In this document: positions 1 to 64,000 of the stretch, piece after piece
Layout of the letters: every line of letters starts with the position of its first letter
Position numbering within the stretch: position 1 is the first letter of the stretch
DNA from: a virus
DNA: 64,000 nt
Direction: 5' to 3' (one strand)
Virus record (IMG/VR): IMGVR_UViG_3300042567_000108
Coordinates: 1 to 64,000 of that record
Notes under the pieces: generated by a model
Told to the model about the DNA's origin: nothing
Databases searched by the model: none
Seen by the model: only the letters and a program-made list of their open reading frames with translations
Made by a program: the position numbers and the translations under genes

Positions 1-1
1 C

Positions 2-190
2 ACAATCGTTGCAGGTTCACAGGCAATGGCAGAAGCTGTAGCTGAAGAGCCACACGTAGTTATCGGTAACGTAACTGATAAGTTGATGCGCTTCCGCCCA
101 ATGGGTTGGTACGGCGTACTTGGCTTCTCAGTATACCGCGATGAGGCTCTATACCGAATCACATCAGGTTCATCAATCGCTGCTCTCTAG
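2..190 (+). CDS. Major capsid protein, C-terminal fragment (phage Y)
   Basis: TIVAGSQAMAEAVAEEPHVVIGNVTDKLMRFRPMGWYGVLG aligns with the C-terminus of 37526-38722. Confidence 0.9.
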   Translation, partial: TIVAGSQAMAEAVAEEPHVVIGNVTDKLMRFRPMGWYGVLGFSVYRDEALYRITSGSSIAAL

Positions 191-250
191 TAGTTAATTG
201 ACTGCTGGACAGGGGAAACCCTGTCTGGTGGTGAGTCCACTAAAGGAGGA
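191..250 (+). promoter_or_regulatory. Conserved stem-loop after capsid gene (attenuator or processing element)
   Basis: CTGGACAGGG-GAAA-CCCTGTCTGG hairpin inside TAGT...ACTA, then AGGAG; same layout at 38727-38790. Confidence 0.6.
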
Positions 251-253
251 GTC

Positions 254-523
254 ATGACAGATTACATCTTCGAGACACCAACTGTCGATGAAGGCTTTGA
301 AGGAGTTCAACGACTCTTTACATTTTACAAGTTAGCACGTGGTATCAGTATTATCAGAGTCAATGGAACTTACCGTCAGGTTCGCTATCCATACGATGGT
401 GACTTAGATACTTATCAAGAAGTATATCTTGGTGGTAGCAAGTACACTGTAGATGAGACAACTCGAGAGAATCTAATTAACGGAAACGTTGGAGTTACGA
501 CAGCAAACTTTACCGCAATATAG
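254..523 (+). CDS. Conserved hypothetical protein
   Basis: SD AGGAGG; homologue 38794-39054 (L-RGIS, YLGGS-Y motifs). Confidence 0.8.
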   Translation: MTDYIFETPTVDEGFEGVQRLFTFYKLARGISIIRVNGTYRQVRYPYDGDLDTYQEVYLGGSKYTVDETTRENLINGNVGVTTANFTAI

Positions 524-530
524 GGGACAT

Positions 531-977
531 ATGGGACACGAACACGCAAGCAAAGTTCTTGAATGGGCATACAAACTAGTAGACGGAGATATGATTCCAT
601 ACTCTGCTCTTTATGGGTGTGTGTACTGTGATGCTACATCAACAGAACCTTTTCCTGATGAGAATGACATCTTTGTAGACCATACCAAGTGTGGTCCTGA
701 ATGTTTCGGGTGCAAAGCAAGAGGGCTTCAAATGAATACTGGCGATGCCAATAGTCAAAGAAATGCTCCTCGTAAAAGATTTGAAAGCGAATTAACAGCA
801 TACGCTAATGCGAAGGCACAAGGAATCCAACCTGGTGGCACTTCGATGGAGAAGATTCGTGAGGCAGAAAGAGCCTCCGAAGTATTGAATAAGCCATACA
901 ATGCTAATTCAATGCCAGATGCAAAACACGTAAATCAATCAACCGCAGCGGTAATGAAAGAGATAGGACAAGTATAA
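531..977 (+). CDS. Conserved hypothetical Cys/His (Zn-binding) protein
   Basis: CxxC and CFGCKA motifs; homologue 39054-39497; start moved to MGHEH. Confidence 0.75.
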   Translation: MGHEHASKVLEWAYKLVDGDMIPYSALYGCVYCDATSTEPFPDENDIFVDHTKCGPECFGCKARGLQMNTGDANSQRNAPRKRFESELTAYANAKAQGIQPGGTSMEKIREAERASEVLNKPYNANSMPDAKHVNQSTAAVMKEIGQV

Positions 978-1129
978 TGCCAAAAGTAGGAATGAAGGAA
1001 TTTGCATACACAGCAAAAGGAATGGCAATGGCTAAGGCTGAGGCTAAGAAAACTGGCAAGCCAATGAAGAAGGCTGCTAAGAAAGTTGCTAAGAAGATGG
1101 TTATGAAGAAGATGGGCAAGAAGAAGTAA
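977..1129 (+). CDS. Lys-rich mini-protein (50 aa)
   Basis: MPKVGMKEFAYTAKG...KKAAKKVAKKMVMKKMGKKK; TAATG coupling; not in the ORF track. Confidence 0.7.
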   Translation: MPKVGMKEFAYTAKGMAMAKAEAKKTGKPMKKAAKKVAKKMVMKKMGKKK

Positions 1130-1288
1130 ATGCCTAAGATGACACCGCAGGATGCTGCGATGCTTAAGATTTTTCAGAAGGAATACGGCACAATGGTATA
1201 TCCGTCACCAGTTCGTGCATCAACAGCGGATAGCGCACGCAGACAGAACGCAGCAAAGTTAGCCAAGAAGAAAACAAAGAAGGACTAA
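1130..1288 (+). CDS. Basic mini-protein (52 aa)
   Basis: PKMTPQDAAMLKI motif shared with 40136-40282 (PKMTPQDRAMLKI). Confidence 0.7.
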   Translation: MPKMTPQDAAMLKIFQKEYGTMVYPSPVRASTADSARRQNAAKLAKKKTKKD

Positions 1289-1289
1289 A

Positions 1290-1547
1290 ATGTCAGACCC
1301 AAGACTAAAGCGAGCAGGAGTATCAGGCTTCAACAAGCCTAAGCGTACACCAAACCACCCCAAGAAGAGCCACGTAGTTGTGGCTAAAGAAGGTAGCAAG
1401 GTTAAGACTATTCGCTTTGGTCAACAGGGTGTGACTGGCGATAGACAACCAACTAAACGCCAAGCCTCCTTTAAGGCACGTCACGCAAAGAATATTGCTA
1501 AGGGCAAGATGTCTGCTGCATACTGGGCGGATAAAGTAAAATGGTAG
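1290..1547 (+). CDS. Conserved basic phage protein
   Basis: Only about 4 aa differ from 40440-40697. Confidence 0.9.
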   Translation: MSDPRLKRAGVSGFNKPKRTPNHPKKSHVVVAKEGSKVKTIRFGQQGVTGDRQPTKRQASFKARHAKNIAKGKMSAAYWADKVKW

Positions 1548-1729
1548 CAAAGAAAAAGGCTAAGTCAAAAGTCAATGCTGCTGGCAACTATACCAAGCCT
1601 GGCATGCGTGCTTCATTGTTTAAGAAGATTAAGGCTGGCTCTAAGGGTGGAGACCCTGGAGAATGGTCTGCTCGTAAAGCACAACTACTTGCTGTTCAGT
1701 ATAAGAAGGCAGGCGGAGGCTACAAGTAA
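1541..1729 (+). CDS. DUF5872-like protein, N-terminal half
   Basis: GGDPGEWSARKAQLLA-QYKKAGGGY motif; homologue 40691-40873. Confidence 0.8.
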   Translation: MVAKKKAKSKVNAAGNYTKPGMRASLFKKIKAGSKGGDPGEWSARKAQLLAVQYKKAGGGYK

Positions 1730-1965
1730 TGGCACTTGCTAAGTCACAGCAGTCACTTAAGAAGTGGACTGCGCAGAAGTGGAAGACCTCTGATGGCAAG
1801 CCATCTAAAGGAAAGAAAAGATATTTACCAGAAGCAGCATGGGCTGCACTGAGTCCTGCAGAAAAAGCAGCAACCAATAAGGCCAAGGCTAAAGGTAATG
1901 CTAAAGGTAAGCAGTTTGTAAAACAACCAAAGTCAATAGCAAAGAAGGCTGCGAGGTTTAGATAA
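1729..1965 (+). CDS. DUF5872-like protein, C-terminal half
   Basis: SQ-SLKKWT-QKW, RYLP--AW and GKQFV motifs; homologue 40873-41109. Confidence 0.8.
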   Translation: MALAKSQQSLKKWTAQKWKTSDGKPSKGKKRYLPEAAWAALSPAEKAATNKAKAKGNAKGKQFVKQPKSIAKKAARFR

Positions 1966-2240
1966 TGGCAGTAGGAGTAGCAGGTAGCACATTTGCTGAC
2001 GAGTTAAATCGTCTTGCAAATGGTGGAACATACCCCACACCAGATAAGTACCAATCTGAGCAAGGTGCAGCAAATAACTATGCTGATACTAGTGGCTTGG
2101 GTATTATAGCAGCATTAAATATTAAAGCCGACACAAACCGTCAGCCTGATGATTACAAGATGATGAACGCCATCTGTAATGAATTAGCAGGAACTACTGG
2201 GCTATCAGCCGTTGTTGCACTAAGGAGCATAGACCTATGA
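1965..2240 (+). CDS. Hypothetical virion-associated protein
   Basis: DELNRLANGG shared with 41118-41450. Confidence 0.8.
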   Translation: MAVGVAGSTFADELNRLANGGTYPTPDKYQSEQGAANNYADTSGLGIIAALNIKADTNRQPDDYKMMNAICNELAGTTGLSAVVALRSIDL

Positions 2241-3154
2241 CAACTTTAGCACAGATGATTGATGAAGTCCTTATCAACCTTTCAGGTTATACATACCAAC
2301 AGGACCGCTCAACATATCTTAAGACTGCAGTCACCACACTAACATCACCAAGTACAGCACCTACAATCCTATCTCTAGGAGATACGAGCAACGTAGGTAA
2401 AGGTATCCTTGAGATTGATGAAGAGTTAATGTGGGTTGATTCATTTGACCGCGTATCTAATACAGCAACTGTCTCACCATATGGACGTGGGTATTTGGGA
2501 ACACCAGCAACTACACACGCTGCTGATACAAAGGTAACTATCTCACCTATCTTCCCACGCTATGTAGTTAAGAAAGCAATCAACGATACTATCCGAGCAA
2601 TGGGTGCAAGCCTGTTGTCTATCAAGCAGACCACCTTCACATTTAATGCGGCAATCAATACATATGAATTTGAGAACCTAAGCATTGAAAATATTCTTAC
2701 TATGTCATGGCAGGATACAGGTCCTTCTAAAGAGTGGATTCGTATTCGTCGTTGGGACTTTGACCCATTTGCAGATGTAGACACTTGGGGTTCAGGCTCA
2801 CAGACAGTTACTATCTACGACTGGATTACTCCAGGACGTACAGTAAAGGTTATGTATGCAACACCACCATCAACACTAGAGAACAGTTCAGATGTATTCA
2901 CGACTACTACAGGTTACGCTGAATCAGCGCGTGACATTGTAATTCTTGGTGCATCATACAGGTTATTGGCTTACCTTGACCCAGCACGCGCAGGTCAGAT
3001 TAGCCCGCAGGCGGACGAAACAGATGGCAAGCGCCCATACGGTGCAAGTGCATCAGCAACAAAGCAACTCTTTGCTCTTTACTCACAGCGTCTTAATGAG
3101 GAAGTTGCAACACTGCAAAACCAATATCCGCCACGAATTCATTATACTCGATAG
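2237..3154 (+). CDS. Putative head-tail adaptor / tail tubular protein A-like
   Basis: Position between capsid and fibre genes; homologue 41450-42343. Confidence 0.55.
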   Translation: MTTLAQMIDEVLINLSGYTYQQDRSTYLKTAVTTLTSPSTAPTILSLGDTSNVGKGILEIDEELMWVDSFDRVSNTATVSPYGRGYLGTPATTHAADTKVTISPIFPRYVVKKAINDTIRAMGASLLSIKQTTFTFNAAINTYEFENLSIENILTMSWQDTGPSKEWIRIRRWDFDPFADVDTWGSGSQTVTIYDWITPGRTVKVMYATPPSTLENSSDVFTTTTGYAESARDIVILGASYRLLAYLDPARAGQISPQADETDGKRPYGASASATKQLFALYSQRLNEEVATLQNQYPPRIHYTR

Positions 3155-3162
3155 GAATATAA

Positions 3163-4842
3163 ATGACAACACGCAATTACTCCTCTCGCTCCCAGCAAAC
3201 AACACTGACAAGCGCCGTTACCGCTGGCGCATCGTCAATGGTTGTCGTTTCAGGTACAGCGCTCTTGGGTGGTGTAACCATCCCTGCGGGAACAACCTTT
3301 ACTATCGTAGTAGACCCAGATACAGCACTCGAAGAAATTGTAGATGCCACCGCGGTATCAACCAATACCTTCACGATAACACGTGCTATTGATGGCTCAT
3401 CTGCCCAGGCTCACTCTGCTGGTGCTGTTGTTCGTCACATGGCTATCGGTCGTGACTACCGCGAAGCCAATACTCATATCGAGGCTTCTACGGGTGTACA
3501 CGGTATCTCTAACTCATCTTCTGTAGTCGGAACAATCGACACCCAAACACTAACTAATAAGACCCTTACAGCACCTACAATCACTAACCCTAGCATCTCA
3601 GGTGCTGGTGTAGATGCAAGCATTGTCTTTGAGGGTGCTACTGCAGATGCGTATGAGACTACTCTCACAGTAACAGACCCAACTCAAGATAATACAATCA
3701 CCCTACCTAATACAACTGGTACAGTAGTCATTGCTACAGCAACTCAGACATTAACAAACAAGACTTTAACAAGCCCAACTATTTCAGGTAGCCCTGTTAT
3801 CACAGGTCTATCATCTGCTGGCATGTCAACATCATCTGCTGCTCCAAAGGATTACGTAGATAGTATTCTAGGTTCCGCAACAGCAGCATCTACTAGTGCA
3901 ACATCTGCTGCAGCAAGTGCTACCGCAGCCGCTACATCGGCAACCAGTGCAGCAGCAAGTGCAACGGCATCTGCTACATCTGCTACAGCCTCAGCAACAA
4001 GCGCTACGGCAGCAGCAACTTCTGCTACAAGTGCAGCAGCCTCTGCGACAGCAGCGGCGACTAGCGCAACCAGTTCTGCAACTAGCGCTACAGCAGCAGC
4101 GACATCAGCCACATCCGCTGCAGCAAGCGCAACAGCAGCAGCAACGTCAGCAACATCTGCTGCAGCAAGCGCAGTAACTGCTGCTAACTCAGTAGCAACA
4201 ATCGCAGGCTATGCAACTTCGTCAGCCAACTCAGCAACTGCTGCTGCTACATCTGCAGCAAGTGCTGCAACATCAGCGACTAGTGCTGCTGCATCATACG
4301 ATGCCTTCGATGACCGCTATCTTGGTAGCAAAACATCTGACCCTACATTAGATAATGATGGCAATGCGTTACTGGTTGGTGCTTTATACTTTAACTCAGT
4401 AATTAATGCTATGAAAGTCTACAATGGTTCCTCTTGGGATTTAGTAGCACCTGACACATCTAACTTTATTCAGAAAACTGTAGTTAGTGCCAAGGGCTCA
4501 ATTATTGCAGCAACTTCATCTGCAACCCCAGCGGAACTAACCGTAGCGGCAACTAATGGCTACGTTCTCAGCGTAAACTCAGCAAGTGCTACAGGGCTTG
4601 AATGGGCTGCGCCCAATCCTGGAGATATTACGGGAGTTACGGCTGGAACTGGTCTTACAGGTGGAGGCACATCTGGAGCAGTAACGGTGCAACTTGACAC
4701 ATCCTCTATTTACGTGGTACCATCACAATCGGGACAGTCAGGTAAATATTTAACTACCAACGGAACAGCAGCAAGTTGGGCAGCCGTTGACATAACTTCA
4801 ATTCAAGACAACTATATCCTCGTCCTTATGGGCGCAATCTAA
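3163..4842 (+). CDS. Tail fibre protein with Ala/Ser/Thr repeat stalk
   Basis: TQTLTNKTLT repeats, SATAAA repeats, FDDRYLG motif; homologue 42352-44229. Confidence 0.8.
   Translation: MTTRNYSSRSQQTTLTSAVTAGASSMVVVSGTALLGGVTIPAGTTFTIVVDPDTALEEIVDATAVSTNTFTITRAIDGSSAQAHSAGAVVRHMAIGRDYREANTHIEASTGVHGISNSSSVVGTIDTQTLTNKTLTAPTITNPSISGAGVDASIVFEGATADAYETTLTVTDPTQDNTITLPNTTGTVVIATATQTLTNKTLTSPTISGSPVITGLSSAGMSTSSAAPKDYVDSILGSATAASTSATSAAASATAAATSATSAAASATASATSATASATSATAAATSATSAAASATAAATSATSSATSATAAATSATSAAASATAAATSATSAAASAVTAANSVATIAGYATSSANSATAAATSAASAATSATSAAASYDAFDDRYLGSKTSDPTLDNDGNALLVGALYFNSVINAMKVYNGSSWDLVAPDTSNFIQKTVVSAKGSIIAATSSATPAELTVAATNGYVLSVNSASATGLEWAAPNPGDITGVTAGTGLTGGGTSGAVTVQLDTSSIYVVPSQSGQSGKYLTTNGTAASWAAVDITSIQDNYILVLMGAI
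3880..4290 (+). repeat. Coding repeat (SATAAAT/SATSAAA heptads)
   Basis: Degenerate 21-nt periodicity in the fibre gene. Confidence 0.85.
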
Positions 4843-4888
4843 GAAAGGCGTAGTAACTAATGGCTACCGTATCAAAGACCCTGGCTCG
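4793..4888 (+). repeat. 96-bp exact direct repeat (partner 44180-44275)
   Basis: Direct comparison; spans the fibre stop, intergenic DNA and the next start. Confidence 0.9.
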
Positions 4889-5162
4889 CACAGCAGCAGC
4901 AACATCAAGCACTACTCTATACACAGTCCCATCCGCAACTACAACTGTAGTAACTGACATTGTAGTAACTAATACTGCAACATCTACTGCTAACTTTACT
5001 CTAAGTTTTAACGATGTAGTGTTTGCTCAAAATGTAACTGTAGGTGCAACTGACTCAACTATTATTCAAGTAAAGCAACCTCTTGCTGCTACTCAAACAA
5101 TCAAAGGCTTAGCCTCTGCTACAACAGTTAACTTTCACATTGGCGGAGTGGAGATTTCCTAG
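4860..5162 (+). CDS. Small tail/fibre-associated beta protein
   Basis: About 90% identical to 44247-44549. Confidence 0.8.
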   Translation: MATVSKTLARTAAATSSTTLYTVPSATTTVVTDIVVTNTATSTANFTLSFNDVVFAQNVTVGATDSTIIQVKQPLAATQTIKGLASATTVNFHIGGVEIS

Positions 5163-5785
5163 TGGCAGTCTATAAGACGTCTAACTCTGGATTACTGACA
5201 AGGGTAACGTACAGTTCTTTCCTTGCGGGAAACACAGCATACGTACCGCCATTTGAGCCTACTGGTGCCTACGATTCTATTGCTACTACTACTCTAACAA
5301 CAAGCACAGCGGATATTACATTTACTTCTATTCCAAGCACATACAAACATTTGCAAATTAGATTTTTAGCACAGTGTGATAATAGCGCAACAGCGGCAGA
5401 TAATCTTGCTTTTAGATTTAATTCCGATACTGGCGGTAACTATACTCGTCATTACATAGATGGCGCAGGTGGTGGGGGTGTTGCTACTTACGGCGCTAAT
5501 GCCAATGTTTCACAAGTATATGCAACTTGTGCTCAAACATCTCCAACTTATCCAAATGTTTTTGGTGTAGGATTTTTGGATATTTTAGACTATTCTAATA
5601 CTAGTAAAAACACAACAACTAGAGCATTTAGTGGTGTTGATTTTAATGGCAGTGGTGGCGCGGTTCAGTTTACATCAGGTTTATGGCGTAACACTGCTGC
5701 AATTACAAGCATTAATATTAGAGCGTTATCAGGTAATCTAAAACAATACTCACAATTTGCTCTATATGGAATTAAGGGAGATTAA
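5162..5785 (+). CDS. Tail-associated paralogue 1 (putative receptor-binding beta domain)
   Basis: YDSIAT...FTSIPSTY...AITSI...FALYGI; homologue 44549-45166. Confidence 0.7.
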   Translation: MAVYKTSNSGLLTRVTYSSFLAGNTAYVPPFEPTGAYDSIATTTLTTSTADITFTSIPSTYKHLQIRFLAQCDNSATAADNLAFRFNSDTGGNYTRHYIDGAGGGGVATYGANANVSQVYATCAQTSPTYPNVFGVGFLDILDYSNTSKNTTTRAFSGVDFNGSGGAVQFTSGLWRNTAAITSINIRALSGNLKQYSQFALYGIKGD

Positions 5786-5787
5786 TT

Positions 5788-6312
5788 ATGGCAGCAGGAA
5801 ATACATATGTTGCAATAGCAACAGAAACCCTTGCATCAGCACAATCATCTGTTACATTTTCATCAATTCCATCTACATATACTGATTTAATATTGGTATG
5901 TTCAATGTTTCCAACCACGACAGCAACAGGTAACTATGGACAAATTCAAGTAGGTAACGGTTCTGTTGACACTGGTTCTAATTACTCTGACACTGCAATG
6001 TATGGTAATACAACAACAACAAATAGTTATAGAGATACTTCTCAAAGCCTTTGGTGGTTAAATGTTGCAGGTGCAAACTTCCAAAGTGCAACATCTCCTT
6101 TAATTTCAATTATTAATATAATGAATTACTCTAACGCTACAACAAATAAAACTGCTTTAATCCGCAGCGGCAATCCTGCTGGTTCTGTAACTTATGCAGA
6201 TGTTGCCTTATGGCGTAGTAATTCTGCAATTAACACAGTCAAAGTAATGATTAGCGCATCAACTTTTGCTGCAGGTTCAACTTTCTCACTATACGGAATT
6301 GCGAGTGCTTAA
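5788..6312 (+). CDS. Tail-associated paralogue 2
   Basis: FSSIPSTYTDL...FSLYGI; homologue 45169-45660. Confidence 0.7.
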   Translation: MAAGNTYVAIATETLASAQSSVTFSSIPSTYTDLILVCSMFPTTTATGNYGQIQVGNGSVDTGSNYSDTAMYGNTTTTNSYRDTSQSLWWLNVAGANFQSATSPLISIINIMNYSNATTNKTALIRSGNPAGSVTYADVALWRSNSAINTVKVMISASTFAAGSTFSLYGIASA

Positions 6313-6314
6313 AT

Positions 6315-7589
6315 ATGCCTGATAACTATATCCTTTTAGAAAAAATTACCATTGGTGCATCAAGCCCATCTTCTGTAGTATTTTCTAACATACCTCAAAC
6401 TGGTTACACAGATTTAGTACTTAAGGGTTCTGTCAAAACAACACAGGCTGCAACTTATGGTTTACTTTCAATACGACCTAATGGAAGTAGTACTAATTTA
6501 ACTGGCATAAGAGTTTATGGTGGAGACGGTAATGCTTACGCTGACGATACGGCTACTCTTGCTTTTATAAGTGGTACATCTACTGAAACAAATACATTTG
6601 GAAGTTTTGAAACATACATTACAAATTACGCAGGCTCAAATTTCAAAACATTTACATCGGAAAGTACTGGCGAAAGAAACCAAACAAATGATACATATAT
6701 GGGATTTAGTAGCATTTTATGGTCAAATACTGCAGCAATTACTTCATTAGAAATTATGCCTGGTGCTGTAGGATTTATTGAAGGTTCAACCTTTTACCTA
6801 TACGGTGTAGCAAAGTTAGGTACAACTCCTGCCATTGCACCTAAAGCATTAGGTGGAAGCATTATTGAAACTGATGGTACTTACTGGTATCACGCATTCC
6901 TGTCATCAGGAACATTTACTCCTGTTGAAACTTTATCTTGTGATGTGCTTGTAATAGCAGGTGGCGGTGGAGGTGGTTACTACAACGGTGGTGGTGGTGG
7001 TGCTGGAGGATTACAAGCATTTACTAGTCAATCTATATCAAGCAGTAAAACAATTACTATTGGTGCAGGTGCGCCCCAACCAGCGGGTTACGTTGATTCA
7101 TCAAACGGCAACGATTCAACATTTCAAGGTTTAACCGCCTCTGTTGGCGGCGGCGCTGGTTCAAGTTATTACACAAAGCTTTCACAGGTTGGCGGTTCAG
7201 GCGGCGGCGGCGGAATGGATTACAACACAAGCGGTTCGGCAGGAACAGCAGGTCAAGGTAATGCAGGAGCAAATGGAAACGGCACAACGGTTGCTGGTGG
7301 CGGTGGCGGTGCGGGTGGTGCGGGTCAAGCGGGTGCATCAGGTGGCGCGGGCGGTGTCGGTTCATCGACTTACTCTTCTTGGGGGTCAGTAACAGGCACA
7401 GGTCAAAATGTGTCAGGAACTTATTACTATGCAGGTGGTGGTGGTTGGTTAACAGGTGGCTCAGGTGGTGGTGGTGCAAATGCTTCTAGCGGAGTGGCTA
7501 ACACTGGCGGCGGTGGCGGTTGCGGTAAAGGCGTTACAAACGGCACAGGCGGAGGTTCAGGTATTGTGATTGTGAGGTATACAGTATGA
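6315..7589 (+). CDS. Tail-associated paralogue 3 with glycine-rich domain
   Basis: FSNIPQTGYTDL domain plus GGGGG-rich C-terminus ending GSGIVIVRY. Confidence 0.75.
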   Translation: MPDNYILLEKITIGASSPSSVVFSNIPQTGYTDLVLKGSVKTTQAATYGLLSIRPNGSSTNLTGIRVYGGDGNAYADDTATLAFISGTSTETNTFGSFETYITNYAGSNFKTFTSESTGERNQTNDTYMGFSSILWSNTAAITSLEIMPGAVGFIEGSTFYLYGVAKLGTTPAIAPKALGGSIIETDGTYWYHAFLSSGTFTPVETLSCDVLVIAGGGGGGYYNGGGGGAGGLQAFTSQSISSSKTITIGAGAPQPAGYVDSSNGNDSTFQGLTASVGGGAGSSYYTKLSQVGGSGGGGGMDYNTSGSAGTAGQGNAGANGNGTTVAGGGGGAGGAGQAGASGGAGGVGSSTYSSWGSVTGTGQNVSGTYYYAGGGGWLTGGSGGGGANASSGVANTGGGGGCGKGVTNGTGGGSGIVIVRYTV

Positions 7590-7689
7590 GTCATTGGGCA
7601 GAAGTAGATAACAACAACGTAGTACTACGTGTTCTAGTAGGACCTAACTATGGAGATGAAGGCGAAGCCTTCTTTAACGCACTTGGCGG
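7536..7689 (+). repeat. 154-bp exact direct repeat (partner 46884-47037); likely X/Y junction
   Basis: Base-by-base identity at offset 39,348. Confidence 0.9.
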
Positions 7690-7873
7690 CACTTGGGTTA
7701 AAACAAGTTACAACAACAATATCCGTAAAAACTTTGCAGGTATTGGCTATTTATACAACTTAACACTAGATGCTTTTGTTCCACCTAAATGCCACGATGA
7801 AGCGGTACTAGATGAGACAACAGCATTATGGATTTGTAATAACGAAGCACACACTATGAAGGAGATAAACTAA
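7586..7873 (+). CDS. Small tail-associated protein
   Basis: W-KTSYN--IRKNFAGIGY motif; homologue 46934-47221. Confidence 0.8.
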   Translation: MSHWAEVDNNNVVLRVLVGPNYGDEGEAFFNALGGTWVKTSYNNNIRKNFAGIGYLYNLTLDAFVPPKCHDEAVLDETTALWICNNEAHTMKEIN

Positions 7874-8106
7874 TGTCAGAGACACTAACAAAAATTATCG
7901 TTAACTGTGAGACTGGTGTAGTGGCAGAAGTGCCATTAACTGGTGAAGAAATTGCACAGCGTGAAACAGATGCAGCAGTATTTGCAGAGCGCAAAGCAGC
8001 AGAAGATGCAGCGATTGCTGCCGAAGAAGCAGCCAAAGAATCTGCTAAGGCTAAACTAGCAACACTTGGTTTAACAGCCGAGGAAATCGCAGCACTATCT
8101 AAGTAA
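7873..8106 (+). CDS. Small fibre-assembly-type protein
   Basis: AKAKLATLGLT-EEIAAL; homologue 47221-47454. Confidence 0.75.
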   Translation: MSETLTKIIVNCETGVVAEVPLTGEEIAQRETDAAVFAERKAAEDAAIAAEEAAKESAKAKLATLGLTAEEIAALSK

Positions 8107-8132
8107 TTTAACTTTCAACTAAAGGAGATACG

Positions 8133-10133
8133 GTGGCAGGCAGAGATATTACGGATGGTCGCGCTACCCGCGCCATTGCTGTTGACCTTGGTATTGGTAC
8201 AGGTACTATCTGGCAAAACACTGGCATAGCCTATGACGTAGCCATTGCAGGTATCCCATTTTTCTTAGGGATTAAAGATGAGCGTCCTTATGAGCGTGCT
8301 ACTGCACCGTTTCGTAAAGAACAGTTTGATTCACAAACTAATCCAGGTGAGCAATCGCTTACTGGTTGGTGGCTGCGTAGTCAAAACTCATTTCATACTG
8401 GTAAAGGTGTTAAGTTTTATGACCCACTATCTAACCCATATGCTACAACTATTTCTACTAATTCGTACCGCTTTGCAGACAGTCAAGGGGTAAATGTATT
8501 TGATGAAGGAGAAGTGACACTTCTTAAAAGTGTAATTAATACACACGCAACTACTGGTCCAATTGTAGGTACAGACCATCAACATGTTAATCAACATGTT
8601 AGGTCAATTCAATGGAGCAGCACAAATGGTGTTTTGCTGCATGATGAATTTCATATAGATAAAATTGCTGCTAATGGAACAGTAACTCCTTTTGTTGCAT
8701 ACGTAGGTGGCACTGATGAAAAGGTTTATGCTGTATGTGACGATGGCGTATTTGCTTATTGGGTAACCAACAAGGTTCAAGGTGGCGCTAATAAAATCCA
8801 CATGTACAAGAAGGCATTAACTGACAATACAACAACCATTCCATCTCCTATGTTTTCTGGTACTGGTGTTGTAATTCAGTATGCAGCAATGGAGTTTATT
8901 AAAGACCGTATTGTTTTGTGTGTTAACAATTCTGTTTATGAATTAACTACTGTAGCAACCACACTACCTACACCTATATTTACTAATCAAAATACTAACT
9001 ATCATTATACAAGTGTTGCTGCTTCTGGTCCTGCTATCTATACCGCTGGACATTCTGGTATCTATTCTACTATTCAAAAATATACATTAGATAATACTGG
9101 TGTAATGCCTACGCTTACATCTGCTGTAGTTGCAGCAGAACTACCTGCTGGTGAGATTGTAGAAAAGTTGTACTACTACCTTGGCTATATGTGCATTGGA
9201 ACTAATAAAGGTATTCGAGTTGCAAGTATCAACGACCAAGATGGTTCTCTTACTTATGGTCCTCTTATTGTTGAAACATCACAGCCAGTTTATGACTTTG
9301 CTGGTAGAGATAGATTTATTTGGGCAGCATCGGGCATAGGTGCTTTAGATGGTGGACTTATTCGTGTTGATTTAGGAACAGAAATAGACTCATTGCGGTT
9401 TGCATACGCAAACGATTTGCAAATACAACAAAGCACAGAACATTACACAACAGGTGTAGCATTTTTGGGTAGCACTAATCGTCTTACATTTACTACAGCC
9501 TATAAGGTAACAAATGGTGCAATTTATTCAGAGTCACCTACAGAATTAGTAACCAATGGTTACTTAACTACTGGTTATATTAGGTATAACACATTAGAAC
9601 ACAAGCACTTTAAGCGTCTTGTTGGATTGGGTAACTTTGACTATGGCTCCATGAGCCTACAAACGGTTGACTTTGATGGCACTGTTTATGATGTTAACTC
9701 ATACGATGCTGCTATTGGTAATCCTGAGTCTACAATTACACAACCAACTGGTCCACAAGATGCAATTGCTTTGCGGTTTGTGTTATTTCGTGATGCAACA
9801 GACACTACTAAAGGTCCTGAGTTTAAAGGTTACCAACTTAAAGCACTACCTGCTAACCCACGTAACAGAATTATCAAGGTTCCTTTAATGAACTTTGATA
9901 TTGAAACAGACAAGTACAACACAACTATAGGCTACGAAGGCAGAGCCTTCGACAAACTAGCAGCACTAGAAACGGCTGAGAGCAATGGAGACATTGTGTC
10001 TTGGCAAGACTTCCGCACGGGAGAAACACAACAGGTACTTATTGAACAAGTACTGTTTAACACAAGTACTCCCCCCGATAAGAAACTTACTGGCTTCGGC
10101 GGTATAATTTCTCTGACCATTAGAACGGTATAA
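8133..10133 (+). CDS. Putative tail nozzle / tubular protein B-like beta-propeller protein
   Basis: 666 aa, beta-rich, precedes the lysis cassette; homologue 48203-50419. Confidence 0.55.
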   Translation: MAGRDITDGRATRAIAVDLGIGTGTIWQNTGIAYDVAIAGIPFFLGIKDERPYERATAPFRKEQFDSQTNPGEQSLTGWWLRSQNSFHTGKGVKFYDPLSNPYATTISTNSYRFADSQGVNVFDEGEVTLLKSVINTHATTGPIVGTDHQHVNQHVRSIQWSSTNGVLLHDEFHIDKIAANGTVTPFVAYVGGTDEKVYAVCDDGVFAYWVTNKVQGGANKIHMYKKALTDNTTTIPSPMFSGTGVVIQYAAMEFIKDRIVLCVNNSVYELTTVATTLPTPIFTNQNTNYHYTSVAASGPAIYTAGHSGIYSTIQKYTLDNTGVMPTLTSAVVAAELPAGEIVEKLYYYLGYMCIGTNKGIRVASINDQDGSLTYGPLIVETSQPVYDFAGRDRFIWAASGIGALDGGLIRVDLGTEIDSLRFAYANDLQIQQSTEHYTTGVAFLGSTNRLTFTTAYKVTNGAIYSESPTELVTNGYLTTGYIRYNTLEHKHFKRLVGLGNFDYGSMSLQTVDFDGTVYDVNSYDAAIGNPESTITQPTGPQDAIALRFVLFRDATDTTKGPEFKGYQLKALPANPRNRIIKVPLMNFDIETDKYNTTIGYEGRAFDKLAALETAESNGDIVSWQDFRTGETQQVLIEQVLFNTSTPPDKKLTGFGGIISLTIRTV

Positions 10134-10137
10134 CACT

Positions 10138-10335
10138 ATGTCGCTACAAGACTGGGCTGCATTTGCCCTATCAATCACATCACTCATAGGTGCATTTGCA
10201 ATAATGATTCGCTGGATGGTTAAACATTATCTAGCAGAACTTAAGCCCAATGGGGGCAGCAGTGTGTCAGATAGATTGAACCGTGTTGAAACTCGAGTAG
10301 ACGACATTTATAAATTGTTATGTGAGAAACAGTAA
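10138..10335 (+). CDS. Membrane protein with coiled coil (lysis-associated)
   Basis: N-terminal TM helix, ELKPNGGSS motif; homologue 50419-50625. Confidence 0.7.
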   Translation: MSLQDWAAFALSITSLIGAFAIMIRWMVKHYLAELKPNGGSSVSDRLNRVETRVDDIYKLLCEKQ

Positions 10336-10424
10336 TGGGATTTACAACCATATTACCCGAGCCAATGTGGGACCCAGTAACACCAAACATTGACCTTGAA
10401 GAATGGGAAGATGACGATGAGTAA
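10335..10424 (+). CDS. Acidic micro-protein (29 aa)
   Basis: TAATG-coupled; fills the gap to the endolysin. Confidence 0.45.
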   Translation: MGFTTILPEPMWDPVTPNIDLEEWEDDDE

Positions 10425-10908
10425 AGCAACACCTGCTGCTATAGCAGTGCTACGTCAAGCAACAGCCTTGCGCCCTAAGCGCAAGAAGGCTAGCGATGGA
10501 TTACTACCATCTGCTGCACACATGAAGCAGAGTCCTAACTCAGACCACAACACAGGGTTAGCCGTTGATTTAACGCATGACCCTAAGAATGGAATTGATT
10601 GTGCTGACATTTTTGAAAAAATTAAAAGCGATAAGCGTGTTAAGTATCTTATCTTTCAAGGCAAAATCTGGTCTAAAGAAAAGGCTAAGCAAGGAAACAG
10701 GCGATACACTGGGAGTAACCCTCACAATAAGCATCTACATATTTCTATTGTTGATACTTATAGGAACGATGTTTCTCCCTGGTTCCCATGGTTAGACCAG
10801 CCTAAGATTGTTAATCAGATTATTGCAAAGGTAACACCAGTGCCTGCTAAGAAGGCATACAAGACCGAAGTTTGTACTTGCTGCAAATTGCACAGTACAA
10901 AGTCCTAA
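10417..10908 (+). CDS. Putative endolysin (M15-like Zn peptidase)
   Basis: SDHNTGLAVD and HNKHLHIS motifs; next to holin; homologue 50622-51131. Confidence 0.7.
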   Translation: MSKATPAAIAVLRQATALRPKRKKASDGLLPSAAHMKQSPNSDHNTGLAVDLTHDPKNGIDCADIFEKIKSDKRVKYLIFQGKIWSKEKAKQGNRRYTGSNPHNKHLHISIVDTYRNDVSPWFPWLDQPKIVNQIIAKVTPVPAKKAYKTEVCTCCKLHSTKS

Positions 10909-10925
10909 TCCCCTAGGAGGATACA

Positions 10926-11111
10926 ATGGAACAATTCAAGCAACTATCACTAACATGGTTTCGTGCAGCAGCAGCCTCTGCTGTAGCACTATTTCTTGCT
11001 GGTGAGTCAGACCTTAAGACACTAGCAATGGCAGCATTGGCTGGATTTGCTGGTCCACTGCTCAAGTGGCTAGATAACTCTGCTCCAGAGTTTGGTCGCG
11101 GTTCAAAGTAA
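10926..11111 (+). CDS. Putative holin
   Basis: 61 aa with two hydrophobic helices after the endolysin. Confidence 0.7.
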   Translation: MEQFKQLSLTWFRAAAASAVALFLAGESDLKTLAMAALAGFAGPLLKWLDNSAPEFGRGSK

Positions 11112-11146
11112 TACCCTTTTAAAGGGCGTAGCAGCCTCGTAGAGAC

Positions 11147-11197
11147 AAGAAGCCCCCGCTCAGGTACATTAACCTACCTGGCGGGGGTCTTTTTCTG
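11147..11197. terminator. Intrinsic terminator between convergent arms
   Basis: CCCCCGC...GCGGGGG followed by TCTTTTT; counterpart 51366-51412. Confidence 0.8.
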
Positions 11198-11199
11198 TT

Positions 11200-11460
11200 T
11201 TAATTGTAGTCTAAATACAACTGGCGTGGAATTATATTAAGTTTTCTACGCATGTCCTTGCGCTGATACTCGGTGGTATTGCCCCAGTATCCCATGACTT
11301 CATGCTTTAGGGCATAGTCTAGACACTCATTAACTACTGGGCAGGCACCGCATATCTTGCGAAGCATACGTATGTTGGGGTAGGTACTTGCTTTTTCTTC
11401 TGTGAAGAAGGCTTCAGGGTCTGAGTTAGCACAGTTAGCCTCTTCTCGAAATGCGTACAT
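11200..11460 (-). CDS. whiB: WhiB-family transcription factor
   Basis: C...C--CPV--EC with GYWG turn; start moved to MYAFRE. Confidence 0.85.
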   Translation of the reverse strand: MYAFREEANCANSDPEAFFTEEKASTYPNIRMLRKICGACPVVNECLDYALKHEVMGYWGNTTEYQRKDMRRKLNIIPRQLYLDYN

Positions 11461-11627
11461 TATCCTCCTGTTGAGTAGAAACCAGAACCTTTGAACTTCA
11501 CGGGTGGTGAAGTCCATACTCTAGTCATTACCATCTGACAACAGACTGGTTCTCTGTCATCTCCAAACTCACGATACACCTCTTGTGTCATGTTGCACAA
11601 GTCGCACTTGTAATCATAGTTAGGCAC
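11460..11627 (-). CDS. FmdB-like zinc-ribbon protein
   Basis: MPNYDYKCDLC...FKGSGFYSTGG; not in the ORF track; homologue 57250-57426. Confidence 0.85.
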   Translation of the reverse strand: MPNYDYKCDLCNMTQEVYREFGDDREPVCCQMVMTRVWTSPPVKFKGSGFYSTGG

Positions 11628-11802
11628 AATCATCTCCATCTATCTCAGTGGGTGCAGTTGTAACTGTCCCACATTCTATACACTCTTGGGCTAAGTCATA
11701 CCAGCCTACTGCTCTAGTGTCTTCATCCCACATAACCGTAACCTTAAACATTTTGCATCCACAAATGCAAGCAAAGGTTGGTTCACCTCTAAGGTCGTTC
11801 AC
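11620..11802 (-). CDS. Small Zn-finger protein
   Basis: RGEPT--C-CGC...EC-ECGT--TAPT; homologue 57594-57818. Confidence 0.75.
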   Translation of the reverse strand: MNDLRGEPTFACICGCKMFKVTVMWDEDTRAVGWYDLAQECIECGTVTTAPTEIDGDDCA

Positions 11803-12538
11803 TTTTGCTATTCCAGTACATCTTATAGTACTCAACATCAAGTGCAAAGCGTTTCATGTGCTTAACTAATGCACCCGTGTGCGTGTACAAAGGTACTGCT
11901 GCCTTAGCCATTAGTCTAAAGAAGTTTATATCTTCCGATACGAACTGCTCGCCAACTCCAGTCTCGTTAAAGTAAGGGACAAAACCATGCACTTTTCGCA
12001 TGGCTGTGACTGCGTTGCGGTGCATGAGCACGAATCCAAAGCCCGCTGAACCGACCTTAATGACCGCATTAACTGGTAGCGGGTGTACATATGAAATCTT
12101 ATAATCATCTTCAGTCCAATTGAATACAGCAGGATACGGGGACATAAGTGAACCTTCATTCTCTTTAGAGATGAAGTATGTACCAGTAACTACTGGTCTA
12201 TCTACTGGGTCTGCTGCGTTCCATACTGCTTGAAGTGCTTCTTCATTAAGTACTATGTCGCTATCTACCCACAGAATCCAATCAAAGTCTGTCTTGTCAT
12301 ACCAGAAATCTAACGCTTGTTGACGTTGTCTTCCAATCTGGTTGCCCTGTACACGCATGGCTGATGTGATAGGCAGGCTTGACTTTAGTGCTGCATACAC
12401 AACACCTTCAGTGAACTTGCCATCAGTATTGCCACCATCACACCAACACAGAATGATTTGATTATTCGTCTGTATCTTCGGTCTGCTCGACATCTGTTGA
12501 TTGTGATACAGCGGTGTCTTCTTGGTTGTCTTGCTCAT
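11789..12538 (-). CDS. GT-A fold (family 2-like) glycosyltransferase
   Basis: LWVDSD, GFGFVL and SED-NF motifs; homologue 47471-48193; start may be 12493. Confidence 0.8.
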   Translation of the reverse strand: MSKTTKKTPLYHNQQMSSRPKIQTNNQIILCWCDGGNTDGKFTEGVVYAALKSSLPITSAMRVQGNQIGRQRQQALDFWYDKTDFDWILWVDSDIVLNEEALQAVWNAADPVDRPVVTGTYFISKENEGSLMSPYPAVFNWTEDDYKISYVHPLPVNAVIKVGSAGFGFVLMHRNAVTAMRKVHGFVPYFNETGVGEQFVSEDINFFRLMAKAAVPLYTHTGALVKHMKRFALDVEYYKMYWNSKSERP

Positions 12539-13136
12539 GATATGGCTTCCACCCTCCTAGGTGTTTGACTAATGAATTGAGTGCACGCTGCACCTTCATA
12601 CGTGCTCCGTCTGGTGTGCTTTCCATTTCCTTAGATAGCATTGTCCAGTCTGGTGAGTCTACGCTAAAGCGTAGCCTGAGTATGTTTTGCTTTTGCTCTG
12701 ATAATTTGTAGAAGGCTGATGCTATGTCTGAGCGTAGCGATAACCAATTGTTACCATCTGATGCTGCACCACTACCAAACTTAGCATTAAGGTCTTGAAT
12801 TTTGGTAGGGATTTCATAAGTCTCACCAATGATTGAAGGCAAGAAGGCTTCAACTACTGACACATCATAGTAATACAAGTCTGATGTATCGTAACCAACC
12901 TTACGTGCTTTCTCGCGCTCACAAAACTTAAGTGCTGCATTACGTAATGACTTAGCAATTAACTTGTCGCGGTCTTTTTGTTCTAGAGCAGACCACTCTT
13001 TGTACTTACGGGGATGACCGACAAACCATACCCACAACTCTTGCCCTATGTCATCACGTTCTAACATAGTGTAACGCTTAGCGTACTCGGCAGCGAGTTG
13101 CTGTACTAACTGGTTGTATTCCTCAATGTAATTCAT
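12462..13136 (-). CDS. Sigma-70-like factor
   Basis: DD-GQEL region 2 and C-terminal region-4-like HTH; homologue 56282-56974. Confidence 0.7.
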   Translation of the reverse strand: MNYIEEYNQLVQQLAAEYAKRYTMLERDDIGQELWVWFVGHPRKYKEWSALEQKDRDKLIAKSLRNAALKFCEREKARKVGYDTSDLYYYDVSVVEAFLPSIIGETYEIPTKIQDLNAKFGSGAASDGNNWLSLRSDIASAFYKLSEQKQNILRLRFSVDSPDWTMLSKEMESTPDGARMKVQRALNSLVKHLGGWKPYHEQDNQEDTAVSQSTDVEQTEDTDE

Positions 13137-13873
13137 TATGGAATAATTACCTCACCATTTACAATTGGAACAGCAAACGGTGTGACCTTGCGGTTGTGTT
13201 CAACAAGGATACCCATGCCTGTCTGCCAGTTGGCAGAGCCTGATGTAAGGTAAGATGCCTGTTTAATATCCATCATGTGACCGACCTCTAACCCGTATAA
13301 AGTACTGGTTTTTCCGTAAAATCCTGTGGTCTCATGTTGTAATCCAACGCGGTGCGTGTGTCCACACACTACTGATTTACCTAAGCGCTTGGCTAGATTT
13401 AATGCAGTGGCTCCTGGTGCACGGTTAAGTGCGCCTTCATCACCGTGTGCCATTACCCAACCAGGTAGTAACTCATGCATCTTATGTAAGTAATTAATCT
13501 TTAACTTGCCGTAGCCTAATAGTTCTTCAATCTCTAATGACTTGAGTGACATAAAGGCTGGCGCATACTTGCGCATGTATGTATCAATGCGGTCAGTATG
13601 GTTACTGCGTTGAATGTAAAATGGCTTGTTACCCAGTGCTTTGCGGTAACGAGCCATGATGTCGTGCGTTAAATCAATACTATCTTGTAGGGTCTCAGCA
13701 TATTCTCCTGCCATACCCTTGTTCCAACGTGATGGTTCTGGTGCATCTAGTTCATCTCCTACACACCAGAGTTCATCTGGTTTATAGTCTTGGATAAACT
13801 CTAGTGTGGCATCTACAGTTTTATCGTGTTGATACGGTATCTGTAAATCGCTTAATACGACTACTCGTTTCAC
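13136..13873 (-). CDS. Calcineurin-like metallophosphoesterase
   Basis: SDLQ, GDELD, SNH, HGD and GHTH motifs. Confidence 0.85.
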   Translation of the reverse strand: MKRVVVLSDLQIPYQHDKTVDATLEFIQDYKPDELWCVGDELDAPEPSRWNKGMAGEYAETLQDSIDLTHDIMARYRKALGNKPFYIQRSNHTDRIDTYMRKYAPAFMSLKSLEIEELLGYGKLKINYLHKMHELLPGWVMAHGDEGALNRAPGATALNLAKRLGKSVVCGHTHRVGLQHETTGFYGKTSTLYGLEVGHMMDIKQASYLTSGSANWQTGMGILVEHNRKVTPFAVPIVNGEVIIP

Positions 13874-13875
13874 AT

Positions 13876-14169
13876 CTATTCTCCATTGCTAGGGATTCCT
13901 TCCCACTGTCCACGCTGGACAAGCAACCCAATTATGGCATAGTTTGCAAGGTCAAGTAGTGTATCTTCAATAGATTCATAGTTGGGCGTGTCGCCTGTAT
14001 CTATCAGGTTGTTAAGCCGTGCGAGTTTGTCATACATACGCACACGCAGCCCGTTCATTGGTCCGCCTGGTGCTCCTGATATATTCATAGGACCATAGTC
14101 GGCATGCTTTTTGTACATGATTTTTGCTAGTTCATTTAAGATTACATCTACATCATCACTGCTCTTCAT
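13876..14169 (-). CDS. DUF1599 / nucleotide-modification-associated domain protein
   Basis: K--DYG, DKLAR and ES-EDTL-DLANYAII motifs. Confidence 0.8.
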   Translation of the reverse strand: MKSSDDVDVILNELAKIMYKKHADYGPMNISGAPGGPMNGLRVRMYDKLARLNNLIDTGDTPNYESIEDTLLDLANYAIIGLLVQRGQWEGIPSNGE

Positions 14170-14470
14170 CTAATATCTCCTTCATGTGGTCGTCAAAGTT
14201 AGTCATTGCTTCTTTGATTGAGAACTCAGCCCATACTTCTTCTGCCTTGCCGTACTTGCTGGCTACTAGGATAGCAGCCAATGCTGTAGTACACATCTTG
14301 GCATCTTCTAAATCACCCTTAACAAGGGTGTCGTAGATGTCATGCAATGCTCCTACTACATCAAGCAATCTATCTTCTGATACTGGAATACCAATAGCAA
14401 AATCTAAATGGTCAACGTGTTCCCAAAACGTATGGTCAAGCGGGGGTAATGCACTCTCTGATTCGCTCAT
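14156..14470 (-). CDS. Hypothetical protein
   Basis: Coupled ORF; positional counterpart of 55167-55505. Confidence 0.7.
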   Translation of the reverse strand: MSESESALPPLDHTFWEHVDHLDFAIGIPVSEDRLLDVVGALHDIYDTLVKGDLEDAKMCTTALAAILVASKYGKAEEVWAEFSIKEAMTNFDDHMKEILDEEQ

Positions 14471-15068
14471 CTAGCCACTCACTTCCTTGTTTAATCATCA
14501 TGCTGTTGACATCTTCACCATCAGGCATACTGATAATGTTGACATTACCTAACTCTCTACTGATTTTCTTGCCGAACTCTAGCCCTGCTGCATCACCATC
14601 TGCTAGCACAATGACCACATCAAAGTCGTCAAGTATCTTGGCATAGTGTGGCTTCCAGTTGTTAGCCCCAGGTATACCAATGGTTGGGTGTGTAGTTTTA
14701 ACTGACATCATAATACAATCGAACTCACCTTCGGTGACACAAATGTATTTGTCTGCAACGAAGCATGCTTGTGTATTAAACATGGTTGTCTTAGCACCTA
14801 CTAGACCCATGTACTTAGGGTCTTCACCATGCATACCACGGAATCTAATATCAACTACACCTGACGGTGTAATGTATGGGATAGCAAGTCTACCTTTGTA
14901 TGGCTCATGACCTGGAAGCGGTTCGTCTACCACCCCCAGATGAAAGATGCTTGCCTCGTCTACCGAGAGTTGACGGCTTGCCAGATATTCCTCTGCGAGA
15001 TTTATCTTTGCTGCGTATCTCTGTGTTGCCTGAAGCAAGAACTGACGCTGCGAATTTGACAGCCTCAC
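14436..15068 (-). CDS. DNA primase, TOPRIM subunit
   Basis: EGEFD and D-D-AG motifs; GTG start inferred. Confidence 0.85.
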   Translation of the reverse strand: MRLSNSQRQFLLQATQRYAAKINLAEEYLASRQLSVDEASIFHLGVVDEPLPGHEPYKGRLAIPYITPSGVVDIRFRGMHGEDPKYMGLVGAKTTMFNTQACFVADKYICVTEGEFDCIMMSVKTTHPTIGIPGANNWKPHYAKILDDFDVVIVLADGDAAGLEFGKKISRELGNVNIISMPDGEDVNSMMIKQGSEWLDERIRECITPA

Positions 15069-15288
15069 GATAATCACCACCTTCTTTGTACATAATTAGG
15101 GAATAAGTATCGCCTTTAACTCCACAACCGTGGCAGATAAAGGCGTTCTTATCAAAGTTAACTGCTGCTGATGCATGTGAATCTATATGAAACGGACACT
15201 TCATTTTGCGCCAACCGCTGCCCATAGCAGGCACGGTTGCGCCTATGTAGTGTAGGTACTCACCAATATCAGGCTTGTCCCTTTCCAA
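14905..15288 (-). CDS. DNA primase, CHC2 zinc-finger subunit
   Basis: CPFH-D--AS and F-CHGCG motifs. Confidence 0.85.
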   Translation of the reverse strand: MERDKPDIGEYLHYIGATVPAMGSGWRKMKCPFHIDSHASAAVNFDKNAFICHGCGVKGDTYSLIMYKEGGDYREAVKFAASVLASGNTEIRSKDKSRRGISGKPSTLGRRGKHLSSGGGRRTASRS

Positions 15289-15616
15289 TTGCTCTCCTTA
15301 ATAAATCTACATACACATAGCCAGGCATGGTGCAGTACCAATCTTCAGGGCTTCCCCTACCCTTACGTTTGTGCCACACCACACCTGTCCATGCGTTGTC
15401 GTTAGCCATCTCGACTATCAACTCTTCTGTCCACCCCGCCAAGTCCATCTTGGCGTGGTTTTTTATCTCTATTGTAACTCCAGGTATACCTGAGATGTCA
15501 CCTTTATCTAGGGTTGCACCAGCCAAGCGTCTGTCTACATAAGGGAACCATTGCTTGAGATACTTAACTACATCTCGCTCTGCTCCTGAGCCTTTGGCTT
15601 TGGCTGCGCTACCCAT
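15269..15616 (-). CDS. Holliday-junction resolvase (PD-(D/E)XK)
   Basis: KG---ER, D-GD and IEIK motifs. Confidence 0.75.
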   Translation of the reverse strand: MGSAAKAKGSGAERDVVKYLKQWFPYVDRRLAGATLDKGDISGIPGVTIEIKNHAKMDLAGWTEELIVEMANDNAWTGVVWHKRKGRGSPEDWYCTMPGYVYVDLLRRAIGKGQA

Positions 15617-16431
15617 TACACCTTCATCTCTACTTGTCTGTAGTCTCTTACTACATCCTCTAAGTACATAGAGGCTGGGTCAAATGATAGTGATACGTAT
15701 GTGTTACCAGTAAAGTCTGCTTTACCATAACGATTTTTAACAGGGGCTACACATAGATATGCGTCTGGTCCCTGCATCATCTGTCCTACTGTCAACACCA
15801 TAGCAGGTACTTGACTAACCATACCCTGCAACGCTGAGCGTGGCTGACATGGAAAACCTTGAGCACCTTCTTTAGTATGGTGTAACACTAGTACACATGC
15901 ATTGGTATCTCTTGCAAGATACTTGAGTTCTTTCATAACTTGTCGCATAGCAGCAAACTCTTCGCCACCATCAACAGCAATATCCATAAGGTTATCTACT
16001 ACGATAAGCGTAGGACTTCTACCCCACATAGTTTCAAATGCAGATACTTCTGCATCTAAATCGTTAAGGGTTGGGCTGGGTTCAAACGACCAGTACAAAT
16101 TAGAGAACTCTCGCAAGAGTTCTTCTGCTTTGGCTGGCTCCGTCTTAAGCATATGTTCTGCATGCGCCTGACTTATCTTTGCTTTCATAGCAAGCAAACG
16201 CATAGCCATAGTGTGTGCATTAGTATCGGCAGAAAAGTATAGTGTCGGTTGTTTTAGCCTTGCTGCGATATGTAATGCAATAGATGACTTACCTGCGCCA
16301 GGAGTACCAGCAATTACTGATACTTCTGCACGGCGTAAGATAATGCCTTCCCGTTGAAAAGCCTGAAAGGGAGGGGGTAATGGTTCTCCTCCTACTTCTG
16401 GCTTACCAATACTACGGCGTAATGTTTTCAT
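15616..16431 (-). CDS. DnaB/RecA-fold helicase-like ATPase
   Basis: Walker A GTPGAGKS, Walker B IVVD, KNRYG. Confidence 0.85.
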   Translation of the reverse strand: MKTLRRSIGKPEVGGEPLPPPFQAFQREGIILRRAEVSVIAGTPGAGKSSIALHIAARLKQPTLYFSADTNAHTMAMRLLAMKAKISQAHAEHMLKTEPAKAEELLREFSNLYWSFEPSPTLNDLDAEVSAFETMWGRSPTLIVVDNLMDIAVDGGEEFAAMRQVMKELKYLARDTNACVLVLHHTKEGAQGFPCQPRSALQGMVSQVPAMVLTVGQMMQGPDAYLCVAPVKNRYGKADFTGNTYVSLSFDPASMYLEDVVRDYRQVEMKV

Positions 16432-16874
16432 TATGCCTTGGTCTGGTCAGGTACGAATGAGTTCCACTCTGCTTGGTTCTGCTTGATGTACTGAGTTGTA
16501 CACTTAGTTGGGTCGCCTTGCTTAGCAGGGCAGAAGTAACCCTTGTATGGACCAAACTTACCTGTTAGTCCATGGATGCGTGTCATTGTACCGTGAGGAC
16601 AAGTGCGTGAACCTGCACTTATTGTTGGTGGTGGTGTATCAAATGAGTCAACAACTGTGCCACCAAATTGATTAGCAATAGATGCTACTGCTGGGTTAGG
16701 TGGTACTGCTGCATTAGTGCCACGCACTGCTGTTTCTACTTCATTGACTGCTTCTACGATAGCAAAGATGGTTGCTGATAGCGCAGTGAATTCATCTGCG
16801 TTGTTAGCACGCAAAGTAATTTGTGTTTTGTTTGGTGTGTGTAGGTTGATACTGATTGGTGCTTCGCTGTGCAT
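16431..16874 (-). CDS. Hypothetical replication protein with C-terminal Zn motif
   Basis: C-HG...C...C; homologue 52536-52952. Confidence 0.7.
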   Translation of the reverse strand: MHSEAPISINLHTPNKTQITLRANNADEFTALSATIFAIVEAVNEVETAVRGTNAAVPPNPAVASIANQFGGTVVDSFDTPPPTISAGSRTCPHGTMTRIHGLTGKFGPYKGYFCPAKQGDPTKCTTQYIKQNQAEWNSFVPDQTKA

Positions 16875-17651
16875 TTATTCTCCTTGAATAGGTGTTACTA
16901 GGGACTTTTTTGTATCTCGGAAAGTACGAACTTTCATTGCTAATTCTATACCTTTCCAACCTTGTTTGATGTCAACGAAATGCAGTTCACATTTACCACT
17001 ACCTGCTGGTAGATGGACAATGATTCCTTTCTCTTGGTTGACACCACCCCAAGAACCACGGGTTGCCGTAGCGGGGTCATACGGCAAGCCGTGTGCATAC
17101 ACCGCTAACTGCATGGCAATCTTATTTGGGTAGGCAATACTACCAGTCTTTAGGTCAGAGATATATAACTCTCCATTGTATTCAACTACACGGTCAGGTG
17201 TACCCGCAATCTTGTACTTGTCTAGCACACAGAACTGTTCAATGAATACATTCTTAAACTTCTTAGTTGCATCTGCATATGCTTGTATGTCTGCAACATA
17301 CTCGTCAGGTATAACTCCAAGGTCTTCACCTCGGTCATGTTTTTCTGTTAGTGTATGGATAGCAGTACCAATATTGGCTTGTGTTGTAGCACCTGCTGCT
17401 TCCATTGCATCTTCAACCAACTTGTCCATCTCTAACTTGTTGTCTCTGTGTGCTGATGCTGCTAGCAATAAGTCAGGTCGCAGTGTTAATCCTGCTGCAG
17501 CCATGCGCAACTTCCACGCTACTAGTGCAGTGCCATCATCTAATGAACCTGCAACTGTTGTTGTTCTTGTGTACGGCACAGCCTTGCCACCCTTCGGTGG
17601 CACTACCATTGGTCTACCGTAACGGTCTCTTGGAACTTCTACTTCTGACAT
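16875..17651 (-). CDS. PD-(D/E)XK exonuclease
   Basis: GT-IH, GTPD, DLKT and QLAVY motifs. Confidence 0.8.
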   Translation of the reverse strand: MSEVEVPRDRYGRPMVVPPKGGKAVPYTRTTTVAGSLDDGTALVAWKLRMAAAGLTLRPDLLLAASAHRDNKLEMDKLVEDAMEAAGATTQANIGTAIHTLTEKHDRGEDLGVIPDEYVADIQAYADATKKFKNVFIEQFCVLDKYKIAGTPDRVVEYNGELYISDLKTGSIAYPNKIAMQLAVYAHGLPYDPATATRGSWGGVNQEKGIIVHLPAGSGKCELHFVDIKQGWKGIELAMKVRTFRDTKKSLVTPIQGE

Positions 17652-17669
17652 ACGTCTCCCTTGTTAATA

Positions 17670-17732
17670 GGTTGGGGAGCAGGAACAAGGAGAGAGCCGA
17701 AACCCTGCCACCCCAACCCACTCATCATAACA
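17670..17732 (-). promoter_or_regulatory. Extended -10 promoter (TGT-TATGAT) and 5' hairpin for the replication operon
   Basis: 17732-17724; stem GGTTGGGG/CCCCAACC starts at the expected +1. Confidence 0.55.
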
Positions 17733-17741
17733 TAGCAGGGG

Positions 17742-18122
17742 CTATGCGTTGATGTCATTGCCACAGTGAGGGCAAAGTTTTTCTCGTTTCTTGTAGACTT
17801 CATGTATCACTTGGTCTTTAAAGTTTTGATGCACATATATCTTGCATCTGTTGCGTGCTTTAACAGCACGTACTATAGCACCTGACTGGTGCAGTACTGA
17901 CAACACACCACTAGCAGTGCCGTGATGCCAGCCTGTACCTTCGGCTAATTCTTTCCACGTCATACCATGTACACCTGCTAGTTTTAAATATGATAATGCT
18001 CTAGCCTGGTTGTTTGCTTCTTGTCCTGATGCAACATTATCTATAGCACGAGCCTTAGATGTATCAGTACCTGACCATCCAGCCGTACCTTTGTATGGTC
18101 TATAAGGTACGTATTCTGCCAT
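17742..18122 (-). CDS. Winged-HTH-like protein with C-terminal CxxC
   Basis: G-TWKELA...TASGVLS-L; CPHCG. Confidence 0.6.
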   Translation of the reverse strand: MAEYVPYRPYKGTAGWSGTDTSKARAIDNVASGQEANNQARALSYLKLAGVHGMTWKELAEGTGWHHGTASGVLSVLHQSGAIVRAVKARNRCKIYVHQNFKDQVIHEVYKKREKLCPHCGNDINA

Positions 18123-18541
18123 TAGTCTTCTTCTTCCATATCATGTACTTCAATCTGGTCAACCTCAATGTCGCCATCATAGAAGTCAACTGTTACGTTG
18201 TCTGTAAAGATAGTCTCGGCATCATCTGCATCTTCTGCATCTACGCTGAAGGTACCAGTGATTGTGTATGTAGCACTGTATCTTGTTGTAAGTTTGTTGG
18301 CACCAATGGATTCAAGTAACTCATTGACATCTGACTTTGTGATTGTTGTTTCACCATCACTCCATTCACACTCACTGAAGAAGTCACGGACTTTATAAGT
18401 ATTACTAATCCTTTGTGCGCGGTCTTCTGATGCACTTGCTTGGATTGCATTTACTTCGCCTGCTTTCTCAATGAATCGAATTACTTCTGACTCAGTGTAG
18501 TTTACAACACCATCTACTGTGTTAATCTGGATTGTGTTCAT
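18122..18541 (-). CDS. Acidic hypothetical protein
   Basis: SD GAGAGG; coupled ORF. Confidence 0.75.
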   Translation of the reverse strand: MNTIQINTVDGVVNYTESEVIRFIEKAGEVNAIQASASEDRAQRISNTYKVRDFFSECEWSDGETTITKSDVNELLESIGANKLTTRYSATYTITGTFSVDAEDADDAETIFTDNVTVDFYDGDIEVDQIEVHDMEEED

Positions 18542-18561
18542 GTGTTCCTCTCGTTGTTTAG

Positions 18562-18648
18562 TGTCCCGTGTGCGCTACTGGCGGGACAACCCAGTAAAAG
18601 GCAGCAACTGTATAGGAAATGAACGAAACTATACAGTAACCGTGCGCA
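18562..18648 (-). ncRNA. Putative three-way-junction plus pseudoknot RNA element
   Basis: TGCGC/GCGCA, ACTGTATAG/CTATACAGT and TACTGG/CCAGTA stems; loop TGTCCCG pairs with 3' CGGGACA. Confidence 0.55.
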
Positions 18649-18666
18649 TTTACCCGATAGGTAAAC

Positions 18667-19674
18667 CTATACTAGCAGAGATAAAGCCTTAGTCTTTACT
18701 CTGTCATTGCGTCCACTAAGGGTGGCGGCTGCAAGACGTTCAGCGCCGCCCGTTGCATAGTGGTCAGCAAATTCTACCACTGCATGCCATGCACCAAAGG
18801 CTGTGCCTCTGATGTTCTCTTGTGTTTCTGATTCGCTATAGATAGACCATGCTTTAGCACGTGCATCTTTAGCAATGGTCTGTTGCTTGCGTTCACCACG
18901 TGTGAGCAAATCGTATGGCTTATCTTCAATGGTAGAAGGTAGTGCCCATACTGACTTGAAGAAGTTAATTGCTTGCTCACGTGAGAAGTCAATGCCAAGC
19001 AGACGATTGGCTGTTAACTCGTAATCATCTATAGCCTGATATGTAAGGTTAGTAATGTTACGGATGTCAGCAATAGATAACTCTTGGTTAGTAGTGTGTG
19101 ACATACGGTATGTGTACTCATTGTACTTACGCTTTTGATTGTTACTAATCAAACCGTTGACCTGATTAGCACAGAACAAACGCTCAATGATTGGCTTGAT
19201 AACAACAGATGATGAGCCATCATGTGATGTCTTTACTAATAAGAATGCAGCGTGTGGGTCATTGGCTACCGAGATACCACGAGGTAACTCTAGTACCATC
19301 CAGATGTTAGAGCCACCATTAAACTCACCTGCTGCTGCATAGCGTGCATCACCTGCATCTACTAGTGTATCTAATGCGTTAAAGACTTCCATGTTTTGTA
19401 CTACTTTATACTTAGTACCAACAATACCAATGACTGAGTTGTTATCCTCACGGATAATAGCCTGCTTTTTTGGTACATCTATGTATGTGGCTGGTGTTAC
19501 ACCATGCTCATCAATAGATAGGGGTGTACTTACTGCTTGTAGTTCACCTGTGCGTACAGTCCAGTTAAGTCCTGCTTGTGTGGCTGCACTTGCAGCAGAG
19601 GTAGCCTCCACTGCTGTGCCACCACGTACCCATGCTGAGCGGTGTTTACTTGCTACTGTCATGTGCTTCTCCAA
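18667..19674 (-). CDS. DUF932 (LGT_TIGR03299-like) protein
   Basis: AGLNW-V, Y-VVQN, SHDGS, R-FC-NQ and GTAFGAW-A--E--DH motifs. Confidence 0.85.
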   Translation of the reverse strand: MEKHMTVASKHRSAWVRGGTAVEATSAASAATQAGLNWTVRTGELQAVSTPLSIDEHGVTPATYIDVPKKQAIIREDNNSVIGIVGTKYKVVQNMEVFNALDTLVDAGDARYAAAGEFNGGSNIWMVLELPRGISVANDPHAAFLLVKTSHDGSSSVVIKPIIERLFCANQVNGLISNNQKRKYNEYTYRMSHTTNQELSIADIRNITNLTYQAIDDYELTANRLLGIDFSREQAINFFKSVWALPSTIEDKPYDLLTRGERKQQTIAKDARAKAWSIYSESETQENIRGTAFGAWHAVVEFADHYATGGAERLAAATLSGRNDRVKTKALSLLV

Positions 19675-20191
19675 AGATTCCTGCTGTTACTTTAGGATGT
19701 AGTTCCATTTGCATGGCTTGGAAGGCAGCAACTGGCCACCCTGAACCAAACACTCTACCTAACAGGGTAGCCAGTGAATAGCCTTGTCCTTTGCCAATCT
19801 TTAATAGTTCAAATGCTTTATCAACATCTGACTTCTGATAGTACGTAAGTGCTAGCAGTGTGGCTGGTGCTGCGACAGTGTCACTTGTTGCTGCATCATG
19901 TAACCATTCAAGAATAGGAATAGTTTTATCTGTATCTTCTGGTACTAGTAGACCCATGGCATAGTCACGTACTTGTACGTCACGTAATGCTAGTAGTACT
20001 GCTGCTGTTGTTTCTGTCATTAGTTCTTCGTCAGTCTTAAAGAGGTCAAAGTTTTTGATGAACAACTCTACCGTTTCAGCAGCATGACGTTGCTCACTGT
20101 GACCTAGTTCAAACTGACCCTTATAATCTGCCACTGTTACTTCTTTAATGGCATATATTCTTTCTCTTATCTTTTCTTTATTCACTTGCAT
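19646..20191 (-). CDS. DUF4192-like helical protein
   Basis: L-DVQVRD, AP-TLLA and YSLA-LL motifs. Confidence 0.6.
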   Translation of the reverse strand: MQVNKEKIRERIYAIKEVTVADYKGQFELGHSEQRHAAETVELFIKNFDLFKTDEELMTETTAAVLLALRDVQVRDYAMGLLVPEDTDKTIPILEWLHDAATSDTVAAPATLLALTYYQKSDVDKAFELLKIGKGQGYSLATLLGRVFGSGWPVAAFQAMQMELHPKVTAGIFGEAHDSSK

Positions 20192-20334
20192 CTCCCTTGT
20201 TTGATAGTCCCTTACTTGATTGCCATATCCACACTACATCTGTGTTATCAAATGGTAGTGTCTTTGTTACCTTGTATAAAGCATCATCATCATTGTCTGC
20301 TTCAACAAAGAACGCTATGTTTATTTGCCATTGT

Positions 20335-20763
20335 CTAGTACCAGCCATGCTTCCTCCAATGTGCCCATGCTGCTGAAGGTTTGTCGTACCTATGTACTAT
20401 GTACTCCAGCCCCCGCGCAACTTGTTGCGGGGCTGGGGTTCCAGGCTTGGTGCCTAAGACTTGTGCTATACCATAGGCTGTTGACTCAGGGTTATCCGCA
20501 TCATGTCTCCATGCTGACTCTTTACCCCATAGTTTCATCAGTGCTTTATGTTCGCTGCGGTTCCACTCAGGGAACCACATTTTCATGTATGAAACTGCAT
20601 ACAATTTTGCTGCGTATGGTGTCCATACTTTAGGTAGTCTGTGTTCGTTATAACATAGGTCGTTAACATGTTGTGAGTAATACTTATAAGGCAGACCTAG
20701 CATTGTAGTAAAGGTCAACATCATAGTACTACCAACAGCCAACCACTTTCTTACTTCGTTCAT
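20335..20763 (-). CDS. Lytic transglycosylase (SLT-like) with N-terminal TM/signal
   Basis: LW-KES-W, AYGIAQ and GL-YI-HRY motifs; homologue 57941-58333. Confidence 0.8.
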   Translation of the reverse strand: MNEVRKWLAVGSTMMLTFTTMLGLPYKYYSQHVNDLCYNEHRLPKVWTPYAAKLYAVSYMKMWFPEWNRSEHKALMKLWGKESAWRHDADNPESTAYGIAQVLGTKPGTPAPQQVARGLEYIVHRYDKPSAAWAHWRKHGWY

Positions 20764-20772
20764 GACTATCTC

Positions 20773-20901
20773 CTAGTCTTCGTCTCCGTACATACGGTCA
20801 GGCTCATTGCATACACACTCATAGATAAAGCAACCGCAATCTTCGCACTCATCTGATTCACCTGTTGCAACAGGGTCATCAAGCGGTGGTTCGTAACTCA
20901 T
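20773..20901 (-). CDS. Acidic Cys-rich micro-protein (MSYEPPLDD...)
   Basis: 42 aa, SD AGGAG; N-terminus shared with 58670-58777. Confidence 0.65.
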   Translation of the reverse strand: MSYEPPLDDPVATGESDECEDCGCFIYECVCNEPDRMYGDED

Positions 20902-21166
20902 AGTTTCTCCTTCGTGTTACATGTATTGGGTCTCCATACATACTGCTTCTTATGATTGTATCTATTGATACTCCGTATACATCACACAATTTTAGCAGCC
21001 TTCTAAGTGTAATGTTTCTACTGTTGCGTTCGTAACTACCCACTGCTTCTTTAGTAAACTCACCATTAGTAACTAGTTCTACATGCTCAAGGGTATAACC
21101 TTTGAGTAAGCGTACATACTTAAGGGTGTTTACTACTTCTAAGTATTCAGGATTTAAGTTACTCAT
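20879..21166 (-). CDS. XRE-family HTH protein
   Basis: LK--R--KG-TL, YER--R and L-KLC-VYGVS motifs. Confidence 0.8.
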   Translation of the reverse strand: MSNLNPEYLEVVNTLKYVRLLKGYTLEHVELVTNGEFTKEAVGSYERNSRNITLRRLLKLCDVYGVSIDTIIRSSMYGDPIHVTRRRNYELRTTA

Positions 21167-21272
21167 TATCTTCCTCACATTCATCACACTCTTTGCATAA
21201 CCCACAGTCATCACATACAAAGTTATACTGCTCGCATACTTCACAGTATGGTGGTGTGTATGGTCCACTCAT
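21159..21272 (-). CDS. Cys-rich micro-protein (37 aa)
   Basis: CEVC, CDDC, CKECDEC; fills the gap. Confidence 0.5.
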   Translation of the reverse strand: MSGPYTPPYCEVCEQYNFVCDDCGLCKECDECEEDNE

Positions 21273-21275
21273 GGC

Positions 21276-21632
21276 TTACCAACTAGCCAAGTACTCAAAC
21301 ATAGCATCGTCTACTGACTCATCTATTACTCTGTCAAGTAGTGTAATTGTTTCTTTTAGGATATCCCAGTACCATTCATCTATACCTGTACCACCAAAGA
21401 AAAACCCTTCTGTAGGTGGCAGTAGTTCCATTGCTGTTTCTTCTGTGCCTTCATCTACTACTTTTTGGCAGTCATCTCGCAGTTGAATGATGTCTTGTTT
21501 GGTTAGGCTAACAGGTGTGCAGTCATCTACTACACCAGCATTGTTGATAATCCAACCATGAATTGCATTAGCCTTACGCCAGTATGCAACCTCATGTACT
21601 TGCTTCTCATACAGATACATGTCTAGTCCCAT
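21276..21632 (-). CDS. Conserved phage early protein (MGLDMYL...YWRKANAIH-W)
   Basis: Recognisable motif, also LP---GFFFG. Confidence 0.8.
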   Translation of the reverse strand: MGLDMYLYEKQVHEVAYWRKANAIHGWIINNAGVVDDCTPVSLTKQDIIQLRDDCQKVVDEGTEETAMELLPPTEGFFFGGTGIDEWYWDILKETITLLDRVIDESVDDAMFEYLASW

Positions 21633-21633
21633 G

Positions 21634-21843
21634 TTACTCTCCTTGTTTTAGTACTTCGATAGATACTTTGTTAATGAATGGCTTGGTCATGTTAACCCAG
21701 TCCACACCATACTCATCAGCCAATCGCTCCCATGCTGCTGTCTCTACATCACGCTGGTCAGGGCTGAATGTTGTTTCGATAGTAGTGACCATGATGAAAT
21801 GGTCTGCTGCAAATAGAACATCAGTTGTAATTGTATTGCTCAT
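21634..21843 (-). CDS. Hypothetical protein
   Basis: Coupled ORF; start moved to MSNTIT. Confidence 0.6.
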   Translation of the reverse strand: MSNTITTDVLFAADHFIMVTTIETTFSPDQRDVETAAWERLADEYGVDWVNMTKPFINKVSIEVLKQGE

Positions 21844-22019
21844 TAGAATGGTACCTCCACATGGTTTTGACATGACTTGCGCCATGCTAATAATCTACGG
21901 CGTAGATATCTGTTTTCTTCTATCAGTTTTACATTGGCATACGTCAGTATAAACAGCATCACTAGGCTAGCACCTAACGCTATAGTTATACCAACAATCA
22001 TTGCTGTATCTAAATACAT
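21843..22019 (-). CDS. Small membrane protein (58 aa)
   Basis: SD GGGAGAG; TM helix then basic tail; not in the ORF track. Confidence 0.65.
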   Translation of the reverse strand: MYLDTAMIVGITIALGASLVMLFILTYANVKLIEENRYLRRRLLAWRKSCQNHVEVPF

Positions 22020-22093
22020 GTTGCTCTCCCTGTAGTTATAAAAAAGTTATGGACTTGTAGCGGTCCGCTGAGGTTACGGTGCCCCGCACCATA

Positions 22094-22137
22094 AAAAAAG
22101 GGAGAGTGAGTGACTATCTCTAGCCACCCACCCTCCT
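22094..22137 (-). terminator. Intrinsic terminator
   Basis: GGAGGGTGGGTGGCTA-GAGA-TAGTCACTCACTCTCC followed by T7. Confidence 0.85.
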
Positions 22138-22142
22138 GTCTT

Positions 22143-22487
22143 TTAGTTTGTTACGACCTCATGAACCTCTAACTGTAACTGAGGTGCTCGTCGTGCGCTT
22201 TCCTCCACGTTTTGACGGCGGTCAAAGCGTGTAACTAGACGACCTTTAAGTGTTACCAGGTCGGATTGTTCCTGACCAGCACGAGTCACACCAAGGATTT
22301 CACCTACGGTTGAGTCATCCAATGCCACGATATTAAACCCACATACATACACTTGACGGTCAGCCTCCCCGTTTGAGAACGCTGAGATTTCGCGTTGGTC
22401 AAACCAGCCTGTCACCATGGTTCCCTTTGAACCTGTGAATGTACGTACGTTCTTAATCTTACCTGTGATTGTTACTTCGTTGTTCAT
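22143..22487 (-). CDS. SSB-like OB-fold protein
   Basis: N-VTITG...V-LKGRL-T pattern. Confidence 0.55.
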   Translation of the reverse strand: MNNEVTITGKIKNVRTFTGSKGTMVTGWFDQREISAFSNGEADRQVYVCGFNIVALDDSTVGEILGVTRAGQEQSDLVTLKGRLVTRFDRRQNVEESARRAPQLQLEVHEVVTN

Positions 22488-22572
22488 CTGTTTCTCCTTG
22501 TTAGTTTCGGTAGTTGATTTTAGGCTGATAGCCCGCTATCACGAAGTGTAGCGGGACTATCTGCCCTTCTTT

Positions 22573-23127
22573 CTATCTTACGTTGTTTTCCAATGGCTTG
22601 TCACATGATTGACAGTCATTGAATGCTTTGGGTGTGAGTATGTGACACCATTTGCACTCTGTTTCACGTGCACGTTGGCGCTCATCGTCCAACTCCCATA
22701 GTTCTTCATACTCACCACCGTCCATCAATTGTGCGATAGGTGGTGTGAACTCTTTTCGTAGTAACCAAGGGTCATCTTGGTCTACGAACTTAACGGATAG
22801 TTCTATGAGAGTCATGCTCTCGTCTTTCCATATTTCGGTGAACACTGCTTTTCTCCTTGCTTTACCGACTACTGTTTCTGACGACACCCAATCGCTTGCC
22901 GTTGGGTTGTCGTCTTGGTTTAGGGTTAGTGCTTTGCCTTCCCCTAGTCTGTCATCTTCATGCAAGTCCCAAGCGTGCTTGTCGGACTTGCTTTCTTTTG
23001 TTTCGTAGCAGTTGATGCAACTGTCTACTTGCTCATCGCCTGTGTATAGGTGCATGAGGTTTGATGTCACAGGGAACTCACAGCATGTTTCTGTGTGTGT
23101 GGTGATGCTGATGCCTTGTTCTGTCAT
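22573..23127 (-). CDS. Hypothetical early protein with Zn ribbons
   Basis: CINC, CKWC, CQSC. Confidence 0.7.
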   Translation of the reverse strand: MTEQGISITTHTETCCEFPVTSNLMHLYTGDEQVDSCINCYETKESKSDKHAWDLHEDDRLGEGKALTLNQDDNPTASDWVSSETVVGKARRKAVFTEIWKDESMTLIELSVKFVDQDDPWLLRKEFTPPIAQLMDGGEYEELWELDDERQRARETECKWCHILTPKAFNDCQSCDKPLENNVR

Positions 23128-23170
23128 TTCCTTATCCTTTCGTCTGTTTCCACCTGATGTGAAAACGCGT

Positions 23171-23371
23171 ATATCAATACTCCTAAGTCAATCGGATAGC
23201 GCATATGCGCTAGACGCGGGGCGTGGCTGGACTGCGAGCCTGCGAGCAGGCGCACATTCATGGGCGCTCCAGACACGACAGATGCGTGGTTTACCACGCT
23301 GAGAGCAATCATTACCGCTTTGCTCTGCTGAATAGGCAGAGCAGGGAATGATTTGACGACGGAGTATGATA
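23171..23371 (+). other. Multi-branched structured non-coding domain
   Basis: TATCA-ATACTCC/GGAGTAT-GATA and GTCAA/TTGAC close four hairpins. Confidence 0.5.
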
Positions 23372-23533
23372 GGAGCACCGCAGGAGGACGAGCCTGAGTA
23401 TGTCGTAGCGCGGCTTTGACGCGCCGACAGACTGGCGAGAGATGAGGGCTGAGTGCATGTCAGCATGAGAAGGCAATAGACCATAAGGCTATGCCTTCGA
23501 TTGCGACAGGCGAGAACGCGTGGTTTACCACGC
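23284..23533. repeat. Two copies of the near-palindrome GCGTGGTTTACCACGC
   Basis: 23284-23299 and 23518-23533. Confidence 0.9.
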
Positions 23534-23751
23534 GGACGGACAGCCTTCGTTCCGACCAGTCAGTACGATAGAACTGGTGAGGGTTTGGCAACCATTGCCA
23601 AGGCATTAGTTCATAGACGGACAGTCCGAGTATATTCATTTAGTTAGACTGTCAGTATCAGACTGGCTCCCAGTCTGCAGGGAGACAGTACACTGTCAGA
23701 CAACCCTCAGTATAGTAGTCTGTCTGTACAATAATAGTTCTGTCTATAGTC

Positions 23752-23920
23752 TATGACCCCCAGTCTTTTAACTATCGGCTGTAGTTCATACTGTATCTCT
23801 ATCTAGAAATATTTCTGTATATAGTTACAGGGGGCATATAACAGTCTGACCAGCACTTTTATAAATATTTCTGTCTAAATAGTTCGTTTAGGTAGTTTGA
23901 ACGGATTAAGTATAAGTAGA
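23752..23920 (+). promoter_or_regulatory. Conserved pre-terminase element (packaging/terminus or late promoter)
   Basis: Collinear motifs shared with 63268-63441. Confidence 0.55.
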
Positions 23921-24023
23921 GACTAAAATATATTCGGAAGTCTTTATAGAGCCTTCCTCATACTGTTACAGTGTACTGTACAAATATACATCTGTAGGGC
24001 GGGGGGACTCTGCCACAAAGGAG

Positions 24024-25934
24024 ATGAACGTGGCTACACCAGCGCACAAGGGATTCAAAAAGGGTGGGGAACACCACCTCGCCAAGGGGGTTGCCCAGGC
24101 TAAAGCCGATGTACTTGACAGGGTACGTCAAGGGGTGAGTGTCCAAGCCGCTATGGTTGCGGCGGGTAAAAAACCAGACACCGTTCGTCAGTGGATGAAC
24201 CGAGACCCCGAGTTTGCCCGTAACTTGGAAGAAGCCAAGGAAGCGGGAAGTAAGCAGACCTTCACCGCCATGGGCGTTGAGAAGGAATCTATCCCATTTG
24301 CGGATTTCAGTAAGATGTTTTTTGACCAGACAGTCTTCCCCCATCATCAGAACTGGGTAGACCTACTGGAAGGGCGCGAACCTTCGTGGCTCCCGCCTTC
24401 TATAATTTATGAGCCAGGTGAGGGGAACCGCCTGCTAATTAACGTGCCACCTGAGCATGCTAAATCCACGGTTATCACCGTGAACTATCCGACTTACCGC
24501 ATCGCCCTCAATCCTAACATCCGCATCATCGTGGTATCAAAGACATTGAATAAGGCACGCGAGTTCGTATACGCTATCAAGCAACGATTGTCTCATCCCC
24601 GCTGGCTCAAGTTACAGACCGCATATGGTCCCGAGGGCGGATGGAAAGAAGACGCAGATACTTGGCGTACCGATACTGTCTATCTTGGCGGCGATGCGCG
24701 TAACTCTTCAGAAAAAGACCCAACGCTTCAGGCGCTAGGTATGGGTGGTCAGATTTACGGCGCCCGTGCCGACCTGATTATTCTTGACGACTGTATCACT
24801 ACCGCTAACGCCCATGAGTGGGAACAGCAGATGAACTGGCTACAGAAGGAAGTTATTACTCGTTTGGGTAAAAACGGTAAACTTCTAGTAGTAGGGACTC
24901 GAATTGCGGCAAACGACCTTTACAAAGAACTTCGCAATCCTAAGCACTGGTCTGGCGGTAAGACACCGTTTACCTATATGGGTATGCCTGCAGTTCTTGA
25001 ATATGCTGAGAAACCCGAAGACTGGCAAACCCTATGGGCTGAGTCGGATGTTCCGTGGGATGGTGATTCGGATACTCCGAAAGAGAATGGATTCTATCCT
25101 AAGTGGGATGGACCAGCGCTCTTTAAGCGCAGAAGCGAAGTTACACCGTCAACATGGGCACTTGTCTACCAACAAGAAGACATTCAAGAAGACTCCATAT
25201 TCCCGCCAGTACTCGTGCAGGGAGCGACCAATGGGATGCGCAAGCGCGGACCGTTAAAGGCTGGAGCAGCAGGACATCCTCCACAAGTTGAAGGACACAC
25301 TGTAATTGGATTTGACCCTGCTATGGCAGGTAACGCTGCATTTGTTGCGTGTACCTACAACAGAGCAGATGGCAAGATTTATGTGCTTGACTGCATCAAC
25401 ATGGAAGAGCCAACACCACAAAAGATTCGGGCGACAATTGAAGAACTCGTTATTAAGTACAGACCACAAGAGTTCCGAGTTGAAATTAACGCACACCAGA
25501 AAGCCTATTCACTCGATGACGACTTACGAAACTGGCTTGCTGCATACGGCGTACGGCTTGACGCGCACTTCACAGGGAAAAATAAATGGGACACTTCGTT
25601 TGGTGTTGCTTCAATGTCTAACCTCTTTGGCACTGTCCGTGAAGACAAGTTTCAAAAAAACAACATATTAGAATTACCTTCATCTGAAGGTTCTGAAGGT
25701 ATCAAAGCCTTGACTCAACAACTCCTAACATGGAAGCCAGAGACCAAGGGTAAGACCGATACCGTCATGGCTTTATGGTTTGCTGTGATTCGCATACGCG
25801 AACTGATGCAGGCTAGTAGCCGAACATCGCAGTACGCAACAAACCGCTGGGCAACACGTGCTCAGATGGACCAACGCTATGCAGTAAACCTCGATGAGAT
25901 GTTTGCTGAGCAGTGGCAAGAAAACTTCGGATAA
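24024..25934 (+). CDS. terL: Terminase large subunit with N-terminal HTH-like extension
   Basis: Walker A PPEHAKST, Walker B IILDD, VGT coupling motif, GFDPA and D-VMA nuclease motifs. Confidence 0.9.
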   Translation: MNVATPAHKGFKKGGEHHLAKGVAQAKADVLDRVRQGVSVQAAMVAAGKKPDTVRQWMNRDPEFARNLEEAKEAGSKQTFTAMGVEKESIPFADFSKMFFDQTVFPHHQNWVDLLEGREPSWLPPSIIYEPGEGNRLLINVPPEHAKSTVITVNYPTYRIALNPNIRIIVVSKTLNKAREFVYAIKQRLSHPRWLKLQTAYGPEGGWKEDADTWRTDTVYLGGDARNSSEKDPTLQALGMGGQIYGARADLIILDDCITTANAHEWEQQMNWLQKEVITRLGKNGKLLVVGTRIAANDLYKELRNPKHWSGGKTPFTYMGMPAVLEYAEKPEDWQTLWAESDVPWDGDSDTPKENGFYPKWDGPALFKRRSEVTPSTWALVYQQEDIQEDSIFPPVLVQGATNGMRKRGPLKAGAAGHPPQVEGHTVIGFDPAMAGNAAFVACTYNRADGKIYVLDCINMEEPTPQKIRATIEELVIKYRPQEFRVEINAHQKAYSLDDDLRNWLAAYGVRLDAHFTGKNKWDTSFGVASMSNLFGTVREDKFQKNNILELPSSEGSEGIKALTQQLLTWKPETKGKTDTVMALWFAVIRIRELMQASSRTSQYATNRWATRAQMDQRYAVNLDEMFAEQWQENFG

Positions 25935-25944
25935 GGAAAATAAA

Positions 25945-26247
25945 ATGGCAATGATGAAAAAAGCAGTAGCAAAGAAAGCAGCAGTAAAGATTACAGGAAC
26001 TGCTAAGTCAACTGGCGGCAACATGAAGAGCCAGGCAATGAAGAAGGTAGTAAAGAAGGCTGACCCAATGAAAACATCAGCACGTTCTCACCAAGCAGAT
26101 TTAGCAAGAATGTCAGGCGACACAGCAGGAAACAAAAAGTTTAGAGATGATAAAAAGGCTGGCAAAATGTATCGCGAAGATAAACCAAGCCCTGCATATA
26201 TTGCTGGCAAGAAGGCTGAACGCCGCACACTTAAGTCATTTAAGTAA
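25945..26247 (+). CDS. Lys-rich basic protein
   Basis: SD AAGGA; MAMMKKAVAKKAA. Confidence 0.7.
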   Translation: MAMMKKAVAKKAAVKITGTAKSTGGNMKSQAMKKVVKKADPMKTSARSHQADLARMSGDTAGNKKFRDDKKAGKMYREDKPSPAYIAGKKAERRTLKSFK

Positions 26248-26256
26248 GGAAATAAA

Positions 26257-26436
26257 ATGCCAGTACCAGTAGCAGCAGCAGTAATTGCTGGAACTATGGG
26301 CGTAGTAGGTGGACGCTTAGTTAAAAAGCAATATGACACTCACAAAAAATTAGAAAAATTAAACAAGAATACTTCGCGCACTGAAAGTGGTATTAAAGGT
26401 CGCGGTGGAGCAAACGTAAATAAACTTTACAAGTAA
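26257..26436 (+). CDS. Small protein with hydrophobic N-terminus and basic tail
   Basis: Same TAAGGAAA(A)TAAAATG start context as the preceding gene. Confidence 0.6.
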   Translation: MPVPVAAAVIAGTMGVVGGRLVKKQYDTHKKLEKLNKNTSRTESGIKGRGGANVNKLYK

Positions 26437-26461
26437 TTCTTAATCAATCGTTAGGACAATA

Positions 26462-28219
26462 ATGTTAACAATGGACCAGATTGGCGCGAGAGTCCAGACT
26501 CTGCGCTACCGTGCGCATGGTCGTGACCAGCGCAACGGTGACGTACAGATGGTGCGCCAAGGAAAGATTAGTCAGGTATACCCTAACTTCTTTCCAGATG
26601 GTATTGACCAAAACGTAGTTGCTAACTTTATTGATATTGTTGCACGTGACTTGTCAGAAGTTATGGCACCGCTTCCAGCGGTAAACTGTTCTGCTGCCAA
26701 CCAAACTAATGACCGTGCTCGTAAGTTTGCTGACACACGCACACGTATTGCATCTAACTACTTTAATCATTCTGATTTACAAGTACAGATGTACAACGGT
26801 GCAGACATGTACATTACATACGGTTTCCTCCCATTCATTATTGAATTGGATGAAGAAGCAAAGTTGCCACGTATCCGACTAGAAAACCCAGTGGGCGCTT
26901 ACCCAGAGTTTGACCGCTACGGACGTTGCGTTGCCTTTGCTAAAAGATACTCAATGACACTAGGTGAGTTAGTTGCGATGTTCCCAGAACATCAAAGCGC
27001 ACTACTTGGTAGAGATGGGTACAAGCAAGACCTTAACGGCATGATTGAAATGATTCGTTATTACGATAAAGACCAAACAGTTCTTTATTTACCATCACGC
27101 AACAATATGTTATTGTCGCATGCATCTAATCCTATGAAGAAGATGAACGTAATCATTGCACGCCGCCCTTCACCAGATGGTGAATTGCGTGGGCAGTTTG
27201 ATGATGTACTTGGTATTCAGTTACTTCGCAACCGTTTTGCATTACTTGCAATGGAAGCAGCAGAGAAGTCAGTACAAGCACCAATTGTTTTGCCACAGGA
27301 TGTACAAGAACTACAACTTGGTGGAGATGCTGTTATTCGTACAGCAAACCCAGCAGGTGTACGCCGTGTTGAACTTACGCTCCCACAGGGTGCATTTACA
27401 ACACAGCAGGTACTTAACCAAGAACTGCGCGTTGGAGCGCGTTACCCTGAATCTCGTACGGGTAACATTGATGCTTCAATTGTCACTGGACAGGGTGTAC
27501 AGGCTCTACTTGGTGCATTTGATACACAAGTTAAATCAGCACAGGCTATCTTCTCAGCAGCACTGCGTGATGTTATTGCGCTTTGCTTTGAGGTAGATGA
27601 AGCATTATTTAACGAAGAAAAAACAATTCGTGGTATTGATGCTGGTTCACCGTTTGCTTTAACTTATATTCCTTCAAAGGATATTAAAAAAGATTATTCT
27701 GCAGATGTAAGATACGGAATGTTGGCTGGATTGAATCCAGCACAGGGACTTATCTTTATGTTGCAGGCACTTGGAGGGGGACTTATCTCCAAGGACATGG
27801 CTATGCGTGAACTACCATTCGGCGTCAACGTGACTCTTGAACAAGAGAAAATTGAAATTGAAAAGATGCGTGACGCATTGGTTGGTTCATTAGCATCTAT
27901 GGCACAAGCAATTCCTCAAATGGCTATGCAGGGACAAGACCCATCAGCACTAGTACGCCAGATGTCAGAAGTGATTAAGGCACGCAAGGCTGGCAAGTCT
28001 ATTGAAGATGCCATTGAGGAAGTGTTTAAACCTGAGAATCCTCCTGCTGGCGCAGAGGCACAGTCTGAGCAACCTGTCCCCGCTGCTCCTGGTTCCGCTC
28101 CAGCAGGAGGCGCTCCAGTACCACAAGGGCGACCAGACTTACAATCAATTCTTAGCACTATGACTGGCGAAGGTCAGGGACGTAGCGCAGTACGGACAAC
28201 TAGAGAACGAGCAGTCTAA
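26462..28219 (+). CDS. Portal protein
   Basis: 585 aa directly after terminase, helical, podovirus-like size. Confidence 0.8.
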   Translation: MLTMDQIGARVQTLRYRAHGRDQRNGDVQMVRQGKISQVYPNFFPDGIDQNVVANFIDIVARDLSEVMAPLPAVNCSAANQTNDRARKFADTRTRIASNYFNHSDLQVQMYNGADMYITYGFLPFIIELDEEAKLPRIRLENPVGAYPEFDRYGRCVAFAKRYSMTLGELVAMFPEHQSALLGRDGYKQDLNGMIEMIRYYDKDQTVLYLPSRNNMLLSHASNPMKKMNVIIARRPSPDGELRGQFDDVLGIQLLRNRFALLAMEAAEKSVQAPIVLPQDVQELQLGGDAVIRTANPAGVRRVELTLPQGAFTTQQVLNQELRVGARYPESRTGNIDASIVTGQGVQALLGAFDTQVKSAQAIFSAALRDVIALCFEVDEALFNEEKTIRGIDAGSPFALTYIPSKDIKKDYSADVRYGMLAGLNPAQGLIFMLQALGGGLISKDMAMRELPFGVNVTLEQEKIEIEKMRDALVGSLASMAQAIPQMAMQGQDPSALVRQMSEVIKARKAGKSIEDAIEEVFKPENPPAGAEAQSEQPVPAAPGSAPAGGAPVPQGRPDLQSILSTMTGEGQGRSAVRTTRERAV

Positions 28220-28229
28220 GGAGTAAACC

Positions 28230-28460
28230 ATGGCAACACCTCGTAAGAGAAAAGTACAAACAGTTGCTGATGAAAGTTATTCCAAGTTAGACCAATATTG
28301 CATTTGGTTAAATGAATACTACCGCTCTTTAAAGCGTGCTGGTTTCAGCGAAGACATGGCATATTGGTTATTAACAAACAAGGACTCATACCCTGACTGG
28401 GTTAACGGAGTCAAAGTAAAAGACATTATTGAACATATTGAAGATGAGGAGGACGAATAA
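28230..28460 (+). CDS. Hypothetical protein
   Basis: SD AAGGAG; Y-SL-RAGFSE--A motif. Confidence 0.75.
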   Translation: MATPRKRKVQTVADESYSKLDQYCIWLNEYYRSLKRAGFSEDMAYWLLTNKDSYPDWVNGVKVKDIIEHIEDEEDE

Positions 28461-28873
28461 TGCCAAGAGGCGGATACCGTCAGCCTAACAACCCAGCACC
28501 TGTATCAGGTCCTGGTGCACTTTCACAGCGCACAGATGGTGGAGCAACAGAAGGTATGACACAACCACAACAACGATACACAGGATTTAACTACGGTGAA
28601 GGCGGAGAAATTGCTGCGCAACAAAGCAGCGCACCGCTTGCTGGTGCAGGATTTCCTGACTTTAAGTTTACGCCACTAGACGCTCCAACAGAGCGTCCTA
28701 ATCAACCAGTAACTGCTGGTATTGATATTGGAGACGGTGGCGGTTCAGAGTTAATGGCAGGTATGCCTAACTATGCACCAACACTAACTGATACATTAAA
28801 GCGTCTTGCACAGTACGACCCATCAGGCGATGCAGAATTAATCTATAGACAACTACTTGATAACGGGTACTAA
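28460..28873 (+). CDS. Pro/Gly-rich hypothetical virion protein
   Basis: TAATG-coupled; PTERP-QP-TAG. Confidence 0.75.
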   Translation: MPRGGYRQPNNPAPVSGPGALSQRTDGGATEGMTQPQQRYTGFNYGEGGEIAAQQSSAPLAGAGFPDFKFTPLDAPTERPNQPVTAGIDIGDGGGSELMAGMPNYAPTLTDTLKRLAQYDPSGDAELIYRQLLDNGY

Positions 28874-31800
28874 TGCCTCAGTATATCAAACCTGTTGTTG
28901 CTGAAGTTTCACCTAACCTTTATGCTGCTGCTAAATCTGCGGGTTTATCTGGCGTAGAAAAAAACCAAGTAGAACAAATGAGTTACACGATTAAGAAGCA
29001 TCGTGAACTTGCTAAACTTGGCACTGAGGGTGCACGCAAAGAGTTTGACCGTTTAGACCCAGGTATTCAAGACCAATTAAGATTTATGTACAAAGATGCG
29101 GAGTACATGCAGGAAGCACCTGATGCTGCTGACCGCGTTATGGGTGTAGTTAAAGGTGCTGCTAAGATTGCGGCTTCACCGCTTATTGGTTTATTTAAAC
29201 TAGGTGGACAATATAACCGTTTAATTAATGCTCCTTATAAGGTTGCTCGTCAAGTTTCACAGGGTGCAGATTTATTTGCTGCTAAAACTTGGACTGATGC
29301 ATGGGATGGTAAGAACCAGTATGACCAAGGTGCACTAACAGAAGCAACAAACTACTTTGGTAAGTTTGATGTTGAGGTAGCAAAAGGATTACTTGCTGGT
29401 AAGACTCCTGGTGAAATTGTTCAAGATTACGGCAGAGTAGACCCTAACCTACTTAACTCAATTAAAAAAGCCTACGATGACCCTGATGCTTTTAAGCAGG
29501 TTCTAGATGGTGTTAAGTATGCACAGGTTTCACCTGGTCGAGATATTGCTCGTATGCTTGACCGCAAGCCACCTTCAAGTGGTGTTAGCGGAAGCACTAA
29601 AAATATTTCTGGTGTTATTGATTTTATTTATCAGATTGCAGTAGACCCGCTTACTTGGATGACAGGTGGATTAAGCAAGGGTGTTACTAAGGGTGAGCGT
29701 ATTGCTAACTCACTTACTGAAGCAATTAACAACGGCGTTCCAATTGAAAAGGCTGTTGAAACTACATTTAAAAATCCATTAGTATTTGAACTATGGGAAA
29801 AAGGTATTGGTCCTGCAATTAAAAGAGTTGCAGAGGCTAAGAATCCAGGTGACAAATCACTAGCAATTGATAACATTGCTAAAAACTTTCCAGGATACAA
29901 TGACCCTAATGCTATTAAAACACTTAGCGAAGCCAAAGTATTTGATGCTGGCACAGCACAAAAGTTTTTCGAAGATGCTGGCAATTTAAATTTATTGCTT
30001 GCTGGTCGTGTTGATGGTGTAACCTACATGCGTAATGGCGTAGCAGTTGCTCGCACAAATCGTTTGATGTCTGATGCAATTACACGCTCACTTGATAATT
30101 TATTTAACAACATGAGCCGTACAGGTAAGGAACGCGATGAAGCGTTAACACCTATTACAGCAGCATTACTTAATACTGAAGATGCTTTACAGCGTTTAAT
30201 TAATCCTAATGCTGACATGTCTGTTGTGTTAAAGGCTAATGAAGAAATTAAAGGTTGGAAAAGAATTGGGCAGATGGCTGCTCGTTCTCCACAAGGGCTA
30301 GAAGTACGCATTGGTGTTAATGCTGTTGATACTGCTGCTAATTTTACAGCACGTGCACGTCAGATTCTTCCTAAAGAAATGGCTCAAGCATTAACTGTAC
30401 GATTCCTTGAGTCAACTGCTGATGAGCAAATTGTTATTTTGCGTAACTTAGATGCTGCAACCATGTACTCAATGGGTCTTGGTGGTAGCGTTAAGGGTGA
30501 AGATTTAATTATTAAAACACTTCAAGACAAGTATGGTGACAAAGCAGGCTTTGCAACTAAAAGAGACCTAGCAATTAACCCAGACCATGCTAAGTTTGCA
30601 CCAGCAAACTCTGTACGTGAGTCCGAAACTGGATTTTTTGTTAACACAGAAGGTCCAATTCAGCCATACCAGTCAACTTGGGCTGTTGGTCCACTACCTT
30701 ATGACATAATTGGTTCAACTGTATGGGAAATTAAGTCAAAGAAAAATATTGTTAATGCACTTGGTGGTGCAACACAGGGTAATTTCTCAAAAAAATTAGT
30801 TGATGCTTGGTCTATCTTAACTTTGTTCCCACGTTTAGGTGTGCGTTCTGCAATTGATGAAGCAACAATGTATTTGTTGTCTGCACCTAATAAAGATTTG
30901 CGTCATTTTGCATCTCTTGAAGGTTTGCGTTTAGGAAATATGTCTCGTGCCTCTACAGGTTCTAAGTCTGCTACAGGTCCAATTCGTGAAGGCATTCAAA
31001 AGGCTTTAAGTTTTATACCTAAGTCTGATAGACCAATGCGTATTGGCAAACAGCCACGTTATTCACACGAAGAAGCATTAACATTGCTAGACCGTCAGAA
31101 TATTCTTGAGGCTAAGGCTCTTGAGTTGGGTGTTGACCCAGTAATGTTGTCTAGTTTAGAAAAGCGTCAGGCTATTTCTGAACATGTGTCTCAAATGTAT
31201 GGTCGTTACGTTGACCCTGAATCTGCTGGTTATTTAATGCAGGCATTTATTCACTCACCTGATGCCCTAAACTCTATGGCTTCTTCATTAGTTGCTGCTA
31301 GCGGTATTTCTGGTCGCTATGGCGATGAAGTTGCTGCATCAGTTATTACGCCATCTATGCTTGACATGGCTTTTGAGCAACTTGGTATTAAAATGGGCAA
31401 GGGCACACGTACCATTGACACTGGTATGCTGTCAGAACAAGAAGCAGCGCTAGCGCATTTTGAAAAATGGTTTAAGATGCTTGCTGGTAACAAGGCTAAG
31501 TTAACAGATGAACGTACGCTTAACCCAGCAGATATATTTTTTAGATACAATGCACTTAAGCCAGGTGAGATTGACCCTCGCACTGGTAAAGAAATGATGG
31601 AACTAGCATTAGATGCTGGTATGACTAAGGTTGGTTTTGAGTTTAGCGACTTAACTAAGACTTGGGTTATTAAAGATGAGAAGGCTGTTAGAGCGTTTCT
31701 TGAACGCTCCATGTACACAGTACAAGCCCGTGCTAAAGGTTTAGATGATGAACAAATTGTACGTGGTCAGTTGTTCCGCATGTTTAGTGATATGTATGAG

Positions 31801-33981
31801 ACTTTTCATGGCGATGCAAACAAGTTTAATGAGACACTGCTTGGTGTAGTTAAAGACAGTTATCGTCAACTACAAAAGATGGCTACTGATAGTGGTCGTG
31901 TTCCTTCATGGAATGAAGCAGTTGCTCGTATTCCGCTAGATGAGTTCCAAGATGCTAGCAAGGGTTTCCGCATTAGCGGACCCATTAATACTGAATTAGC
32001 ATTTGGTGACTTTGATATTGAGTCTGTATTCAGACGTTACGGTAATACTATGATGGATATGATGGATAAGCAGGTAACTGGTATCTTTCGTCAGCCAGCA
32101 ATCATGGTTACATATGCTCAACTTCGTAAAAAGTATGCAGGCATTGAGCGTGAGTTTGTACGCCAACAAGTAAAGAATGAAATGGGTCCTTTTGCTGGGG
32201 CTACACAAAAGCAGATTGACGCTGTTACTGAAAAGTATAGAGCAATTGCAGAAAAACGATTTACTGAATTAGCAGTGCGTGAGGCAGCAGATACTATCCT
32301 TAAGTTTGCTGATAACCCTAAGATTCGTTCTAACTTTTCATTTAGTCTACGTACTGTAGGTCGTTACTACCGTGCAACTGAAGACTTCTATCGCCGTCTT
32401 TACCGCTTGAAGGATGTTGCACCACGTACGCTATATCGTTTGCGTTTATCTAACGTAGGTCTTGAGGCTAGCGGTGCTGTTTTTGAAGACCAGAATGGCG
32501 AGCCATATGTAGTAATGCCTATGGACAACGTAATCTTTAAGGCAACTGATGGTGCGTTCCGCGCACTAACAGGTAACTTAGGATACAGCCAGCCATTGTT
32601 TAACGAGTTTACATTTAAACTCCGTATGGTTAACCCATCATTCTCACAAGATGCAGGTCTTCCTACACTATCTGGTCCTATTGCAGGACTAGGTGTTATT
32701 GCTGTAAAGAACTTATTGGGTACAGTACCAGGCAAGATTCCATTTGTTGGTGGTCAGATACAGCCATATGCACAGCAGTTAGGTGAGAGCATTGATACAT
32801 TTGCGCTAGGTAGCATCGGCGATAACGTAGATGTTTTCCGTGCTGTAGTACCTGCTTCATTGCAGCGTGTATGGGCAGGACTTGGTATTGATGAAAAGTC
32901 TCGTCAACAGACGACTGCTGCTATGCAAGCGGTTGCTTATAATGCAGCAAATGGCATAGGTATTGACCCTAATGCTAGCGATTTAGAGAAGGCTAAGTAC
33001 CTAGATAACATTCGCATCTCAGCACACAACGTGTTGTTTATGCGTCACTTCTTAGGACTATTCTCACCAGTTGCTCCTACAACTATGGAAACCGTAGGCG
33101 TTCCTGACTATATTAAGGAAACAGGTATTACTAGCCTGCGTTCAGAGTTCTTTGATATTCTTAATGGAATTACTGCTGCTAATCAGGGTGACATTGCAGA
33201 CCCATATGAGGCTGCATTGGCTACATACATTGGCAAAAACCCAGGCAAACTTATCTACACAGTGTCTCGTGAAGACAAGCAGACCAGAGTTCTTATTAAG
33301 AACACAGATAAGTTAAAGGACTGGGGCATTAGAAATGCCAAATTAGTAGAGCAGTATGGCGAAGCAGCCTACATTTTTGCACCGCAAATTGGTGACTTTA
33401 ATGCTGCTACATATAATTGGATTCAATCAGCAGGACTTGTTAAAAGCAAAAGCCTTGAAAAGTATTACAAGGATTTGCAGACAGCAGAAGACAAGCAGAA
33501 GTATTATGACATTGCACGTCAGGAAAAAGAAATCCTAGCGGAAATGTCAGACCCACAACTGCGTGCTAATGTTATTAAAGCGGCAACGCAGCAGCGTGCT
33601 GCACTTAAGGCTAACAATCCATTGCTTAACTCAGCGCTTATTGGTGAGGGTAATACCATTGGTAATGAGCAAGTGCTAATGAATAGCGTAGAGCAAATGA
33701 TTAGCAACCCTGATGTAAAGATTAATGCAGCAACACGTCAGCGTATGGCACTAGCCATCAAAATGATTCGTGAGTTTATTGCGTTCTCTACTGACCCAGA
33801 ACTAAAGAATGTTAACAATGCACCACAGTTAAAGGCTGCACGCAAGGCACAGATTGAGGCTGACTTGAATGAATTAATGCTAGGCGACCTGTATGTAACA
33901 GAAGCAAACCGAGCAATCTTTAGGTCAATTCTTAATTTCTATTCACGTGATTCATACTATGCTTATAAGGAGTTAAAGTAA
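28873..33981 (+). CDS. Large putative internal virion / ejection protein (1702 aa)
   Basis: Size, helical composition, late operon, no tail tube or sheath genes. Confidence 0.55.
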   Translation: MPQYIKPVVAEVSPNLYAAAKSAGLSGVEKNQVEQMSYTIKKHRELAKLGTEGARKEFDRLDPGIQDQLRFMYKDAEYMQEAPDAADRVMGVVKGAAKIAASPLIGLFKLGGQYNRLINAPYKVARQVSQGADLFAAKTWTDAWDGKNQYDQGALTEATNYFGKFDVEVAKGLLAGKTPGEIVQDYGRVDPNLLNSIKKAYDDPDAFKQVLDGVKYAQVSPGRDIARMLDRKPPSSGVSGSTKNISGVIDFIYQIAVDPLTWMTGGLSKGVTKGERIANSLTEAINNGVPIEKAVETTFKNPLVFELWEKGIGPAIKRVAEAKNPGDKSLAIDNIAKNFPGYNDPNAIKTLSEAKVFDAGTAQKFFEDAGNLNLLLAGRVDGVTYMRNGVAVARTNRLMSDAITRSLDNLFNNMSRTGKERDEALTPITAALLNTEDALQRLINPNADMSVVLKANEEIKGWKRIGQMAARSPQGLEVRIGVNAVDTAANFTARARQILPKEMAQALTVRFLESTADEQIVILRNLDAATMYSMGLGGSVKGEDLIIKTLQDKYGDKAGFATKRDLAINPDHAKFAPANSVRESETGFFVNTEGPIQPYQSTWAVGPLPYDIIGSTVWEIKSKKNIVNALGGATQGNFSKKLVDAWSILTLFPRLGVRSAIDEATMYLLSAPNKDLRHFASLEGLRLGNMSRASTGSKSATGPIREGIQKALSFIPKSDRPMRIGKQPRYSHEEALTLLDRQNILEAKALELGVDPVMLSSLEKRQAISEHVSQMYGRYVDPESAGYLMQAFIHSPDALNSMASSLVAASGISGRYGDEVAASVITPSMLDMAFEQLGIKMGKGTRTIDTGMLSEQEAALAHFEKWFKMLAGNKAKLTDERTLNPADIFFRYNALKPGEIDPRTGKEMMELALDAGMTKVGFEFSDLTKTWVIKDEKAVRAFLERSMYTVQARAKGLDDEQIVRGQLFRMFSDMYETFHGDANKFNETLLGVVKDSYRQLQKMATDSGRVPSWNEAVARIPLDEFQDASKGFRISGPINTELAFGDFDIESVFRRYGNTMMDMMDKQVTGIFRQPAIMVTYAQLRKKYAGIEREFVRQQVKNEMGPFAGATQKQIDAVTEKYRAIAEKRFTELAVREAADTILKFADNPKIRSNFSFSLRTVGRYYRATEDFYRRLYRLKDVAPRTLYRLRLSNVGLEASGAVFEDQNGEPYVVMPMDNVIFKATDGAFRALTGNLGYSQPLFNEFTFKLRMVNPSFSQDAGLPTLSGPIAGLGVIAVKNLLGTVPGKIPFVGGQIQPYAQQLGESIDTFALGSIGDNVDVFRAVVPASLQRVWAGLGIDEKSRQQTTAAMQAVAYNAANGIGIDPNASDLEKAKYLDNIRISAHNVLFMRHFLGLFSPVAPTTMETVGVPDYIKETGITSLRSEFFDILNGITAANQGDIADPYEAALATYIGKNPGKLIYTVSREDKQTRVLIKNTDKLKDWGIRNAKLVEQYGEAAYIFAPQIGDFNAATYNWIQSAGLVKSKSLEKYYKDLQTAEDKQKYYDIARQEKEILAEMSDPQLRANVIKAATQQRAALKANNPLLNSALIGEGNTIGNEQVLMNSVEQMISNPDVKINAATRQRMALAIKMIREFIAFSTDPELKNVNNAPQLKAARKAQIEADLNELMLGDLYVTEANRAIFRSILNFYSRDSYYAYKELK

Positions 33982-35585
33982 TGGCTAAGTATTCAGATGA
34001 TGCTAAGTACGTTAGCGCCTATAATAGAGCATTAGCAGCAAGTAATAAGGCTAAAGGTTATCTTGCGGAATTAAACAAGGCTAAGCCTGGTACTCCTAAA
34101 CACACAGAACTTAAGGCTAAGTATGATGCTGCTAAGGCTGCTTTTACGGCAGCAGAAGATGAGCGCATTAAGCGCAAGCAGGAAATTGATACTGCTGCAA
34201 AGAATGAAAAAGCAGATAAGACTGCCGCAAAAGAAAAGACTTCAGCAAAGGCTGACATTCCTCAACTTGAGTTTCAAGTACAGGCTGCTAAAAATGCTGG
34301 TGATAAGGCTGCTCAGGCTGCCGCTGAAGCGGCACTTAAGGCTGCTAAAGATAAGGCTGCTGGTATTAAACCACCTGCTCCAGATAACGAAACCGTTGTC
34401 AAAAAAGATGGGTTAGAAGAAGTAGCAAATAACAAGTTTAAAGACTACACAATTAACAGTGATGGTTCAGTTGTTGGAAAAGGTGGAACTCGTTCGTTTT
34501 TTATTAGCGTAAAAAATGCAGATGGTACATCTACTCTGCAAGAGTATAAAAGCGTAGCCACTGCTCGTGACGCATTTCTTAAAAACTACTCAGCACCAGG
34601 TGCATTAGACAAACTAAAGCAACAGTTGCGTTCTAGAAATTACATTTCTGCATCACAAGCAAAAAGCGATGACTGGATTCGTGGTCTTGATGACATGTTG
34701 GGTGATTACACCCGAGATGCAGTTAGTGCTGTTAAATATGCTGGTGCTAAAGAAGCACCATTAATTGATGCATGGTTTGCTAAGGCAAGTGGTGGTTCAG
34801 GTACAGGAGAAACCAGCAAGGCTGGTACCTGGAAAGATACAGACCTTGACCTAACTACTGTTGGCGATGCATACAGAGAAATCAATGATTACATGATTGA
34901 TGCTGTAGGTAGAGAAGCAACTCAAGAAGAAAAAGCCGCTTACTATGCAGACATTAACAAGCGTGAGAAAGCATCAGCAGTTAAGACGGTTGACGTGCGA
35001 GATGCAACTGGAAAGATTACAAACACTACACGCACAGGCGAGTTTGTTACACAAGAAGAACGCCTTAACGCTAAGAACGCTATTGTTATTAATGCCCTAA
35101 AGGGCACAGATGCAGGTGAACTACTTAAGGCTGCTAAGGGCAGCCAAGTTGCTATTCAGATTGGTGCACTGCAAAAGGCTAGTGCCGAATACGGACAGCC
35201 AATATCTGCTGGCGAAGCACTTAAATATGTCATTGATGGCGGTCCTGAAAAGGATTCAATTAAAAAGCAAACAGAACGTATGCGTCTTAACGCTATGACT
35301 ATGTACGGAAACCTTAAAGACCACATCAGAGATGGTGGAAATGTTAAGGACATTGCAGACCAGTACGCTTTAATTAAGGCTAAGAAACTAGGTATACCTG
35401 TAACAGATGCGTTTAATGATAAAGATGTTAAAGCAGCATTAACTAAAGACGGTGGTCTTATGAGCACCGCAGAGTTCGCAAGACAGATGCAAGCAAACCC
35501 ACTATGGCGTCAGACAGATGAAGCACGAGATATTGCTTCTGACTTTGCTAACACCATACTTAAGTCGTTTGGATTCATGGGCTAA
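33981..35585 (+). CDS. Putative internal virion protein
   Basis: 534 aa, Ala/Lys-rich, coupled. Confidence 0.5.
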   Translation: MAKYSDDAKYVSAYNRALAASNKAKGYLAELNKAKPGTPKHTELKAKYDAAKAAFTAAEDERIKRKQEIDTAAKNEKADKTAAKEKTSAKADIPQLEFQVQAAKNAGDKAAQAAAEAALKAAKDKAAGIKPPAPDNETVVKKDGLEEVANNKFKDYTINSDGSVVGKGGTRSFFISVKNADGTSTLQEYKSVATARDAFLKNYSAPGALDKLKQQLRSRNYISASQAKSDDWIRGLDDMLGDYTRDAVSAVKYAGAKEAPLIDAWFAKASGGSGTGETSKAGTWKDTDLDLTTVGDAYREINDYMIDAVGREATQEEKAAYYADINKREKASAVKTVDVRDATGKITNTTRTGEFVTQEERLNAKNAIVINALKGTDAGELLKAAKGSQVAIQIGALQKASAEYGQPISAGEALKYVIDGGPEKDSIKKQTERMRLNAMTMYGNLKDHIRDGGNVKDIADQYALIKAKKLGIPVTDAFNDKDVKAALTKDGGLMSTAEFARQMQANPLWRQTDEARDIASDFANTILKSFGFMG

Positions 35586-36883
35586 TGGCGCGTAAAGATA
35601 AAGATACAGGTATCGTTAAACCTACTCCAGTAATTGTTGATGAAAGAACAAAGGCTGCGGGTATGCGTGCTGCTGCAGCAAGCGCAGCCACAATGGAAAC
35701 AAAAATTGCTGCTATGTCTCCTGCTGCTCGTGCGGCTGCTGCCGCATCTAAGGCTAGTTGGACTGCAGACCTTGACCCATATACAACGGCTATTGTTCCT
35801 GGTACTGGATTAACTCAAGCACAAATTGACACACGTAAATCTGCTGCTGGTGTATCTGCAAGCATTAACGAATCTTATGGCAGTCTTGGTATTAAGTCTA
35901 CTGTTGACCCGCTTACTGGAAAAATTACTACAAAATCTCCAACAGGTGAAGACCTTGGAAGTCCTAGTCCTATTGAAGAAAAAAAGATTATAGAAGAAAA
36001 AAAGATTGTAGAACCAGAAAAGAAAGAAATTAGCGATGCTACTCGTGATGCGTTTGCTGCTCTTAAAGACTTGTTTGCATCATATGGGCTTGAAAGTTTA
36101 GCAGGTGAAATTTCTGATTACATGGCACAAGGACTTACAGCAGGTGAGGCTTTGATTAAGTTAAAGACTAACCCTAGTGGCGCTTATGCTAAGCGTTTTG
36201 CTGGTAACTTTGCTCGCGTAAAGAATGGTCTTAATGCTATTTCTGAGGCTGCATATATTGGTCTTGAAAACTCATACGCTTCAACACTTAAAGCATATGG
36301 TTTAGGTAACATGGTTAGCCTTAATCGTGACGACAATTACAAAAAGTTTGCTGACTATATTGCAGGAGACATATCTGCCGATGAGTTTAAGGACCGCGTA
36401 GACACAGTTGTTACCCGTGTACAAAATGCAGATGCATCAATTAAGTCAACACTTAAGGCTTTTTATCCTGAGATTACTGATGCTGACCTAATTGGTTACT
36501 TCCTTAATCCAAAGGAAAACTTGCCTAAGTTGCAGGAAAAGGTAACGGCATCTGAAATTGGTGCTGCTGCTACAGGTATGGGTCTTGCTACAAATGTAGG
36601 AACAGCAACTGACCTTGCTAAATACGGTGTAGACCAGAAAGAAGCCCGTGAGGGTTACTCAACTATTGCTGGCATATTGCCAACTGCTACAAAACTTGGT
36701 GATATTTACAATCAGGCTGGCGTTAAATACGCACAGGCTGAGGGTGAAGCCGAAGTATTTAAGGGTAATCAAGATGCAGCAACTAAGCGTAAGCGCTTAG
36801 CCTCTATGGAACGTGCCGCTTTTAGCGGCAGTTCTGGTACAGGACAGTCAAGCCTAACAAGAAGTACACAAGGCTTACTCTAA
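35585..36883 (+). CDS. Putative internal virion protein
   Basis: 432 aa, coupled. Confidence 0.5.
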   Translation: MARKDKDTGIVKPTPVIVDERTKAAGMRAAAASAATMETKIAAMSPAARAAAAASKASWTADLDPYTTAIVPGTGLTQAQIDTRKSAAGVSASINESYGSLGIKSTVDPLTGKITTKSPTGEDLGSPSPIEEKKIIEEKKIVEPEKKEISDATRDAFAALKDLFASYGLESLAGEISDYMAQGLTAGEALIKLKTNPSGAYAKRFAGNFARVKNGLNAISEAAYIGLENSYASTLKAYGLGNMVSLNRDDNYKKFADYIAGDISADEFKDRVDTVVTRVQNADASIKSTLKAFYPEITDADLIGYFLNPKENLPKLQEKVTASEIGAAATGMGLATNVGTATDLAKYGVDQKEAREGYSTIAGILPTATKLGDIYNQAGVKYAQAEGEAEVFKGNQDAATKRKRLASMERAAFSGSSGTGQSSLTRSTQGLL

Positions 36884-36894
36884 AAAATAGAATC

Positions 36895-37001
36895 CAGAGC
36901 GGACCCACCAGCCCCGCCTGCGTATAAGACTGGTAGCAGAAGCCAGACGGTATTCCCCAATGCCGAACCTGTGGTCTGCGATTCAACTAATGAGATGGGA
37001 G
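36895..37001 (+). promoter_or_regulatory. Structured leader of the scaffold/capsid genes
   Basis: H-type pseudoknot plus a hairpin whose TTCCC can pair with SD GGGAG. Confidence 0.5.
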
Positions 37002-37011
37002 AACGGTTGCT

Positions 37012-37485
37012 ATGAGCAACAACTACTGGGACGAAGACGAAGACGACATCGATACAACTCCAAACACTGATGAAGGTGCAATGAAACAATTGCGCAAGGC
37101 TAAGCGTGCGGATGAAAAGCGTATCAAGGAGTTAACCGAGCAACTTGAGACATTCACAAAAGCGCAACGTGAAGCGGTTATCAAGAAAGTCCTAGAAACA
37201 AAAGGCGTAAGTCCTAAAGCGGCACGATTAGTAGCACGAGAGATTGAAGGCGACTTCACAGAAGAGACAGTTTCTAACTGGCTTGATGATAACGCTGATG
37301 TCTTTGGGCTACAAGTGCAGCAGGAACAGCCTGCAAACACCCTTGACCGTGCTGCATTGCGTCAGCAGGACATGGTAACACAGCAGGCGATGACGCCTGA
37401 TGCCGACCAAAATCTGGCATACCAAGTAGACAACGCTTCGGAAGAAGAACTACTTGCCATGATTTATTCAGGCAAAATTAATTAA
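37012..37485 (+). CDS. Capsid scaffolding protein
   Basis: Acidic N-terminus, coiled coil, directly before the capsid gene. Confidence 0.75.
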   Translation: MSNNYWDEDEDDIDTTPNTDEGAMKQLRKAKRADEKRIKELTEQLETFTKAQREAVIKKVLETKGVSPKAARLVAREIEGDFTEETVSNWLDDNADVFGLQVQQEQPANTLDRAALRQQDMVTQQAMTPDADQNLAYQVDNASEEELLAMIYSGKIN

Positions 37486-37525
37486 CAACAACCGAATCTA
37501 ATACCCTCATAAGGAGGTGCAATAA

Positions 37526-38722
37526 ATGGCTAATGCATATACAACCACAGGCTCCAACTCGCTTGGAGGTACCGTTGGTGGTGCTGGTCTCGTACAAAAG
37601 GCGTATGACCGTCTTGTCGAGTTCGCACTCCGTGCACAACCACTAATCCGTTCAGTTGCCGATAAGACACCTGCACGTCAAAGCATCCCTGGTTCATCAG
37701 TTGTTTTGCAGCGTTATGTTGACTTGACAAAGAAGACAGCAACACTCACAGAAACAGTTGACCCAGATGCAGTAGCGTTGGCAACACCAACCTACACAAC
37801 AATTACTCTTGCAGAGTATGGTAACGCAGTACTTGTAACACGTGCGTTGGAACTATTCAGCCTTGCTGATGTAGACCCAGCAATCGCTAACATTATTGCG
37901 TTCAACATGGCAGACTCAATTGACGAAGTTGCTCAGACAGTGCTACGCGCTGGAACAAACGTACTTCGTGGCGGAACTGCTACATCTCGCGGAACAATTA
38001 CATCATCTGATGTATTTACTTCAGCACTTGCACGTAAGGCAACTGCAAAGTTGCGTTCTGAAAAGGCTATCCCTCGCAAGGGTTCACTATACTGGGCTGG
38101 TATCCACCCAGAAGTTTCACATGACCTTCGCGCCGAAACAGGCGTAGGTTCATGGCGTCAGCCACACGAGTATCAGTCAAATGATGCTATCTGGGCAGGC
38201 GAAATTGGTACATACGAAGGTGCTTTCTATGTAGAGTCACCACGTCTGTACTCAGACAAGTTAGGTGCAGACCGCACAGCACTTGCAACTACAGCAGTAA
38301 CTGTAGCAGCAGCATCAGCAGCAACATCATTTGGTATTGCTTCTTCTTCTGCTATCGCTACATCTGCACAGCCAGGAGATAAGATTTCAGGAACAGGCAT
38401 TGCGTCTGGTTCTCTTATCGTATCTATTACAACAGATGGTTCAACATCAACAGTTACTGTTGATACACCATTCTCTGCTGCAGTCACATCGACTACAACA
38501 ATCACTGTTACACCTGAGACAAAGGTATTCAATACCTACTTCGCAGGACAGCAGGCATTGGCTGAGGCAGTTGCCGAAGAGCCACACGTTGTAATCGGAC
38601 CTGTCGTTGACAAGTTGATGCGTCACCGTCCACTCGGATGGTACGGCGTACTTGGTCACGCTATCTACCGTGAAGAGGCGCTTTACCGCGTTGAGACTTC
38701 TTCATCAATTGACTTTGTGTAA
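37526..38722 (+). CDS. Major capsid protein (HK97 fold, N4-gp56-like) with Ser/Thr-rich insertion
   Basis: SD AAGGAGG; L-EYG, IHP-V-HDL, GEIG-YEG and GWYG motifs. Confidence 0.9.
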   Translation: MANAYTTTGSNSLGGTVGGAGLVQKAYDRLVEFALRAQPLIRSVADKTPARQSIPGSSVVLQRYVDLTKKTATLTETVDPDAVALATPTYTTITLAEYGNAVLVTRALELFSLADVDPAIANIIAFNMADSIDEVAQTVLRAGTNVLRGGTATSRGTITSSDVFTSALARKATAKLRSEKAIPRKGSLYWAGIHPEVSHDLRAETGVGSWRQPHEYQSNDAIWAGEIGTYEGAFYVESPRLYSDKLGADRTALATTAVTVAAASAATSFGIASSSAIATSAQPGDKISGTGIASGSLIVSITTDGSTSTVTVDTPFSAAVTSTTTITVTPETKVFNTYFAGQQALAEAVAEEPHVVIGPVVDKLMRHRPLGWYGVLGHAIYREEALYRVETSSSIDFV

Positions 38723-38726
38723 GCAA

Positions 38727-38790
38727 TAGTTAACTGACGACAGAGCAGGGGCAGCAATGTCCCTGCTTTGTAGTAAGTCAACTAAGGAGA
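38727..38790 (+). promoter_or_regulatory. Conserved stem-loop after capsid gene
   Basis: ACAGAGCAGGGGCA-GCAA-TGTCCCTGCTTTGT; layout as at 191-250. Confidence 0.6.
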
Positions 38791-38793
38791 CTA

Positions 38794-39054
38794 ATGACTA
38801 AGTATTACTTAAATCCTCCTACGGAGGAATACGGTCCAGCAGGCGGTGGACGTTTGTTTATCCGCTATCGCTTGACACGAGGCATCAGTCTTATGCGCAA
38901 CAACGGCGTTTGGTCTGAGATTAGATTCCCTACTGAAGACATCATAAGAGAAGCCGACAAGTTTTATCTTGGCGGTAGTGAATATGAAATTGATTTAGGT
39001 ACATATGATTCCTTGGTAGCACAAGGGTACGGGGCATACGTAAGGACGGAATAA
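38794..39054 (+). CDS. Conserved hypothetical protein
   Basis: Homologue 254-523. Confidence 0.8.
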   Translation: MTKYYLNPPTEEYGPAGGGRLFIRYRLTRGISLMRNNGVWSEIRFPTEDIIREADKFYLGGSEYEIDLGTYDSLVAQGYGAYVRTE

Positions 39055-39497
39055 TGGAGCATCAGCATATTAGCAAGGTGCTTGAATGGGGATTCAGTGC
39101 AGACCACAACTTTGAAGTAGCCCTATGGGGTTGCGTGTTGTGCGACATAACATCAGATAAACCATTTGAGTATGAAGAAATTTCAATTGACCACACTCAG
39201 TGTGATGATGATTGTTTTGGTTGCAAGGCTAAAGGTTTGCAACTAGCAACAGGAGATGCAGCAGGCAACATTGTTGCTAGCGGTACTACTCAGAAAAAAT
39301 GGGACAAAGAGTTGGCTTTCTATAAAGAGGCTAGAGCACAAGGGGTACAACCTGAAGGCACTTCTCGCAAGGCTATAGAAAAGGCATTAGATGCATCAGC
39401 GGTTTTAAACAAACCTTACAATGCCGAAAAGATGCCTAAAGCCAAAGATGTAACTAAAGAAACCGTAGCAGTAATGAAAGAGATAGGTCAAATCTAA
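39054..39497 (+). CDS. Conserved Cys/His protein
   Basis: Homologue 531-977. Confidence 0.8.
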   Translation: MEHQHISKVLEWGFSADHNFEVALWGCVLCDITSDKPFEYEEISIDHTQCDDDCFGCKAKGLQLATGDAAGNIVASGTTQKKWDKELAFYKEARAQGVQPEGTSRKAIEKALDASAVLNKPYNAEKMPKAKDVTKETVAVMKEIGQI

Positions 39498-39703
39498 TGG
39501 CAGCAAAAAAGAAGGCAGCCTCAATGTCAATGAAAAAAGACATGAAGCAAGATGCAAAGATGATGAAGGGCATGAAGCCAGCGCAGAAGTCCGCCTTCAA
39601 GAAGGCTGACAAAAAGATGGATGCTAAGCGACCTACCGCTAAAGCAGACATGCGTATGGACATGGCTCTTCGCAAGCGTATTATGGCAAAGAAGGGTAAG
39701 TAA
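39497..39703 (+). CDS. Lys/Met-rich mini-protein
   Basis: Coupled, very basic. Confidence 0.7.
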   Translation: MAAKKKAASMSMKKDMKQDAKMMKGMKPAQKSAFKKADKKMDAKRPTAKADMRMDMALRKRIMAKKGK

Positions 39704-39705
39704 TT

Positions 39706-39900
39706 ATGTGCACAGCATGTGGATGTAAGGATACAGCAGTAACTATTGACGCACCAGTGCGTAACAGTACAAAGCCAGCAGCAGGAGCAATCCCTGGCTA
39801 CACACAGGGTTCATCAATTGGTGGACAAGAACTTCATCGCTCAGATGCAAGTGTCATTAAGGGTTGGAATGTTCCAGCACCATACGGAAAAGGAAAGTAA
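39706..39900 (+). CDS. Small protein (MCTACGC...)
   Basis: Packed ORF in the late operon. Confidence 0.65.
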   Translation: MCTACGCKDTAVTIDAPVRNSTKPAAGAIPGYTQGSSIGGQELHRSDASVIKGWNVPAPYGKGK

Positions 39901-39902
39901 CA

Positions 39903-40136
39903 ATGGCTAACGAATACATGAAATCAAATGAGACAGCAGCAGGTCTTGTTATTCCTGCAAAGGTACGTAAGGCTGCAACAGATACATCATCTGTAAACAA
40001 GGCTCAGTTTATGGGCGGAGTAGGTCCAGCAGTAGCACCTATGTCAGCACCACGCTCAGGCAAGGGTACACCTAACGGACCTGCACAGGTTATCAAGGGT
40101 GTGTACACACAGCCTGAAGGCGGACGCAGACCGTAA
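39903..40136 (+). CDS. Small hypothetical protein
   Basis: Start moved to MANEY after AAGGA. Confidence 0.65.
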   Translation: MANEYMKSNETAAGLVIPAKVRKAATDTSSVNKAQFMGGVGPAVAPMSAPRSGKGTPNGPAQVIKGVYTQPEGGRRP

Positions 40137-40282
40137 TGGCTACCGCTAAGAAAGCAGTTGCAAAAGGTTCAGTTGCTAAGACATTTGATGTAAACAAACT
40201 AAAGCCAAAGATGACTCCGCAAGATAGGGCAATGCTTAAAATCTTGCAGAACAAATATGGCAAAGACGTTTATAAAGGATAA
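40136..40282 (+). CDS. Basic mini-protein (48 aa)
   Basis: PKMTPQD-AMLKI shared with 1130-1288. Confidence 0.7.
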   Translation: MATAKKAVAKGSVAKTFDVNKLKPKMTPQDRAMLKILQNKYGKDVYKG

Positions 40283-40284
40283 CA

Positions 40285-40440
40285 ATGGCAAAGGGCATGG
40301 GCTTCAAAGCCGCACAAAAGAGCATCGCAAAGAAGAGCGGTGTATCAATGAAGTCTGCTGGTGCAATCCTCGCATCCTCTACACGCAAGGCAAGCCCAGC
40401 AGCAAAGAAAAAGAATCCGAATCTGAAGAAGGTTAAGTAA
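40285..40440 (+). CDS. Basic mini-protein (51 aa)
   Basis: MAKGMGFKAAQKSIAKK...NPNLKKVK; SD AAGGA. Confidence 0.7.
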   Translation: MAKGMGFKAAQKSIAKKSGVSMKSAGAILASSTRKASPAAKKKNPNLKKVK

Positions 40441-40697
40441 TGACAGACCCTAGACTAAAGCGAGCAGGAGTGTCAGGTTTTAATAAGCCTAAGCGCACAC
40501 CAAACCACCCAAAGAAAAGCCACGTAGTTGTGGCTAAAGAAGGTAGTACGGTCAAGACTATTCGCTTTGGTCAACAGGGCGTTACTGGTGACCGTCAGCC
40601 AAGTAAGCGACAGGCTTCATTTAAAGCCCGTCATGCTAAGAACATTGCTAAGGGCAAGATGTCGGCTGCATACTGGGCGGATAGAGTCAAATGGTAG
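40440..40697 (+). CDS. Conserved basic phage protein
   Basis: Homologue 1290-1547. Confidence 0.9.
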   Translation: MTDPRLKRAGVSGFNKPKRTPNHPKKSHVVVAKEGSTVKTIRFGQQGVTGDRQPSKRQASFKARHAKNIAKGKMSAAYWADRVKW

Positions 40698-40873
40698 CAA
40701 AGAAAAAATCCACAGTTAACTCTGCTGGTAATTACACAAAGCCCGCTATGCGTGCTTCTTTGTTTAAGAAAATCAAGGCTGGCTCTAAGGGTGGAGACCC
40801 TGGTGAGTGGTCTGCTCGTAAGGCTCAGTTGCTTGCTACTCAATACAAAAAAGCAGGCGGAGGCTACAAGTAA
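40691..40873 (+). CDS. DUF5872-like protein, N-terminal half
   Basis: Homologue 1541-1729. Confidence 0.8.
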   Translation: MVAKKKSTVNSAGNYTKPAMRASLFKKIKAGSKGGDPGEWSARKAQLLATQYKKAGGGYK

Positions 40874-41109
40874 TGGCACTAGCCAAATCACAAGAGTCAC
40901 TTAAAAAGTGGACTGCACAAAAATGGAAGACTTCTGATGGCAAACCATCTAAAGGCAAGAAAAGATATTTGCCAGAAAAAGCATGGAGTTCTTTGACTGC
41001 TGCAGAAAAAGCAGCAACTAATAAAGCCAAGGCTTCAGGTAATGCAAAGGGCAAACAGTTTGTAAAACAACCTAAGCCTATTGCTAAAAAAACAGCAAAA
41101 TACAGATAA
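40873..41109 (+). CDS. DUF5872-like protein, C-terminal half
   Basis: Homologue 1729-1965. Confidence 0.8.
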   Translation: MALAKSQESLKKWTAQKWKTSDGKPSKGKKRYLPEKAWSSLTAAEKAATNKAKASGNAKGKQFVKQPKPIAKKTAKYR

Positions 41110-41117
41110 GGTAGATA

Positions 41118-41450
41118 ATGACAGTATATGGAACTGCAACTTACAATGGTACTAGTTATACCCTGTATGGTTTTCCTGGGTCTACACTTCGTGACGAACT
41201 CAATCGCCTTGCTAATGGCGGGGAGTATCCACCGCTTACAGAATACAAAGATGAAGACGGAGCGGTTAACGACTGGGTTGGAACACCAGCAGGTACACCT
41301 CTAGCATCTGCTCTTAATCTTAAGTCTGACCCTAATCGTGCATACACGGCATACAAGGGCAACAACGCTGCTGCATGCGAAATTGCTGGTATTACAGACC
41401 CAGCCAAATACATTGAAATTGTTACCGCACTAAGAACGGTTGCTTCCTAA
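41118..41450 (+). CDS. Hypothetical virion-associated protein
   Basis: Homologue 1965-2240. Confidence 0.8.
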   Translation: MTVYGTATYNGTSYTLYGFPGSTLRDELNRLANGGEYPPLTEYKDEDGAVNDWVGTPAGTPLASALNLKSDPNRAYTAYKGNNAAACEIAGITDPAKYIEIVTALRTVAS

Positions 41451-42343
41451 TGACAACACTAGACAATTTAATTGATGATGTACAGATAGACCTTGCAGGT
41501 TTTACGTACCGTCAAGACAGAGTAACTTACCTAGTATCTGCTGCTACCAGTTCAGACCTAGTACTCAATGTTGCTACCACCGACAATATTGCCAAAGGCA
41601 TTATTGAAATTGACAATGAAATGATGTGGGTAGATTCTTATGACCGTCAAGCAAATACTGTTACTATCGCTCCTTTTGGTCGCGGATACAATGGCACTAC
41701 TCCTACTGCTCACGCTACTAACACAAAAGTAGTTATTACCCCTACCTTTCCACGTCAAGTGGTTAAGCGTGCAGTCAACGATACAATTGGTGCAGTATAC
41801 CCAAAGGTATTTGCAACTGGATATACAGGCGTAACATTTTTGGCTAGCCGCACAACATACGCAGTACCACAAGAAGCAATTCAAATTCTTTCAATGGCAT
41901 GGCAATCAGTAGGACCAACAAAGGAATGGTTACCAGTTCGTCAATGGCGTTGGGACCCTATTGCTTATCCATCAGCATTTCCTACAGGCAGAACTGTATC
42001 AATCTATGACAACGTACTTCCAGGTCGTACTATAAATATTGTTTACTCACACATGCCAGTTGCATTAGAAAATGATTCAGATGATTTTGAGACTGTATCG
42101 GGACTACCATCTTCAATGAGAGATGTAATTATATATGGCGCTGCATGGCGTTTATCCTCATACCTTGACCCAGCACGTAACTCTATTACTACACCAGCAT
42201 CAGATGAACTTGACACCAAGCGTCCATATGGCACAGGCACCACAGTAACAAGAAACTTACAGACGTTGTATTTACAACGCCTTGAAGAAGAATCCCTGAA
42301 GCAGAAACTTCAGTTCCCTACCCGCGTCCACTATTCACGATAG
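41450..42343 (+). CDS. Putative head-tail adaptor
   Basis: Homologue 2237-3154. Confidence 0.55.
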   Translation: MTTLDNLIDDVQIDLAGFTYRQDRVTYLVSAATSSDLVLNVATTDNIAKGIIEIDNEMMWVDSYDRQANTVTIAPFGRGYNGTTPTAHATNTKVVITPTFPRQVVKRAVNDTIGAVYPKVFATGYTGVTFLASRTTYAVPQEAIQILSMAWQSVGPTKEWLPVRQWRWDPIAYPSAFPTGRTVSIYDNVLPGRTINIVYSHMPVALENDSDDFETVSGLPSSMRDVIIYGAAWRLSSYLDPARNSITTPASDELDTKRPYGTGTTVTRNLQTLYLQRLEEESLKQKLQFPTRVHYSR

Positions 42344-42351
42344 GCGAATAA

Positions 42352-44229
42352 ATGACAGTACGTAAGTATACCTCCCGTTCACAGCAAACAACACTGTCAT
42401 CAGCAGTTACCTCTGGTGCTACTGTTATCCCAGTAACTAACGCTTCTACGTTACTTGCTGGTACAACTATCTCTGCTGGTCAAACCTTTGTGGTTGTTAT
42501 TGACCCAGATACAGCCCTTGAAGAAATTGTAGAAATTACCTCTGCGTCTTCTAATAACCTGACAGTAACTCGCGCTGTTGATATGTCTGGTGCATCAGCA
42601 CAAGACCACTCATCAGGTGCTGTAGTACGTCACATGATTATTGGACGTGACCTTCGTGAATCAAACCTACACATTGAAGCAACTGGTGCTTACAATGATG
42701 GTACTGGCACTCACGCTATGCACGGACTTGGTTCATCAGATGGTGTGGTAGTTGGTACTACTGCTACTCAGACACTTACTAACAAGACTCTTACATCACC
42801 AATTCTTACTGGTGCTGGTGTAGATGCAAGTATTGTATTTGAAGGTGCAACTGCAGATGCTCATGAAACTACACTTACCGTAGCAGAGCCAACTCAAGAC
42901 AACACAATTACATTGCCTAATACATCAGGTACTGTAGCAATTCTTGATGCTACTCAAACTTTAACTAATAAGACATTAACTACAGCAACTCTTGGTTCTG
43001 CTCTTAATGCTGGTGCTTTTAAGATTACAAATCTTGCAACACCAACAGATGCTAGTGATGCAGTACGTAAAGATTTTGCAGATGCTCAAGTTGCTGCTGC
43101 TGCTACATCTGCTGCATCAGCGGCGGCTTCTGCCACCGCTGCTGCTACCAGCGCTACAAGCGCTGCTGCTTCTGCTACTACTGCTGCTGCTTCTGTAGCC
43201 AGTATACTCTCAGCCGCAACAAGTGCAAGTAACTCTGCTAGCGCGGCGGCAACTTCTGCTACCAGCGCTGCAGCCTCGGCTACGGCTGCTGCTACAAGTG
43301 CTACCAGTGCCGCTGCAAGCGCCACTACAGCCTCTAACTCGGCTTCTACGGCTACTACACAGGCTGCTGCAGCCGTTGTCTCAGCAACCTCTGCAGCCGC
43401 TTCTGCTACCGCAGCAGCCACGTCTGCTACATCTGCTGCTGCATCAGTATCTGCCGTGGCTACATCTGCAGCCTCTGCTTTAACTAGTCAAACCGCTGCT
43501 GCTACTTCGGCTACTTCTGCTGCAGCGTCTCAGACGGCAGCAGCGACCTCAGCCTCAAGTGCTGCTACCTCAGCATCTAGTGCTGCAACTAGCGCATCAT
43601 CTGCTGCTACAACTTATGACAACTTTGATGACCGTTACCTTGGTAGCAAGTCAACTGCTCCTACTGTAGACAATGATGGCAATACACTTCTTGTGGGTGC
43701 TATTTACTGGAACGATGTTCTTAATGCTATGTATGTATGGTCAGGTACTGTATGGGTACAGATTGCAACAACATCTGTTTACACAGCGCCTACTCTTGGT
43801 AGCACAACTATTGCATCAGGTACAACTTATGCAAATGTATCTGGATTAACTATTAACTCAACTACTATACCAACATCTAAGACATTAGTAGTTACTACAG
43901 ATAAATTAAATGTTCTTGCTGCAACAACTTCTGCAGAATTGGCTGGTGTTATTTCTGATGAGACTGGTTCTGGTGCATTAGTATTTGCTAATACGCCAAC
44001 ACTGGTTACTCCAGCATTAGGTGTAGCAACTGCTACTAGTATTAATGGAACAACAATTCCATCATCTAAAACTTTAGTTGCTACAGATTCAACTCAATAT
44101 GTAGTGCCAAGTCAAACTGGCAATTCAGGTAAATATTTAACTACTGACGGAACAACTGCTTCTTGGGCAGTAGTTGACGTAACTTCAATTCAAGACAACT
44201 ATATCCTCGTCCTTATGGGCGCAATCTAA
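42352..44229 (+). CDS. Tail fibre protein with Ala/Ser/Thr repeat stalk
   Basis: Homologue 3163-4842; repeats about 43090-43610. Confidence 0.8.
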   Translation: MTVRKYTSRSQQTTLSSAVTSGATVIPVTNASTLLAGTTISAGQTFVVVIDPDTALEEIVEITSASSNNLTVTRAVDMSGASAQDHSSGAVVRHMIIGRDLRESNLHIEATGAYNDGTGTHAMHGLGSSDGVVVGTTATQTLTNKTLTSPILTGAGVDASIVFEGATADAHETTLTVAEPTQDNTITLPNTSGTVAILDATQTLTNKTLTTATLGSALNAGAFKITNLATPTDASDAVRKDFADAQVAAAATSAASAAASATAAATSATSAAASATTAAASVASILSAATSASNSASAAATSATSAAASATAAATSATSAAASATTASNSASTATTQAAAAVVSATSAAASATAAATSATSAAASVSAVATSAASALTSQTAAATSATSAAASQTAAATSASSAATSASSAATSASSAATTYDNFDDRYLGSKSTAPTVDNDGNTLLVGAIYWNDVLNAMYVWSGTVWVQIATTSVYTAPTLGSTTIASGTTYANVSGLTINSTTIPTSKTLVVTTDKLNVLAATTSAELAGVISDETGSGALVFANTPTLVTPALGVATATSINGTTIPSSKTLVATDSTQYVVPSQTGNSGKYLTTDGTTASWAVVDVTSIQDNYILVLMGAI

Positions 44230-44246
44230 GAAAGGCGTAGTAACTA

Positions 44247-44549
44247 ATGGCTACCGTATCAAAGACCCTGGCTCGTACAGCAGCAGCAACATCAAACACT
44301 ACTCTATACACAGTCCCATCCTTAACTACAACTGTAGTAACTGACATTGTTGTGACTAATACTGCATCATCTACTTCTAATTTTACTTTAAGTTTTAATG
44401 ATATTGTTTTTGCACAGAATGTAACTGTTGGAGCCTATGACTCAACGGTTGTTCAGGTAAAGCAACCTCTTGCCGCTGCGCAAACAATTAAAGGTTTAGC
44501 GTCTGCAACAACAGTTAACTTCCACATTGGCGGAGTGGAGATTGCATAG
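44247..44549 (+). CDS. Small tail-associated protein
   Basis: Homologue 4860-5162. Confidence 0.8.
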   Translation: MATVSKTLARTAAATSNTTLYTVPSLTTTVVTDIVVTNTASSTSNFTLSFNDIVFAQNVTVGAYDSTVVQVKQPLAAAQTIKGLASATTVNFHIGGVEIA

Positions 44550-45166
44550 TGTCAGTCTACAAACTTTCTAATGCAGGTGGATTGAAAGCAAAAACTGTAT
44601 ACACTTCTTTCCTTGCAGGAAACTCTACGTATGTTCCCCCATTTGTACCTAGTGGTGCTTATGATTCTATTGCTACAACAACAGTTGGAACAGGTGGTGC
44701 GTCTACTATTACTTTTAGTTCTATCCCTCAAACTTACAAACACTTACAGTTGCGTATTCTTGTTCAAGGAACATCATCTTTTGATTCTCCATTTTTACCA
44801 GTTCAACTTAACGGAGTTACCGCTGCATCTTATGCTTTCCATAGGTTCTGGGGTGATGGCTCAACTGCTACTTATCAAACATCAGCCAATCAAAATTACA
44901 TTGTTCTTCCAAGATTTGTTGATACTGGAAATGCAGGTTACGCAAACAAGTTTGGAGCAATGATTGTAGATATTGCGGATTATTCAAGCACAACTAAAAC
45001 TAAAACAATTCTTGCAACAGGTGGATTTGACTCAAATGGTGCTGGTCAAATTGGTTTTAATTCTGGGTTGTTTAACAACACTTCAGCAATTACATCTATA
45101 ACTTTTGACACTTCTGGTGTAGCGCAATATTCACAATTTGCTTTATACGGAATTAAGGGAGATTAA
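44549..45166 (+). CDS. Tail-associated paralogue 1
   Basis: Homologue 5162-5785 with divergent interior. Confidence 0.7.
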   Translation: MSVYKLSNAGGLKAKTVYTSFLAGNSTYVPPFVPSGAYDSIATTTVGTGGASTITFSSIPQTYKHLQLRILVQGTSSFDSPFLPVQLNGVTAASYAFHRFWGDGSTATYQTSANQNYIVLPRFVDTGNAGYANKFGAMIVDIADYSSTTKTKTILATGGFDSNGAGQIGFNSGLFNNTSAITSITFDTSGVAQYSQFALYGIKGD

Positions 45167-45168
45167 TT

Positions 45169-45660
45169 ATGCCAGCAGGAAATACATATGTTGCAATAGC
45201 AACACAGACTCTTGGGTCTGCAGCAGCCTCAGTTACCTTTAGTTCTATTCCAAGTACCTATACTGATTTGGTATTAGTGGTTTCAGCACAAAACACGTCT
45301 TCATTAAACAATGGTCAAATTACTTTTAATGGCGACACAAGTACAAATTATTCAGGAACTTATCTGCAAGGAAATAGTTCTAACCCATCAAGCGGTAGAG
45401 TTACAAATACTAGTAATGCTTATACAATGGAATTTACATCTACTGGTTTATCACCTTTAATTACAAATATAATGAATTATTCAAATACTACTACTTTTAA
45501 AACTTTACTACAAAGAGGTGGTTCTGCTAGTGATAGAACTGCTGCTTGGGTAAACCTTTGGCGGTCAACATCTGCTATTACAAGTTTATCTATAGCAACT
45601 TTTGGTGGCAATTTTGCGACTAATTCAACCTTCTCTCTATACGGAATTGCGAGTGCTTAA
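45169..45660 (+). CDS. Tail-associated paralogue 2
   Basis: Homologue 5788-6312 with divergent interior. Confidence 0.7.
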   Translation: MPAGNTYVAIATQTLGSAAASVTFSSIPSTYTDLVLVVSAQNTSSLNNGQITFNGDTSTNYSGTYLQGNSSNPSSGRVTNTSNAYTMEFTSTGLSPLITNIMNYSNTTTFKTLLQRGGSASDRTAAWVNLWRSTSAITSLSIATFGGNFATNSTFSLYGIASA

Positions 45661-45662
45661 CT

Positions 45663-46937
45663 ATGTCTGATAATTATATTCTTTTAGAAAAGATTACTGT
45701 TGGCGCAGCGGGCGCATCTTCTGTGGTATTTTCTAACATTCCTCAAACTGGGTATACAGACTTAGTTATTAAAGGTTCTGTTAGAACAACACAAGCAGCA
45801 ACTTACGGTGTACTTGGAATACGACCTAATGGTAGTACTTCTAATTTAACTGGTATAAGAATGTACGCTGGTGATGGTAATGTTTATTCCGATAATACAG
45901 TTACACTTGCTCTCATAAGTGGTGACTCTACTGGAGCAAATATATTTGGACCTTTCGAAACATATATTGCAAATTATGCAGGTTCAAGTTTTAAAACAAT
46001 TACAACATACGGCACAGGCGAAAGGAACCAAACAAACGATACGTATATGAGCGCATCTACTATTTTATGGTCAGATACTGCAGCAATTACTTCAATAGAA
46101 TTAACACCTGGTGCTGTAGGATTTATTGAACGTTCAACTTTTTACCTTTATGGCGTTGCAAAACTAGGTTCCACTCCTGCTATTGCACCTAAAGCAACAG
46201 GTGGAAGTATAATCGAAACTGACGGTACTTACTGGTACCACGCATTCCTCTCATCGGGAACATTTACTCCTGTTGAGGCTTTATCTTGTGATGTACTTGT
46301 AGTAGCAGGTGGCGGTGGAGGTGGTTATTACAACGGTGGCGGCGGTGGTGCTGGAGGATTACAAGCATTTACTAGTCAATCTATATCAAGCAGTAAAACA
46401 ATTACTATTGGTGCAGGTGCGCCCGCACCTGCTGGTTACGTTGATTCATTAAATGGCAACGATTCAACATTTCAAGGTTTAACCGCCTCTGTTGGCGGCG
46501 GCGCGGGTTCAAGTTATTACACAAAGCCTTCACAAGTTGGCGGTTCAGGCGGTGGTGGTGGAATGGATTACAACACCACTGGTTCAGCAGGAACAGCAGG
46601 TCAAGGTAATGCAGGTGCAAACGGAAACGGAACAACAGTTGCTGGCGGCGGTGGTGGAGCGGGTGGTGTTGGTCAATCGGGCGCAGCAGGTGGAGCAGGC
46701 GGTGTTGGTTCATCAACTTACTCTTCTTGGGGGTCAGTAACAGGCACAGGTCAAAATGTCTCAGGAACTTATTACTATGCAGGTGGTGGTGGTTGGTTAA
46801 CAGGTGGCTCAGGTGGTGGTGGTGCAAATGCTTCTAACGGAGTGGCTAACACTGGTGGCGGTGGCGGTTGCGGTAAAGGCGTCACAAACGGCACAGGCGG
46901 AGGTTCAGGTATTGTGATTGTGAGGTATACAGTATGA
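45663..46937 (+). CDS. Tail-associated glycine-rich protein
   Basis: Same length (424 aa) as, and near-identical to, 6315-7589. Confidence 0.75.
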   Translation: MSDNYILLEKITVGAAGASSVVFSNIPQTGYTDLVIKGSVRTTQAATYGVLGIRPNGSTSNLTGIRMYAGDGNVYSDNTVTLALISGDSTGANIFGPFETYIANYAGSSFKTITTYGTGERNQTNDTYMSASTILWSDTAAITSIELTPGAVGFIERSTFYLYGVAKLGSTPAIAPKATGGSIIETDGTYWYHAFLSSGTFTPVEALSCDVLVVAGGGGGGYYNGGGGGAGGLQAFTSQSISSSKTITIGAGAPAPAGYVDSLNGNDSTFQGLTASVGGGAGSSYYTKPSQVGGSGGGGGMDYNTTGSAGTAGQGNAGANGNGTTVAGGGGGAGGVGQSGAAGGAGGVGSSTYSSWGSVTGTGQNVSGTYYYAGGGGWLTGGSGGGGANASNGVANTGGGGGCGKGVTNGTGGGSGIVIVRYTV

Positions 46938-47037
46938 GTCATTGGGCAGAAGTAGATAACAACAACGTAGTACTACGTGTTCTAGTAGGACCTAACTATG
47001 GAGATGAAGGCGAAGCCTTCTTTAACGCACTTGGCGG
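46884..47037 (+). repeat. 154-bp exact direct repeat (partner 7536-7689)
   Basis: Base-by-base identity. Confidence 0.9.
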
Positions 47038-47221
47038 TACTTGGGTTAAAACAAGTTACAACAACAATATCCGTAAAAACTTTGCAGGTATTGGCTACGC
47101 ATATGACCCAACACTAGATGGATTTATTCCACCTAAGTGCCACGATGAAGCAGTACTAGATGAGGCAACTTGTCTTTGGATTTGCAATAACGAACAACAT
47201 ACTATCAAGGAGATAATCTAA
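46934..47221 (+). CDS. Small tail-associated protein
   Basis: Homologue 7586-7873. Confidence 0.8.
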   Translation: MSHWAEVDNNNVVLRVLVGPNYGDEGEAFFNALGGTWVKTSYNNNIRKNFAGIGYAYDPTLDGFIPPKCHDEAVLDEATCLWICNNEQHTIKEII

Positions 47222-47454
47222 TGTCAGAGACACTAACAAAAATAATCGTAGACTGCTCAACTGGTGTAGTGGCAGAAGTGCCATTGACTGGTGAAGAAAT
47301 TGCACAGCGTGAGGCTGATGTTATTGCAGCAGCAGAACAGAAGGCACTACAAGATGCAGCAGTTGCCGCAGAAGAAGCAGCCAAAGAATCTGCTAAGGCT
47401 AAACTAGCAACACTTGGTCTAACACCAGAAGAAATCGCAGCACTATCTAAGTAA
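47221..47454 (+). CDS. Small fibre-assembly-type protein
   Basis: Homologue 7873-8106. Confidence 0.75.
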   Translation: MSETLTKIIVDCSTGVVAEVPLTGEEIAQREADVIAAAEQKALQDAAVAAEEAAKESAKAKLATLGLTPEEIAALSK

Positions 47455-47470
47455 CGGAAGCGGGGACGCA

Positions 47471-48193
47471 ATGATTCAACCAAAAGAAACAGTAGCCATT
47501 GGCTGGTGCGATGGTGGTATGGTAGATGGTAAATTTACTGAGGGACTGATGTCTGCAGTAATTACTGGCGGGGCTAACAAGATGCCAATTAGTACATCCA
47601 TCAGAGTGCAAGGTAATCAAATTGGCAGACAACGCCAAGTTTTATTTGATTACTGGGCTGACAATATGAAGACTGACTGGCTACTATGGGTAGATTCAGA
47701 CATTGTTCTAACACCAGAAGTAATGCAGAAATTATGGGCAACTGCTGACAAGCATCACCGTCCTGTAGTAAGTGGCGTGTACTTCATCTCTAAGGAGAAT
47801 GAAGGCACATTGATGAAGCCATATCCAGTACTCTTTAATGATGTATCTGAGTATGAGATTCAGTATGTACACCCACTACCACAGAACGAAGTTATCAAGT
47901 GTGACTCAGCAGGATTTGGGCTAGTGCTTATGCACAGGTCTATCGTGTCCACTATGCGAGACAAGCATCCTAACCAGTCCCTATTTATGGAGACTGCAGG
48001 CGGAACCGATGACCAGTTTATCGGTGAAGATATCATCTTCTTCCGCAAGATGAAGGCTGCTGGTATCCCACTACATGCACACACTGGTGCTCTAGTAAAG
48101 CATATGAAGCGCTTTGCGCTTGACTATGATTACTATGGTATGTACTGGACAATGGATAGTATTCAAAAGAAAATGAAAGAACAACCAAACTAA
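47471..48193 (+). CDS. GT-A fold glycosyltransferase
   Basis: LWVDSD and GED--F motifs; homologue 11789-12538. Confidence 0.8.
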   Translation: MIQPKETVAIGWCDGGMVDGKFTEGLMSAVITGGANKMPISTSIRVQGNQIGRQRQVLFDYWADNMKTDWLLWVDSDIVLTPEVMQKLWATADKHHRPVVSGVYFISKENEGTLMKPYPVLFNDVSEYEIQYVHPLPQNEVIKCDSAGFGLVLMHRSIVSTMRDKHPNQSLFMETAGGTDDQFIGEDIIFFRKMKAAGIPLHAHTGALVKHMKRFALDYDYYGMYWTMDSIQKKMKEQPN

Positions 48194-48202
48194 GGAGTCT
48201 AC

Positions 48203-50419
48203 GTGGCTGGTCGTGATATTACCGAAGGTCGTGCAACGCGGGCAATTGCTGTTGATGTTGGTGTAGTTTCTACTACATCCATCTGGCAGAACACTGATGT
48301 AGCATACGATACTGCTATTGGCGGTATGCCGTTTATTTATGCTATCAGCGATGCACGTCCTTATATCCGACAGACTGCACCGTTCCGTAAGGAACAGTTC
48401 GACAATCAGACTGAACCAGGCGAGCAATCACTTACTGGTTGGTGGATTCGTAGTCAGCAGTCTTTCCACGGTGGAGACGGTATAACCTTTTACGACCCAG
48501 CCCAGACTGCATCTAACTCACCTGACCACTATCGCTTTGCCGATAGCAAGGGTGTAGATGTATGGACACAGGGTAAAGTAACGCTACTTAATAATGTTAA
48601 TGTAGGACACATTACAACTGGAGCAATCAAATCTAATGGTCGCCCAAATCAATACCTACGTTCGATTAGATGGAATGATACTCCAGGCGTTTTATTGGCA
48701 GATGAATATGATGTTGATAAGATTGATACCGATGGCAATGAGACACACTTCATTAACTACAATGCTGGCACAGATTCAGCGGTATATGCTATCTGCGACG
48801 ATGGAACATTTGCCTACTGGATTACTAACACATCAACCAAAAAGACTGTATACAAGAAGCCACTGACTGGCACTTCTGCATCTACAGCAGATGTTACACT
48901 GATGTTTGATGAGATTGGCACAATCAACAACGCTGCTATGGAGTATGTAAAAGAGCGTATTGTTATGTGCGCCGATAACAAGGTGTATGAGTTTGCTGCA
49001 TCTGCAGTAGCGATGCCAAGCCCTGTATACACACACCCATCAACAACCCATGTGTACACATCTGTTGCTGCTTCTGGTCCTGCCATTTACGTATCTGGCT
49101 ACAATGGAATCCAGTCTAGCATCATCAAGTTTACCCTATCAACTGCTGGCGTTATGCCAACATTGACATCTGCAATTACTGCAGCAGAGTTCCCAGTAGG
49201 TGAAATCGTACATAAGATTCACTACTACTTAGGTTATATGATTATTGGAACTAACAAGGGAATCCGCGTTGCAGTAGTTTCAGACCAAGACGGTTCACTT
49301 ACTTATGGACCTCTTATCGTAGAGACAAGCCAGCCTTGCTATGATTTTGCTAGCCGTGACCATTATGTATGGTGTGCAACTGGCGTAGATGGCGAACCTG
49401 GAGTTATCCGTATTGACCTAAGTCTACAGTTGGAAGCATTGCGCTTTGCTTATGCAAACGATATCTATTATGGTGGAGTTACAGGCCGTGTCACTACTGC
49501 TTGCGCATTTGCTAACGGCACTGACCAATTAGTATTTGCATCCACTGGTTTAACTGTTGGTGGCACAATTACCAATAAGGTTATGACATCAGGTGTTGCA
49601 ACACTAACAACCGCTACAGCCCATGGGTTGACTACTGGAGATGCTGTATGGGTAGAGGGAGTTGATTCTAACTTTAACTCTTCTACTGGTCCTTGGACTG
49701 TGACGAGTGCAACAACAACAACCTTTACATACACTAGCGCGGTGACTTCAACCGTGGCATCGACTGCAGTATCATCAGCGACAGCAGTAGCCAATACTCC
49801 TGGCTCTACATACATTCAAGATGACACAGAACTGCTACCAACTGGATACATACAGACTGGCTACATTCGCTACAACACGCTAGAGCCAAAGAACTTCAAG
49901 CGTCTTATTGCACGCGGTGACTATACCTATGGCTCAATGACACTGGAAACAGTTACAGCAGATGGCACTGAGTACGATGTCGTATCTTACGATGCGTCAG
50001 TCCCGCCAGTAGAAGTAACTACATCTAATCCACAAGAAGCACAGGAATATCTGGCTTATAAGTTCCTCTTATTCCGTGATGGTGTTGACAACACTAAGGG
50101 ACCAATCATGGAAGGCTATCAGGCTAAGTCGACTATCGCTACGCCTCGCCAACGTGTAATGAGATTCCCCGTCTATTGCTATGACGTGGAGACAGACCGA
50201 TACAACGTACAGGTTGGGTATGAAGGCAGAGCCTTCGATAGAATTGCCCAGCTAGAATCCATTGAAGAAAATGGTGACGTTGTAACTTGGCAAGACTTAA
50301 CCACAGGTGAGTCACGTCAGGCTGTCATTGAACAAATCTCTTTCACCCGCCTCACACCTCCAGACCGTGGCTTCACAGGCTATGGTGGTGTCATTGATAT
50401 CACGATTAGGACAGTCTAA
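48203..50419 (+). CDS. Putative tail nozzle / beta-propeller protein with inserted beta domain
   Basis: Homologue 8133-10133, plus an ~85-aa insert. Confidence 0.55.
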   Translation: MAGRDITEGRATRAIAVDVGVVSTTSIWQNTDVAYDTAIGGMPFIYAISDARPYIRQTAPFRKEQFDNQTEPGEQSLTGWWIRSQQSFHGGDGITFYDPAQTASNSPDHYRFADSKGVDVWTQGKVTLLNNVNVGHITTGAIKSNGRPNQYLRSIRWNDTPGVLLADEYDVDKIDTDGNETHFINYNAGTDSAVYAICDDGTFAYWITNTSTKKTVYKKPLTGTSASTADVTLMFDEIGTINNAAMEYVKERIVMCADNKVYEFAASAVAMPSPVYTHPSTTHVYTSVAASGPAIYVSGYNGIQSSIIKFTLSTAGVMPTLTSAITAAEFPVGEIVHKIHYYLGYMIIGTNKGIRVAVVSDQDGSLTYGPLIVETSQPCYDFASRDHYVWCATGVDGEPGVIRIDLSLQLEALRFAYANDIYYGGVTGRVTTACAFANGTDQLVFASTGLTVGGTITNKVMTSGVATLTTATAHGLTTGDAVWVEGVDSNFNSSTGPWTVTSATTTTFTYTSAVTSTVASTAVSSATAVANTPGSTYIQDDTELLPTGYIQTGYIRYNTLEPKNFKRLIARGDYTYGSMTLETVTADGTEYDVVSYDASVPPVEVTTSNPQEAQEYLAYKFLLFRDGVDNTKGPIMEGYQAKSTIATPRQRVMRFPVYCYDVETDRYNVQVGYEGRAFDRIAQLESIEENGDVVTWQDLTTGESRQAVIEQISFTRLTPPDRGFTGYGGVIDITIRTV

Positions 50420-50625
50420 TGCAACCACAAGACTACGCAACGGTAGCCGTTGCAGTACTTACAATTATAGGTGGATTCCTTGGAGCCGTTAAGTGGCTAG
50501 TCAAGCACTACCTCAACGAACTTAAGCCCAATGGTGGTTCAAGTGTTAAAGATTCCGTCATTAGACTGGAAGAAAAAGTAGAAATTCTATACCAAATGAT
50601 GTTACAGCGAGGGAAGAATGAATGA
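50419..50625 (+). CDS. Lysis-associated membrane protein
   Basis: Homologue 10138-10335. Confidence 0.7.
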   Translation: MQPQDYATVAVAVLTIIGGFLGAVKWLVKHYLNELKPNGGSSVKDSVIRLEEKVEILYQMMLQRGKNE

Positions 50626-51131
50626 AAATTGTTGTCAAGAAAGCCACACCTGCCGCTACTGCTGTCCTTCGACAAGCCACAGCGATAGCGCCCTCTCGTT
50701 TGAAAGTATCCGATGGACTTCTGCCGTCGAAAGCACATCAGGCACAGAATCCAACCAGCGACCATAACACAGGTCTTGCTGTAGATTTAACCCATGACCC
50801 TAAGCACGGCATCGACTGCGTCGATATCTTCCAGAAGTTAAAGGAAGACAAGCGAGTCAAGTACCTGATTTTCAAGGGAAAGATTTGGTCAAAGGAACGT
50901 GCAGCTGAAGGCGACCGTGAATACACAGGTAGCAACAAGCACAACAAGCACCTACATATTTCAATCAATGACGGGGCGGGCAATGATACTTCACCTTGGT
51001 TCTGGTGGCTTAATCAGCCTAAGGTAATCAATCAGGTGAAGGCGGTACTCACACCATCGCCAAGCAAGAAAACGTATAAGACTGAAGTTTGCACTTGTTG
51101 CAAAGTCCATGCGTCAAATCCTACGTCCTAA
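50622..51131 (+). CDS. Putative endolysin (M15-like peptidase)
   Basis: SDHNTGLAVD and HNKHLHIS motifs. Confidence 0.7.
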   Translation: MKIVVKKATPAATAVLRQATAIAPSRLKVSDGLLPSKAHQAQNPTSDHNTGLAVDLTHDPKHGIDCVDIFQKLKEDKRVKYLIFKGKIWSKERAAEGDREYTGSNKHNKHLHISINDGAGNDTSPWFWWLNQPKVINQVKAVLTPSPSKKTYKTEVCTCCKVHASNPTS

Positions 51132-51140
51132 GGAGGACTT

Positions 51141-51332
51141 ATGAATACAGAGAAACTAGTTGCTATCGCAGGCACATACCTACGTGCAGCTTTCGCATCT
51201 GTGCTAGCAATGTACATCGCAGGAATCACAGACCCTAAGGCATTAGGTTCAGCATTCCTCGCATCACTTGCTGCACCTATCCTAAAGGCTCTAGACTCTA
51301 AAGAGACTGCCTACGGCAAAGGCTCAGAGTAA
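51141..51332 (+). CDS. Putative holin
   Basis: Two hydrophobic helices; homologue 10926-11111. Confidence 0.7.
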   Translation: MNTEKLVAIAGTYLRAAFASVLAMYIAGITDPKALGSAFLASLAAPILKALDSKETAYGKGSE

Positions 51333-51365
51333 CCATTTAAGGGCCCTAGCAGGTCCATAGCAACA

Positions 51366-51412
51366 AGAAACCCCCCTTCCTAAGGTAATCACCCTAGGTT
51401 GGGGGGTCTTTT
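51366..51412. terminator. Intrinsic terminator
   Basis: ACCCCCC...GGGGGGT followed by CTTTT. Confidence 0.8.
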
Positions 51413-51426
51413 GTCGTTTCTAAATG

Positions 51427-51585
51427 TTACTTGATGTCATCATCGTCGGCTTCGAAGTCCTCAACTAGGTCTTGGAATGCCTTCATATCTTTCTTGAATC
51501 GGTACTGTCTGTATCTTTCAATCAGTTCTAAGTAGACATCGCGTACAGCGATGGCTAGTAATACTCCAAAGAAAACTTCTAACAT
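51427..51585 (-). CDS. Small membrane protein (52 aa)
   Basis: SD AGGAG; MLEVFFGVLLAIAV; not in the ORF track. Confidence 0.6.
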   Translation of the reverse strand: MLEVFFGVLLAIAVRDVYLELIERYRQYRFKKDMKAFQDLVEDFEADDDDIK

Positions 51586-51593
51586 AGTATCTC

Positions 51594-51668
51594 CTATAGT
51601 ATATATATTATATATATAATAACCCCCTTCGGGGGTTTATATTATTATATATTATATTTAATTATACA
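51594..51668. other. AT-rich tract around an AACCCCC-TTC-GGGGGTT hairpin (candidate origin)
   Basis: TATATA runs between divergent genes. Confidence 0.45.
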
Positions 51669-51730
51669 CATAGAATCTGACCATGTAAGTAAGCGACTCG
51701 GATATGCCTAGTGGCACCGATGTCCGAGTG

Positions 51731-51739
51731 TGTTATAGT
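51731..51739 (+). promoter_or_regulatory. Extended -10 promoter (TGT-TATAGT), probably leaderless
   Basis: Ends 6 nt before ATG 51746; no SD. Confidence 0.55.
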
Positions 51740-51745
51740 TATCTC

Positions 51746-51937
51746 ATGATACAACTTGGAGATTACGAATTACCTGAACACGTGAGTTACTCAGCGTTCA
51801 GTACCTATGTCGATTGCGGTTACCAGTACTACCTTGGTCGACTCATGCAGGTTCCTGAGGAACCATCAGTCTGGTCAGTAGGTGGCTCTGCCTTCCATAC
51901 AGCGACAGAAATGTGGGACTTAGAAAATGCAGAATGA
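51746..51937 (+). CDS. RecB/Cas4-like exonuclease, N-terminal part
   Basis: SYS-FSTY-DC-YQY and GSAFH motifs. Confidence 0.75.
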   Translation: MIQLGDYELPEHVSYSAFSTYVDCGYQYYLGRLMQVPEEPSVWSVGGSAFHTATEMWDLENAE

Positions 51938-52532
51938 ATTATGGGCTAAGGCCTGGGCACAAGAACTTGGTGACAAGGACCTGACCAATGCACGTGTTGG
52001 TGGTCGAGCAACCAAGGCTAACCCACAGAAGGAAGATGTTAACTTTTGGCAAGCGACTGGACCTCAATGGGTACAGGCGTACATTGATTGGCGTAAGGCT
52101 AACCCTAACTGGAAGCTGTGGAAAACACCACAGGGCGTACCAGCCATTGAGTTAGCGATGCTACCTGAATTTGCTGGCGTGCCAGTCAAGATGATTCTTG
52201 ACAGGGTGTTTGAAGTCAATGGCGAACTGGTTATCGTCGACTTGAAAACCTCTCAGCAAACACCAACCAATACACTGCAACTTGGATTCTACAAGGTCGG
52301 TATATTAAAGACCTTTGGTATCGATGTTAAGTGGGGGACCTATTGGATGGCACGTCAGCACGGTGTGTCACCTCTTGTTAGCCTCGAGCAGTACACAGAG
52401 GATAAACTTGAGTACCTTGTAGCAGGATTTGACAAGGCTCGTAAGGCTGGAATATTTTTACCGAACACAAACAACTGCCAATATAAATGTGGATTGACAG
52501 CACACTGTCAGTTCTCAACGAAGATAGGATAA
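51927..52532 (+). CDS. RecB/Cas4-like exonuclease, catalytic part
   Basis: LDRV, IVDLKT, QL-FY and C-terminal C---C-----C. Confidence 0.8.
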   Translation: MQNELWAKAWAQELGDKDLTNARVGGRATKANPQKEDVNFWQATGPQWVQAYIDWRKANPNWKLWKTPQGVPAIELAMLPEFAGVPVKMILDRVFEVNGELVIVDLKTSQQTPTNTLQLGFYKVGILKTFGIDVKWGTYWMARQHGVSPLVSLEQYTEDKLEYLVAGFDKARKAGIFLPNTNNCQYKCGLTAHCQFSTKIG

Positions 52533-52535
52533 CAA

Positions 52536-52952
52536 ATGGAAGAATGGAAACTACAAGTTAGTTACAAGACACCTGCTGGTGACATGATTAACGTCCGCGC
52601 TAACACTGCTGACGAACTAAGTGTGTTGCTTGAAGGTGTTGGTGACTACTCAACACAAGTAGCAGCGGTACAACGATTGGTTGTAGGTGCTTACAATGCA
52701 GCCCCTTTGGGGACCACGCCTTCAACTCCAAGCACTACGCAATTCACGTCCTCCGCTCCCAGCCAGGGGCAGGGTCCGTCACTTACACCTCCACCAAGCG
52801 CGGTAACTCCATCAGGAACAGCAAGTCCGACGTGCATACACGGAGCGAGAATCTTCCGACAGGGAGTGAGCAAAGCCAGTGGAAAGCCTTACGCTTTCTG
52901 GGCATGCCCAACCCCACAGGGGACACCCGACCAGTGCAAGCCAGTAAACTAA
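52536..52952 (+). CDS. Hypothetical replication protein with Zn motif
   Basis: Homologue 16431-16874. Confidence 0.7.
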   Translation: MEEWKLQVSYKTPAGDMINVRANTADELSVLLEGVGDYSTQVAAVQRLVVGAYNAAPLGTTPSTPSTTQFTSSAPSQGQGPSLTPPPSAVTPSGTASPTCIHGARIFRQGVSKASGKPYAFWACPTPQGTPDQCKPVN

Positions 52953-53033
52953 AACGTTGATGAGAGAACGCAGCTACCGACGCACACCACAGAAGTGGCT
53001 GCGTTCTTTCTACACAGAAGGGAATGAATCAGG

Positions 53034-53816
53034 ATGCGTACACTTGTCCGCTCAGTTGGTCGTTCCAGTATTGGTGGAGAACCGCTCCCTAGTTGCTTTA
53101 AGGCATTCGAAAGTAACAAGATTATCATTAGGCGCTCTGAGGTTTCGATGTTCGCAGCCGCACCTGGAGTCGGAAAGTCAACACTAGCACTGGCTTTAGC
53201 ACTGAAGATGAAAGTTCCAACACTTTACATCTCAGCAGATACCAATGCACACACGATGGCTATGCGATTAGCCTCAATGATTTCAGGTAAGTCACAGACT
53301 GACGTTGAAGCATTGATGAATACAGACCATGGTTGGACAAAGGCAACACTTGCAAAGGGTAGCCACATTGTATGGTCGTTTGAATCAGCACCAACACTAC
53401 AAGATATTGATGAAGAAGTGCAAGCCTTCGAAGAACTATGGGGTTGCCCACCAACATTGATTGTTGTAGATAACTTAATGGATGTAGCCACCGATGGTGG
53501 CGAAGAGTTTGCATCTATGCGTGCAATCATGAAGGAGTTGAAGTATCTTGCGAGGGCTACTAATGCTGCAGTGGTTGTACTACATCACACTTCGGAGGCT
53601 GTCCAAGGTAGCCCGTGTCAACCGCGCTCCGCTATTCAGGGTAAGGTTGCTCAACTTCCTGCTCTTATATGCACCCTCGGCGTTGTTGGTACTTCTATGG
53701 GTGTTGCACCTGTTAAGAATAGATACGGTAGAGCTGACGCAGGAGGAGGACTCATGACATGGGTTGCTTTCAATCCTGAGTACATGTTCATTGATGATAT
53801 ACCAGAGAATGTTTAA
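53034..53816 (+). CDS. DnaB/RecA-fold helicase-like ATPase
   Basis: AAPGVGKS, IVVD and KNRYG motifs. Confidence 0.85.
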   Translation: MRTLVRSVGRSSIGGEPLPSCFKAFESNKIIIRRSEVSMFAAAPGVGKSTLALALALKMKVPTLYISADTNAHTMAMRLASMISGKSQTDVEALMNTDHGWTKATLAKGSHIVWSFESAPTLQDIDEEVQAFEELWGCPPTLIVVDNLMDVATDGGEEFASMRAIMKELKYLARATNAAVVVLHHTSEAVQGSPCQPRSAIQGKVAQLPALICTLGVVGTSMGVAPVKNRYGRADAGGGLMTWVAFNPEYMFIDDIPENV

Positions 53817-53824
53817 GGAGAATA

Positions 53825-54001
53825 ATGCTAATGGAAAAGACGCTTAAGATTATGAAGCAAGAAGCATATGTCGAAGGTTGGCAAGATGCAGTAGCTGCAT
53901 TAACTAAAGAGTACGAAGATAGATTACGTTCAGTCATTGAGAAGTTCGAACTACCAAAGGAATACGAAGTAGATGACGACACGGAAAAGCCACAAGGCTA
54001 G
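53825..54001 (+). CDS. Small hypothetical protein (58 aa)
   Basis: SD AAGGAG; fills the gap; not in the ORF track. Confidence 0.6.
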   Translation: MLMEKTLKIMKQEAYVEGWQDAVAALTKEYEDRLRSVIEKFELPKEYEVDDDTEKPQG

Positions 54002-54341
54002 AGGTGCAACCTTTGAAACCGACATCAGAGATTGGTTTCGAGCAAATGGATACGATAGTGAACGACTTGCTCGAACAGGTGCAAGAGATGAGGGCGACGT
54101 TGTTGTCCGCAAAGACTTCCTTGGAAGCATTGGCATCATCGAATGTAAAGCACCAGGTGCAGGCAACGCCATTGACCTTAGTGGGTGGACGAAAGAAGCA
54201 CAGATTGAAGCAACGCATTATGCGGAAGCAAGGGGTATCGACCGTGACACCGTCCTCCCAGCGTTACTTATCAAGGCTAGAGGAAAGTCAATAGCAGATT
54301 CATATTTAGTATTACGATTAGGAGATGTATTCGGTGAATGA
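53973..54341 (+). CDS. Holliday-junction resolvase
   Basis: RG--FE, DEGD and IECK motifs. Confidence 0.75.
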   Translation: MTTRKSHKARGATFETDIRDWFRANGYDSERLARTGARDEGDVVVRKDFLGSIGIIECKAPGAGNAIDLSGWTKEAQIEATHYAEARGIDRDTVLPALLIKARGKSIADSYLVLRLGDVFGE

Positions 54342-54699
54342 TTTACCCAGCATCAAGGCTGTACTAGAACACTATGGTGCTAGTATGCGTCGCGACCATG
54401 GGCAAGTCAATCTTAAGTGTCCGTTTCATGGTGACTCACATCAAAGTGGAACGGCAAACTTAGACGAGAACTTATTCGTATGCTTTGCCTGCGGTGTACA
54501 AGGAAACAGTTTACAAATCATAGCACAACAAGAAGGATGTGACATACGTGGGGCAGCAAAATTCGCAGAAGGAACTCTTGGGCATAGCGTCCAAAAAGTA
54601 CCAGGAAAGCATCTATCAGGCAGAGGTCTACCTTCGAAGCAGAGGTATAACTCTGGAGGTAGCGCGGTTGGCACGATTAGGCGTAGTCGCGGAGCCTGA
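54334..54699 (+). CDS. Primase CHC2 zinc-finger subunit
   Basis: CPFHGD and CFACG; GTG start inferred. Confidence 0.85.
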   Translation: MNDLPSIKAVLEHYGASMRRDHGQVNLKCPFHGDSHQSGTANLDENLFVCFACGVQGNSLQIIAQQEGCDIRGAAKFAEGTLGHSVQKVPGKHLSGRGLPSKQRYNSGGSAVGTIRRSRGA

Positions 54700-55177
54700 A
54701 CCAGGACACGAACAATATACTGGCAGGCTTAGTATACCTTATGTAACTAAGTCAGGCATTGTAGACATACGCTTTCGCTCACTCAACCCTGCCGTTGAAC
54801 CTAAGTACATGGGTATGGTAGGAGCTGATACTAAGATGTACAATGTGTTAGACATTGAACGAGCAGGTGATTGGATTGGAGTATGCGAAGGTGAACTCGA
54901 TACACTTACTATGTCTCGTTGTGTTGGCATACCTTGTGTTGGAGTACCAGGTGCAAACAGTTGGAAGAAACACTACACACGATTGCTTGCTGACTTCGAA
55001 CGAATCTTTGTATTCGCAGATGGTGATGGGCCAGGCAGGGAGTTCGCAAACAGTTTGGCTCGAGAGTTGCCAGTCACCATTGTTGGATTCGGCGACGGAG
55101 AAGATGTTAATTCGGCATATACCAAATACGGAGCATCATTTATTAAAGAGAAGATGGGATTAACAAATGAAGAATAA
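54548..55177 (+). CDS. Primase TOPRIM subunit
   Basis: EGELD and DGD-PG; GTG start inferred. Confidence 0.85.
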   Translation: MGQQNSQKELLGIASKKYQESIYQAEVYLRSRGITLEVARLARLGVVAEPEPGHEQYTGRLSIPYVTKSGIVDIRFRSLNPAVEPKYMGMVGADTKMYNVLDIERAGDWIGVCEGELDTLTMSRCVGIPCVGVPGANSWKKHYTRLLADFERIFVFADGDGPGREFANSLARELPVTIVGFGDGEDVNSAYTKYGASFIKEKMGLTNEE

Positions 55178-55505
55178 GATTAATCCTTGTCCAGAATGTG
55201 GACAGCACTTTGATAATGTGTTCGAAGCAACAGACCATCTACTTGAAGATGATGAAGAGTTCGACCCAGCATTGGTATTGCCTAACGGCTATCGCCTTAT
55301 GATTGGTTCGTTGTTACGTTGTATGTACCGCTACGCAGAGCAACCTGAACAGATACGAACGATAACACAGGACACGTACATGACCCTGTTCTCCGCAGAG
55401 ACAGACCCAGGTACAGTACTTGAAGTTATTGAAGATATGATTGTTGGCTCTAGCATGGTAGGAATTGATGATGAACTTAAACAGCTACTCGAAGATGGAG
55501 AGTGA
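55167..55505 (+). CDS. C2H-type Zn-finger hypothetical protein
   Basis: CPECG--F-------DH. Confidence 0.7.
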   Translation: MKNKINPCPECGQHFDNVFEATDHLLEDDEEFDPALVLPNGYRLMIGSLLRCMYRYAEQPEQIRTITQDTYMTLFSAETDPGTVLEVIEDMIVGSSMVGIDDELKQLLEDGE

Positions 55506-55511
55506 AGAGAT

Positions 55512-55898
55512 ATGGCAGATTATCCAATACGTATCAGGACTGGGATTGAAGATACAGTCGTATCACAAGGAAAACACTCAGCTAAAAATAACTTTAACAA
55601 TACCGCTATTGCACGCGAAGTCCACCTAGAGGTGCACCTTAGCAACACAATCAATGAGTTGTCTGAGTTGTTGCTGAGCAAGCATAAGGACTATGGTCCT
55701 AAGAATATTTCCCAAGCACCAGGTGGTGCAATCAATGGTCTGCGTGTACGTATGCATGATAAGTTAGCACGAATCAATAACCTGATTGACAGTGGTGCAA
55801 ACCCTGAGCACGAATCCTTAGAAGATTCCTTCAAGGACATGGCTAACTATGCAATCATTGGGTTGCTGGTTTTACGAAAGCAATGGGACAATGACTAA
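55512..55898 (+). CDS. DUF1599 / nucleotide-modification-associated domain protein
   Basis: Homologue 13876-14169; start may be GTG 55632. Confidence 0.75.
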   Translation: MADYPIRIRTGIEDTVVSQGKHSAKNNFNNTAIAREVHLEVHLSNTINELSELLLSKHKDYGPKNISQAPGGAINGLRVRMHDKLARINNLIDSGANPEHESLEDSFKDMANYAIIGLLVLRKQWDND

Positions 55899-56301
55899 CA
55901 AATCTTCATTCGATTTAGACTTTGGATACGGACGCAAGGGCGAGCAGTTAGTAGATGAGTTGCTTACTGGTGGACGTACTGTCGAAGTAAAGCGTGACCG
56001 CAAGTGGGCTAAGACTAACAACCTATACATTGAGACTGAGTGCTTCTTCAAGAAGATTGAGGACTGGGCACCATCAGGGTTAGGTGTGACAGAAGCAGCA
56101 TACTGGGCGTTCGTGCTTGAAGAGAGCACACTCATTGTCCCAACAGATGCGTTGCGTTATGCAGTTAAAGAATTTGGTAGAGAGATTACGTGTAACATCC
56201 CACCTAATTTGTCTAAGGGATTCTTAATTACAGTAGATGATTTAATGTCAGCGACACGACTATACAAGAGAGCAAAGGCAGATGAACTGGCAACAAATTG
56301 A
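55891..56301 (+). CDS. PD-(D/E)XK-like nuclease-fold protein
   Basis: G--GE, EVK-D---T-N-YIE and SGL--T-A-YW motifs. Confidence 0.6.
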   Translation: MTNKSSFDLDFGYGRKGEQLVDELLTGGRTVEVKRDRKWAKTNNLYIETECFFKKIEDWAPSGLGVTEAAYWAFVLEESTLIVPTDALRYAVKEFGREITCNIPPNLSKGFLITVDDLMSATRLYKRAKADELATN

Positions 56302-56974
56302 GCCTTGGGAATATGTAATTACGGCAGTAGCCTCTGAATATCATCGTAAGTTTGACATGGTTGAACTCGAAGATATCAAGCAGAGTTTATATGAGTGGTT
56401 TGCTAAGCACCCTAACAAGGTGGCTGAGTGGGAGAAGATAGGTAACAAGGATGCAAAGAACCTTATCTATCGTAGCCTTCGCAACCATGCATTAGATTAT
56501 TGTCAGAGATGGAAGGCTAAGAGTGTCGGATATGACGTGTCGGATATCTATTACTATGAGGCAGATGTTGTAGAAGCACTGCTCCCTGCTGTGTTGCGTA
56601 GTGAGTATGGTGTTACTCATAAGTTAAACTTGGGTAGACCAGGGCGACCAAGCGCCCCTTCTGAGGGTGGAAACTTATCTGTCATGATGATGGAGATAGA
56701 CTCCGCATACTGGAAGTTGAGTAAGGAGGATAGAAAGATACTCTTCTTCCGATATGCAGAGTCTATGGACTACAAAGAGATAAGCAATTACTTATCACTA
56801 GGTAGTGATGACGCAGCACGCATGAGAGGTAACAGAGCTGTCAAGCGACTGGTCAATAAACTTGGTGGCTTCAAACCATTCTATGATAACGACATCATGG
56901 AGCCCACGGAAACAGAGCCATCAGAAGACTCATCATACCAAGAATTAGGTACACCGCAAGAGTCAGAACAGTAA
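56282..56974 (+). CDS. Sigma-70-like factor
   Basis: Homologue 12462-13136. Confidence 0.7.
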   Translation: MNWQQIEPWEYVITAVASEYHRKFDMVELEDIKQSLYEWFAKHPNKVAEWEKIGNKDAKNLIYRSLRNHALDYCQRWKAKSVGYDVSDIYYYEADVVEALLPAVLRSEYGVTHKLNLGRPGRPSAPSEGGNLSVMMMEIDSAYWKLSKEDRKILFFRYAESMDYKEISNYLSLGSDDAARMRGNRAVKRLVNKLGGFKPFYDNDIMEPTETEPSEDSSYQELGTPQESEQ

Positions 56975-57027
56975 AGAATGTTACCACTATGATTGCGAAG
57001 GCACGGAATGTACTAGTACTGCGCTTT

Positions 57028-57246
57028 CTACTCTGCATCAGGGTCAAACTCCCTGTCGAAGTCAACCTCTGAGTCTATCATCTCTTGTATCATACCTTCC
57101 AAGTCCAACTCTGCTGGGTCAACATGTAACGCTTCCCCATTTACATTGTAGAACTCTTCAATCTCTTTCATGCTAGCAAACTGTAGCTCATCAGACTGTA
57201 AGTCACAGGCTGAACAACCACCAGCTTCGCATACTTCACATACCAT
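57028..57246 (-). CDS. Acidic Cys-containing hypothetical protein
   Basis: SD GGAGG; CEVC---GCSAC. Confidence 0.7.
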   Translation of the reverse strand: MVCEVCEAGGCSACDLQSDELQFASMKEIEEFYNVNGEALHVDPAELDLEGMIQEMIDSEVDFDREFDPDAE

Positions 57247-57249
57247 TTG

Positions 57250-57426
57250 CTATCCTCCTGTTGAATAGAATCCACTGCCATTAAACTTGACAGGTGGTGC
57301 ACTGTACACCCTTACCATTGGCTCATTACAACTGTCGCAGTAAGGTATGATTTCCTGTTCGGTCATACCCCTACTGATTGTGATAGTGCTTGAGTCAACC
57401 TCACACTTGTATTCATAGCTAGCCAT
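57250..57426 (-). CDS. FmdB-like zinc-ribbon protein
   Basis: YEYKC...F-GSGFYSTGG. Confidence 0.85.
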   Translation of the reverse strand: MASYEYKCEVDSSTITISRGMTEQEIIPYCDSCNEPMVRVYSAPPVKFNGSGFYSTGG

Positions 57427-57601
57427 TTGCTTCTTCCTCTCCAGCCCATGGGTCTCTGTACCTGTACTGTCTTTCCATGTCACGATTGATTGCATCTAGC
57501 AGAGCACTAGGTATTCTTAGAGTTGGTGGCTCTATCATTAATGTTCGATACTCTTCATCGCGCTCGCGCTTCTTAACTATATGATGTAGAAACTCAGTCA
57601 T
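57419..57601 (-). CDS. Hypothetical protein (MTEFLH...)
   Basis: Coupled; N-terminus shared with 58975-59301. Confidence 0.65.
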   Translation of the reverse strand: MTEFLHHIVKKRERDEEYRTLMIEPPTLRIPSALLDAINRDMERQYRYRDPWAGEEEANG

Positions 57602-57818
57602 CTTCTATCTCCGTTCCTTCTGGTGTTGGTGCTGTTGCTAGTGTACCACACTCAGCGCATTCCATGTCAAGGAAGTACATACCAATCTCTCCGTCATCAT
57701 CAAAGATAGTCTTGAGATTCCAAATCTCACAACCACATGGGCACACTAGTGTAGGCTCACCGCGTATGTCCATAGCCTGTGTATAATCAGGCTTCATTTC
57801 CGTTACATGCTTAGCCAT
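57594..57818 (-). CDS. Small Zn-finger protein
   Basis: Homologue 11620-11802. Confidence 0.75.
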   Translation of the reverse strand: MAKHVTEMKPDYTQAMDIRGEPTLVCPCGCEIWNLKTIFDDDGEIGMYFLDMECAECGTLATAPTPEGTEIEDD

Positions 57819-57940
57819 AATCTATCCTCTCTATAAATCATCATAGCAAATACCACATACCCACCATGAAAGCAGTTCCAATAACTCACTCTCGGGTGTT
57901 GGTTCTTCACACCGAGTGCAGTTAATTGTTTCTTCCTCCA

Positions 57941-58333
57941 TTAGTAGTTACCATTCCTTTTCCAATGAGTCCATGCATCGCATGGTGTGCCGTATCTGTA
58001 GAAAATGTAATCAAGCCCACGCTCTATCTGTCGTGGTGCTGGTGTGTCAGGGTCAAGCCCCAACAGTTGTGGAATCCCACCCGCATGCTTCCCCATTACA
58101 CGGATAGGATTAAAGGCATCAGGATTCCAAGCGGATTCCTTACCCCACAATCTGTTGAGACATGACACCTGATTATCTTTCCACTCGTTGAGTTTATCTC
58201 TAGCGTATGCCTTGCTATCTGCCTTACTCCAAATGACTTGCACGCCTTTGTCTGTTGTGTCCGTGGCTGTCTTTGAGTTGTCGGTTAATAGCAGAGCTAC
58301 TACTACGAGCAGTAAGAATGTTAGTGATTTCAT
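57941..58333 (-). CDS. Lytic transglycosylase (SLT-like)
   Basis: Signal peptide, LWGKESAW and GIPQ. Confidence 0.8.
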   Translation of the reverse strand: MKSLTFLLLVVVALLLTDNSKTATDTTDKGVQVIWSKADSKAYARDKLNEWKDNQVSCLNRLWGKESAWNPDAFNPIRVMGKHAGGIPQLLGLDPDTPAPRQIERGLDYIFYRYGTPCDAWTHWKRNGNY

Positions 58334-58659
58334 TTGGTAGTTGCCCTTACTCTGTGTGCGAAGTTAATCATAGACCTGCGATTGTTCCATGTTAATGGGA
58401 CAGATGCAAGTAGGACACGCTCACCAGGTAGAGTGCCTCCCCAAATACCATTGTCTAAGTTCTCTCGTTTCATACCCTCAGTAAAGCATTCAGCCTTGGC
58501 TGGGCATGCGTTACAGATAGATAGCGCGGTCTTTACGTTAGCGATACGTTGCTTGTACTCTGGACTATTTTCATTGACGCGATTGTTCTCAGCGTCGCTG
58601 TCGATAGACTCGCTGAACCATAGGTCAGGGTTCTCATGACCTGTGCATAGACCTTGCAT
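58330..58659 (-). CDS. whiB: WhiB-family transcription factor
   Basis: C...C--CP---EC and GIWGG. Confidence 0.85.
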   Translation of the reverse strand: MQGLCTGHENPDLWFSESIDSDAENNRVNENSPEYKQRIANVKTALSICNACPAKAECFTEGMKRENLDNGIWGGTLPGERVLLASVPLTWNNRRSMINFAHRVRATTK

Positions 58660-58669
58660 ACTCTATCTC

Positions 58670-58777
58670 CTATCTCTCTAGTGCTATCTCTGTCATCTCG
58701 TCGAATTCTTCGTCGAGTTCTTCTTCATCATCATGCCCTAATGCTATGTCGTCGTCAAGTGGTGGCTCGTAACTCAT
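58670..58777 (-). CDS. Acidic micro-protein (MSYEPPLDD...)
   Basis: 35 aa, SD GGGGAG. Confidence 0.65.
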   Translation of the reverse strand: MSYEPPLDDDIALGHDDEEELDEEFDEMTEIALER

Positions 58778-58786
58778 GTTCTCCCC

Positions 58787-58978
58787 TTAGTGTAGTACTG
58801 GTCGGTAGATAGGTATGACAGTAGCATTGACCAGCTTGCTACCGAACGTTGTTGCTTCTTGGATACTAGCGAACACTCCGTATAGTATGCGGTCGCTATC
58901 TACTGTGGTTAGCGTTACAAATCCAACAGGTGGCTGTTCGCTACTGTATTCAAATCCTTGTACTGTTACTGTGCTCAT
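58787..58978 (-). CDS. Hypothetical protein
   Basis: SD GAGAGG. Confidence 0.65.
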   Translation of the reverse strand: MSTVTVQGFEYSSEQPPVGFVTLTTVDSDRILYGVFASIQEATTFGSKLVNATVIPIYRPVLH

Positions 58979-59301
58979 TGTCTATCCTCTCTTAGTTGTT
59001 GTGTGTGTTCTGACCTACAATCCATGCAGTAATACTTGTATTGTACTGTATTACTTAGACTAATGTCAAATACCCACCTATGTTCGCAACCAATAGTGCT
59101 AAAGATAGCACGCACTAGTCGCCATGACGGGGTATCCCACCAATCTTGAACATTTCGTATAACTTCAGGCAGATTATAGATAAGGTTACTATAACATGCT
59201 GGTATGTATACGCCACGATAGAGTGGAGCGTACTGTGCAGGGAATACTGGTGATGATTGACGCTCACGTTGAGCAACAACCTCATGTAGAAACTCTGTCA
59301 T
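58975..59301 (-). CDS. Hypothetical protein with C-H...C--C motif
   Basis: SD GGAG. Confidence 0.65.
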   Translation of the reverse strand: MTEFLHEVVAQRERQSSPVFPAQYAPLYRGVYIPACYSNLIYNLPEVIRNVQDWWDTPSWRLVRAIFSTIGCEHRWVFDISLSNTVQYKYYCMDCRSEHTQQLREDRQ

Positions 59302-59326
59302 AGTATCTCCAATCTATAAAGTTAAG

Positions 59327-59354
59327 TGAGCAGTTTTATGTCGTGCTCAGGACA
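59327..59354 (-). ncRNA. Compact H-type pseudoknot
   Basis: TGTC-CTGAGCAC-GACA-TAAAAC-TGCTCA. Confidence 0.5.
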
Positions 59355-59367
59355 GGTGGCGAAGTTA

Positions 59368-59631
59368 TTACGCTTCGAACACCACTTCTGTGTAGCCTGA
59401 TAGTCTCTCATGTGTAGTGATGAGACCCTTGCTACCAGTAAGGTGCTTGTATGTGCCGTTGCCTAGTGATACCCACATAGACTTAGGCTTGAAGCGTGTC
59501 TGTGAAGGTAGTGCTTTCACGATAGTGCCACGCTTTGGGTAGTCACTTGATGTATCAACTGCGTTGTATGAAATCTCGTCTGCGATAATGCGTAATTCCT
59601 CAGCAAGATTTAGGATTGTGTCGTTAGACAT
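59368..59631 (-). CDS. Hypothetical protein
   Basis: SD GAGAGG. Confidence 0.7.
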   Translation of the reverse strand: MSNDTILNLAEELRIIADEISYNAVDTSSDYPKRGTIVKALPSQTRFKPKSMWVSLGNGTYKHLTGSKGLITTHERLSGYTEVVFEA

Positions 59632-59646
59632 TTGTTACCTCTCTAG

Positions 59647-60450
59647 TTAGTATAGGAAATCGGCAAGGCTTCGTTTGCTTTGCCAATCTTTGTTCGGTGT
59701 GTAACATAGGCAGTCATCTATCATGATTGAACAATCAAAGCATGACTTGCACATGTTACAGTAGTACGGGTTGTCTGTCAAATCCGTGGCAGACTCACAG
59801 TAGGGGCAGACTTCTAAGTCTACATCTACTGTGTAGTCCCACAGTTTGTCGGTATAATCTATGGCTTTGACAGGCTCTAGGTAGGTAGTACGCTTATGAC
59901 TTTGGTTACTCCACCAGATACCTTCATTGTCCCATGAACCAGCCGACTCGTTGAGTAGATACATAGGGTGTTGTGCTGCTGGGTCACATGTAATGATAGC
60001 AATCTTGCTACCCTTAGCCCAAGTCTCAGCCATAATCCATACGTTATCGTCATCAAGTGCGGACACGCCACCAATTCTAGGTAGTGTATCCTCAGCGAAG
60101 ACACGCGTATCACTACGCTTGTCGGACTTGCCGATACTTATGTCAAGCACACCATTGTGTGCTAAGTAAGTACGCTCATCATCACCAACCTTGAAGGGGT
60201 GGCAATTCTGTTCGTTCTTAACACCATGTGTGGCGTATCGTGCATGCCACATGGCGTAGCCGTCAGGGAATTGCTTGCGTAATTCCAAGAAGCGTGCAAT
60301 AGATTTTTTAGCAGACATGCTACGCTCTGAGATAATCCTATCACCAGCATGAATAGCAAAGCCAAATCCGTGTGGATTACTACACGCACCAGCGTGTAAG
60401 TCTGCTTTGTTTGGTGTGGAGTTTGGCTCGCACACTACAAGTAAGCACAT
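59647..60450 (-). CDS. Class II (Ntn) glutamine amidotransferase with Cys-rich tail
   Basis: N-terminal MC, NPHG-G, H-RYAT, N-HPF, HNG and SDT motifs. Confidence 0.9.
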   Translation of the reverse strand: MCLLVVCEPNSTPNKADLHAGACSNPHGFGFAIHAGDRIISERSMSAKKSIARFLELRKQFPDGYAMWHARYATHGVKNEQNCHPFKVGDDERTYLAHNGVLDISIGKSDKRSDTRVFAEDTLPRIGGVSALDDDNVWIMAETWAKGSKIAIITCDPAAQHPMYLLNESAGSWDNEGIWWSNQSHKRTTYLEPVKAIDYTDKLWDYTVDVDLEVCPYCESATDLTDNPYYCNMCKSCFDCSIMIDDCLCYTPNKDWQSKRSLADFLY

Positions 60451-60462
60451 AGTATCATCTCC

Positions 60463-61758
60463 CTAAGCGTTAGCAGTTATCTTGTTGTTGATGTCTACTG
60501 ATTGTATCTTGTCCAACCTAGAGTATAGGTCGGGGTAGAGTCCATTGTTGGACACTACATAGTCAGCAAACCACTCCCAAGATAGTGCGCCAAGTTTGAC
60601 GTCATCTAGTCGTAGTTCCCTAGTGTATTCTACCATGGCTTGTGCTAAGTCTAGGGCACTTAACACGCCACTTGTTTTCATTGTGCCCCTGAAGAAGCGC
60701 AATTCTATGGTGTTCTTGTTCTGCGTATTGACGGCTGAGTATCTCTCTGTGCTGTGTCGGTCGGGGTTGCCGACCTTGTGCTTGATAGAGAATACGGGGC
60801 GGTCATACTCGTCAAAGGTGTACACATCATTGAACCTTGCGAAGCGTGACTTACGACCCGCAAACTTCATCATGTGTGGTGCGTTGTGGTACACAAAGGC
60901 TATGAACCTATGCAAGTGTGCGCCACTACTAAATCCGTCACGACTTAGGTGTATGTGCAGACCACATGTGTCTGTATCCCACGACCTAGCGTCATAGTCC
61001 TTGCGTAGTGTCTCTATGGTATTCCATAGCGTTGCACTATTGTCGCGGTATTCTTGGTGCGTATGTGGGTGAGTAACTATCTCGAACCCACTAGTAATAC
61101 TTCCGTCATGTTTGAGGTAGGCAGTACCTTGCAAGGCACTAGAAGCAAAGTACGCACCCTCATCTACGCGTGGCATCTCTGTCTCTAGCTCAAAGCCGAG
61201 ATACATCTTGCGCTTACTGACACCCTTAAAGATAGGTGCTGGCTTGCATGAGTAGTCGTGGATAGTACCGCTTGCGCGGTAGCCACGGCAACACTTACCC
61301 TCTACACTATCGCTCTCACGACAATCGCAAGGGTAATCATTGTGGTATGACTCATCACAGTCATCACAGTAGTAGCAGTTATCAGAGAAGCAACTCTCAC
61401 AGTATGGGTTATCCCCAACGTAGGTTGTACTCTCTGATGACGACTCGCAACAATTCTCACAGTAGTAACTGTAATTCTCGTAGCAATAGTCGCACCAATC
61501 CTCGTTATCTACTGTGTGGCTATTCTCACTAGGCATGCCGTCCTCACAGCGGTCACAGTGACTAGCGCAACTTGTACACCAATACTCACCATTGACAATG
61601 ATGTTGTCCTCAGTGTCGCGTATGTCGTTGCACTCATGGCAACTGAACACGCAATCGGTGCAGTAAGTGTAGTCGTTGAGGACTAACTCATCACCCGACT
61701 CTATCTTGTTAGAGCATGTGTGGCATGCTAAAGTCTCGTTATCCTCCATGTATCTCAC
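60463..61758 (-). CDS. Putative amidoligase (COOH-NH2 ligase type 2) with poly-CxxC N-terminus
   Basis: GFELE, HDGSI, FEIVTHP, CGLHIH, RYSAVN and TIELR-FRGT motifs. Confidence 0.85.
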   Translation of the reverse strand: MRYMEDNETLACHTCSNKIESGDELVLNDYTYCTDCVFSCHECNDIRDTEDNIIVNGEYWCTSCASHCDRCEDGMPSENSHTVDNEDWCDYCYENYSYYCENCCESSSESTTYVGDNPYCESCFSDNCYYCDDCDESYHNDYPCDCRESDSVEGKCCRGYRASGTIHDYSCKPAPIFKGVSKRKMYLGFELETEMPRVDEGAYFASSALQGTAYLKHDGSITSGFEIVTHPHTHQEYRDNSATLWNTIETLRKDYDARSWDTDTCGLHIHLSRDGFSSGAHLHRFIAFVYHNAPHMMKFAGRKSRFARFNDVYTFDEYDRPVFSIKHKVGNPDRHSTERYSAVNTQNKNTIELRFFRGTMKTSGVLSALDLAQAMVEYTRELRLDDVKLGALSWEWFADYVVSNNGLYPDLYSRLDKIQSVDINNKITANA

Positions 61759-61793
61759 CCCCTCTCGCTGTATAGTCGTAGTATAGCATGGCG

Positions 61794-61982
61794 TTAAGCC
61801 TTTGTCAATTCTCTCGCGTTGTCTATAATTGCGTCCGCAATCTTTGAGCGCAAGCCTTGTACCTCTAGCACTAGGCTAGGGAAATCGTTGCGCTTATGGG
61901 TATCCTCTTGCAATCGTAGTGCAAGTCGGATAACCTCGACCTCACGTTGTGTAAGGTCTAACAATAGGTTATCGTGCGTCAT
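61794..61982 (-). CDS. Small helical hypothetical protein
   Basis: SD GAGGGG. Confidence 0.65.
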   Translation of the reverse strand: MTHDNLLLDLTQREVEVIRLALRLQEDTHKRNDFPSLVLEVQGLRSKIADAIIDNARELTKA

Positions 61983-62109
61983 AGTACCCCTCGTAACGGC
62001 GTAGTCTACGTTCTAACACATAGACTCTACGAAAGGCTATCAATAGTACCATGTTCACCGATAGCAAGGCTATCATTAGGGCGAACATGTCACTTGTAGA
62101 TAGTGTCAT
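61969..62109 (-). CDS. Small membrane protein (46 aa)
   Basis: SD GAGAGG; TM helix plus basic tail; not in the ORF track. Confidence 0.6.
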   Translation of the reverse strand: MTLSTSDMFALMIALLSVNMVLLIAFRRVYVLERRLRRYEGYYDAR

Positions 62110-62253
62110 GTCTAACCTCTCTCACAAGGACACCATGAGCCTAGATTAAGTTTGCCACACTTAGGACAAGTCCAAAACCTATCCTTGCGTGGGTCGCTTT
62201 CACTAGCCACTTGATACCCCTATCTTATCATGGGCTTGACGCTTTGTCAAGTC

Positions 62254-62300
62254 GTGCCACGCTAGGTCGTGAACCTATGTAGCCTATCGCTAGGCGTGGC
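62254..62300 (-). ncRNA. Anticodon-less tRNA-like mini-element, copy 1
   Basis: GCCACG/CGTGGC outer stem, TAGC/GCTA arm, TAGG-TTCACGA-CCTA arm. Confidence 0.5.
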
Positions 62301-62306
62301 GTAATT

Positions 62307-62612
62307 CTAGTCGTTCGCGTCTATGTGGACGCTAGGTAGCGTGGCGCGAAAGGTCTGCTCGCGTTCGGCTAGTGCAAGTTCACGCGCTAGGCGTTCTTGT
62401 GTGGCTTCATCAAGGGTAGGTAGTACGCGCTCAACCTTAGGGCGGTTGGTCGTGACGGCATGGCGTGTGCGTGTGCGCTTAATGCGTACGGCTTTACCAT
62501 GTTGCGTGTCCGTAAGTCGTGCCCCGATAGTGCCCAAGCGTCTATCAGACGCATGAACCTTGCGTGGCGTGACTACGATACTACCTAAACCCCCGTAAGG
62601 GTTGTAGGTCAA
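62307..62612 (-). CDS. Arg-rich first early protein
   Basis: TTG start after GAGAGG (track start 62630). Confidence 0.6.
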   Translation of the reverse strand: MTYNPYGGLGSIVVTPRKVHASDRRLGTIGARLTDTQHGKAVRIKRTRTRHAVTTNRPKVERVLPTLDEATQERLARELALAEREQTFRATLPSVHIDAND

Positions 62613-62657
62613 GTGTCTATCCTCTCTCATGCTTAGCCTAGCAACATGCTAGGTCTA

Positions 62658-62702
62658 GTGTCGCGCTAGGTTGTGAGCCTAGTATAGCCTACGCTACGCG
62701 AC
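62658..62702 (-). ncRNA. Anticodon-less tRNA-like mini-element, copy 2
   Basis: GTCGCG/CGCGAC outer stem, TAGC/GCTA arm, CTAGG-CTCACAA-CCTAG arm. Confidence 0.5.
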
Positions 62703-62995
62703 TTGTCAAGTCGGACACAATAGAGTCGTGTTACCCAACCCCGAGGGTCTGCTACTAGGTAACGAGTCAAGCCTATCATGTCTCTATTGACTTGTCAAGT
62801 GATGACGCTCTAACTCTCGTTAGGTCTTTCACTTGTTGGAGATAACTTTACACTATCCCCTAGCCTTTGTCAAGTCTCACGACTTGTCGGGCGTGTCGTA
62901 CTTTGTGACCCTTTGGGGTTATTCCCCTATCCGATTACAAGACAAAGACTACACGCTCACCATGCCAAAGTCAAGCCCGACACACGCTCAACCTT

Positions 62996-63011
62996 TGTGA
63001 TTTAGGTCACA
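62996..63011. promoter_or_regulatory. CRP/GlxR-type box
   Basis: TGTGA-TTTAGG-TCACA, perfect consensus. Confidence 0.65.
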
Positions 63012-63074
63012 CCCCATAATCGCATACACGCATAGACGCTAAATAGAAAGGTATAACCCAAGACCCCTAGAAGT

Positions 63075-63151
63075 CTGAGAGTTTCCTGAGAGTTTCCTGA
63101 GAGGATAACTACCTGAGAGTTTCCTGAGAAATTATTGTGTGCCCCCTGAGA
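63075..63151 (+). repeat. Six CTGAGA-core repeats
   Basis: Starts at 63075, 63086, 63097, 63113, 63124 and 63146. Confidence 0.9.
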
Positions 63152-63267
63152 AATTACTGTGTCGGGTAGATAGTCGGTAAATAGATAAATACCTAAATAG
63201 ATAACACGCTAAAGAGATTTATCGACAATTCATAGATACCCTAACCCTATACTAGAGACTTAGACAT

Positions 63268-63441
63268 TATGACCCCCGATTGTTTAATTCGAGTGCACGG
63301 GTCGGATATAGTATCCCATAAAAAATTTCTGTTATATAATACTATAGCCCCCCTATATATAGCCCTGACCAGGGCTTTTAAAAATATATTGGTTTCAGTT
63401 GTTCGGTTTTACGATTTGAACAGGTTATCTTATATGTATAG
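63268..63441 (+). promoter_or_regulatory. Conserved pre-terminase element
   Basis: Collinear motifs shared with 23752-23920. Confidence 0.55.
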
Positions 63442-63571
63442 AAATACATATACGGAGTCGCTCCGTTTAAGACTCCGCGACTCTTATATATTATATAATA
63501 TATTATATATATGGGGAAGTTCTGCCGTTAATCGGCCAGCGTTAAATGACTGTAAATGATGGGGACAACTG

Positions 63572-64000
63572 ATGGGTAGAAAACCTGGGATTCAGAATAT
63601 CCCTAAGCGCGAGGCGCAAGAGAAGGCCTTGCAGCAACTGAGTCAGGGTAGCACGATTACCCAGGCTATGGCCTCCGTGGGCCGCTCAGATGTGGCATTC
63701 CGCCAATGGTCAGCAACTGACCCTGAGTTCAAAGCACGTGCCGAGGCTGCTCGCCTCGAGGGTAAAGGCATCAAGACTGACCTAAAGGAGCTGGGAGATA
63801 TTTCCTTTCCAGACTTCTCTGAGCAGTTTCTAGACACTAAGCTCTTTGACCATCACCTTGACTGGGTAGACCTAATTGAGGGCCGTGAGCCTCGCTGGTT
63901 AGACCCAGCCATGACCTACGAGCCAGGAGCGGCTAACCGTGTTCTCATTAACGTACCGCCTGAGCATGCTAAAAGTACGGTCATTACGACTAACTACGTC
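63572..64000 (+). CDS. terL: Terminase large subunit, 5' fragment (phage Y)
   Basis: MGRKPG...LINVPPEHAKSTVIT; homologue of 24024-25934; runs off the window. Confidence 0.9.
   Translation, partial: MGRKPGIQNIPKREAQEKALQQLSQGSTITQAMASVGRSDVAFRQWSATDPEFKARAEAARLEGKGIKTDLKELGDISFPDFSEQFLDTKLFDHHLDWVDLIEGREPRWLDPAMTYEPGAANRVLINVPPEHAKSTVITTNYV

What the first reader, a model, noticed from the sequence alone, without database searches (positions are those of the whole stretch)
1..64000. Two divergent sister phage genomes fused, apparently as a figure-of-eight through a 154-bp exact repeat
Seen: capsid, tail, lysis, replication, WhiB and terminase genes all occur twice, about 39 kb apart, as divergent homologues. 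The only long exact matches I found are 7536-7689 = 46884-47037 (154 bp, offset 39,348) and 4793-4888 = 44180-44275 (96 bp). Cutting at the 154-bp repeat releases one complete 39,348-bp genome (X). Inference: this is most likely an assembly chimera, because the repeat exceeds common assembler k-mer sizes and matches short-read length. A real recombination cointegrate of co-infecting phages is the more exciting alternative.
Basis: partly seen in the sequence, partly recalled or inferred. Interest (0 to 1): 0.7.

Follow-up and report, generated by a model that had tools for sequence, protein, structure and literature searches.

The report
Two lake phages mis-joined by assembly
The 79-kb "double phage" is most likely two separate ~39-kb freshwater actinophage genomes that the assembler strung together through a 154-base stretch both carry, so the fusion is an artefact, while the tail-fibre cassette the two phages share is real.

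Summary
The window is the first 64 kb of a 79,356-bp IMG/VR record with two colinear, divergent gene sets about 39.3 kb apart.

- At k=127 the record has only 29 repeated 127-mers. The 154-bp repeat gives 28 and the record's own first 127 nt gives one, which points to a k=127 de Bruijn path.
- In the probable source run, contig k-mer depth falls from about 139x (1-7749) to about 49.6x (8207-20000) at the repeat. The abundant haplotype reads Y-type alleles on both sides of it.
- In two other lake runs, 1-7.3 kb is covered at 5-9x while 8-20 kb is nearly absent.
- Independent IMG/VR contigs carry the other joins. A DTR-closed 38,543-bp genome is colinear with X (7690-46883 closed on itself). A 20-kb contig links the record's end, its start and 47.5-50.9 kb (Y).
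- All 118 related contigs are 42 kb or shorter.

What is real is a ~3.4-kb tail-fibre cassette shared by X and Y but absent from their nearest relatives, a sign of recent exchange. A real cointegrate is not excluded (about 5%). This scan has found the same artefact class on other phage records.

The parts
1..7535 (+). Segment alpha: part of phage Y, from the capsid gene's C-terminal end through small basic proteins, a 305-aa protein, the tail fibre and the left part of the fibre cassette up to the Gly-rich 424-aa gene.
   Evidence: Depth is about 139x in run X1, and it is present without beta in runs X15 and X16. An independent contig, G012, links it to the gamma end and the gamma start.
1..127 (.). 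First 127 nt of the record, identical to 78821-78947 (outside the window). After this point the record's end follows a 93.7% variant of 128-536.
   Evidence: The first mismatch is at 128. This is the only repeated 127-mer apart from those of the 154-bp repeat.
7536..7689 (.). Copy 1 of the 154-bp exact repeat (end of the Gly-rich gene and start of the 95-aa gene). The assembled path switches here from Y (alpha) to X (beta).
   Evidence: At 7690 the window has C (X type), while the 154x contig of run X1 has T (Y type, equal to 47038).
7690..46883 (.). Segment beta. With one repeat copy it forms the complete 39,348-bp phage X: early genes on the minus strand at 11.2-23.6 kb, terminase to capsid at 24.0-38.7 kb, tail module at 38.8-46.9 kb.
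   Evidence: Depth is 49.6x in X1 over 8207-20000. It has no AGCT site. It is colinear in circular order with the DTR-closed 38,543-bp G013 and with G011.
46884..47037 (.). Copy 2 of the 154-bp exact repeat. The path switches back here from X to Y.
47038..64000 (.). Segment gamma: the rest of phage Y, running on to 78820 outside the window. With alpha and one repeat copy, Y is 39,472 bp.
   Evidence: G012 and L061-L063 link 47470-50888 with alpha-type sequence. The gene order matches the 39-kb relatives OX376640, OX376641 and G001.
4738..8106 (+). Tail-fibre cassette in the unit-1 position (fibre C-terminus, 100-aa gene, two paralogues, Gly-rich 424-aa gene, 95-aa and 77-aa genes). It is 82-99% identical to 44125-47454.
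   Evidence: Four-fold synonymous-site identity is 0.78-0.91 here against 0.13-0.52 elsewhere. The nearest relatives of X and of Y carry other cassettes.
44125..47454 (+). The same cassette in the unit-2 position.
4793..4888 (.). 96-bp exact repeat (equal to 44180-44275) at the left border of the cassette. It is shorter than 127, so it is not a crossing in a k=127 graph.

Best explanation
The record is a mis-assembly of two separate, related lytic phages from one lake metagenome. Both are WhiB-encoding and probably infect freshwater Actinobacteria.

Phage X is 7690-46883 plus one repeat copy, 39,348 bp. Phage Y is 47038-78820 plus 1-7535 plus one repeat copy, 39,472 bp. Each assembles as a circle. 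The two circles touch in a k=127 de Bruijn graph at one place only, the 154-bp identical stretch inside a tail-fibre cassette that both carry.

The assembler came in along Y, left the repeat along X, went once round X, re-entered the repeat, left along Y, and went round Y. It then passed its own starting 127-mer and ran 409 bp into a strain-variant branch before stopping.

Shown here: the repeat, the k=127 signature, the depth step, and the alternative joins in independent contigs. Inferred: the assembler, its k value, and the order of the walk.
For: 1. Graph signature. Only 29 127-mers recur in the 79,356 bp. The 154-bp repeat gives 28 and the record's first 127 nt (equal to 78821-78947) gives one. 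The first mismatch of the end overlap is at position 128. The 34 mismatches over 536 bp include no indels and fall mostly at third codon positions, which means strain variation, not read error.

2. Depth in run X1, flagged as a possible source. Exact contigs have k-mer depth 119-154x over 97-7749 and 49.1-49.6x over 8207-20000.

3. Alleles around the repeat. The 382-nt X1 contig over 7368-7749 (154x) agrees with the window at the three sites left of the repeat where the two copies differ (7489, 7508, 7535). It reads T at 7690, the base of copy 2 at 47038. So the abundant alleles are alpha on the left and gamma on the right.

4. Separability. Runs X15 and X16, from other studies, cover most of 1-7.3 kb at 5-9x with exact contigs, while 8-20 kb is at 0-2.5x.

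5. Independent assemblies.
- G013 (38,543 bp, 123-bp DTR, CheckV 100%, capsid protein 96% identical to X's) is colinear at 81-92% with 8120 to 43896 in circular order, joining beta-end to beta-start.
- G011 (94-97%) links 36368-42800 with 8104-11028.
- G012 links 76425-79356, then 2-4758, then 47470-50888.

6. Genome size. 118 related IMG/VR contigs are at most 41,997 bp. Four DTR-closed ones are 38.5-42.0 kb with one capsid gene each. GenBank relatives are 38,889 and 39,112 bp.

7. Similarity to relatives. The 39-kb relatives are closer to gamma and alpha than to beta in most homologous pairs, which groups alpha with gamma.
Against: - No raw reads were available. The runs are kept as k=31 contigs, which cannot phase across 154 bp. 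The 154x contig therefore shows the majority alleles, not a physically linked molecule.
- Only the first repeat copy and 20 kb could be laid. The depths of 20-79 kb, including gamma and beta-end, are unknown.
- A mixture of free Y with X-Y cointegrates would give the same depth step.
- The record's end runs into a 93.7% variant, not into 128-536 itself. At least three variants are therefore present, and closure of Y onto alpha is inferred from G012, not read from this sample.
- AGCT and GGCC avoidance does not change at the repeat, so it gives no independent support for this breakpoint.
Confidence: 0.88

Rival explanations
1. A real X-Y cointegrate (heterodimer or hetero-concatemer), formed in co-infected cells by homologous recombination inside the shared cassette and sampled from the cellular fraction.
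For: X and Y coexist in the same run. They share a tract with near-identical synonymous sites, which shows that the two lineages do exchange DNA here. A single crossover at the repeat would give exactly this sequence.
Against: The depths of the two arms differ 2.8-fold in the probable source run, and their ratio changes between runs. Every related genome is 42 kb or shorter, so a 79-kb molecule could not be the packaged form (the capsid limit is inference). The k=127 signature at the record's start explains the record without any such molecule.
Confidence: 0.05
2. The assembled joins reflect real monomeric recombinant phages: hybrids that swapped arms at the cassette and are present as minor strains beside X and Y. 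The assembler then threaded these into one path.
For: The population is microdiverse. The end overlap is a 93.7% variant, and run X13 holds many variant contigs. The cassette is plainly exchangeable between lineages.
Against: No contig with such a hybrid backbone was found among 118 relatives. Even so, the record as a whole would remain a chimera of two genome-length units.
Confidence: 0.05
3. A genuine ~79-kb phage genome that arose by whole-genome duplication, or two tandem prophages in a host chromosome.
For: Both gene sets are intact. IMG/VR reports the record as 100% complete.
Against: There is a depth step at the repeat, and alpha occurs without beta in other runs. The record has no integrase, no resolvase, no tRNA and no host flank. 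Synonymous sites are saturated outside the cassette, so the two sets are old lineages, each with its own closer single-copy relatives.
Confidence: 0.02

Closest known systems
Inter-genome chimeric contigs in short-read de Bruijn metagenome and virome assemblies. Roux et al. 2017, PMC5610896: chimeras usually under 5% of contigs of 10 kb or more, and more with metaSPAdes than with MEGAHIT. The COBRA paper, PMC10914622: breaks and joins at inter-genome shared regions; COBRA cannot detect chimeras made by the assembler.
   Same: Two co-occurring related viruses; an identical stretch longer than the assembler's k at the switch; a depth discontinuity; a contig start defined by a k-length vertex.
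   Different: Both genomes are traversed completely and in register. The product therefore looks like a tidy tandem dimer with near-circular closure, not like an obvious patchwork.
Concatenated-genome contigs flagged by CheckV (PMC8116208: 290 IMG/VR contigs more than twice the expected length, the same genome repeated 2.0-6.8 times, found by k-mer frequency).
   Same: An IMG/VR record about twice the expected genome length, judged an assembly artefact.
   Different: Here the two copies are different phages. The mean 20-mer frequency is 1.011, so the k-mer-frequency filter cannot see it. The record is listed as 100% complete.
Tail-fibre and host-recognition cassette mosaicism among tailed phages
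   Same: A ~3.4-kb fibre cassette with sharp borders at gene ends is shared by two otherwise diverged phages, and is replaced by unrelated cassettes in their nearest relatives.
   Different: This concerns the shared cassette, not the fusion. It is ordinary in kind. Only the pairing of these two uncultured lake phages is new.
WhiB-encoding freshwater actinophages (PMC10914622; PMC10202952).
   Same: Each phage has one WhiB gene; the source is lake water; the nearest cultured terminase relatives are Streptomyces phages (42% aa).
   Different: No isolate or named genus is close. The best GenBank relatives are unannotated metagenomic genomes with 63% terminase identity.

Membership tests
Repeat-mediated inter-genome assembly chimera | Two full gene sets, each the size of a normal genome of the group | tested here: met
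   X is 39,348 bp and Y is 39,472 bp. Relatives are 38.5-42.0 kb, four of them DTR-closed, with one capsid gene each.
Repeat-mediated inter-genome assembly chimera | An exact shared stretch at least as long as the assembler's k-mer at the switch point | tested here: met
   The 154-bp exact repeat is the only inter-unit repeat of 127 or more. k=127 is inferred from the 127-nt exact start vertex, not from assembly metadata.
Repeat-mediated inter-genome assembly chimera | Coverage discontinuity at the switch point | tested here: met
   About 139x against 49.6x across copy 1 in run X1, and alpha without beta in X15 and X16.
Repeat-mediated inter-genome assembly chimera | Independent assemblies show the alternative (parental) joins | tested here: met
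   G013 and G011 join beta-end to beta-start. G012, L061 and L063 join alpha to gamma. None shows alpha-to-beta or beta-to-gamma backbones. These are relatives at 81-98% identity with other cassettes, not the same strains.
Repeat-mediated inter-genome assembly chimera | Read pairs or long reads contradict the assembled joins | not testable with these tools
Real phage cointegrate or hetero-concatemer | Both halves at equal depth in every sample that holds it | tested here: not met
   The alpha:beta ratio is 2.8:1 in X1 and far higher in X16 and X15. A minority of cointegrates beside free Y is not excluded.
Tandem prophages | Integrase or recombinase, att sites, host flanks | tested here: not met
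   No PF00589 or PF00239 match in the 79 kb and no tRNA. The record's ends overlap each other and do not run into host DNA.
WhiB-encoding actinophage | WhiB-family gene with a four-Cys motif, and actinophage-like core genes | tested here: met
   11200-11517(-) and 58330-58659(-) match PHROG WhiB families at E 3e-18 and 2e-10. The best cultured terminase hits are Streptomyces phages at 42%. The host itself was not tested.

The most novel reading that the evidence does not exclude
The joins are real. X and Y recombine at the shared fibre cassette during co-infection of one host strain, and the record captures an intracellular X-Y cointegrate, or hybrid progeny. That would be direct evidence of ongoing arm-swapping between two phages that are only about 65-70% identical elsewhere.
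Probability: 0.06. Interest if true: 0.5.

Novelty: not a real feature. Interest (0 to 1): 0.15.

Why it matters
There are two practical points and one biological point.

First, this heterologous "double genome" sits in IMG/VR as a linear record rated 100% complete. Because its two halves are different phages, its k-mer frequency is 1.01, so the published filter for concatenated genomes cannot flag it. Anyone using the record for genome-size, gene-content, clustering or host-range work would count two species as one. It should be split at 7536-7689 and 46884-47037, and its last 536 nt should be treated as a strain variant.

Second, the first 127 nt being one of only two places with a repeated 127-mer gives a cheap, sequence-only signature. 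It could be used to screen for similar figure-of-eight chimeras.

The biology that survives is modest but real. Two co-occurring lake actinophages with saturated synonymous divergence share a ~3.4-kb tail-fibre cassette at 80-90% synonymous identity, and their closest relatives lack it. This suggests recent exchange and probably a shared host strain.

Tried and rejected
- Relatives of the 424-aa cassette protein in viral contigs reached only 52% identity or less, so they say nothing about the joins.
- An exact 32-nt core of the repeat had 0 hits in viral contigs. It had 3 hits in metagenome contigs, which proved to be distant relatives (70-89%) sharing only the conserved 95-aa gene.
AGCT is 0-1 over 128-50249 and 45 over 50250-78820. 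The boundaries lie at about 50.25 kb and at the end of the capsid gene, not at the repeat. The two zones (50 kb and 29 kb) are not genome-sized. I read this as a mosaic boundary inside Y.
- Tandem prophages were rejected: no integrase, resolvase, tRNA or host flank.
- Whole-genome duplication was rejected on depth and on the single-copy relatives.
- Lysis genes could not be confirmed. Pfam and PHROGs gave no lysin or holin for any candidate tested.
- One call failed on a too-short protein and one on too many words.
- Parts of 8-20 kb without cover in X15, X16 and X13 are low-depth contig data. I use them only together with the exact, continuous cover of 1-7 kb in the same runs.
Full report
**What the window is.** The window is bases 1-64000 of a 79,356-bp IMG/VR virus record classed as linear, with a CheckV completeness of 100. 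It has no N. GC content is 37-49% in 2-kb windows.

**The observation.** The next longest are 81, 76, 59, 50 and 48 bp, most of them at the same 39,348 offset.

A self-comparison of the whole record shows two colinear units about 39.3 kb apart.

An ORF-by-ORF comparison gives these paired genes, with amino-acid identity between the copies:

| Gene | Identity |
|---|---|
| Large terminase | 60% |
| Portal | 74% |
| Major capsid protein | 70% |
| Tail fibre | 45-60% |
| DnaB-like helicase | 56% |
| Toprim primase | 48% |
| PD-(D/E)XK nuclease | Pfam domain in one ORF per unit; no BLASTP pairing |
| Glycosyltransferase | 57% |
| WhiB | 32% |

The early and replication genes are inverted between the units: minus strand at 11.2-23.6 kb, plus strand at 51.7-57.0 kb. 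I could not confirm any lysis gene.

**Sequence-only evidence on how the record was built.**
- Only 29 of the record's 127-mers occur twice. The 154-bp repeat accounts for 28 (154-127+1). The last one is the record's own first 127 bases, identical to 78821-78947.
- The first mismatch between the start and the end copy is at position 128.
- A contig that begins with a k-long vertex, which the path later revisits to take the other branch, is what a k=127 de Bruijn assembler produces. CheckV's authors note that terminal repeats at assembler k lengths arise this way (PMC8116208).
- At that k, the two genomes touch only at the 154-bp repeat.
- The 34 differences in the end overlap are mostly at third codon positions. 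The end therefore runs into a real strain variant, not into sequencing error.

**Depth and presence in public runs.** Twenty-four lake or freshwater runs hold part of 3000-12900. I laid four of them on 1-20000.
- In X1, flagged as a possible source, exact contigs have k-mer depth 119-154x over 97-7749 and 49.1-49.6x over 8207-20000.
- The 382-nt contig over 7368-7749 (154x) matches the window at the three sites left of the repeat where the two copies differ. It reads T at 7690, where the window has C and copy 2 has T at 47038. The abundant alleles are therefore alpha on the left and gamma on the right, while the record switches from the abundant to the rarer haplotype across the repeat.
- In X15 and X16, which belong to other studies, most of 1-7.3 kb is covered by exact contigs at 5-9x, while 8-20 kb is at 0-2.5x.
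- These are k=31 contigs. They show alleles, depth and presence, but not physical phase.

**Independent assemblies.** Searches with the proteins just right of each repeat copy returned 118 related IMG/VR contigs, none longer than 41,997 bp. Four that IMG/VR classes as having direct terminal repeats are 38.5-42.0 kb and hold one capsid gene each. GenBank's nearest genomes are 38,889 and 39,112 bp. Three contigs bear directly on the joins.
- G013 (38,543 bp, exact 123-bp terminal repeat, capsid protein 96% identical to X's) is colinear at 81-92% with the window from 8120 round to 43896. It joins the X tail module to the X 666-aa gene across a shorter, unrelated cassette. It also has X's restriction-site profile: AGCT 0, GGCC 1.
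- G011 (94-97%) links 36368-42800 with 8104-11028.
- G012 links 76425-79356, then 2-4758, then 47470-50888 at 86-94%.

So the X-X and Y-Y backbones exist elsewhere, and the X-Y backbones of this record were not seen. The 39-kb relatives are also closer to gamma and alpha than to beta for most gene pairs.

**Verdict on the fusion.** The two halves differ 2.8-fold in depth and vary independently between samples. Each matches single-copy relatives of normal size. The record carries the mark of a k=127 path whose only inter-genome crossing is the repeat. I put an assembly chimera at about 0.88.

A real cointegrate, or hybrid strains that misled the assembler, cannot be excluded without read pairs or long reads, because a single crossover at the repeat gives the same sequence. 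Together they get about 0.10. Tandem prophages or a duplicated genome are contradicted: no integrase, resolvase, tRNA or host flank, and synonymous divergence is saturated outside the cassette.

**What is real.** The repeat lies in a ~3.4-kb cassette, 4738-8106 and 44125-47454, running from the fibre C-terminus to the 77-aa gene.
- The cassette is 82-99% identical between X and Y.
- Four-fold synonymous-site identity is 0.78-0.91 in the 100-aa, Gly-rich 424-aa and 95-aa genes, against 0.13-0.52 in the other gene pairs tested, terminase, portal and capsid among them. This is recent exchange, not only purifying selection.
- The nearest relatives of X (G011, G013) and of Y (G012, L061) lose similarity at the cassette borders and carry other sequences there.

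This is ordinary fibre-cassette mosaicism. It suggests that X and Y share a host strain, which is an inference.

**Known context.** Chimeric contigs between co-existing viruses are a documented minority of virome assemblies (PMC5610896). COBRA's authors describe breaks at inter-genome shared regions and note that such tools cannot detect assembler-made chimeras (PMC10914622). CheckV's concatemer screen relies on k-mer frequency (PMC8116208). Here that frequency is 1.011, so this kind of heterologous dimer passes the screen. Earlier follow-ups in this scan reached the same verdict for several other phage records joined at shared fibre sequences.

Noticed in passing
window 1-64000 and the record to 79356: GATC and CCGG are completely absent from all 79 kb, against about 233 and 78 expected from a second-order model. 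They are also absent from relatives OX376640, OX376641, G011, G012 and G013. G001 lacks GATC but has 47 CCGG sites. OX376640 and OX376641 also lack every CATG.
   Followed up: partly
window 128-50249 versus 50250-64000 (and on to 78820): AGCT occurs 0-1 times and GGCC 3 times over 128-50249. Over 50250-78820 they occur 45 and 30 times. The switch is not at the 154-bp repeat. It falls at the end of the 738-aa gene and near the end of the Y capsid gene, so Y's tail module looks imported from a lineage that avoids AGCT and GGCC. CATG is also more depleted in both tail modules than in either core.
   Followed up: partly
window 11200-23639 (-) versus 51704-56974 (+): The replication module (helicase, primase, nuclease) is inverted between X and Y. 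G013 keeps the X orientation, and OX376640, OX376641 and G001 keep the Y orientation, so this is a lineage feature and not an assembly error. The glycosyltransferase has also moved: 11789-12538(-) in X, 47471-48193(+) next to the cassette in Y.
   Followed up: partly
window 59647-61758 (-): Y alone carries a class-II glutamine amidotransferase-like gene and an amidoligase-like gene side by side (Pfam E 6e-08 and 1e-06). Homologues are present in G001. The function in a phage is unknown.
   Followed up: no
window 28873-33981 (+): A 1702-aa virion-module protein has no Pfam or PHROG match. Its counterpart in Y (1537 aa, 69003-73616 of the record) shows no BLASTP similarity to it. The region between portal and capsid is the most divergent part of the two phages.
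   Followed up: no
window 1290-1547 (+) and 10926-11111 (+): Two tiny genes (85 aa and 61 aa) are 92% and 97% identical in protein to OX376640, whose capsid and terminase are only 63-80% identical. These are unusually conserved mini-proteins.
   Followed up: no
record 78821-79356 (outside the window) versus window 1-536: A third variant (Y') of the capsid end and the next gene differs at 34 of 536 sites, mostly third codon positions. Run X13 also carries many variant contigs of alpha, so the Y population is microdiverse.
   Followed up: partly

What the first reader, a model, noticed from the sequence alone, without database searches (positions are those of the whole stretch)
18562..18666. Three-way junction plus pseudoknot resembling an exoribonuclease-resistant RNA
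Seen (minus, coding strand; fills the intergenic gap): P1 TGCGC/GCGCA, P2 ACTGTATAG/CTATACAGT, P3 TACTGG/CCAGTA stacked directly on P1. The P3 loop TGTCCCG pairs 7/7 with CGGGACA two nt after P1, ending about 10 nt before the SD. Established: this topology is that of flaviviral xrRNAs, and Actinobacteria have the 5'-3' exonuclease RNase J. Inference: an RNase J block that stabilises downstream mRNA, or an unrecognised riboswitch or ribozyme.
Basis: partly seen in the sequence, partly recalled or inferred. Interest (0 to 1): 0.7.

Follow-up and report, generated by a model that had tools for sequence, protein, structure and literature searches.

The report
Conserved knotted RNA before phage genes

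Summary
The 125-nt gap between a DUF932 gene and a 139-aa ORF (minus strand) holds every helix described.

I collected 118 distinct versions of the element from IMG/VR phage contigs. They share this layout:
- an invariant CGC strand;
- a variable hairpin P2;
- a 6-bp hairpin P3;
- a P3 loop that pairs 6 bp with the 3' tail (PK);
- a GCG in the linker that can pair with the 5' CGC (P1).

P2, P3 and PK all show compensatory changes, and 94.6% of cells are paired against 29-45% in slid controls. P1 is weakly supported. Loop lengths are fixed (L1 3 nt, L3 7 nt), which closes a 15-nt loop.

No Rfam family matches. No cultured phage carries the element, and none of 185,579 prokaryote genomes does.

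The element usually ends 17-31 nt before a start codon, ahead of at least six unrelated early genes. Sometimes it is tandem, sometimes followed by a U-tract and a promoter. Relatives fill the same slot with other folded modules, one of them coremin-like.

My best reading (0.35) is a ligand-independent mechanical roadblock or insulator that protects the downstream cistron, xrRNA-like. Nothing shows nuclease resistance, and the xrRNA 5' pseudoknot is not seen. A regulatory operator or riboswitch, or a ribozyme, remain open.

The scan earlier noted look-alike topologies in other phages, also unproven.

The parts
18563..18648 (-). whole conserved element (P1 5' strand to the 3' strand of the pseudoknot), 86 nt
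   Evidence: Covariance model R1 match, 111 bits. It is the only copy in the 79-kb record.
18644..18648 (-). P1 5' strand UGCGC (family core: CGC, invariant)
   Evidence: CGC/GCG is invariant. The 4th pair is U-A 40, G-C 19, unpaired 37. One compensatory variant exists in L092.
18629..18637 (-). P2 5' strand ACUGUAUAG
   Evidence: I1. All 9 pairs covary. 115 of 116 relatives fold a helix of at least 5 bp here.
18607..18615 (-). P2 3' strand CUAUACAGU
18597..18606 (-). J2/3 linker, variable in length and sequence across the family
   Evidence: high entropy; no Watson-Crick covariation with the 5' flank.
18591..18596 (-). P3 5' strand UACUGG
   Evidence: I7. 99.5% paired, 4 pairs with two-sided changes.
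18588..18590 (-). L1, G-U-K; always 3 nt
   Evidence: 3 nt in 118 of 118; G and U invariant.
18582..18587 (-). pseudoknot 5' strand GUCCCG inside the P3 loop (a 7th pair, U18588-A18562, exists in this copy)
   Evidence: I2. 99.8% paired, 3 covarying pairs (GUCCCG, GCUCCG, GUACCG, GCACCG with matching partners).
18576..18581 (-). P3 3' strand CCAGUA, joined without a spacer to the pseudoknot 5' strand and to the P1 3' strand
18569..18575 (-). L3, GCGCACA (family: GCG-M-ACA; 7 nt in 114 of 118, 8 nt in 4). Its first 3-5 nt are the P1 3' strand
   Evidence: invariance.
18563..18568 (-). pseudoknot 3' strand CGGGAC
18547..18562 (-). A/C-rich unstructured spacer and Shine-Dalgarno GAGAGG (18547-18552) of the downstream ORF
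   Evidence: The same spacer-plus-SD design stands behind the element before unrelated genes.
18649..18665 (-). P0 hairpin (UUUACC / GGUAAA) just after the DUF932 stop codon. An optional accessory, not part of the family core
   Evidence: I11. Covaries in relatives (UUUGUC/GACAAA, UUUACUC/GAGUAAA) but is absent in other gene contexts.
18667..19674 (-). upstream gene, DUF932 / phrog_1221 protein (335 aa)
18122..18541 (-). downstream gene, 139-aa protein (MNTIQ...) of no known family

Best explanation
The element is a self-folding, compact RNA knot transcribed as part of the phage's early polycistronic message. Its core is an H-type pseudoknot: P3 stacked on the loop-to-tail helix, with a 3-nt L1 and a 7-nt L3. 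L3 is additionally clamped by 3-4 base pairs to an upstream CGC strand, which the variable hairpin P2 brings in.

I propose that it works without a ligand, as a mechanical roadblock and insulator placed just 5' of a ribosome-binding site. After the message is cut upstream, a 5'-to-3' exonuclease (RNase J in Actinobacteria) would stall at the knot, so the cistron behind it outlives the one in front. The knot would also keep the A/C-rich spacer and SD free of upstream pairing. In the few loci where a U-tract follows, the same knot would close a transcript's 3' end.

Shown: the fold, its conservation, its placement, and its restriction to phages. Inferred: everything about nucleases.
For: 1. The fold is real and under strong selection. 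Covariation is seen in P2, P3 and PK. The core is kept at about 80% identity where the neighbouring DUF932 protein is only 57% identical. 80 of 80 loci found through the exonuclease protein alone carry it.

2. The geometry is rigid where a mechanical device needs it. L1 is 3 nt in 118 of 118; L3 is 7 nt in 114 and 8 nt in 4. This gives a closed loop of 15-16 nt, the ring size reported for all solved xrRNAs (PMC8374639). By contrast P2 plus the linkers together vary from 21 to 97 nt.

3. The invariant bases sit at the P3/PK interface and in L1 and L3. Triplex-forming, mechanically stable pseudoknots keep their contacts there (inference).

4. Placement. The element lies in same-strand gaps. It ends 17-31 nt before a start codon in most loci, ahead of at least six unrelated genes: the 139-aa MNTIQ protein, a PD-(D/E)XK exonuclease, DUF932, a 142-aa protein, an HTH protein and a 166-aa protein. 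It also occurs in tandem in a 5' UTR, as xrRNAs often do (PMC8374639).

5. The slot is interchangeable. Relatives carry a small H-type pseudoknot whose tail AUAAACUAC resembles the Xrn1-resistant coremin motif (spacer GUUAAACUAC; PMC10520033), or carry both in series. The window's own exonuclease gene has a long hairpin where relatives have this element.

6. It is found only in phages. There is no true copy in 185,579 prokaryote genomes.

7. Flaviviral xrRNAs block bacterial RNase J1 in vitro (PMC8374639), and Actinobacteria use RNase J (PMC7917786, PMC6582357).
Against: There is no experimental or read-level evidence of a protected 5' end. The metatranscriptome data are contigs and cannot show ends.

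The xrRNA-defining pairing of the 5' end with the junction (PK1) is not detectable. The 5' flank is unconserved and shows no Watson-Crick covariation with J2/3.

No Rfam xrRNA model matches.

Known frameshifter pseudoknots do not stall Xrn1 (PMC10321173), so compactness alone proves little.

P1, which would make the junction, rests on three invariant pairs, one partly covarying pair and one compensatory variant.

Only 1-2 copies occur per roughly 40-kb genome, fewer than a general stabiliser might need.

The many invariant unpaired bases would suit a ligand or protein pocket, or an active site, equally well.

Simple 5' hairpins already protect bacterial mRNAs, so the complexity is not explained.
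Confidence: 0.35

Rival explanations
1. Regulatory operator or riboswitch. The knot binds a phage-encoded (or host) protein or a small molecule. P1 and the pseudoknot may be alternative states. Binding would tune translation initiation at the RBS 9-15 nt downstream, or termination where a U-tract follows.
For: About 20 invariant, partly unpaired bases are concentrated at one helical junction, as in pseudoknot aptamers and in the T4 gene 32 operator.

The element lies immediately 5' of ribosome-binding sites.

Tandem copies stand in a 5' UTR before an HTH regulator gene.

In L184, L218 and L126 the pseudoknot's 3' strand runs straight into a U-tract, like a terminator-type platform.

With only ACA between P1 and the PK 3' strand, P1 cannot stack coaxially on P3 while the knot is closed (my geometric inference), which allows a two-state switch.

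Phage-only distribution fits a phage protein partner.
Against: The SD is never part of the knot, and I found no conserved alternative pairing. The J2/3-SD pairing in the window's MFE is absent in other subfamilies. P2-loop/RBS complementarity equals that of shuffled loops (-6.12 vs -5.97 kcal/mol).

The junction strands J1/2 and J2/3, which usually form ligand pockets, are variable.

The downstream genes share no metabolic theme.

There is no copy in any bacterial genome, whereas the riboswitch classes I know of in phages also occur in bacteria (my own knowledge).

In L218 the next gene has its own 11/12 promoter, so nothing is left there to regulate.
Confidence: 0.25
2. Passive translation insulator or standby element. 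The fold only keeps the downstream RBS single-stranded and uncouples it from the upstream ORF. It would have no nuclease-blocking or sensing role.
For: Different structured modules (a long hairpin, a small pseudoknot, this element) occupy the same position before the same A/C-rich spacer plus SD.

The upstream stop codon can lie 1-2 nt from the 2 nt that precede the CGC of P1.
Against: A plain hairpin would do the job. Invariant loop bases and fixed L1 and L3 lengths over 118 variants indicate a precise tertiary fold.

The element also occurs at transcript ends, before promoters.
Confidence: 0.13
3. Self-cleaving ribozyme of a new class. It would cut the polycistronic message between cistrons and leave a structured end.
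For: It is a small pseudoknotted junction with invariant bases in the loops. It lies in intergenic positions in phages regardless of the neighbouring gene. Tandem copies occur. Known small ribozymes are common in phage and metagenome DNA (my own knowledge).
Against: No match to any Rfam ribozyme model even at E up to 10.

The connectivity fits neither pistol, HDV-like, twister, hatchet nor hammerhead, as far as I could map them from memory.

There is no conserved candidate scissile dinucleotide outside the helices.

RNA-library contigs run through the element (X2 record 4 and X3 records 10 and 11), though DNA carry-over cannot be excluded.
Confidence: 0.12
4. Transcription-level element. Either a put/EAR-like RNA that makes RNA polymerase terminator-resistant, or a structured terminator or 3'-end cap.
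For: In L228 it stands just downstream of a promoter-like TTGACA-17-TATAAC (read by eye). In L184, L218 and L126 it stands directly before a U-tract. In L218 an 11/12 promoter follows.
Against: More than 90% of copies are followed by an RBS, not a U-tract. Most lie deep inside operons, where one promoter-proximal site would suffice. No intrinsic terminators follow in the window's operon. There is no similarity to put or EAR in Rfam.
Confidence: 0.08

Closest known systems
Class 1 flaviviral exoribonuclease-resistant RNA (xrRNA)
   Same: A three-helix junction. The P3 apical loop pairs with the 3' tail (the 'latch', PK2). P3 runs directly into the P1 3' strand. The closed loop is 15-16 nt. Tandem copies occur. 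The proposed job is the same: a 5'-to-3' exonuclease block (PMC8374639).
   Different: No PK1 (5' end to junction) is detectable. P1 is only 3-4 bp. The latch is 6-7 bp rather than a few. There is no sequence or covariance-model similarity. It sits in a DNA phage's intercistronic gap before an RBS, not in an RNA virus 3' UTR. Resistance is untested.
Coremin motif / xrRNA_C of plant RNA viruses (Dilweg and Olsthoorn)
   Same: A small pseudoknotted element proposed or shown to stall Xrn1 and ribosomes. A coremin-like small pseudoknot (tail AUAAACUAC) replaces or follows this element in the same slot of related phages (PMC10520033, PMC10321173).
   Different: This element itself shares no sequence with coremin, is three times larger and has a junction. 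The phage coremin-like modules are themselves untested.
Phage T4 gene 32 leader pseudoknot (translational operator)
   Same: An H-type pseudoknot in a phage 5' leader, followed by an unstructured stretch and the RBS of a DNA-metabolism gene (described in PMC10690425; otherwise my own knowledge).
   Different: The T4 element precedes the gene of the protein that binds it. Here the downstream gene differs between phages, and no binding protein is known.
Pseudoknot-type riboswitch aptamers (preQ1-II, SAM-II/V, guanidine-III)
   Same: A compact H-type knot with invariant bases at the helix junction, lying next to an RBS.
   Different: In those classes the SD is inside the knot, and they occur in bacterial genomes before genes of one pathway (my own knowledge). 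Here the SD is outside the knot, the genes are unrelated, no bacterial copy exists, and no Rfam model matches.

Membership tests
Flaviviral class 1 xrRNA | Three-way junction P1-P2-P3 | tested here: inconclusive
   P2 and P3 are firmly supported. P1 is CGC/GCG, invariant, plus a 4th pair paired in 59 of 96 and one compensatory variant, L092.
Flaviviral class 1 xrRNA | PK2: the P3 loop pairs with sequence 3' of P1 (latch) | tested here: met
   6 bp, 99.8% paired, 3 covarying pairs.
Flaviviral class 1 xrRNA | PK1: the 5' end pairs with the junction, so that the 5' end threads the ring | tested here: not met
   A mutual-information scan of 14 nt of 5' flank against J1/2, J2/3 and the core found no Watson-Crick covariation, and the flank is unconserved. 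Caveat: J2/3 was aligned by position only.
Flaviviral class 1 xrRNA | Ring of 15-16 nt | tested here: inconclusive
   The loop closed by the first PK pair counts 15 nt in 114 of 118 and 16 nt in 4. This is a count on the secondary structure, not a 3D ring.
Flaviviral class 1 xrRNA | Match to Rfam xrRNA covariance models or conserved sequence | tested here: not met
   No hit at gathering score or at E up to 10, nor at E up to 1 in six related loci.
Flaviviral class 1 xrRNA | Stalls a 5'-to-3' exoribonuclease without protein cofactors | not testable with these tools
   Needs an RNase J or Xrn1 assay. The RNA-run contigs show no ends.
H-type pseudoknot | Hairpin loop pairs with downstream sequence; two stacked stems; loops able to span the grooves | tested here: met
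   S1 6 bp, L1 3 nt, S2 6-7 bp, no nucleotide between S2 5' and S1 3', L3 7 nt.
Metabolite riboswitch | Conserved aptamer coupled to an expression platform (SD or terminator in an alternative pairing) | tested here: not met
   The SD is outside the knot. No conserved alternative helix was found. A U-tract platform occurs in only 3 loci.
Metabolite riboswitch | Association with genes of one pathway, and presence in cellular genomes | tested here: not met
   The downstream genes are unrelated. There are 0 true copies in 185,579 genomes.
Known self-cleaving ribozyme classes (Rfam) | Match to a class model | tested here: not met
Known self-cleaving ribozyme classes (Rfam) | Site-specific self-cleavage | not testable with these tools
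   Needs in vitro transcription and cleavage assays.

The most novel reading that the evidence does not exclude
This is a genuine exoribonuclease-resistant RNA of a DNA bacteriophage. It would be the first xrRNA outside eukaryotic RNA viruses. It would use a 15-nt ring closed by a loop-to-tail pseudoknot to stop the host's RNase J. It would form part of a modular cut-and-protect system, together with coremin-like knots and other folded cassettes, that sets the relative lifetimes of cistrons in phage early messages.
Probability: 0.25. Interest if true: 0.85.

Novelty: new variant of a known kind. Interest (0 to 1): 0.62.

Why it matters
Exonuclease-resistant RNAs are so far reported only from viruses of mammals, insects and plants (PMC12397905, PMC8374639). 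A phage version aimed at RNase J would show that this strategy is universal among viruses. It would also give a compact, protein-free stabiliser for bacterial synthetic biology.

Even if the function differs, this is a well-supported RNA family that Rfam lacks: 118 sequence variants and more than 340 candidate loci, with covariation in three helices. It comes from an abundant, uncultured group of freshwater actinophages. It has the conserved, rigid core typical of RNAs with a specific biochemical activity, and it is small enough (about 60-90 nt) for direct assay and structure determination.

Tried and rejected
- **Rfam.** Gathering mode on the whole window, E up to 10 on 18400-18800 and E up to 1 on six related loci found nothing on the element.
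- **Single-sequence folding.** z = -1.57, not informative; the plus strand is worse.
- **MAFFT plus RNAalifold on 52 members.** Recovered only P3, because P2 varies in length. A covariance model was needed.
- **Anti-SD idea.** P2 loops are U/C-rich (49% U), but they pair with their own RBS no better than shuffled loops do. The GUUCAU/AUGAAC match of the window (I6) does not generalise.
- **J2/3 CCUUUU pairing with GAGAGG** in the window's MFE is not conserved in other subfamilies.
- **PK1-like contact.** None found by mutual information.
- **Cultured phages.** blastn gave only chance 19-24-nt hits; megablast of the 3.5-kb region gave none.
- **Prokaryote genomes.** Two pattern hits, both failing the P3 and PK pairing or the model: L240 by inspection, and L240 and L241 unmatched by R1.
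- **RNA sequencing runs.** Only small shares, kept as contigs. Laid, they cover relatives of the element in freshwater RNA libraries of several studies, but show no starts or ends. Contig breaks at 18559-18561 and 18577 are mosaic junctions to other modules (loose ends).
- **The 2023 catalogue of about 10,000 viral structured RNAs (PMC10690425).** It may contain this motif, but its supplements are not held.
- **Mapping onto pistol or HDV-like ribozyme topologies** (from memory) did not fit.
- **** was a mistyped request and gave nothing.

Full report
**What is in the window**

The minus strand of 18542-18666 is a 125-nt gap. It lies between a DUF932/phrog_1221 gene (18667-19674) and a 139-aa ORF of no known family (18122-18541).
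- P2, 9 bp;
- P3, 6 bp;
- the P3-loop to 3'-tail pairing, 7/7;
- P1, UGCGC/GCGCA, which abuts P3.

A further hairpin, P0, follows the stop codon. The pseudoknot ends 9-10 nt before GAGAGG.

On its own the sequence is not remarkable. The nested MFE chooses three simple hairpins, and z is -1.57.

**Where the window comes from**

The window is part of a 79-kb IMG/VR virus record with about 44% G+C. It has two WhiB genes. Its neighbours include DUF4192, a gp49-like protein and a PD-(D/E)XK exonuclease. Its DUF932 protein finds mostly Mycobacterium, Streptomyces, Arthrobacter, Microbacterium and Gordonia phages, at under 31% identity. No cultured phage is close at the DNA level. An actinobacterial host is therefore a fair inference.

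The duplicated WhiB agrees with that. Only one of the two halves has this element.

**The element is a family**

I gathered relatives in four steps:
- The two flanking proteins retrieved 79 and 40 related loci from viral contigs.
- blastn showed the gap conserved. The 3' half is about 80% identical even where DUF932 is only 57% identical.
- The exonuclease protein of one subfamily found 341 loci. All 80 that were fetched carry the element.

In total there are 118 distinct element sequences.

The consensus, 5' to 3', is:
- (N)CGC, then A or U;
- a hairpin P2 of quite different sequence and length. The interval between CGC and P3 (P2 plus its linkers) is 21-97 nt, and 115 of 116 have a helix of at least 5 bp, with a median MFE z of -3.5;
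- a variable linker;
- P3, xyzUGG;
- L1, G-U-K;
- the PK 5' strand, G-Y-N-C-C-G;
- the P3 3' strand, CCAz'y'x';
- L3, GCG-M-ACA;
- the PK 3' strand, CGG-N-R-C.

**Covariation**

On a MAFFT alignment whose 3' half is gap-free and was not fitted to any structure, P3 is paired in 99.4% of cells and PK in 100%. Each has three pairs that change on both sides.

On the model-based alignment of 96 distinct sequences, 94.6% of cells pair, against 29-45% when partners are slid. 17 of 25 pairs show two-sided changes, and no shuffle of 500 reaches the observed score. All nine P2 pairs covary.

An unsupervised mutual-information scan ranks exactly the P3 and PK pairs on top. P3 and PK cross each other and are both supported, so the pseudoknot is real. 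G-U pairs (for example 32 of 96 at the outer P3 pair) fit only this strand.

P1 is weaker:
- three invariant pairs, which say nothing either way;
- a fourth pair that is U-A in 40, G-C in 19 and unpaired in 37;
- one variant with a compensatory G-C to A-U change (L092).

Part of the core's invariance is ascertainment, because my pattern fixed CCGCCA and GCGMACACGG. The protein-anchored sets do not have that bias, and they show the same bases.

**Geometry**

L1 is 3 nt in all 118. L3 is 7 nt in 114 and 8 nt in 4. There is never a spacer between the PK 5' strand and the P3 3' strand, nor between P3 and the P1 3' strand.

The loop closed by the first PK pair therefore counts 15-16 nt. That is the size reported for the rings of all solved xrRNAs (PMC8374639).

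Only ACA separates P1 from the PK 3' strand. P1 therefore cannot continue the P3 helix while the knot is closed. Either the junction is sharply bent, as in xrRNAs, or P1 and PK alternate. This is my inference. I could not model 3D.

**Context**

The element lies in same-strand gaps. The upstream stop is 1-100 nt before it. The next start codon is 17-31 nt after it in most loci, behind an A/C-rich spacer and an SD.

The downstream genes differ:
- the MNTIQ protein;
- a PD-(D/E)XK exonuclease;
- DUF932 itself;
- a 142-aa protein;
- an HTH protein;
- a 166-aa protein.

All belong to the early replication and recombination block.

Several arrangements occur:
- Some contigs have two copies about 2.5 kb apart (L159, L176, L152).
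- L228 and L144 have two copies in tandem, in a 5' UTR behind a promoter-like TTGACA-17-TATAAC.
- In L184, L218 and L126 the PK 3' strand runs into a U-tract. In L218 an 11/12 promoter follows.
- In several loci other folded modules stand between the element and the RBS.
- In many relatives the slot holds only a small H-type pseudoknot whose tail, AUAAACUAC, recalls the coremin spacer GUUAAACUAC (PMC10520033).
- The window's own exonuclease gene has a long hairpin where relatives have this element.

**Distribution**

No Rfam family matches. No cultured phage carries it. A 27-nt pattern gave two hits in 185,579 prokaryote genomes. Both are chance matches that lack the pairings.

Contigs from RNA libraries of several freshwater studies contain relatives of the element. 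They are contigs and show neither ends nor strand.

**Interpretation**

Its comparison with class 1 xrRNA holds for connectivity and loop size.

For function I favour, at 0.35, a ligand-independent roadblock and insulator that protects the cistron behind it from 5'-to-3' decay. The reasons are:
- fixed geometry;
- invariant bases where triplex contacts of stable knots lie;
- placement before unrelated genes;
- tandem copies;
- interchangeability with other folded modules, including a coremin-like one;
- restriction to phages;
- the fact that xrRNAs block RNase J1 in vitro (PMC8374639), while Actinobacteria use RNase J (PMC7917786, PMC6582357).

Against it:
- no end-mapping data;
- no PK1 equivalent;
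- frameshifter knots do not stall Xrn1 (PMC10321173);
- few copies per genome;
- a weak P1.

The other readings are these. A protein- or ligand-responsive operator stands at 0.25. It is favoured by the invariant pocket-like core and the possible P1/PK alternation. It is disfavoured by the absence of an expression platform, of a gene theme and of bacterial copies. A passive insulator stands at 0.13, a new ribozyme at 0.12 and a transcription-level role at 0.08.

**Novelty**

No xrRNA has been reported from a phage or a bacterium in the papers I could search. The motif may be among the unnamed candidates of PMC10690425, which I could not check.

Earlier notes of this scan describe similar junction-plus-latch folds and coremin-like knots in other phages. 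All of them are untested. I used them as leads only.

Noticed in passing
L007, L009, L017, L018, L021, L027, L028, L050-L057, L067, L069, L077, L078, L089, L119 (the slot just before the conserved SD): Relatives fill the same slot with a different, roughly 27-nt H-type pseudoknot, for example ACAC-CUGAGCAU-GUGU-AUAAAC-UGCUCA. Stem 1 covaries (CCAC/GUGG, AUCAC/GUGAU, ACAU/AUGU). The loop UGAGCA or UGAGUA pairs with UGCUCA or UACUCA. [quoted passage not shown] It is not in Rfam.
   Followed up: partly
L003, L014, L015, L037, L076, L088, L143, L194, L219 (after the element); L012, L026, L036, L102 (before it): Two further conserved intergenic modules occur. One reads GUAUGCAUAC - CUGCUUAGGCAG - CGAUAGCGCGG. 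The other reads AUAGUGAACCAGCGUAAGG - hairpin - GAGAUGCAGGUAGUUUAUG and is closed by a CAUA/UAUG stem. They combine with the element in varying order, like cassettes. Neither is in Rfam.
   Followed up: no
window 18649-18665 (-): The P0 hairpin UUUACC/GGUAAA stands right after the DUF932 stop codon and has no U-tract. It covaries in relatives (UUUGUC/GACAAA, UUUACUC/GAGUAAA). It travels with the DUF932 3' end rather than with the element.
   Followed up: partly
window 17652-17741 (-): The leader of the PD-(D/E)XK exonuclease gene holds a long G-rich/C-rich hairpin (GGGUUGGGG...CCCCAACC), followed by AUUAACAAGGGAG and the ATG. In more than 80 related phages this position holds the junction-pseudoknot element instead.
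   Followed up: no
L228:4005-4191 and L144:3278-3464: Two diverged copies of the element stand in tandem, separated by a CCUAAC/GUUAGG hairpin. They lie in the 5' UTR of a 73-aa HTH gene, behind a promoter-like TTGACA-17-TATAAC. Copy A has a G-C to C-G swap at the top P3 pair.
   Followed up: partly
L218:1149-1290, L184:3560-3693, L126:2330-2460: Here the pseudoknot's 3' strand is followed at once by a U-tract. A promoter-like site follows it (TTGACA-17-TATACT in L218, TGGTATACT in L126). In these loci the element ends a transcription unit after a short ORF.
   Followed up: partly
window 18616-18628 (-) and exonuclease-type relatives (e.g. L159:3972-4058): The P2 loop GUUYGUUCAUUUC is nearly identical in two subfamilies whose P2 stems differ completely. 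In the window GUUCAU is complementary to AUGAAC at the start codon (I6). Family-wide, the loop/RBS complementarity is not above that of shuffled loops.
   Followed up: yes
window 11251-11448 (-) and 58414-58653 (-): There are two WhiB genes about 47 kb apart. Only one half carries the element.
   Followed up: partly
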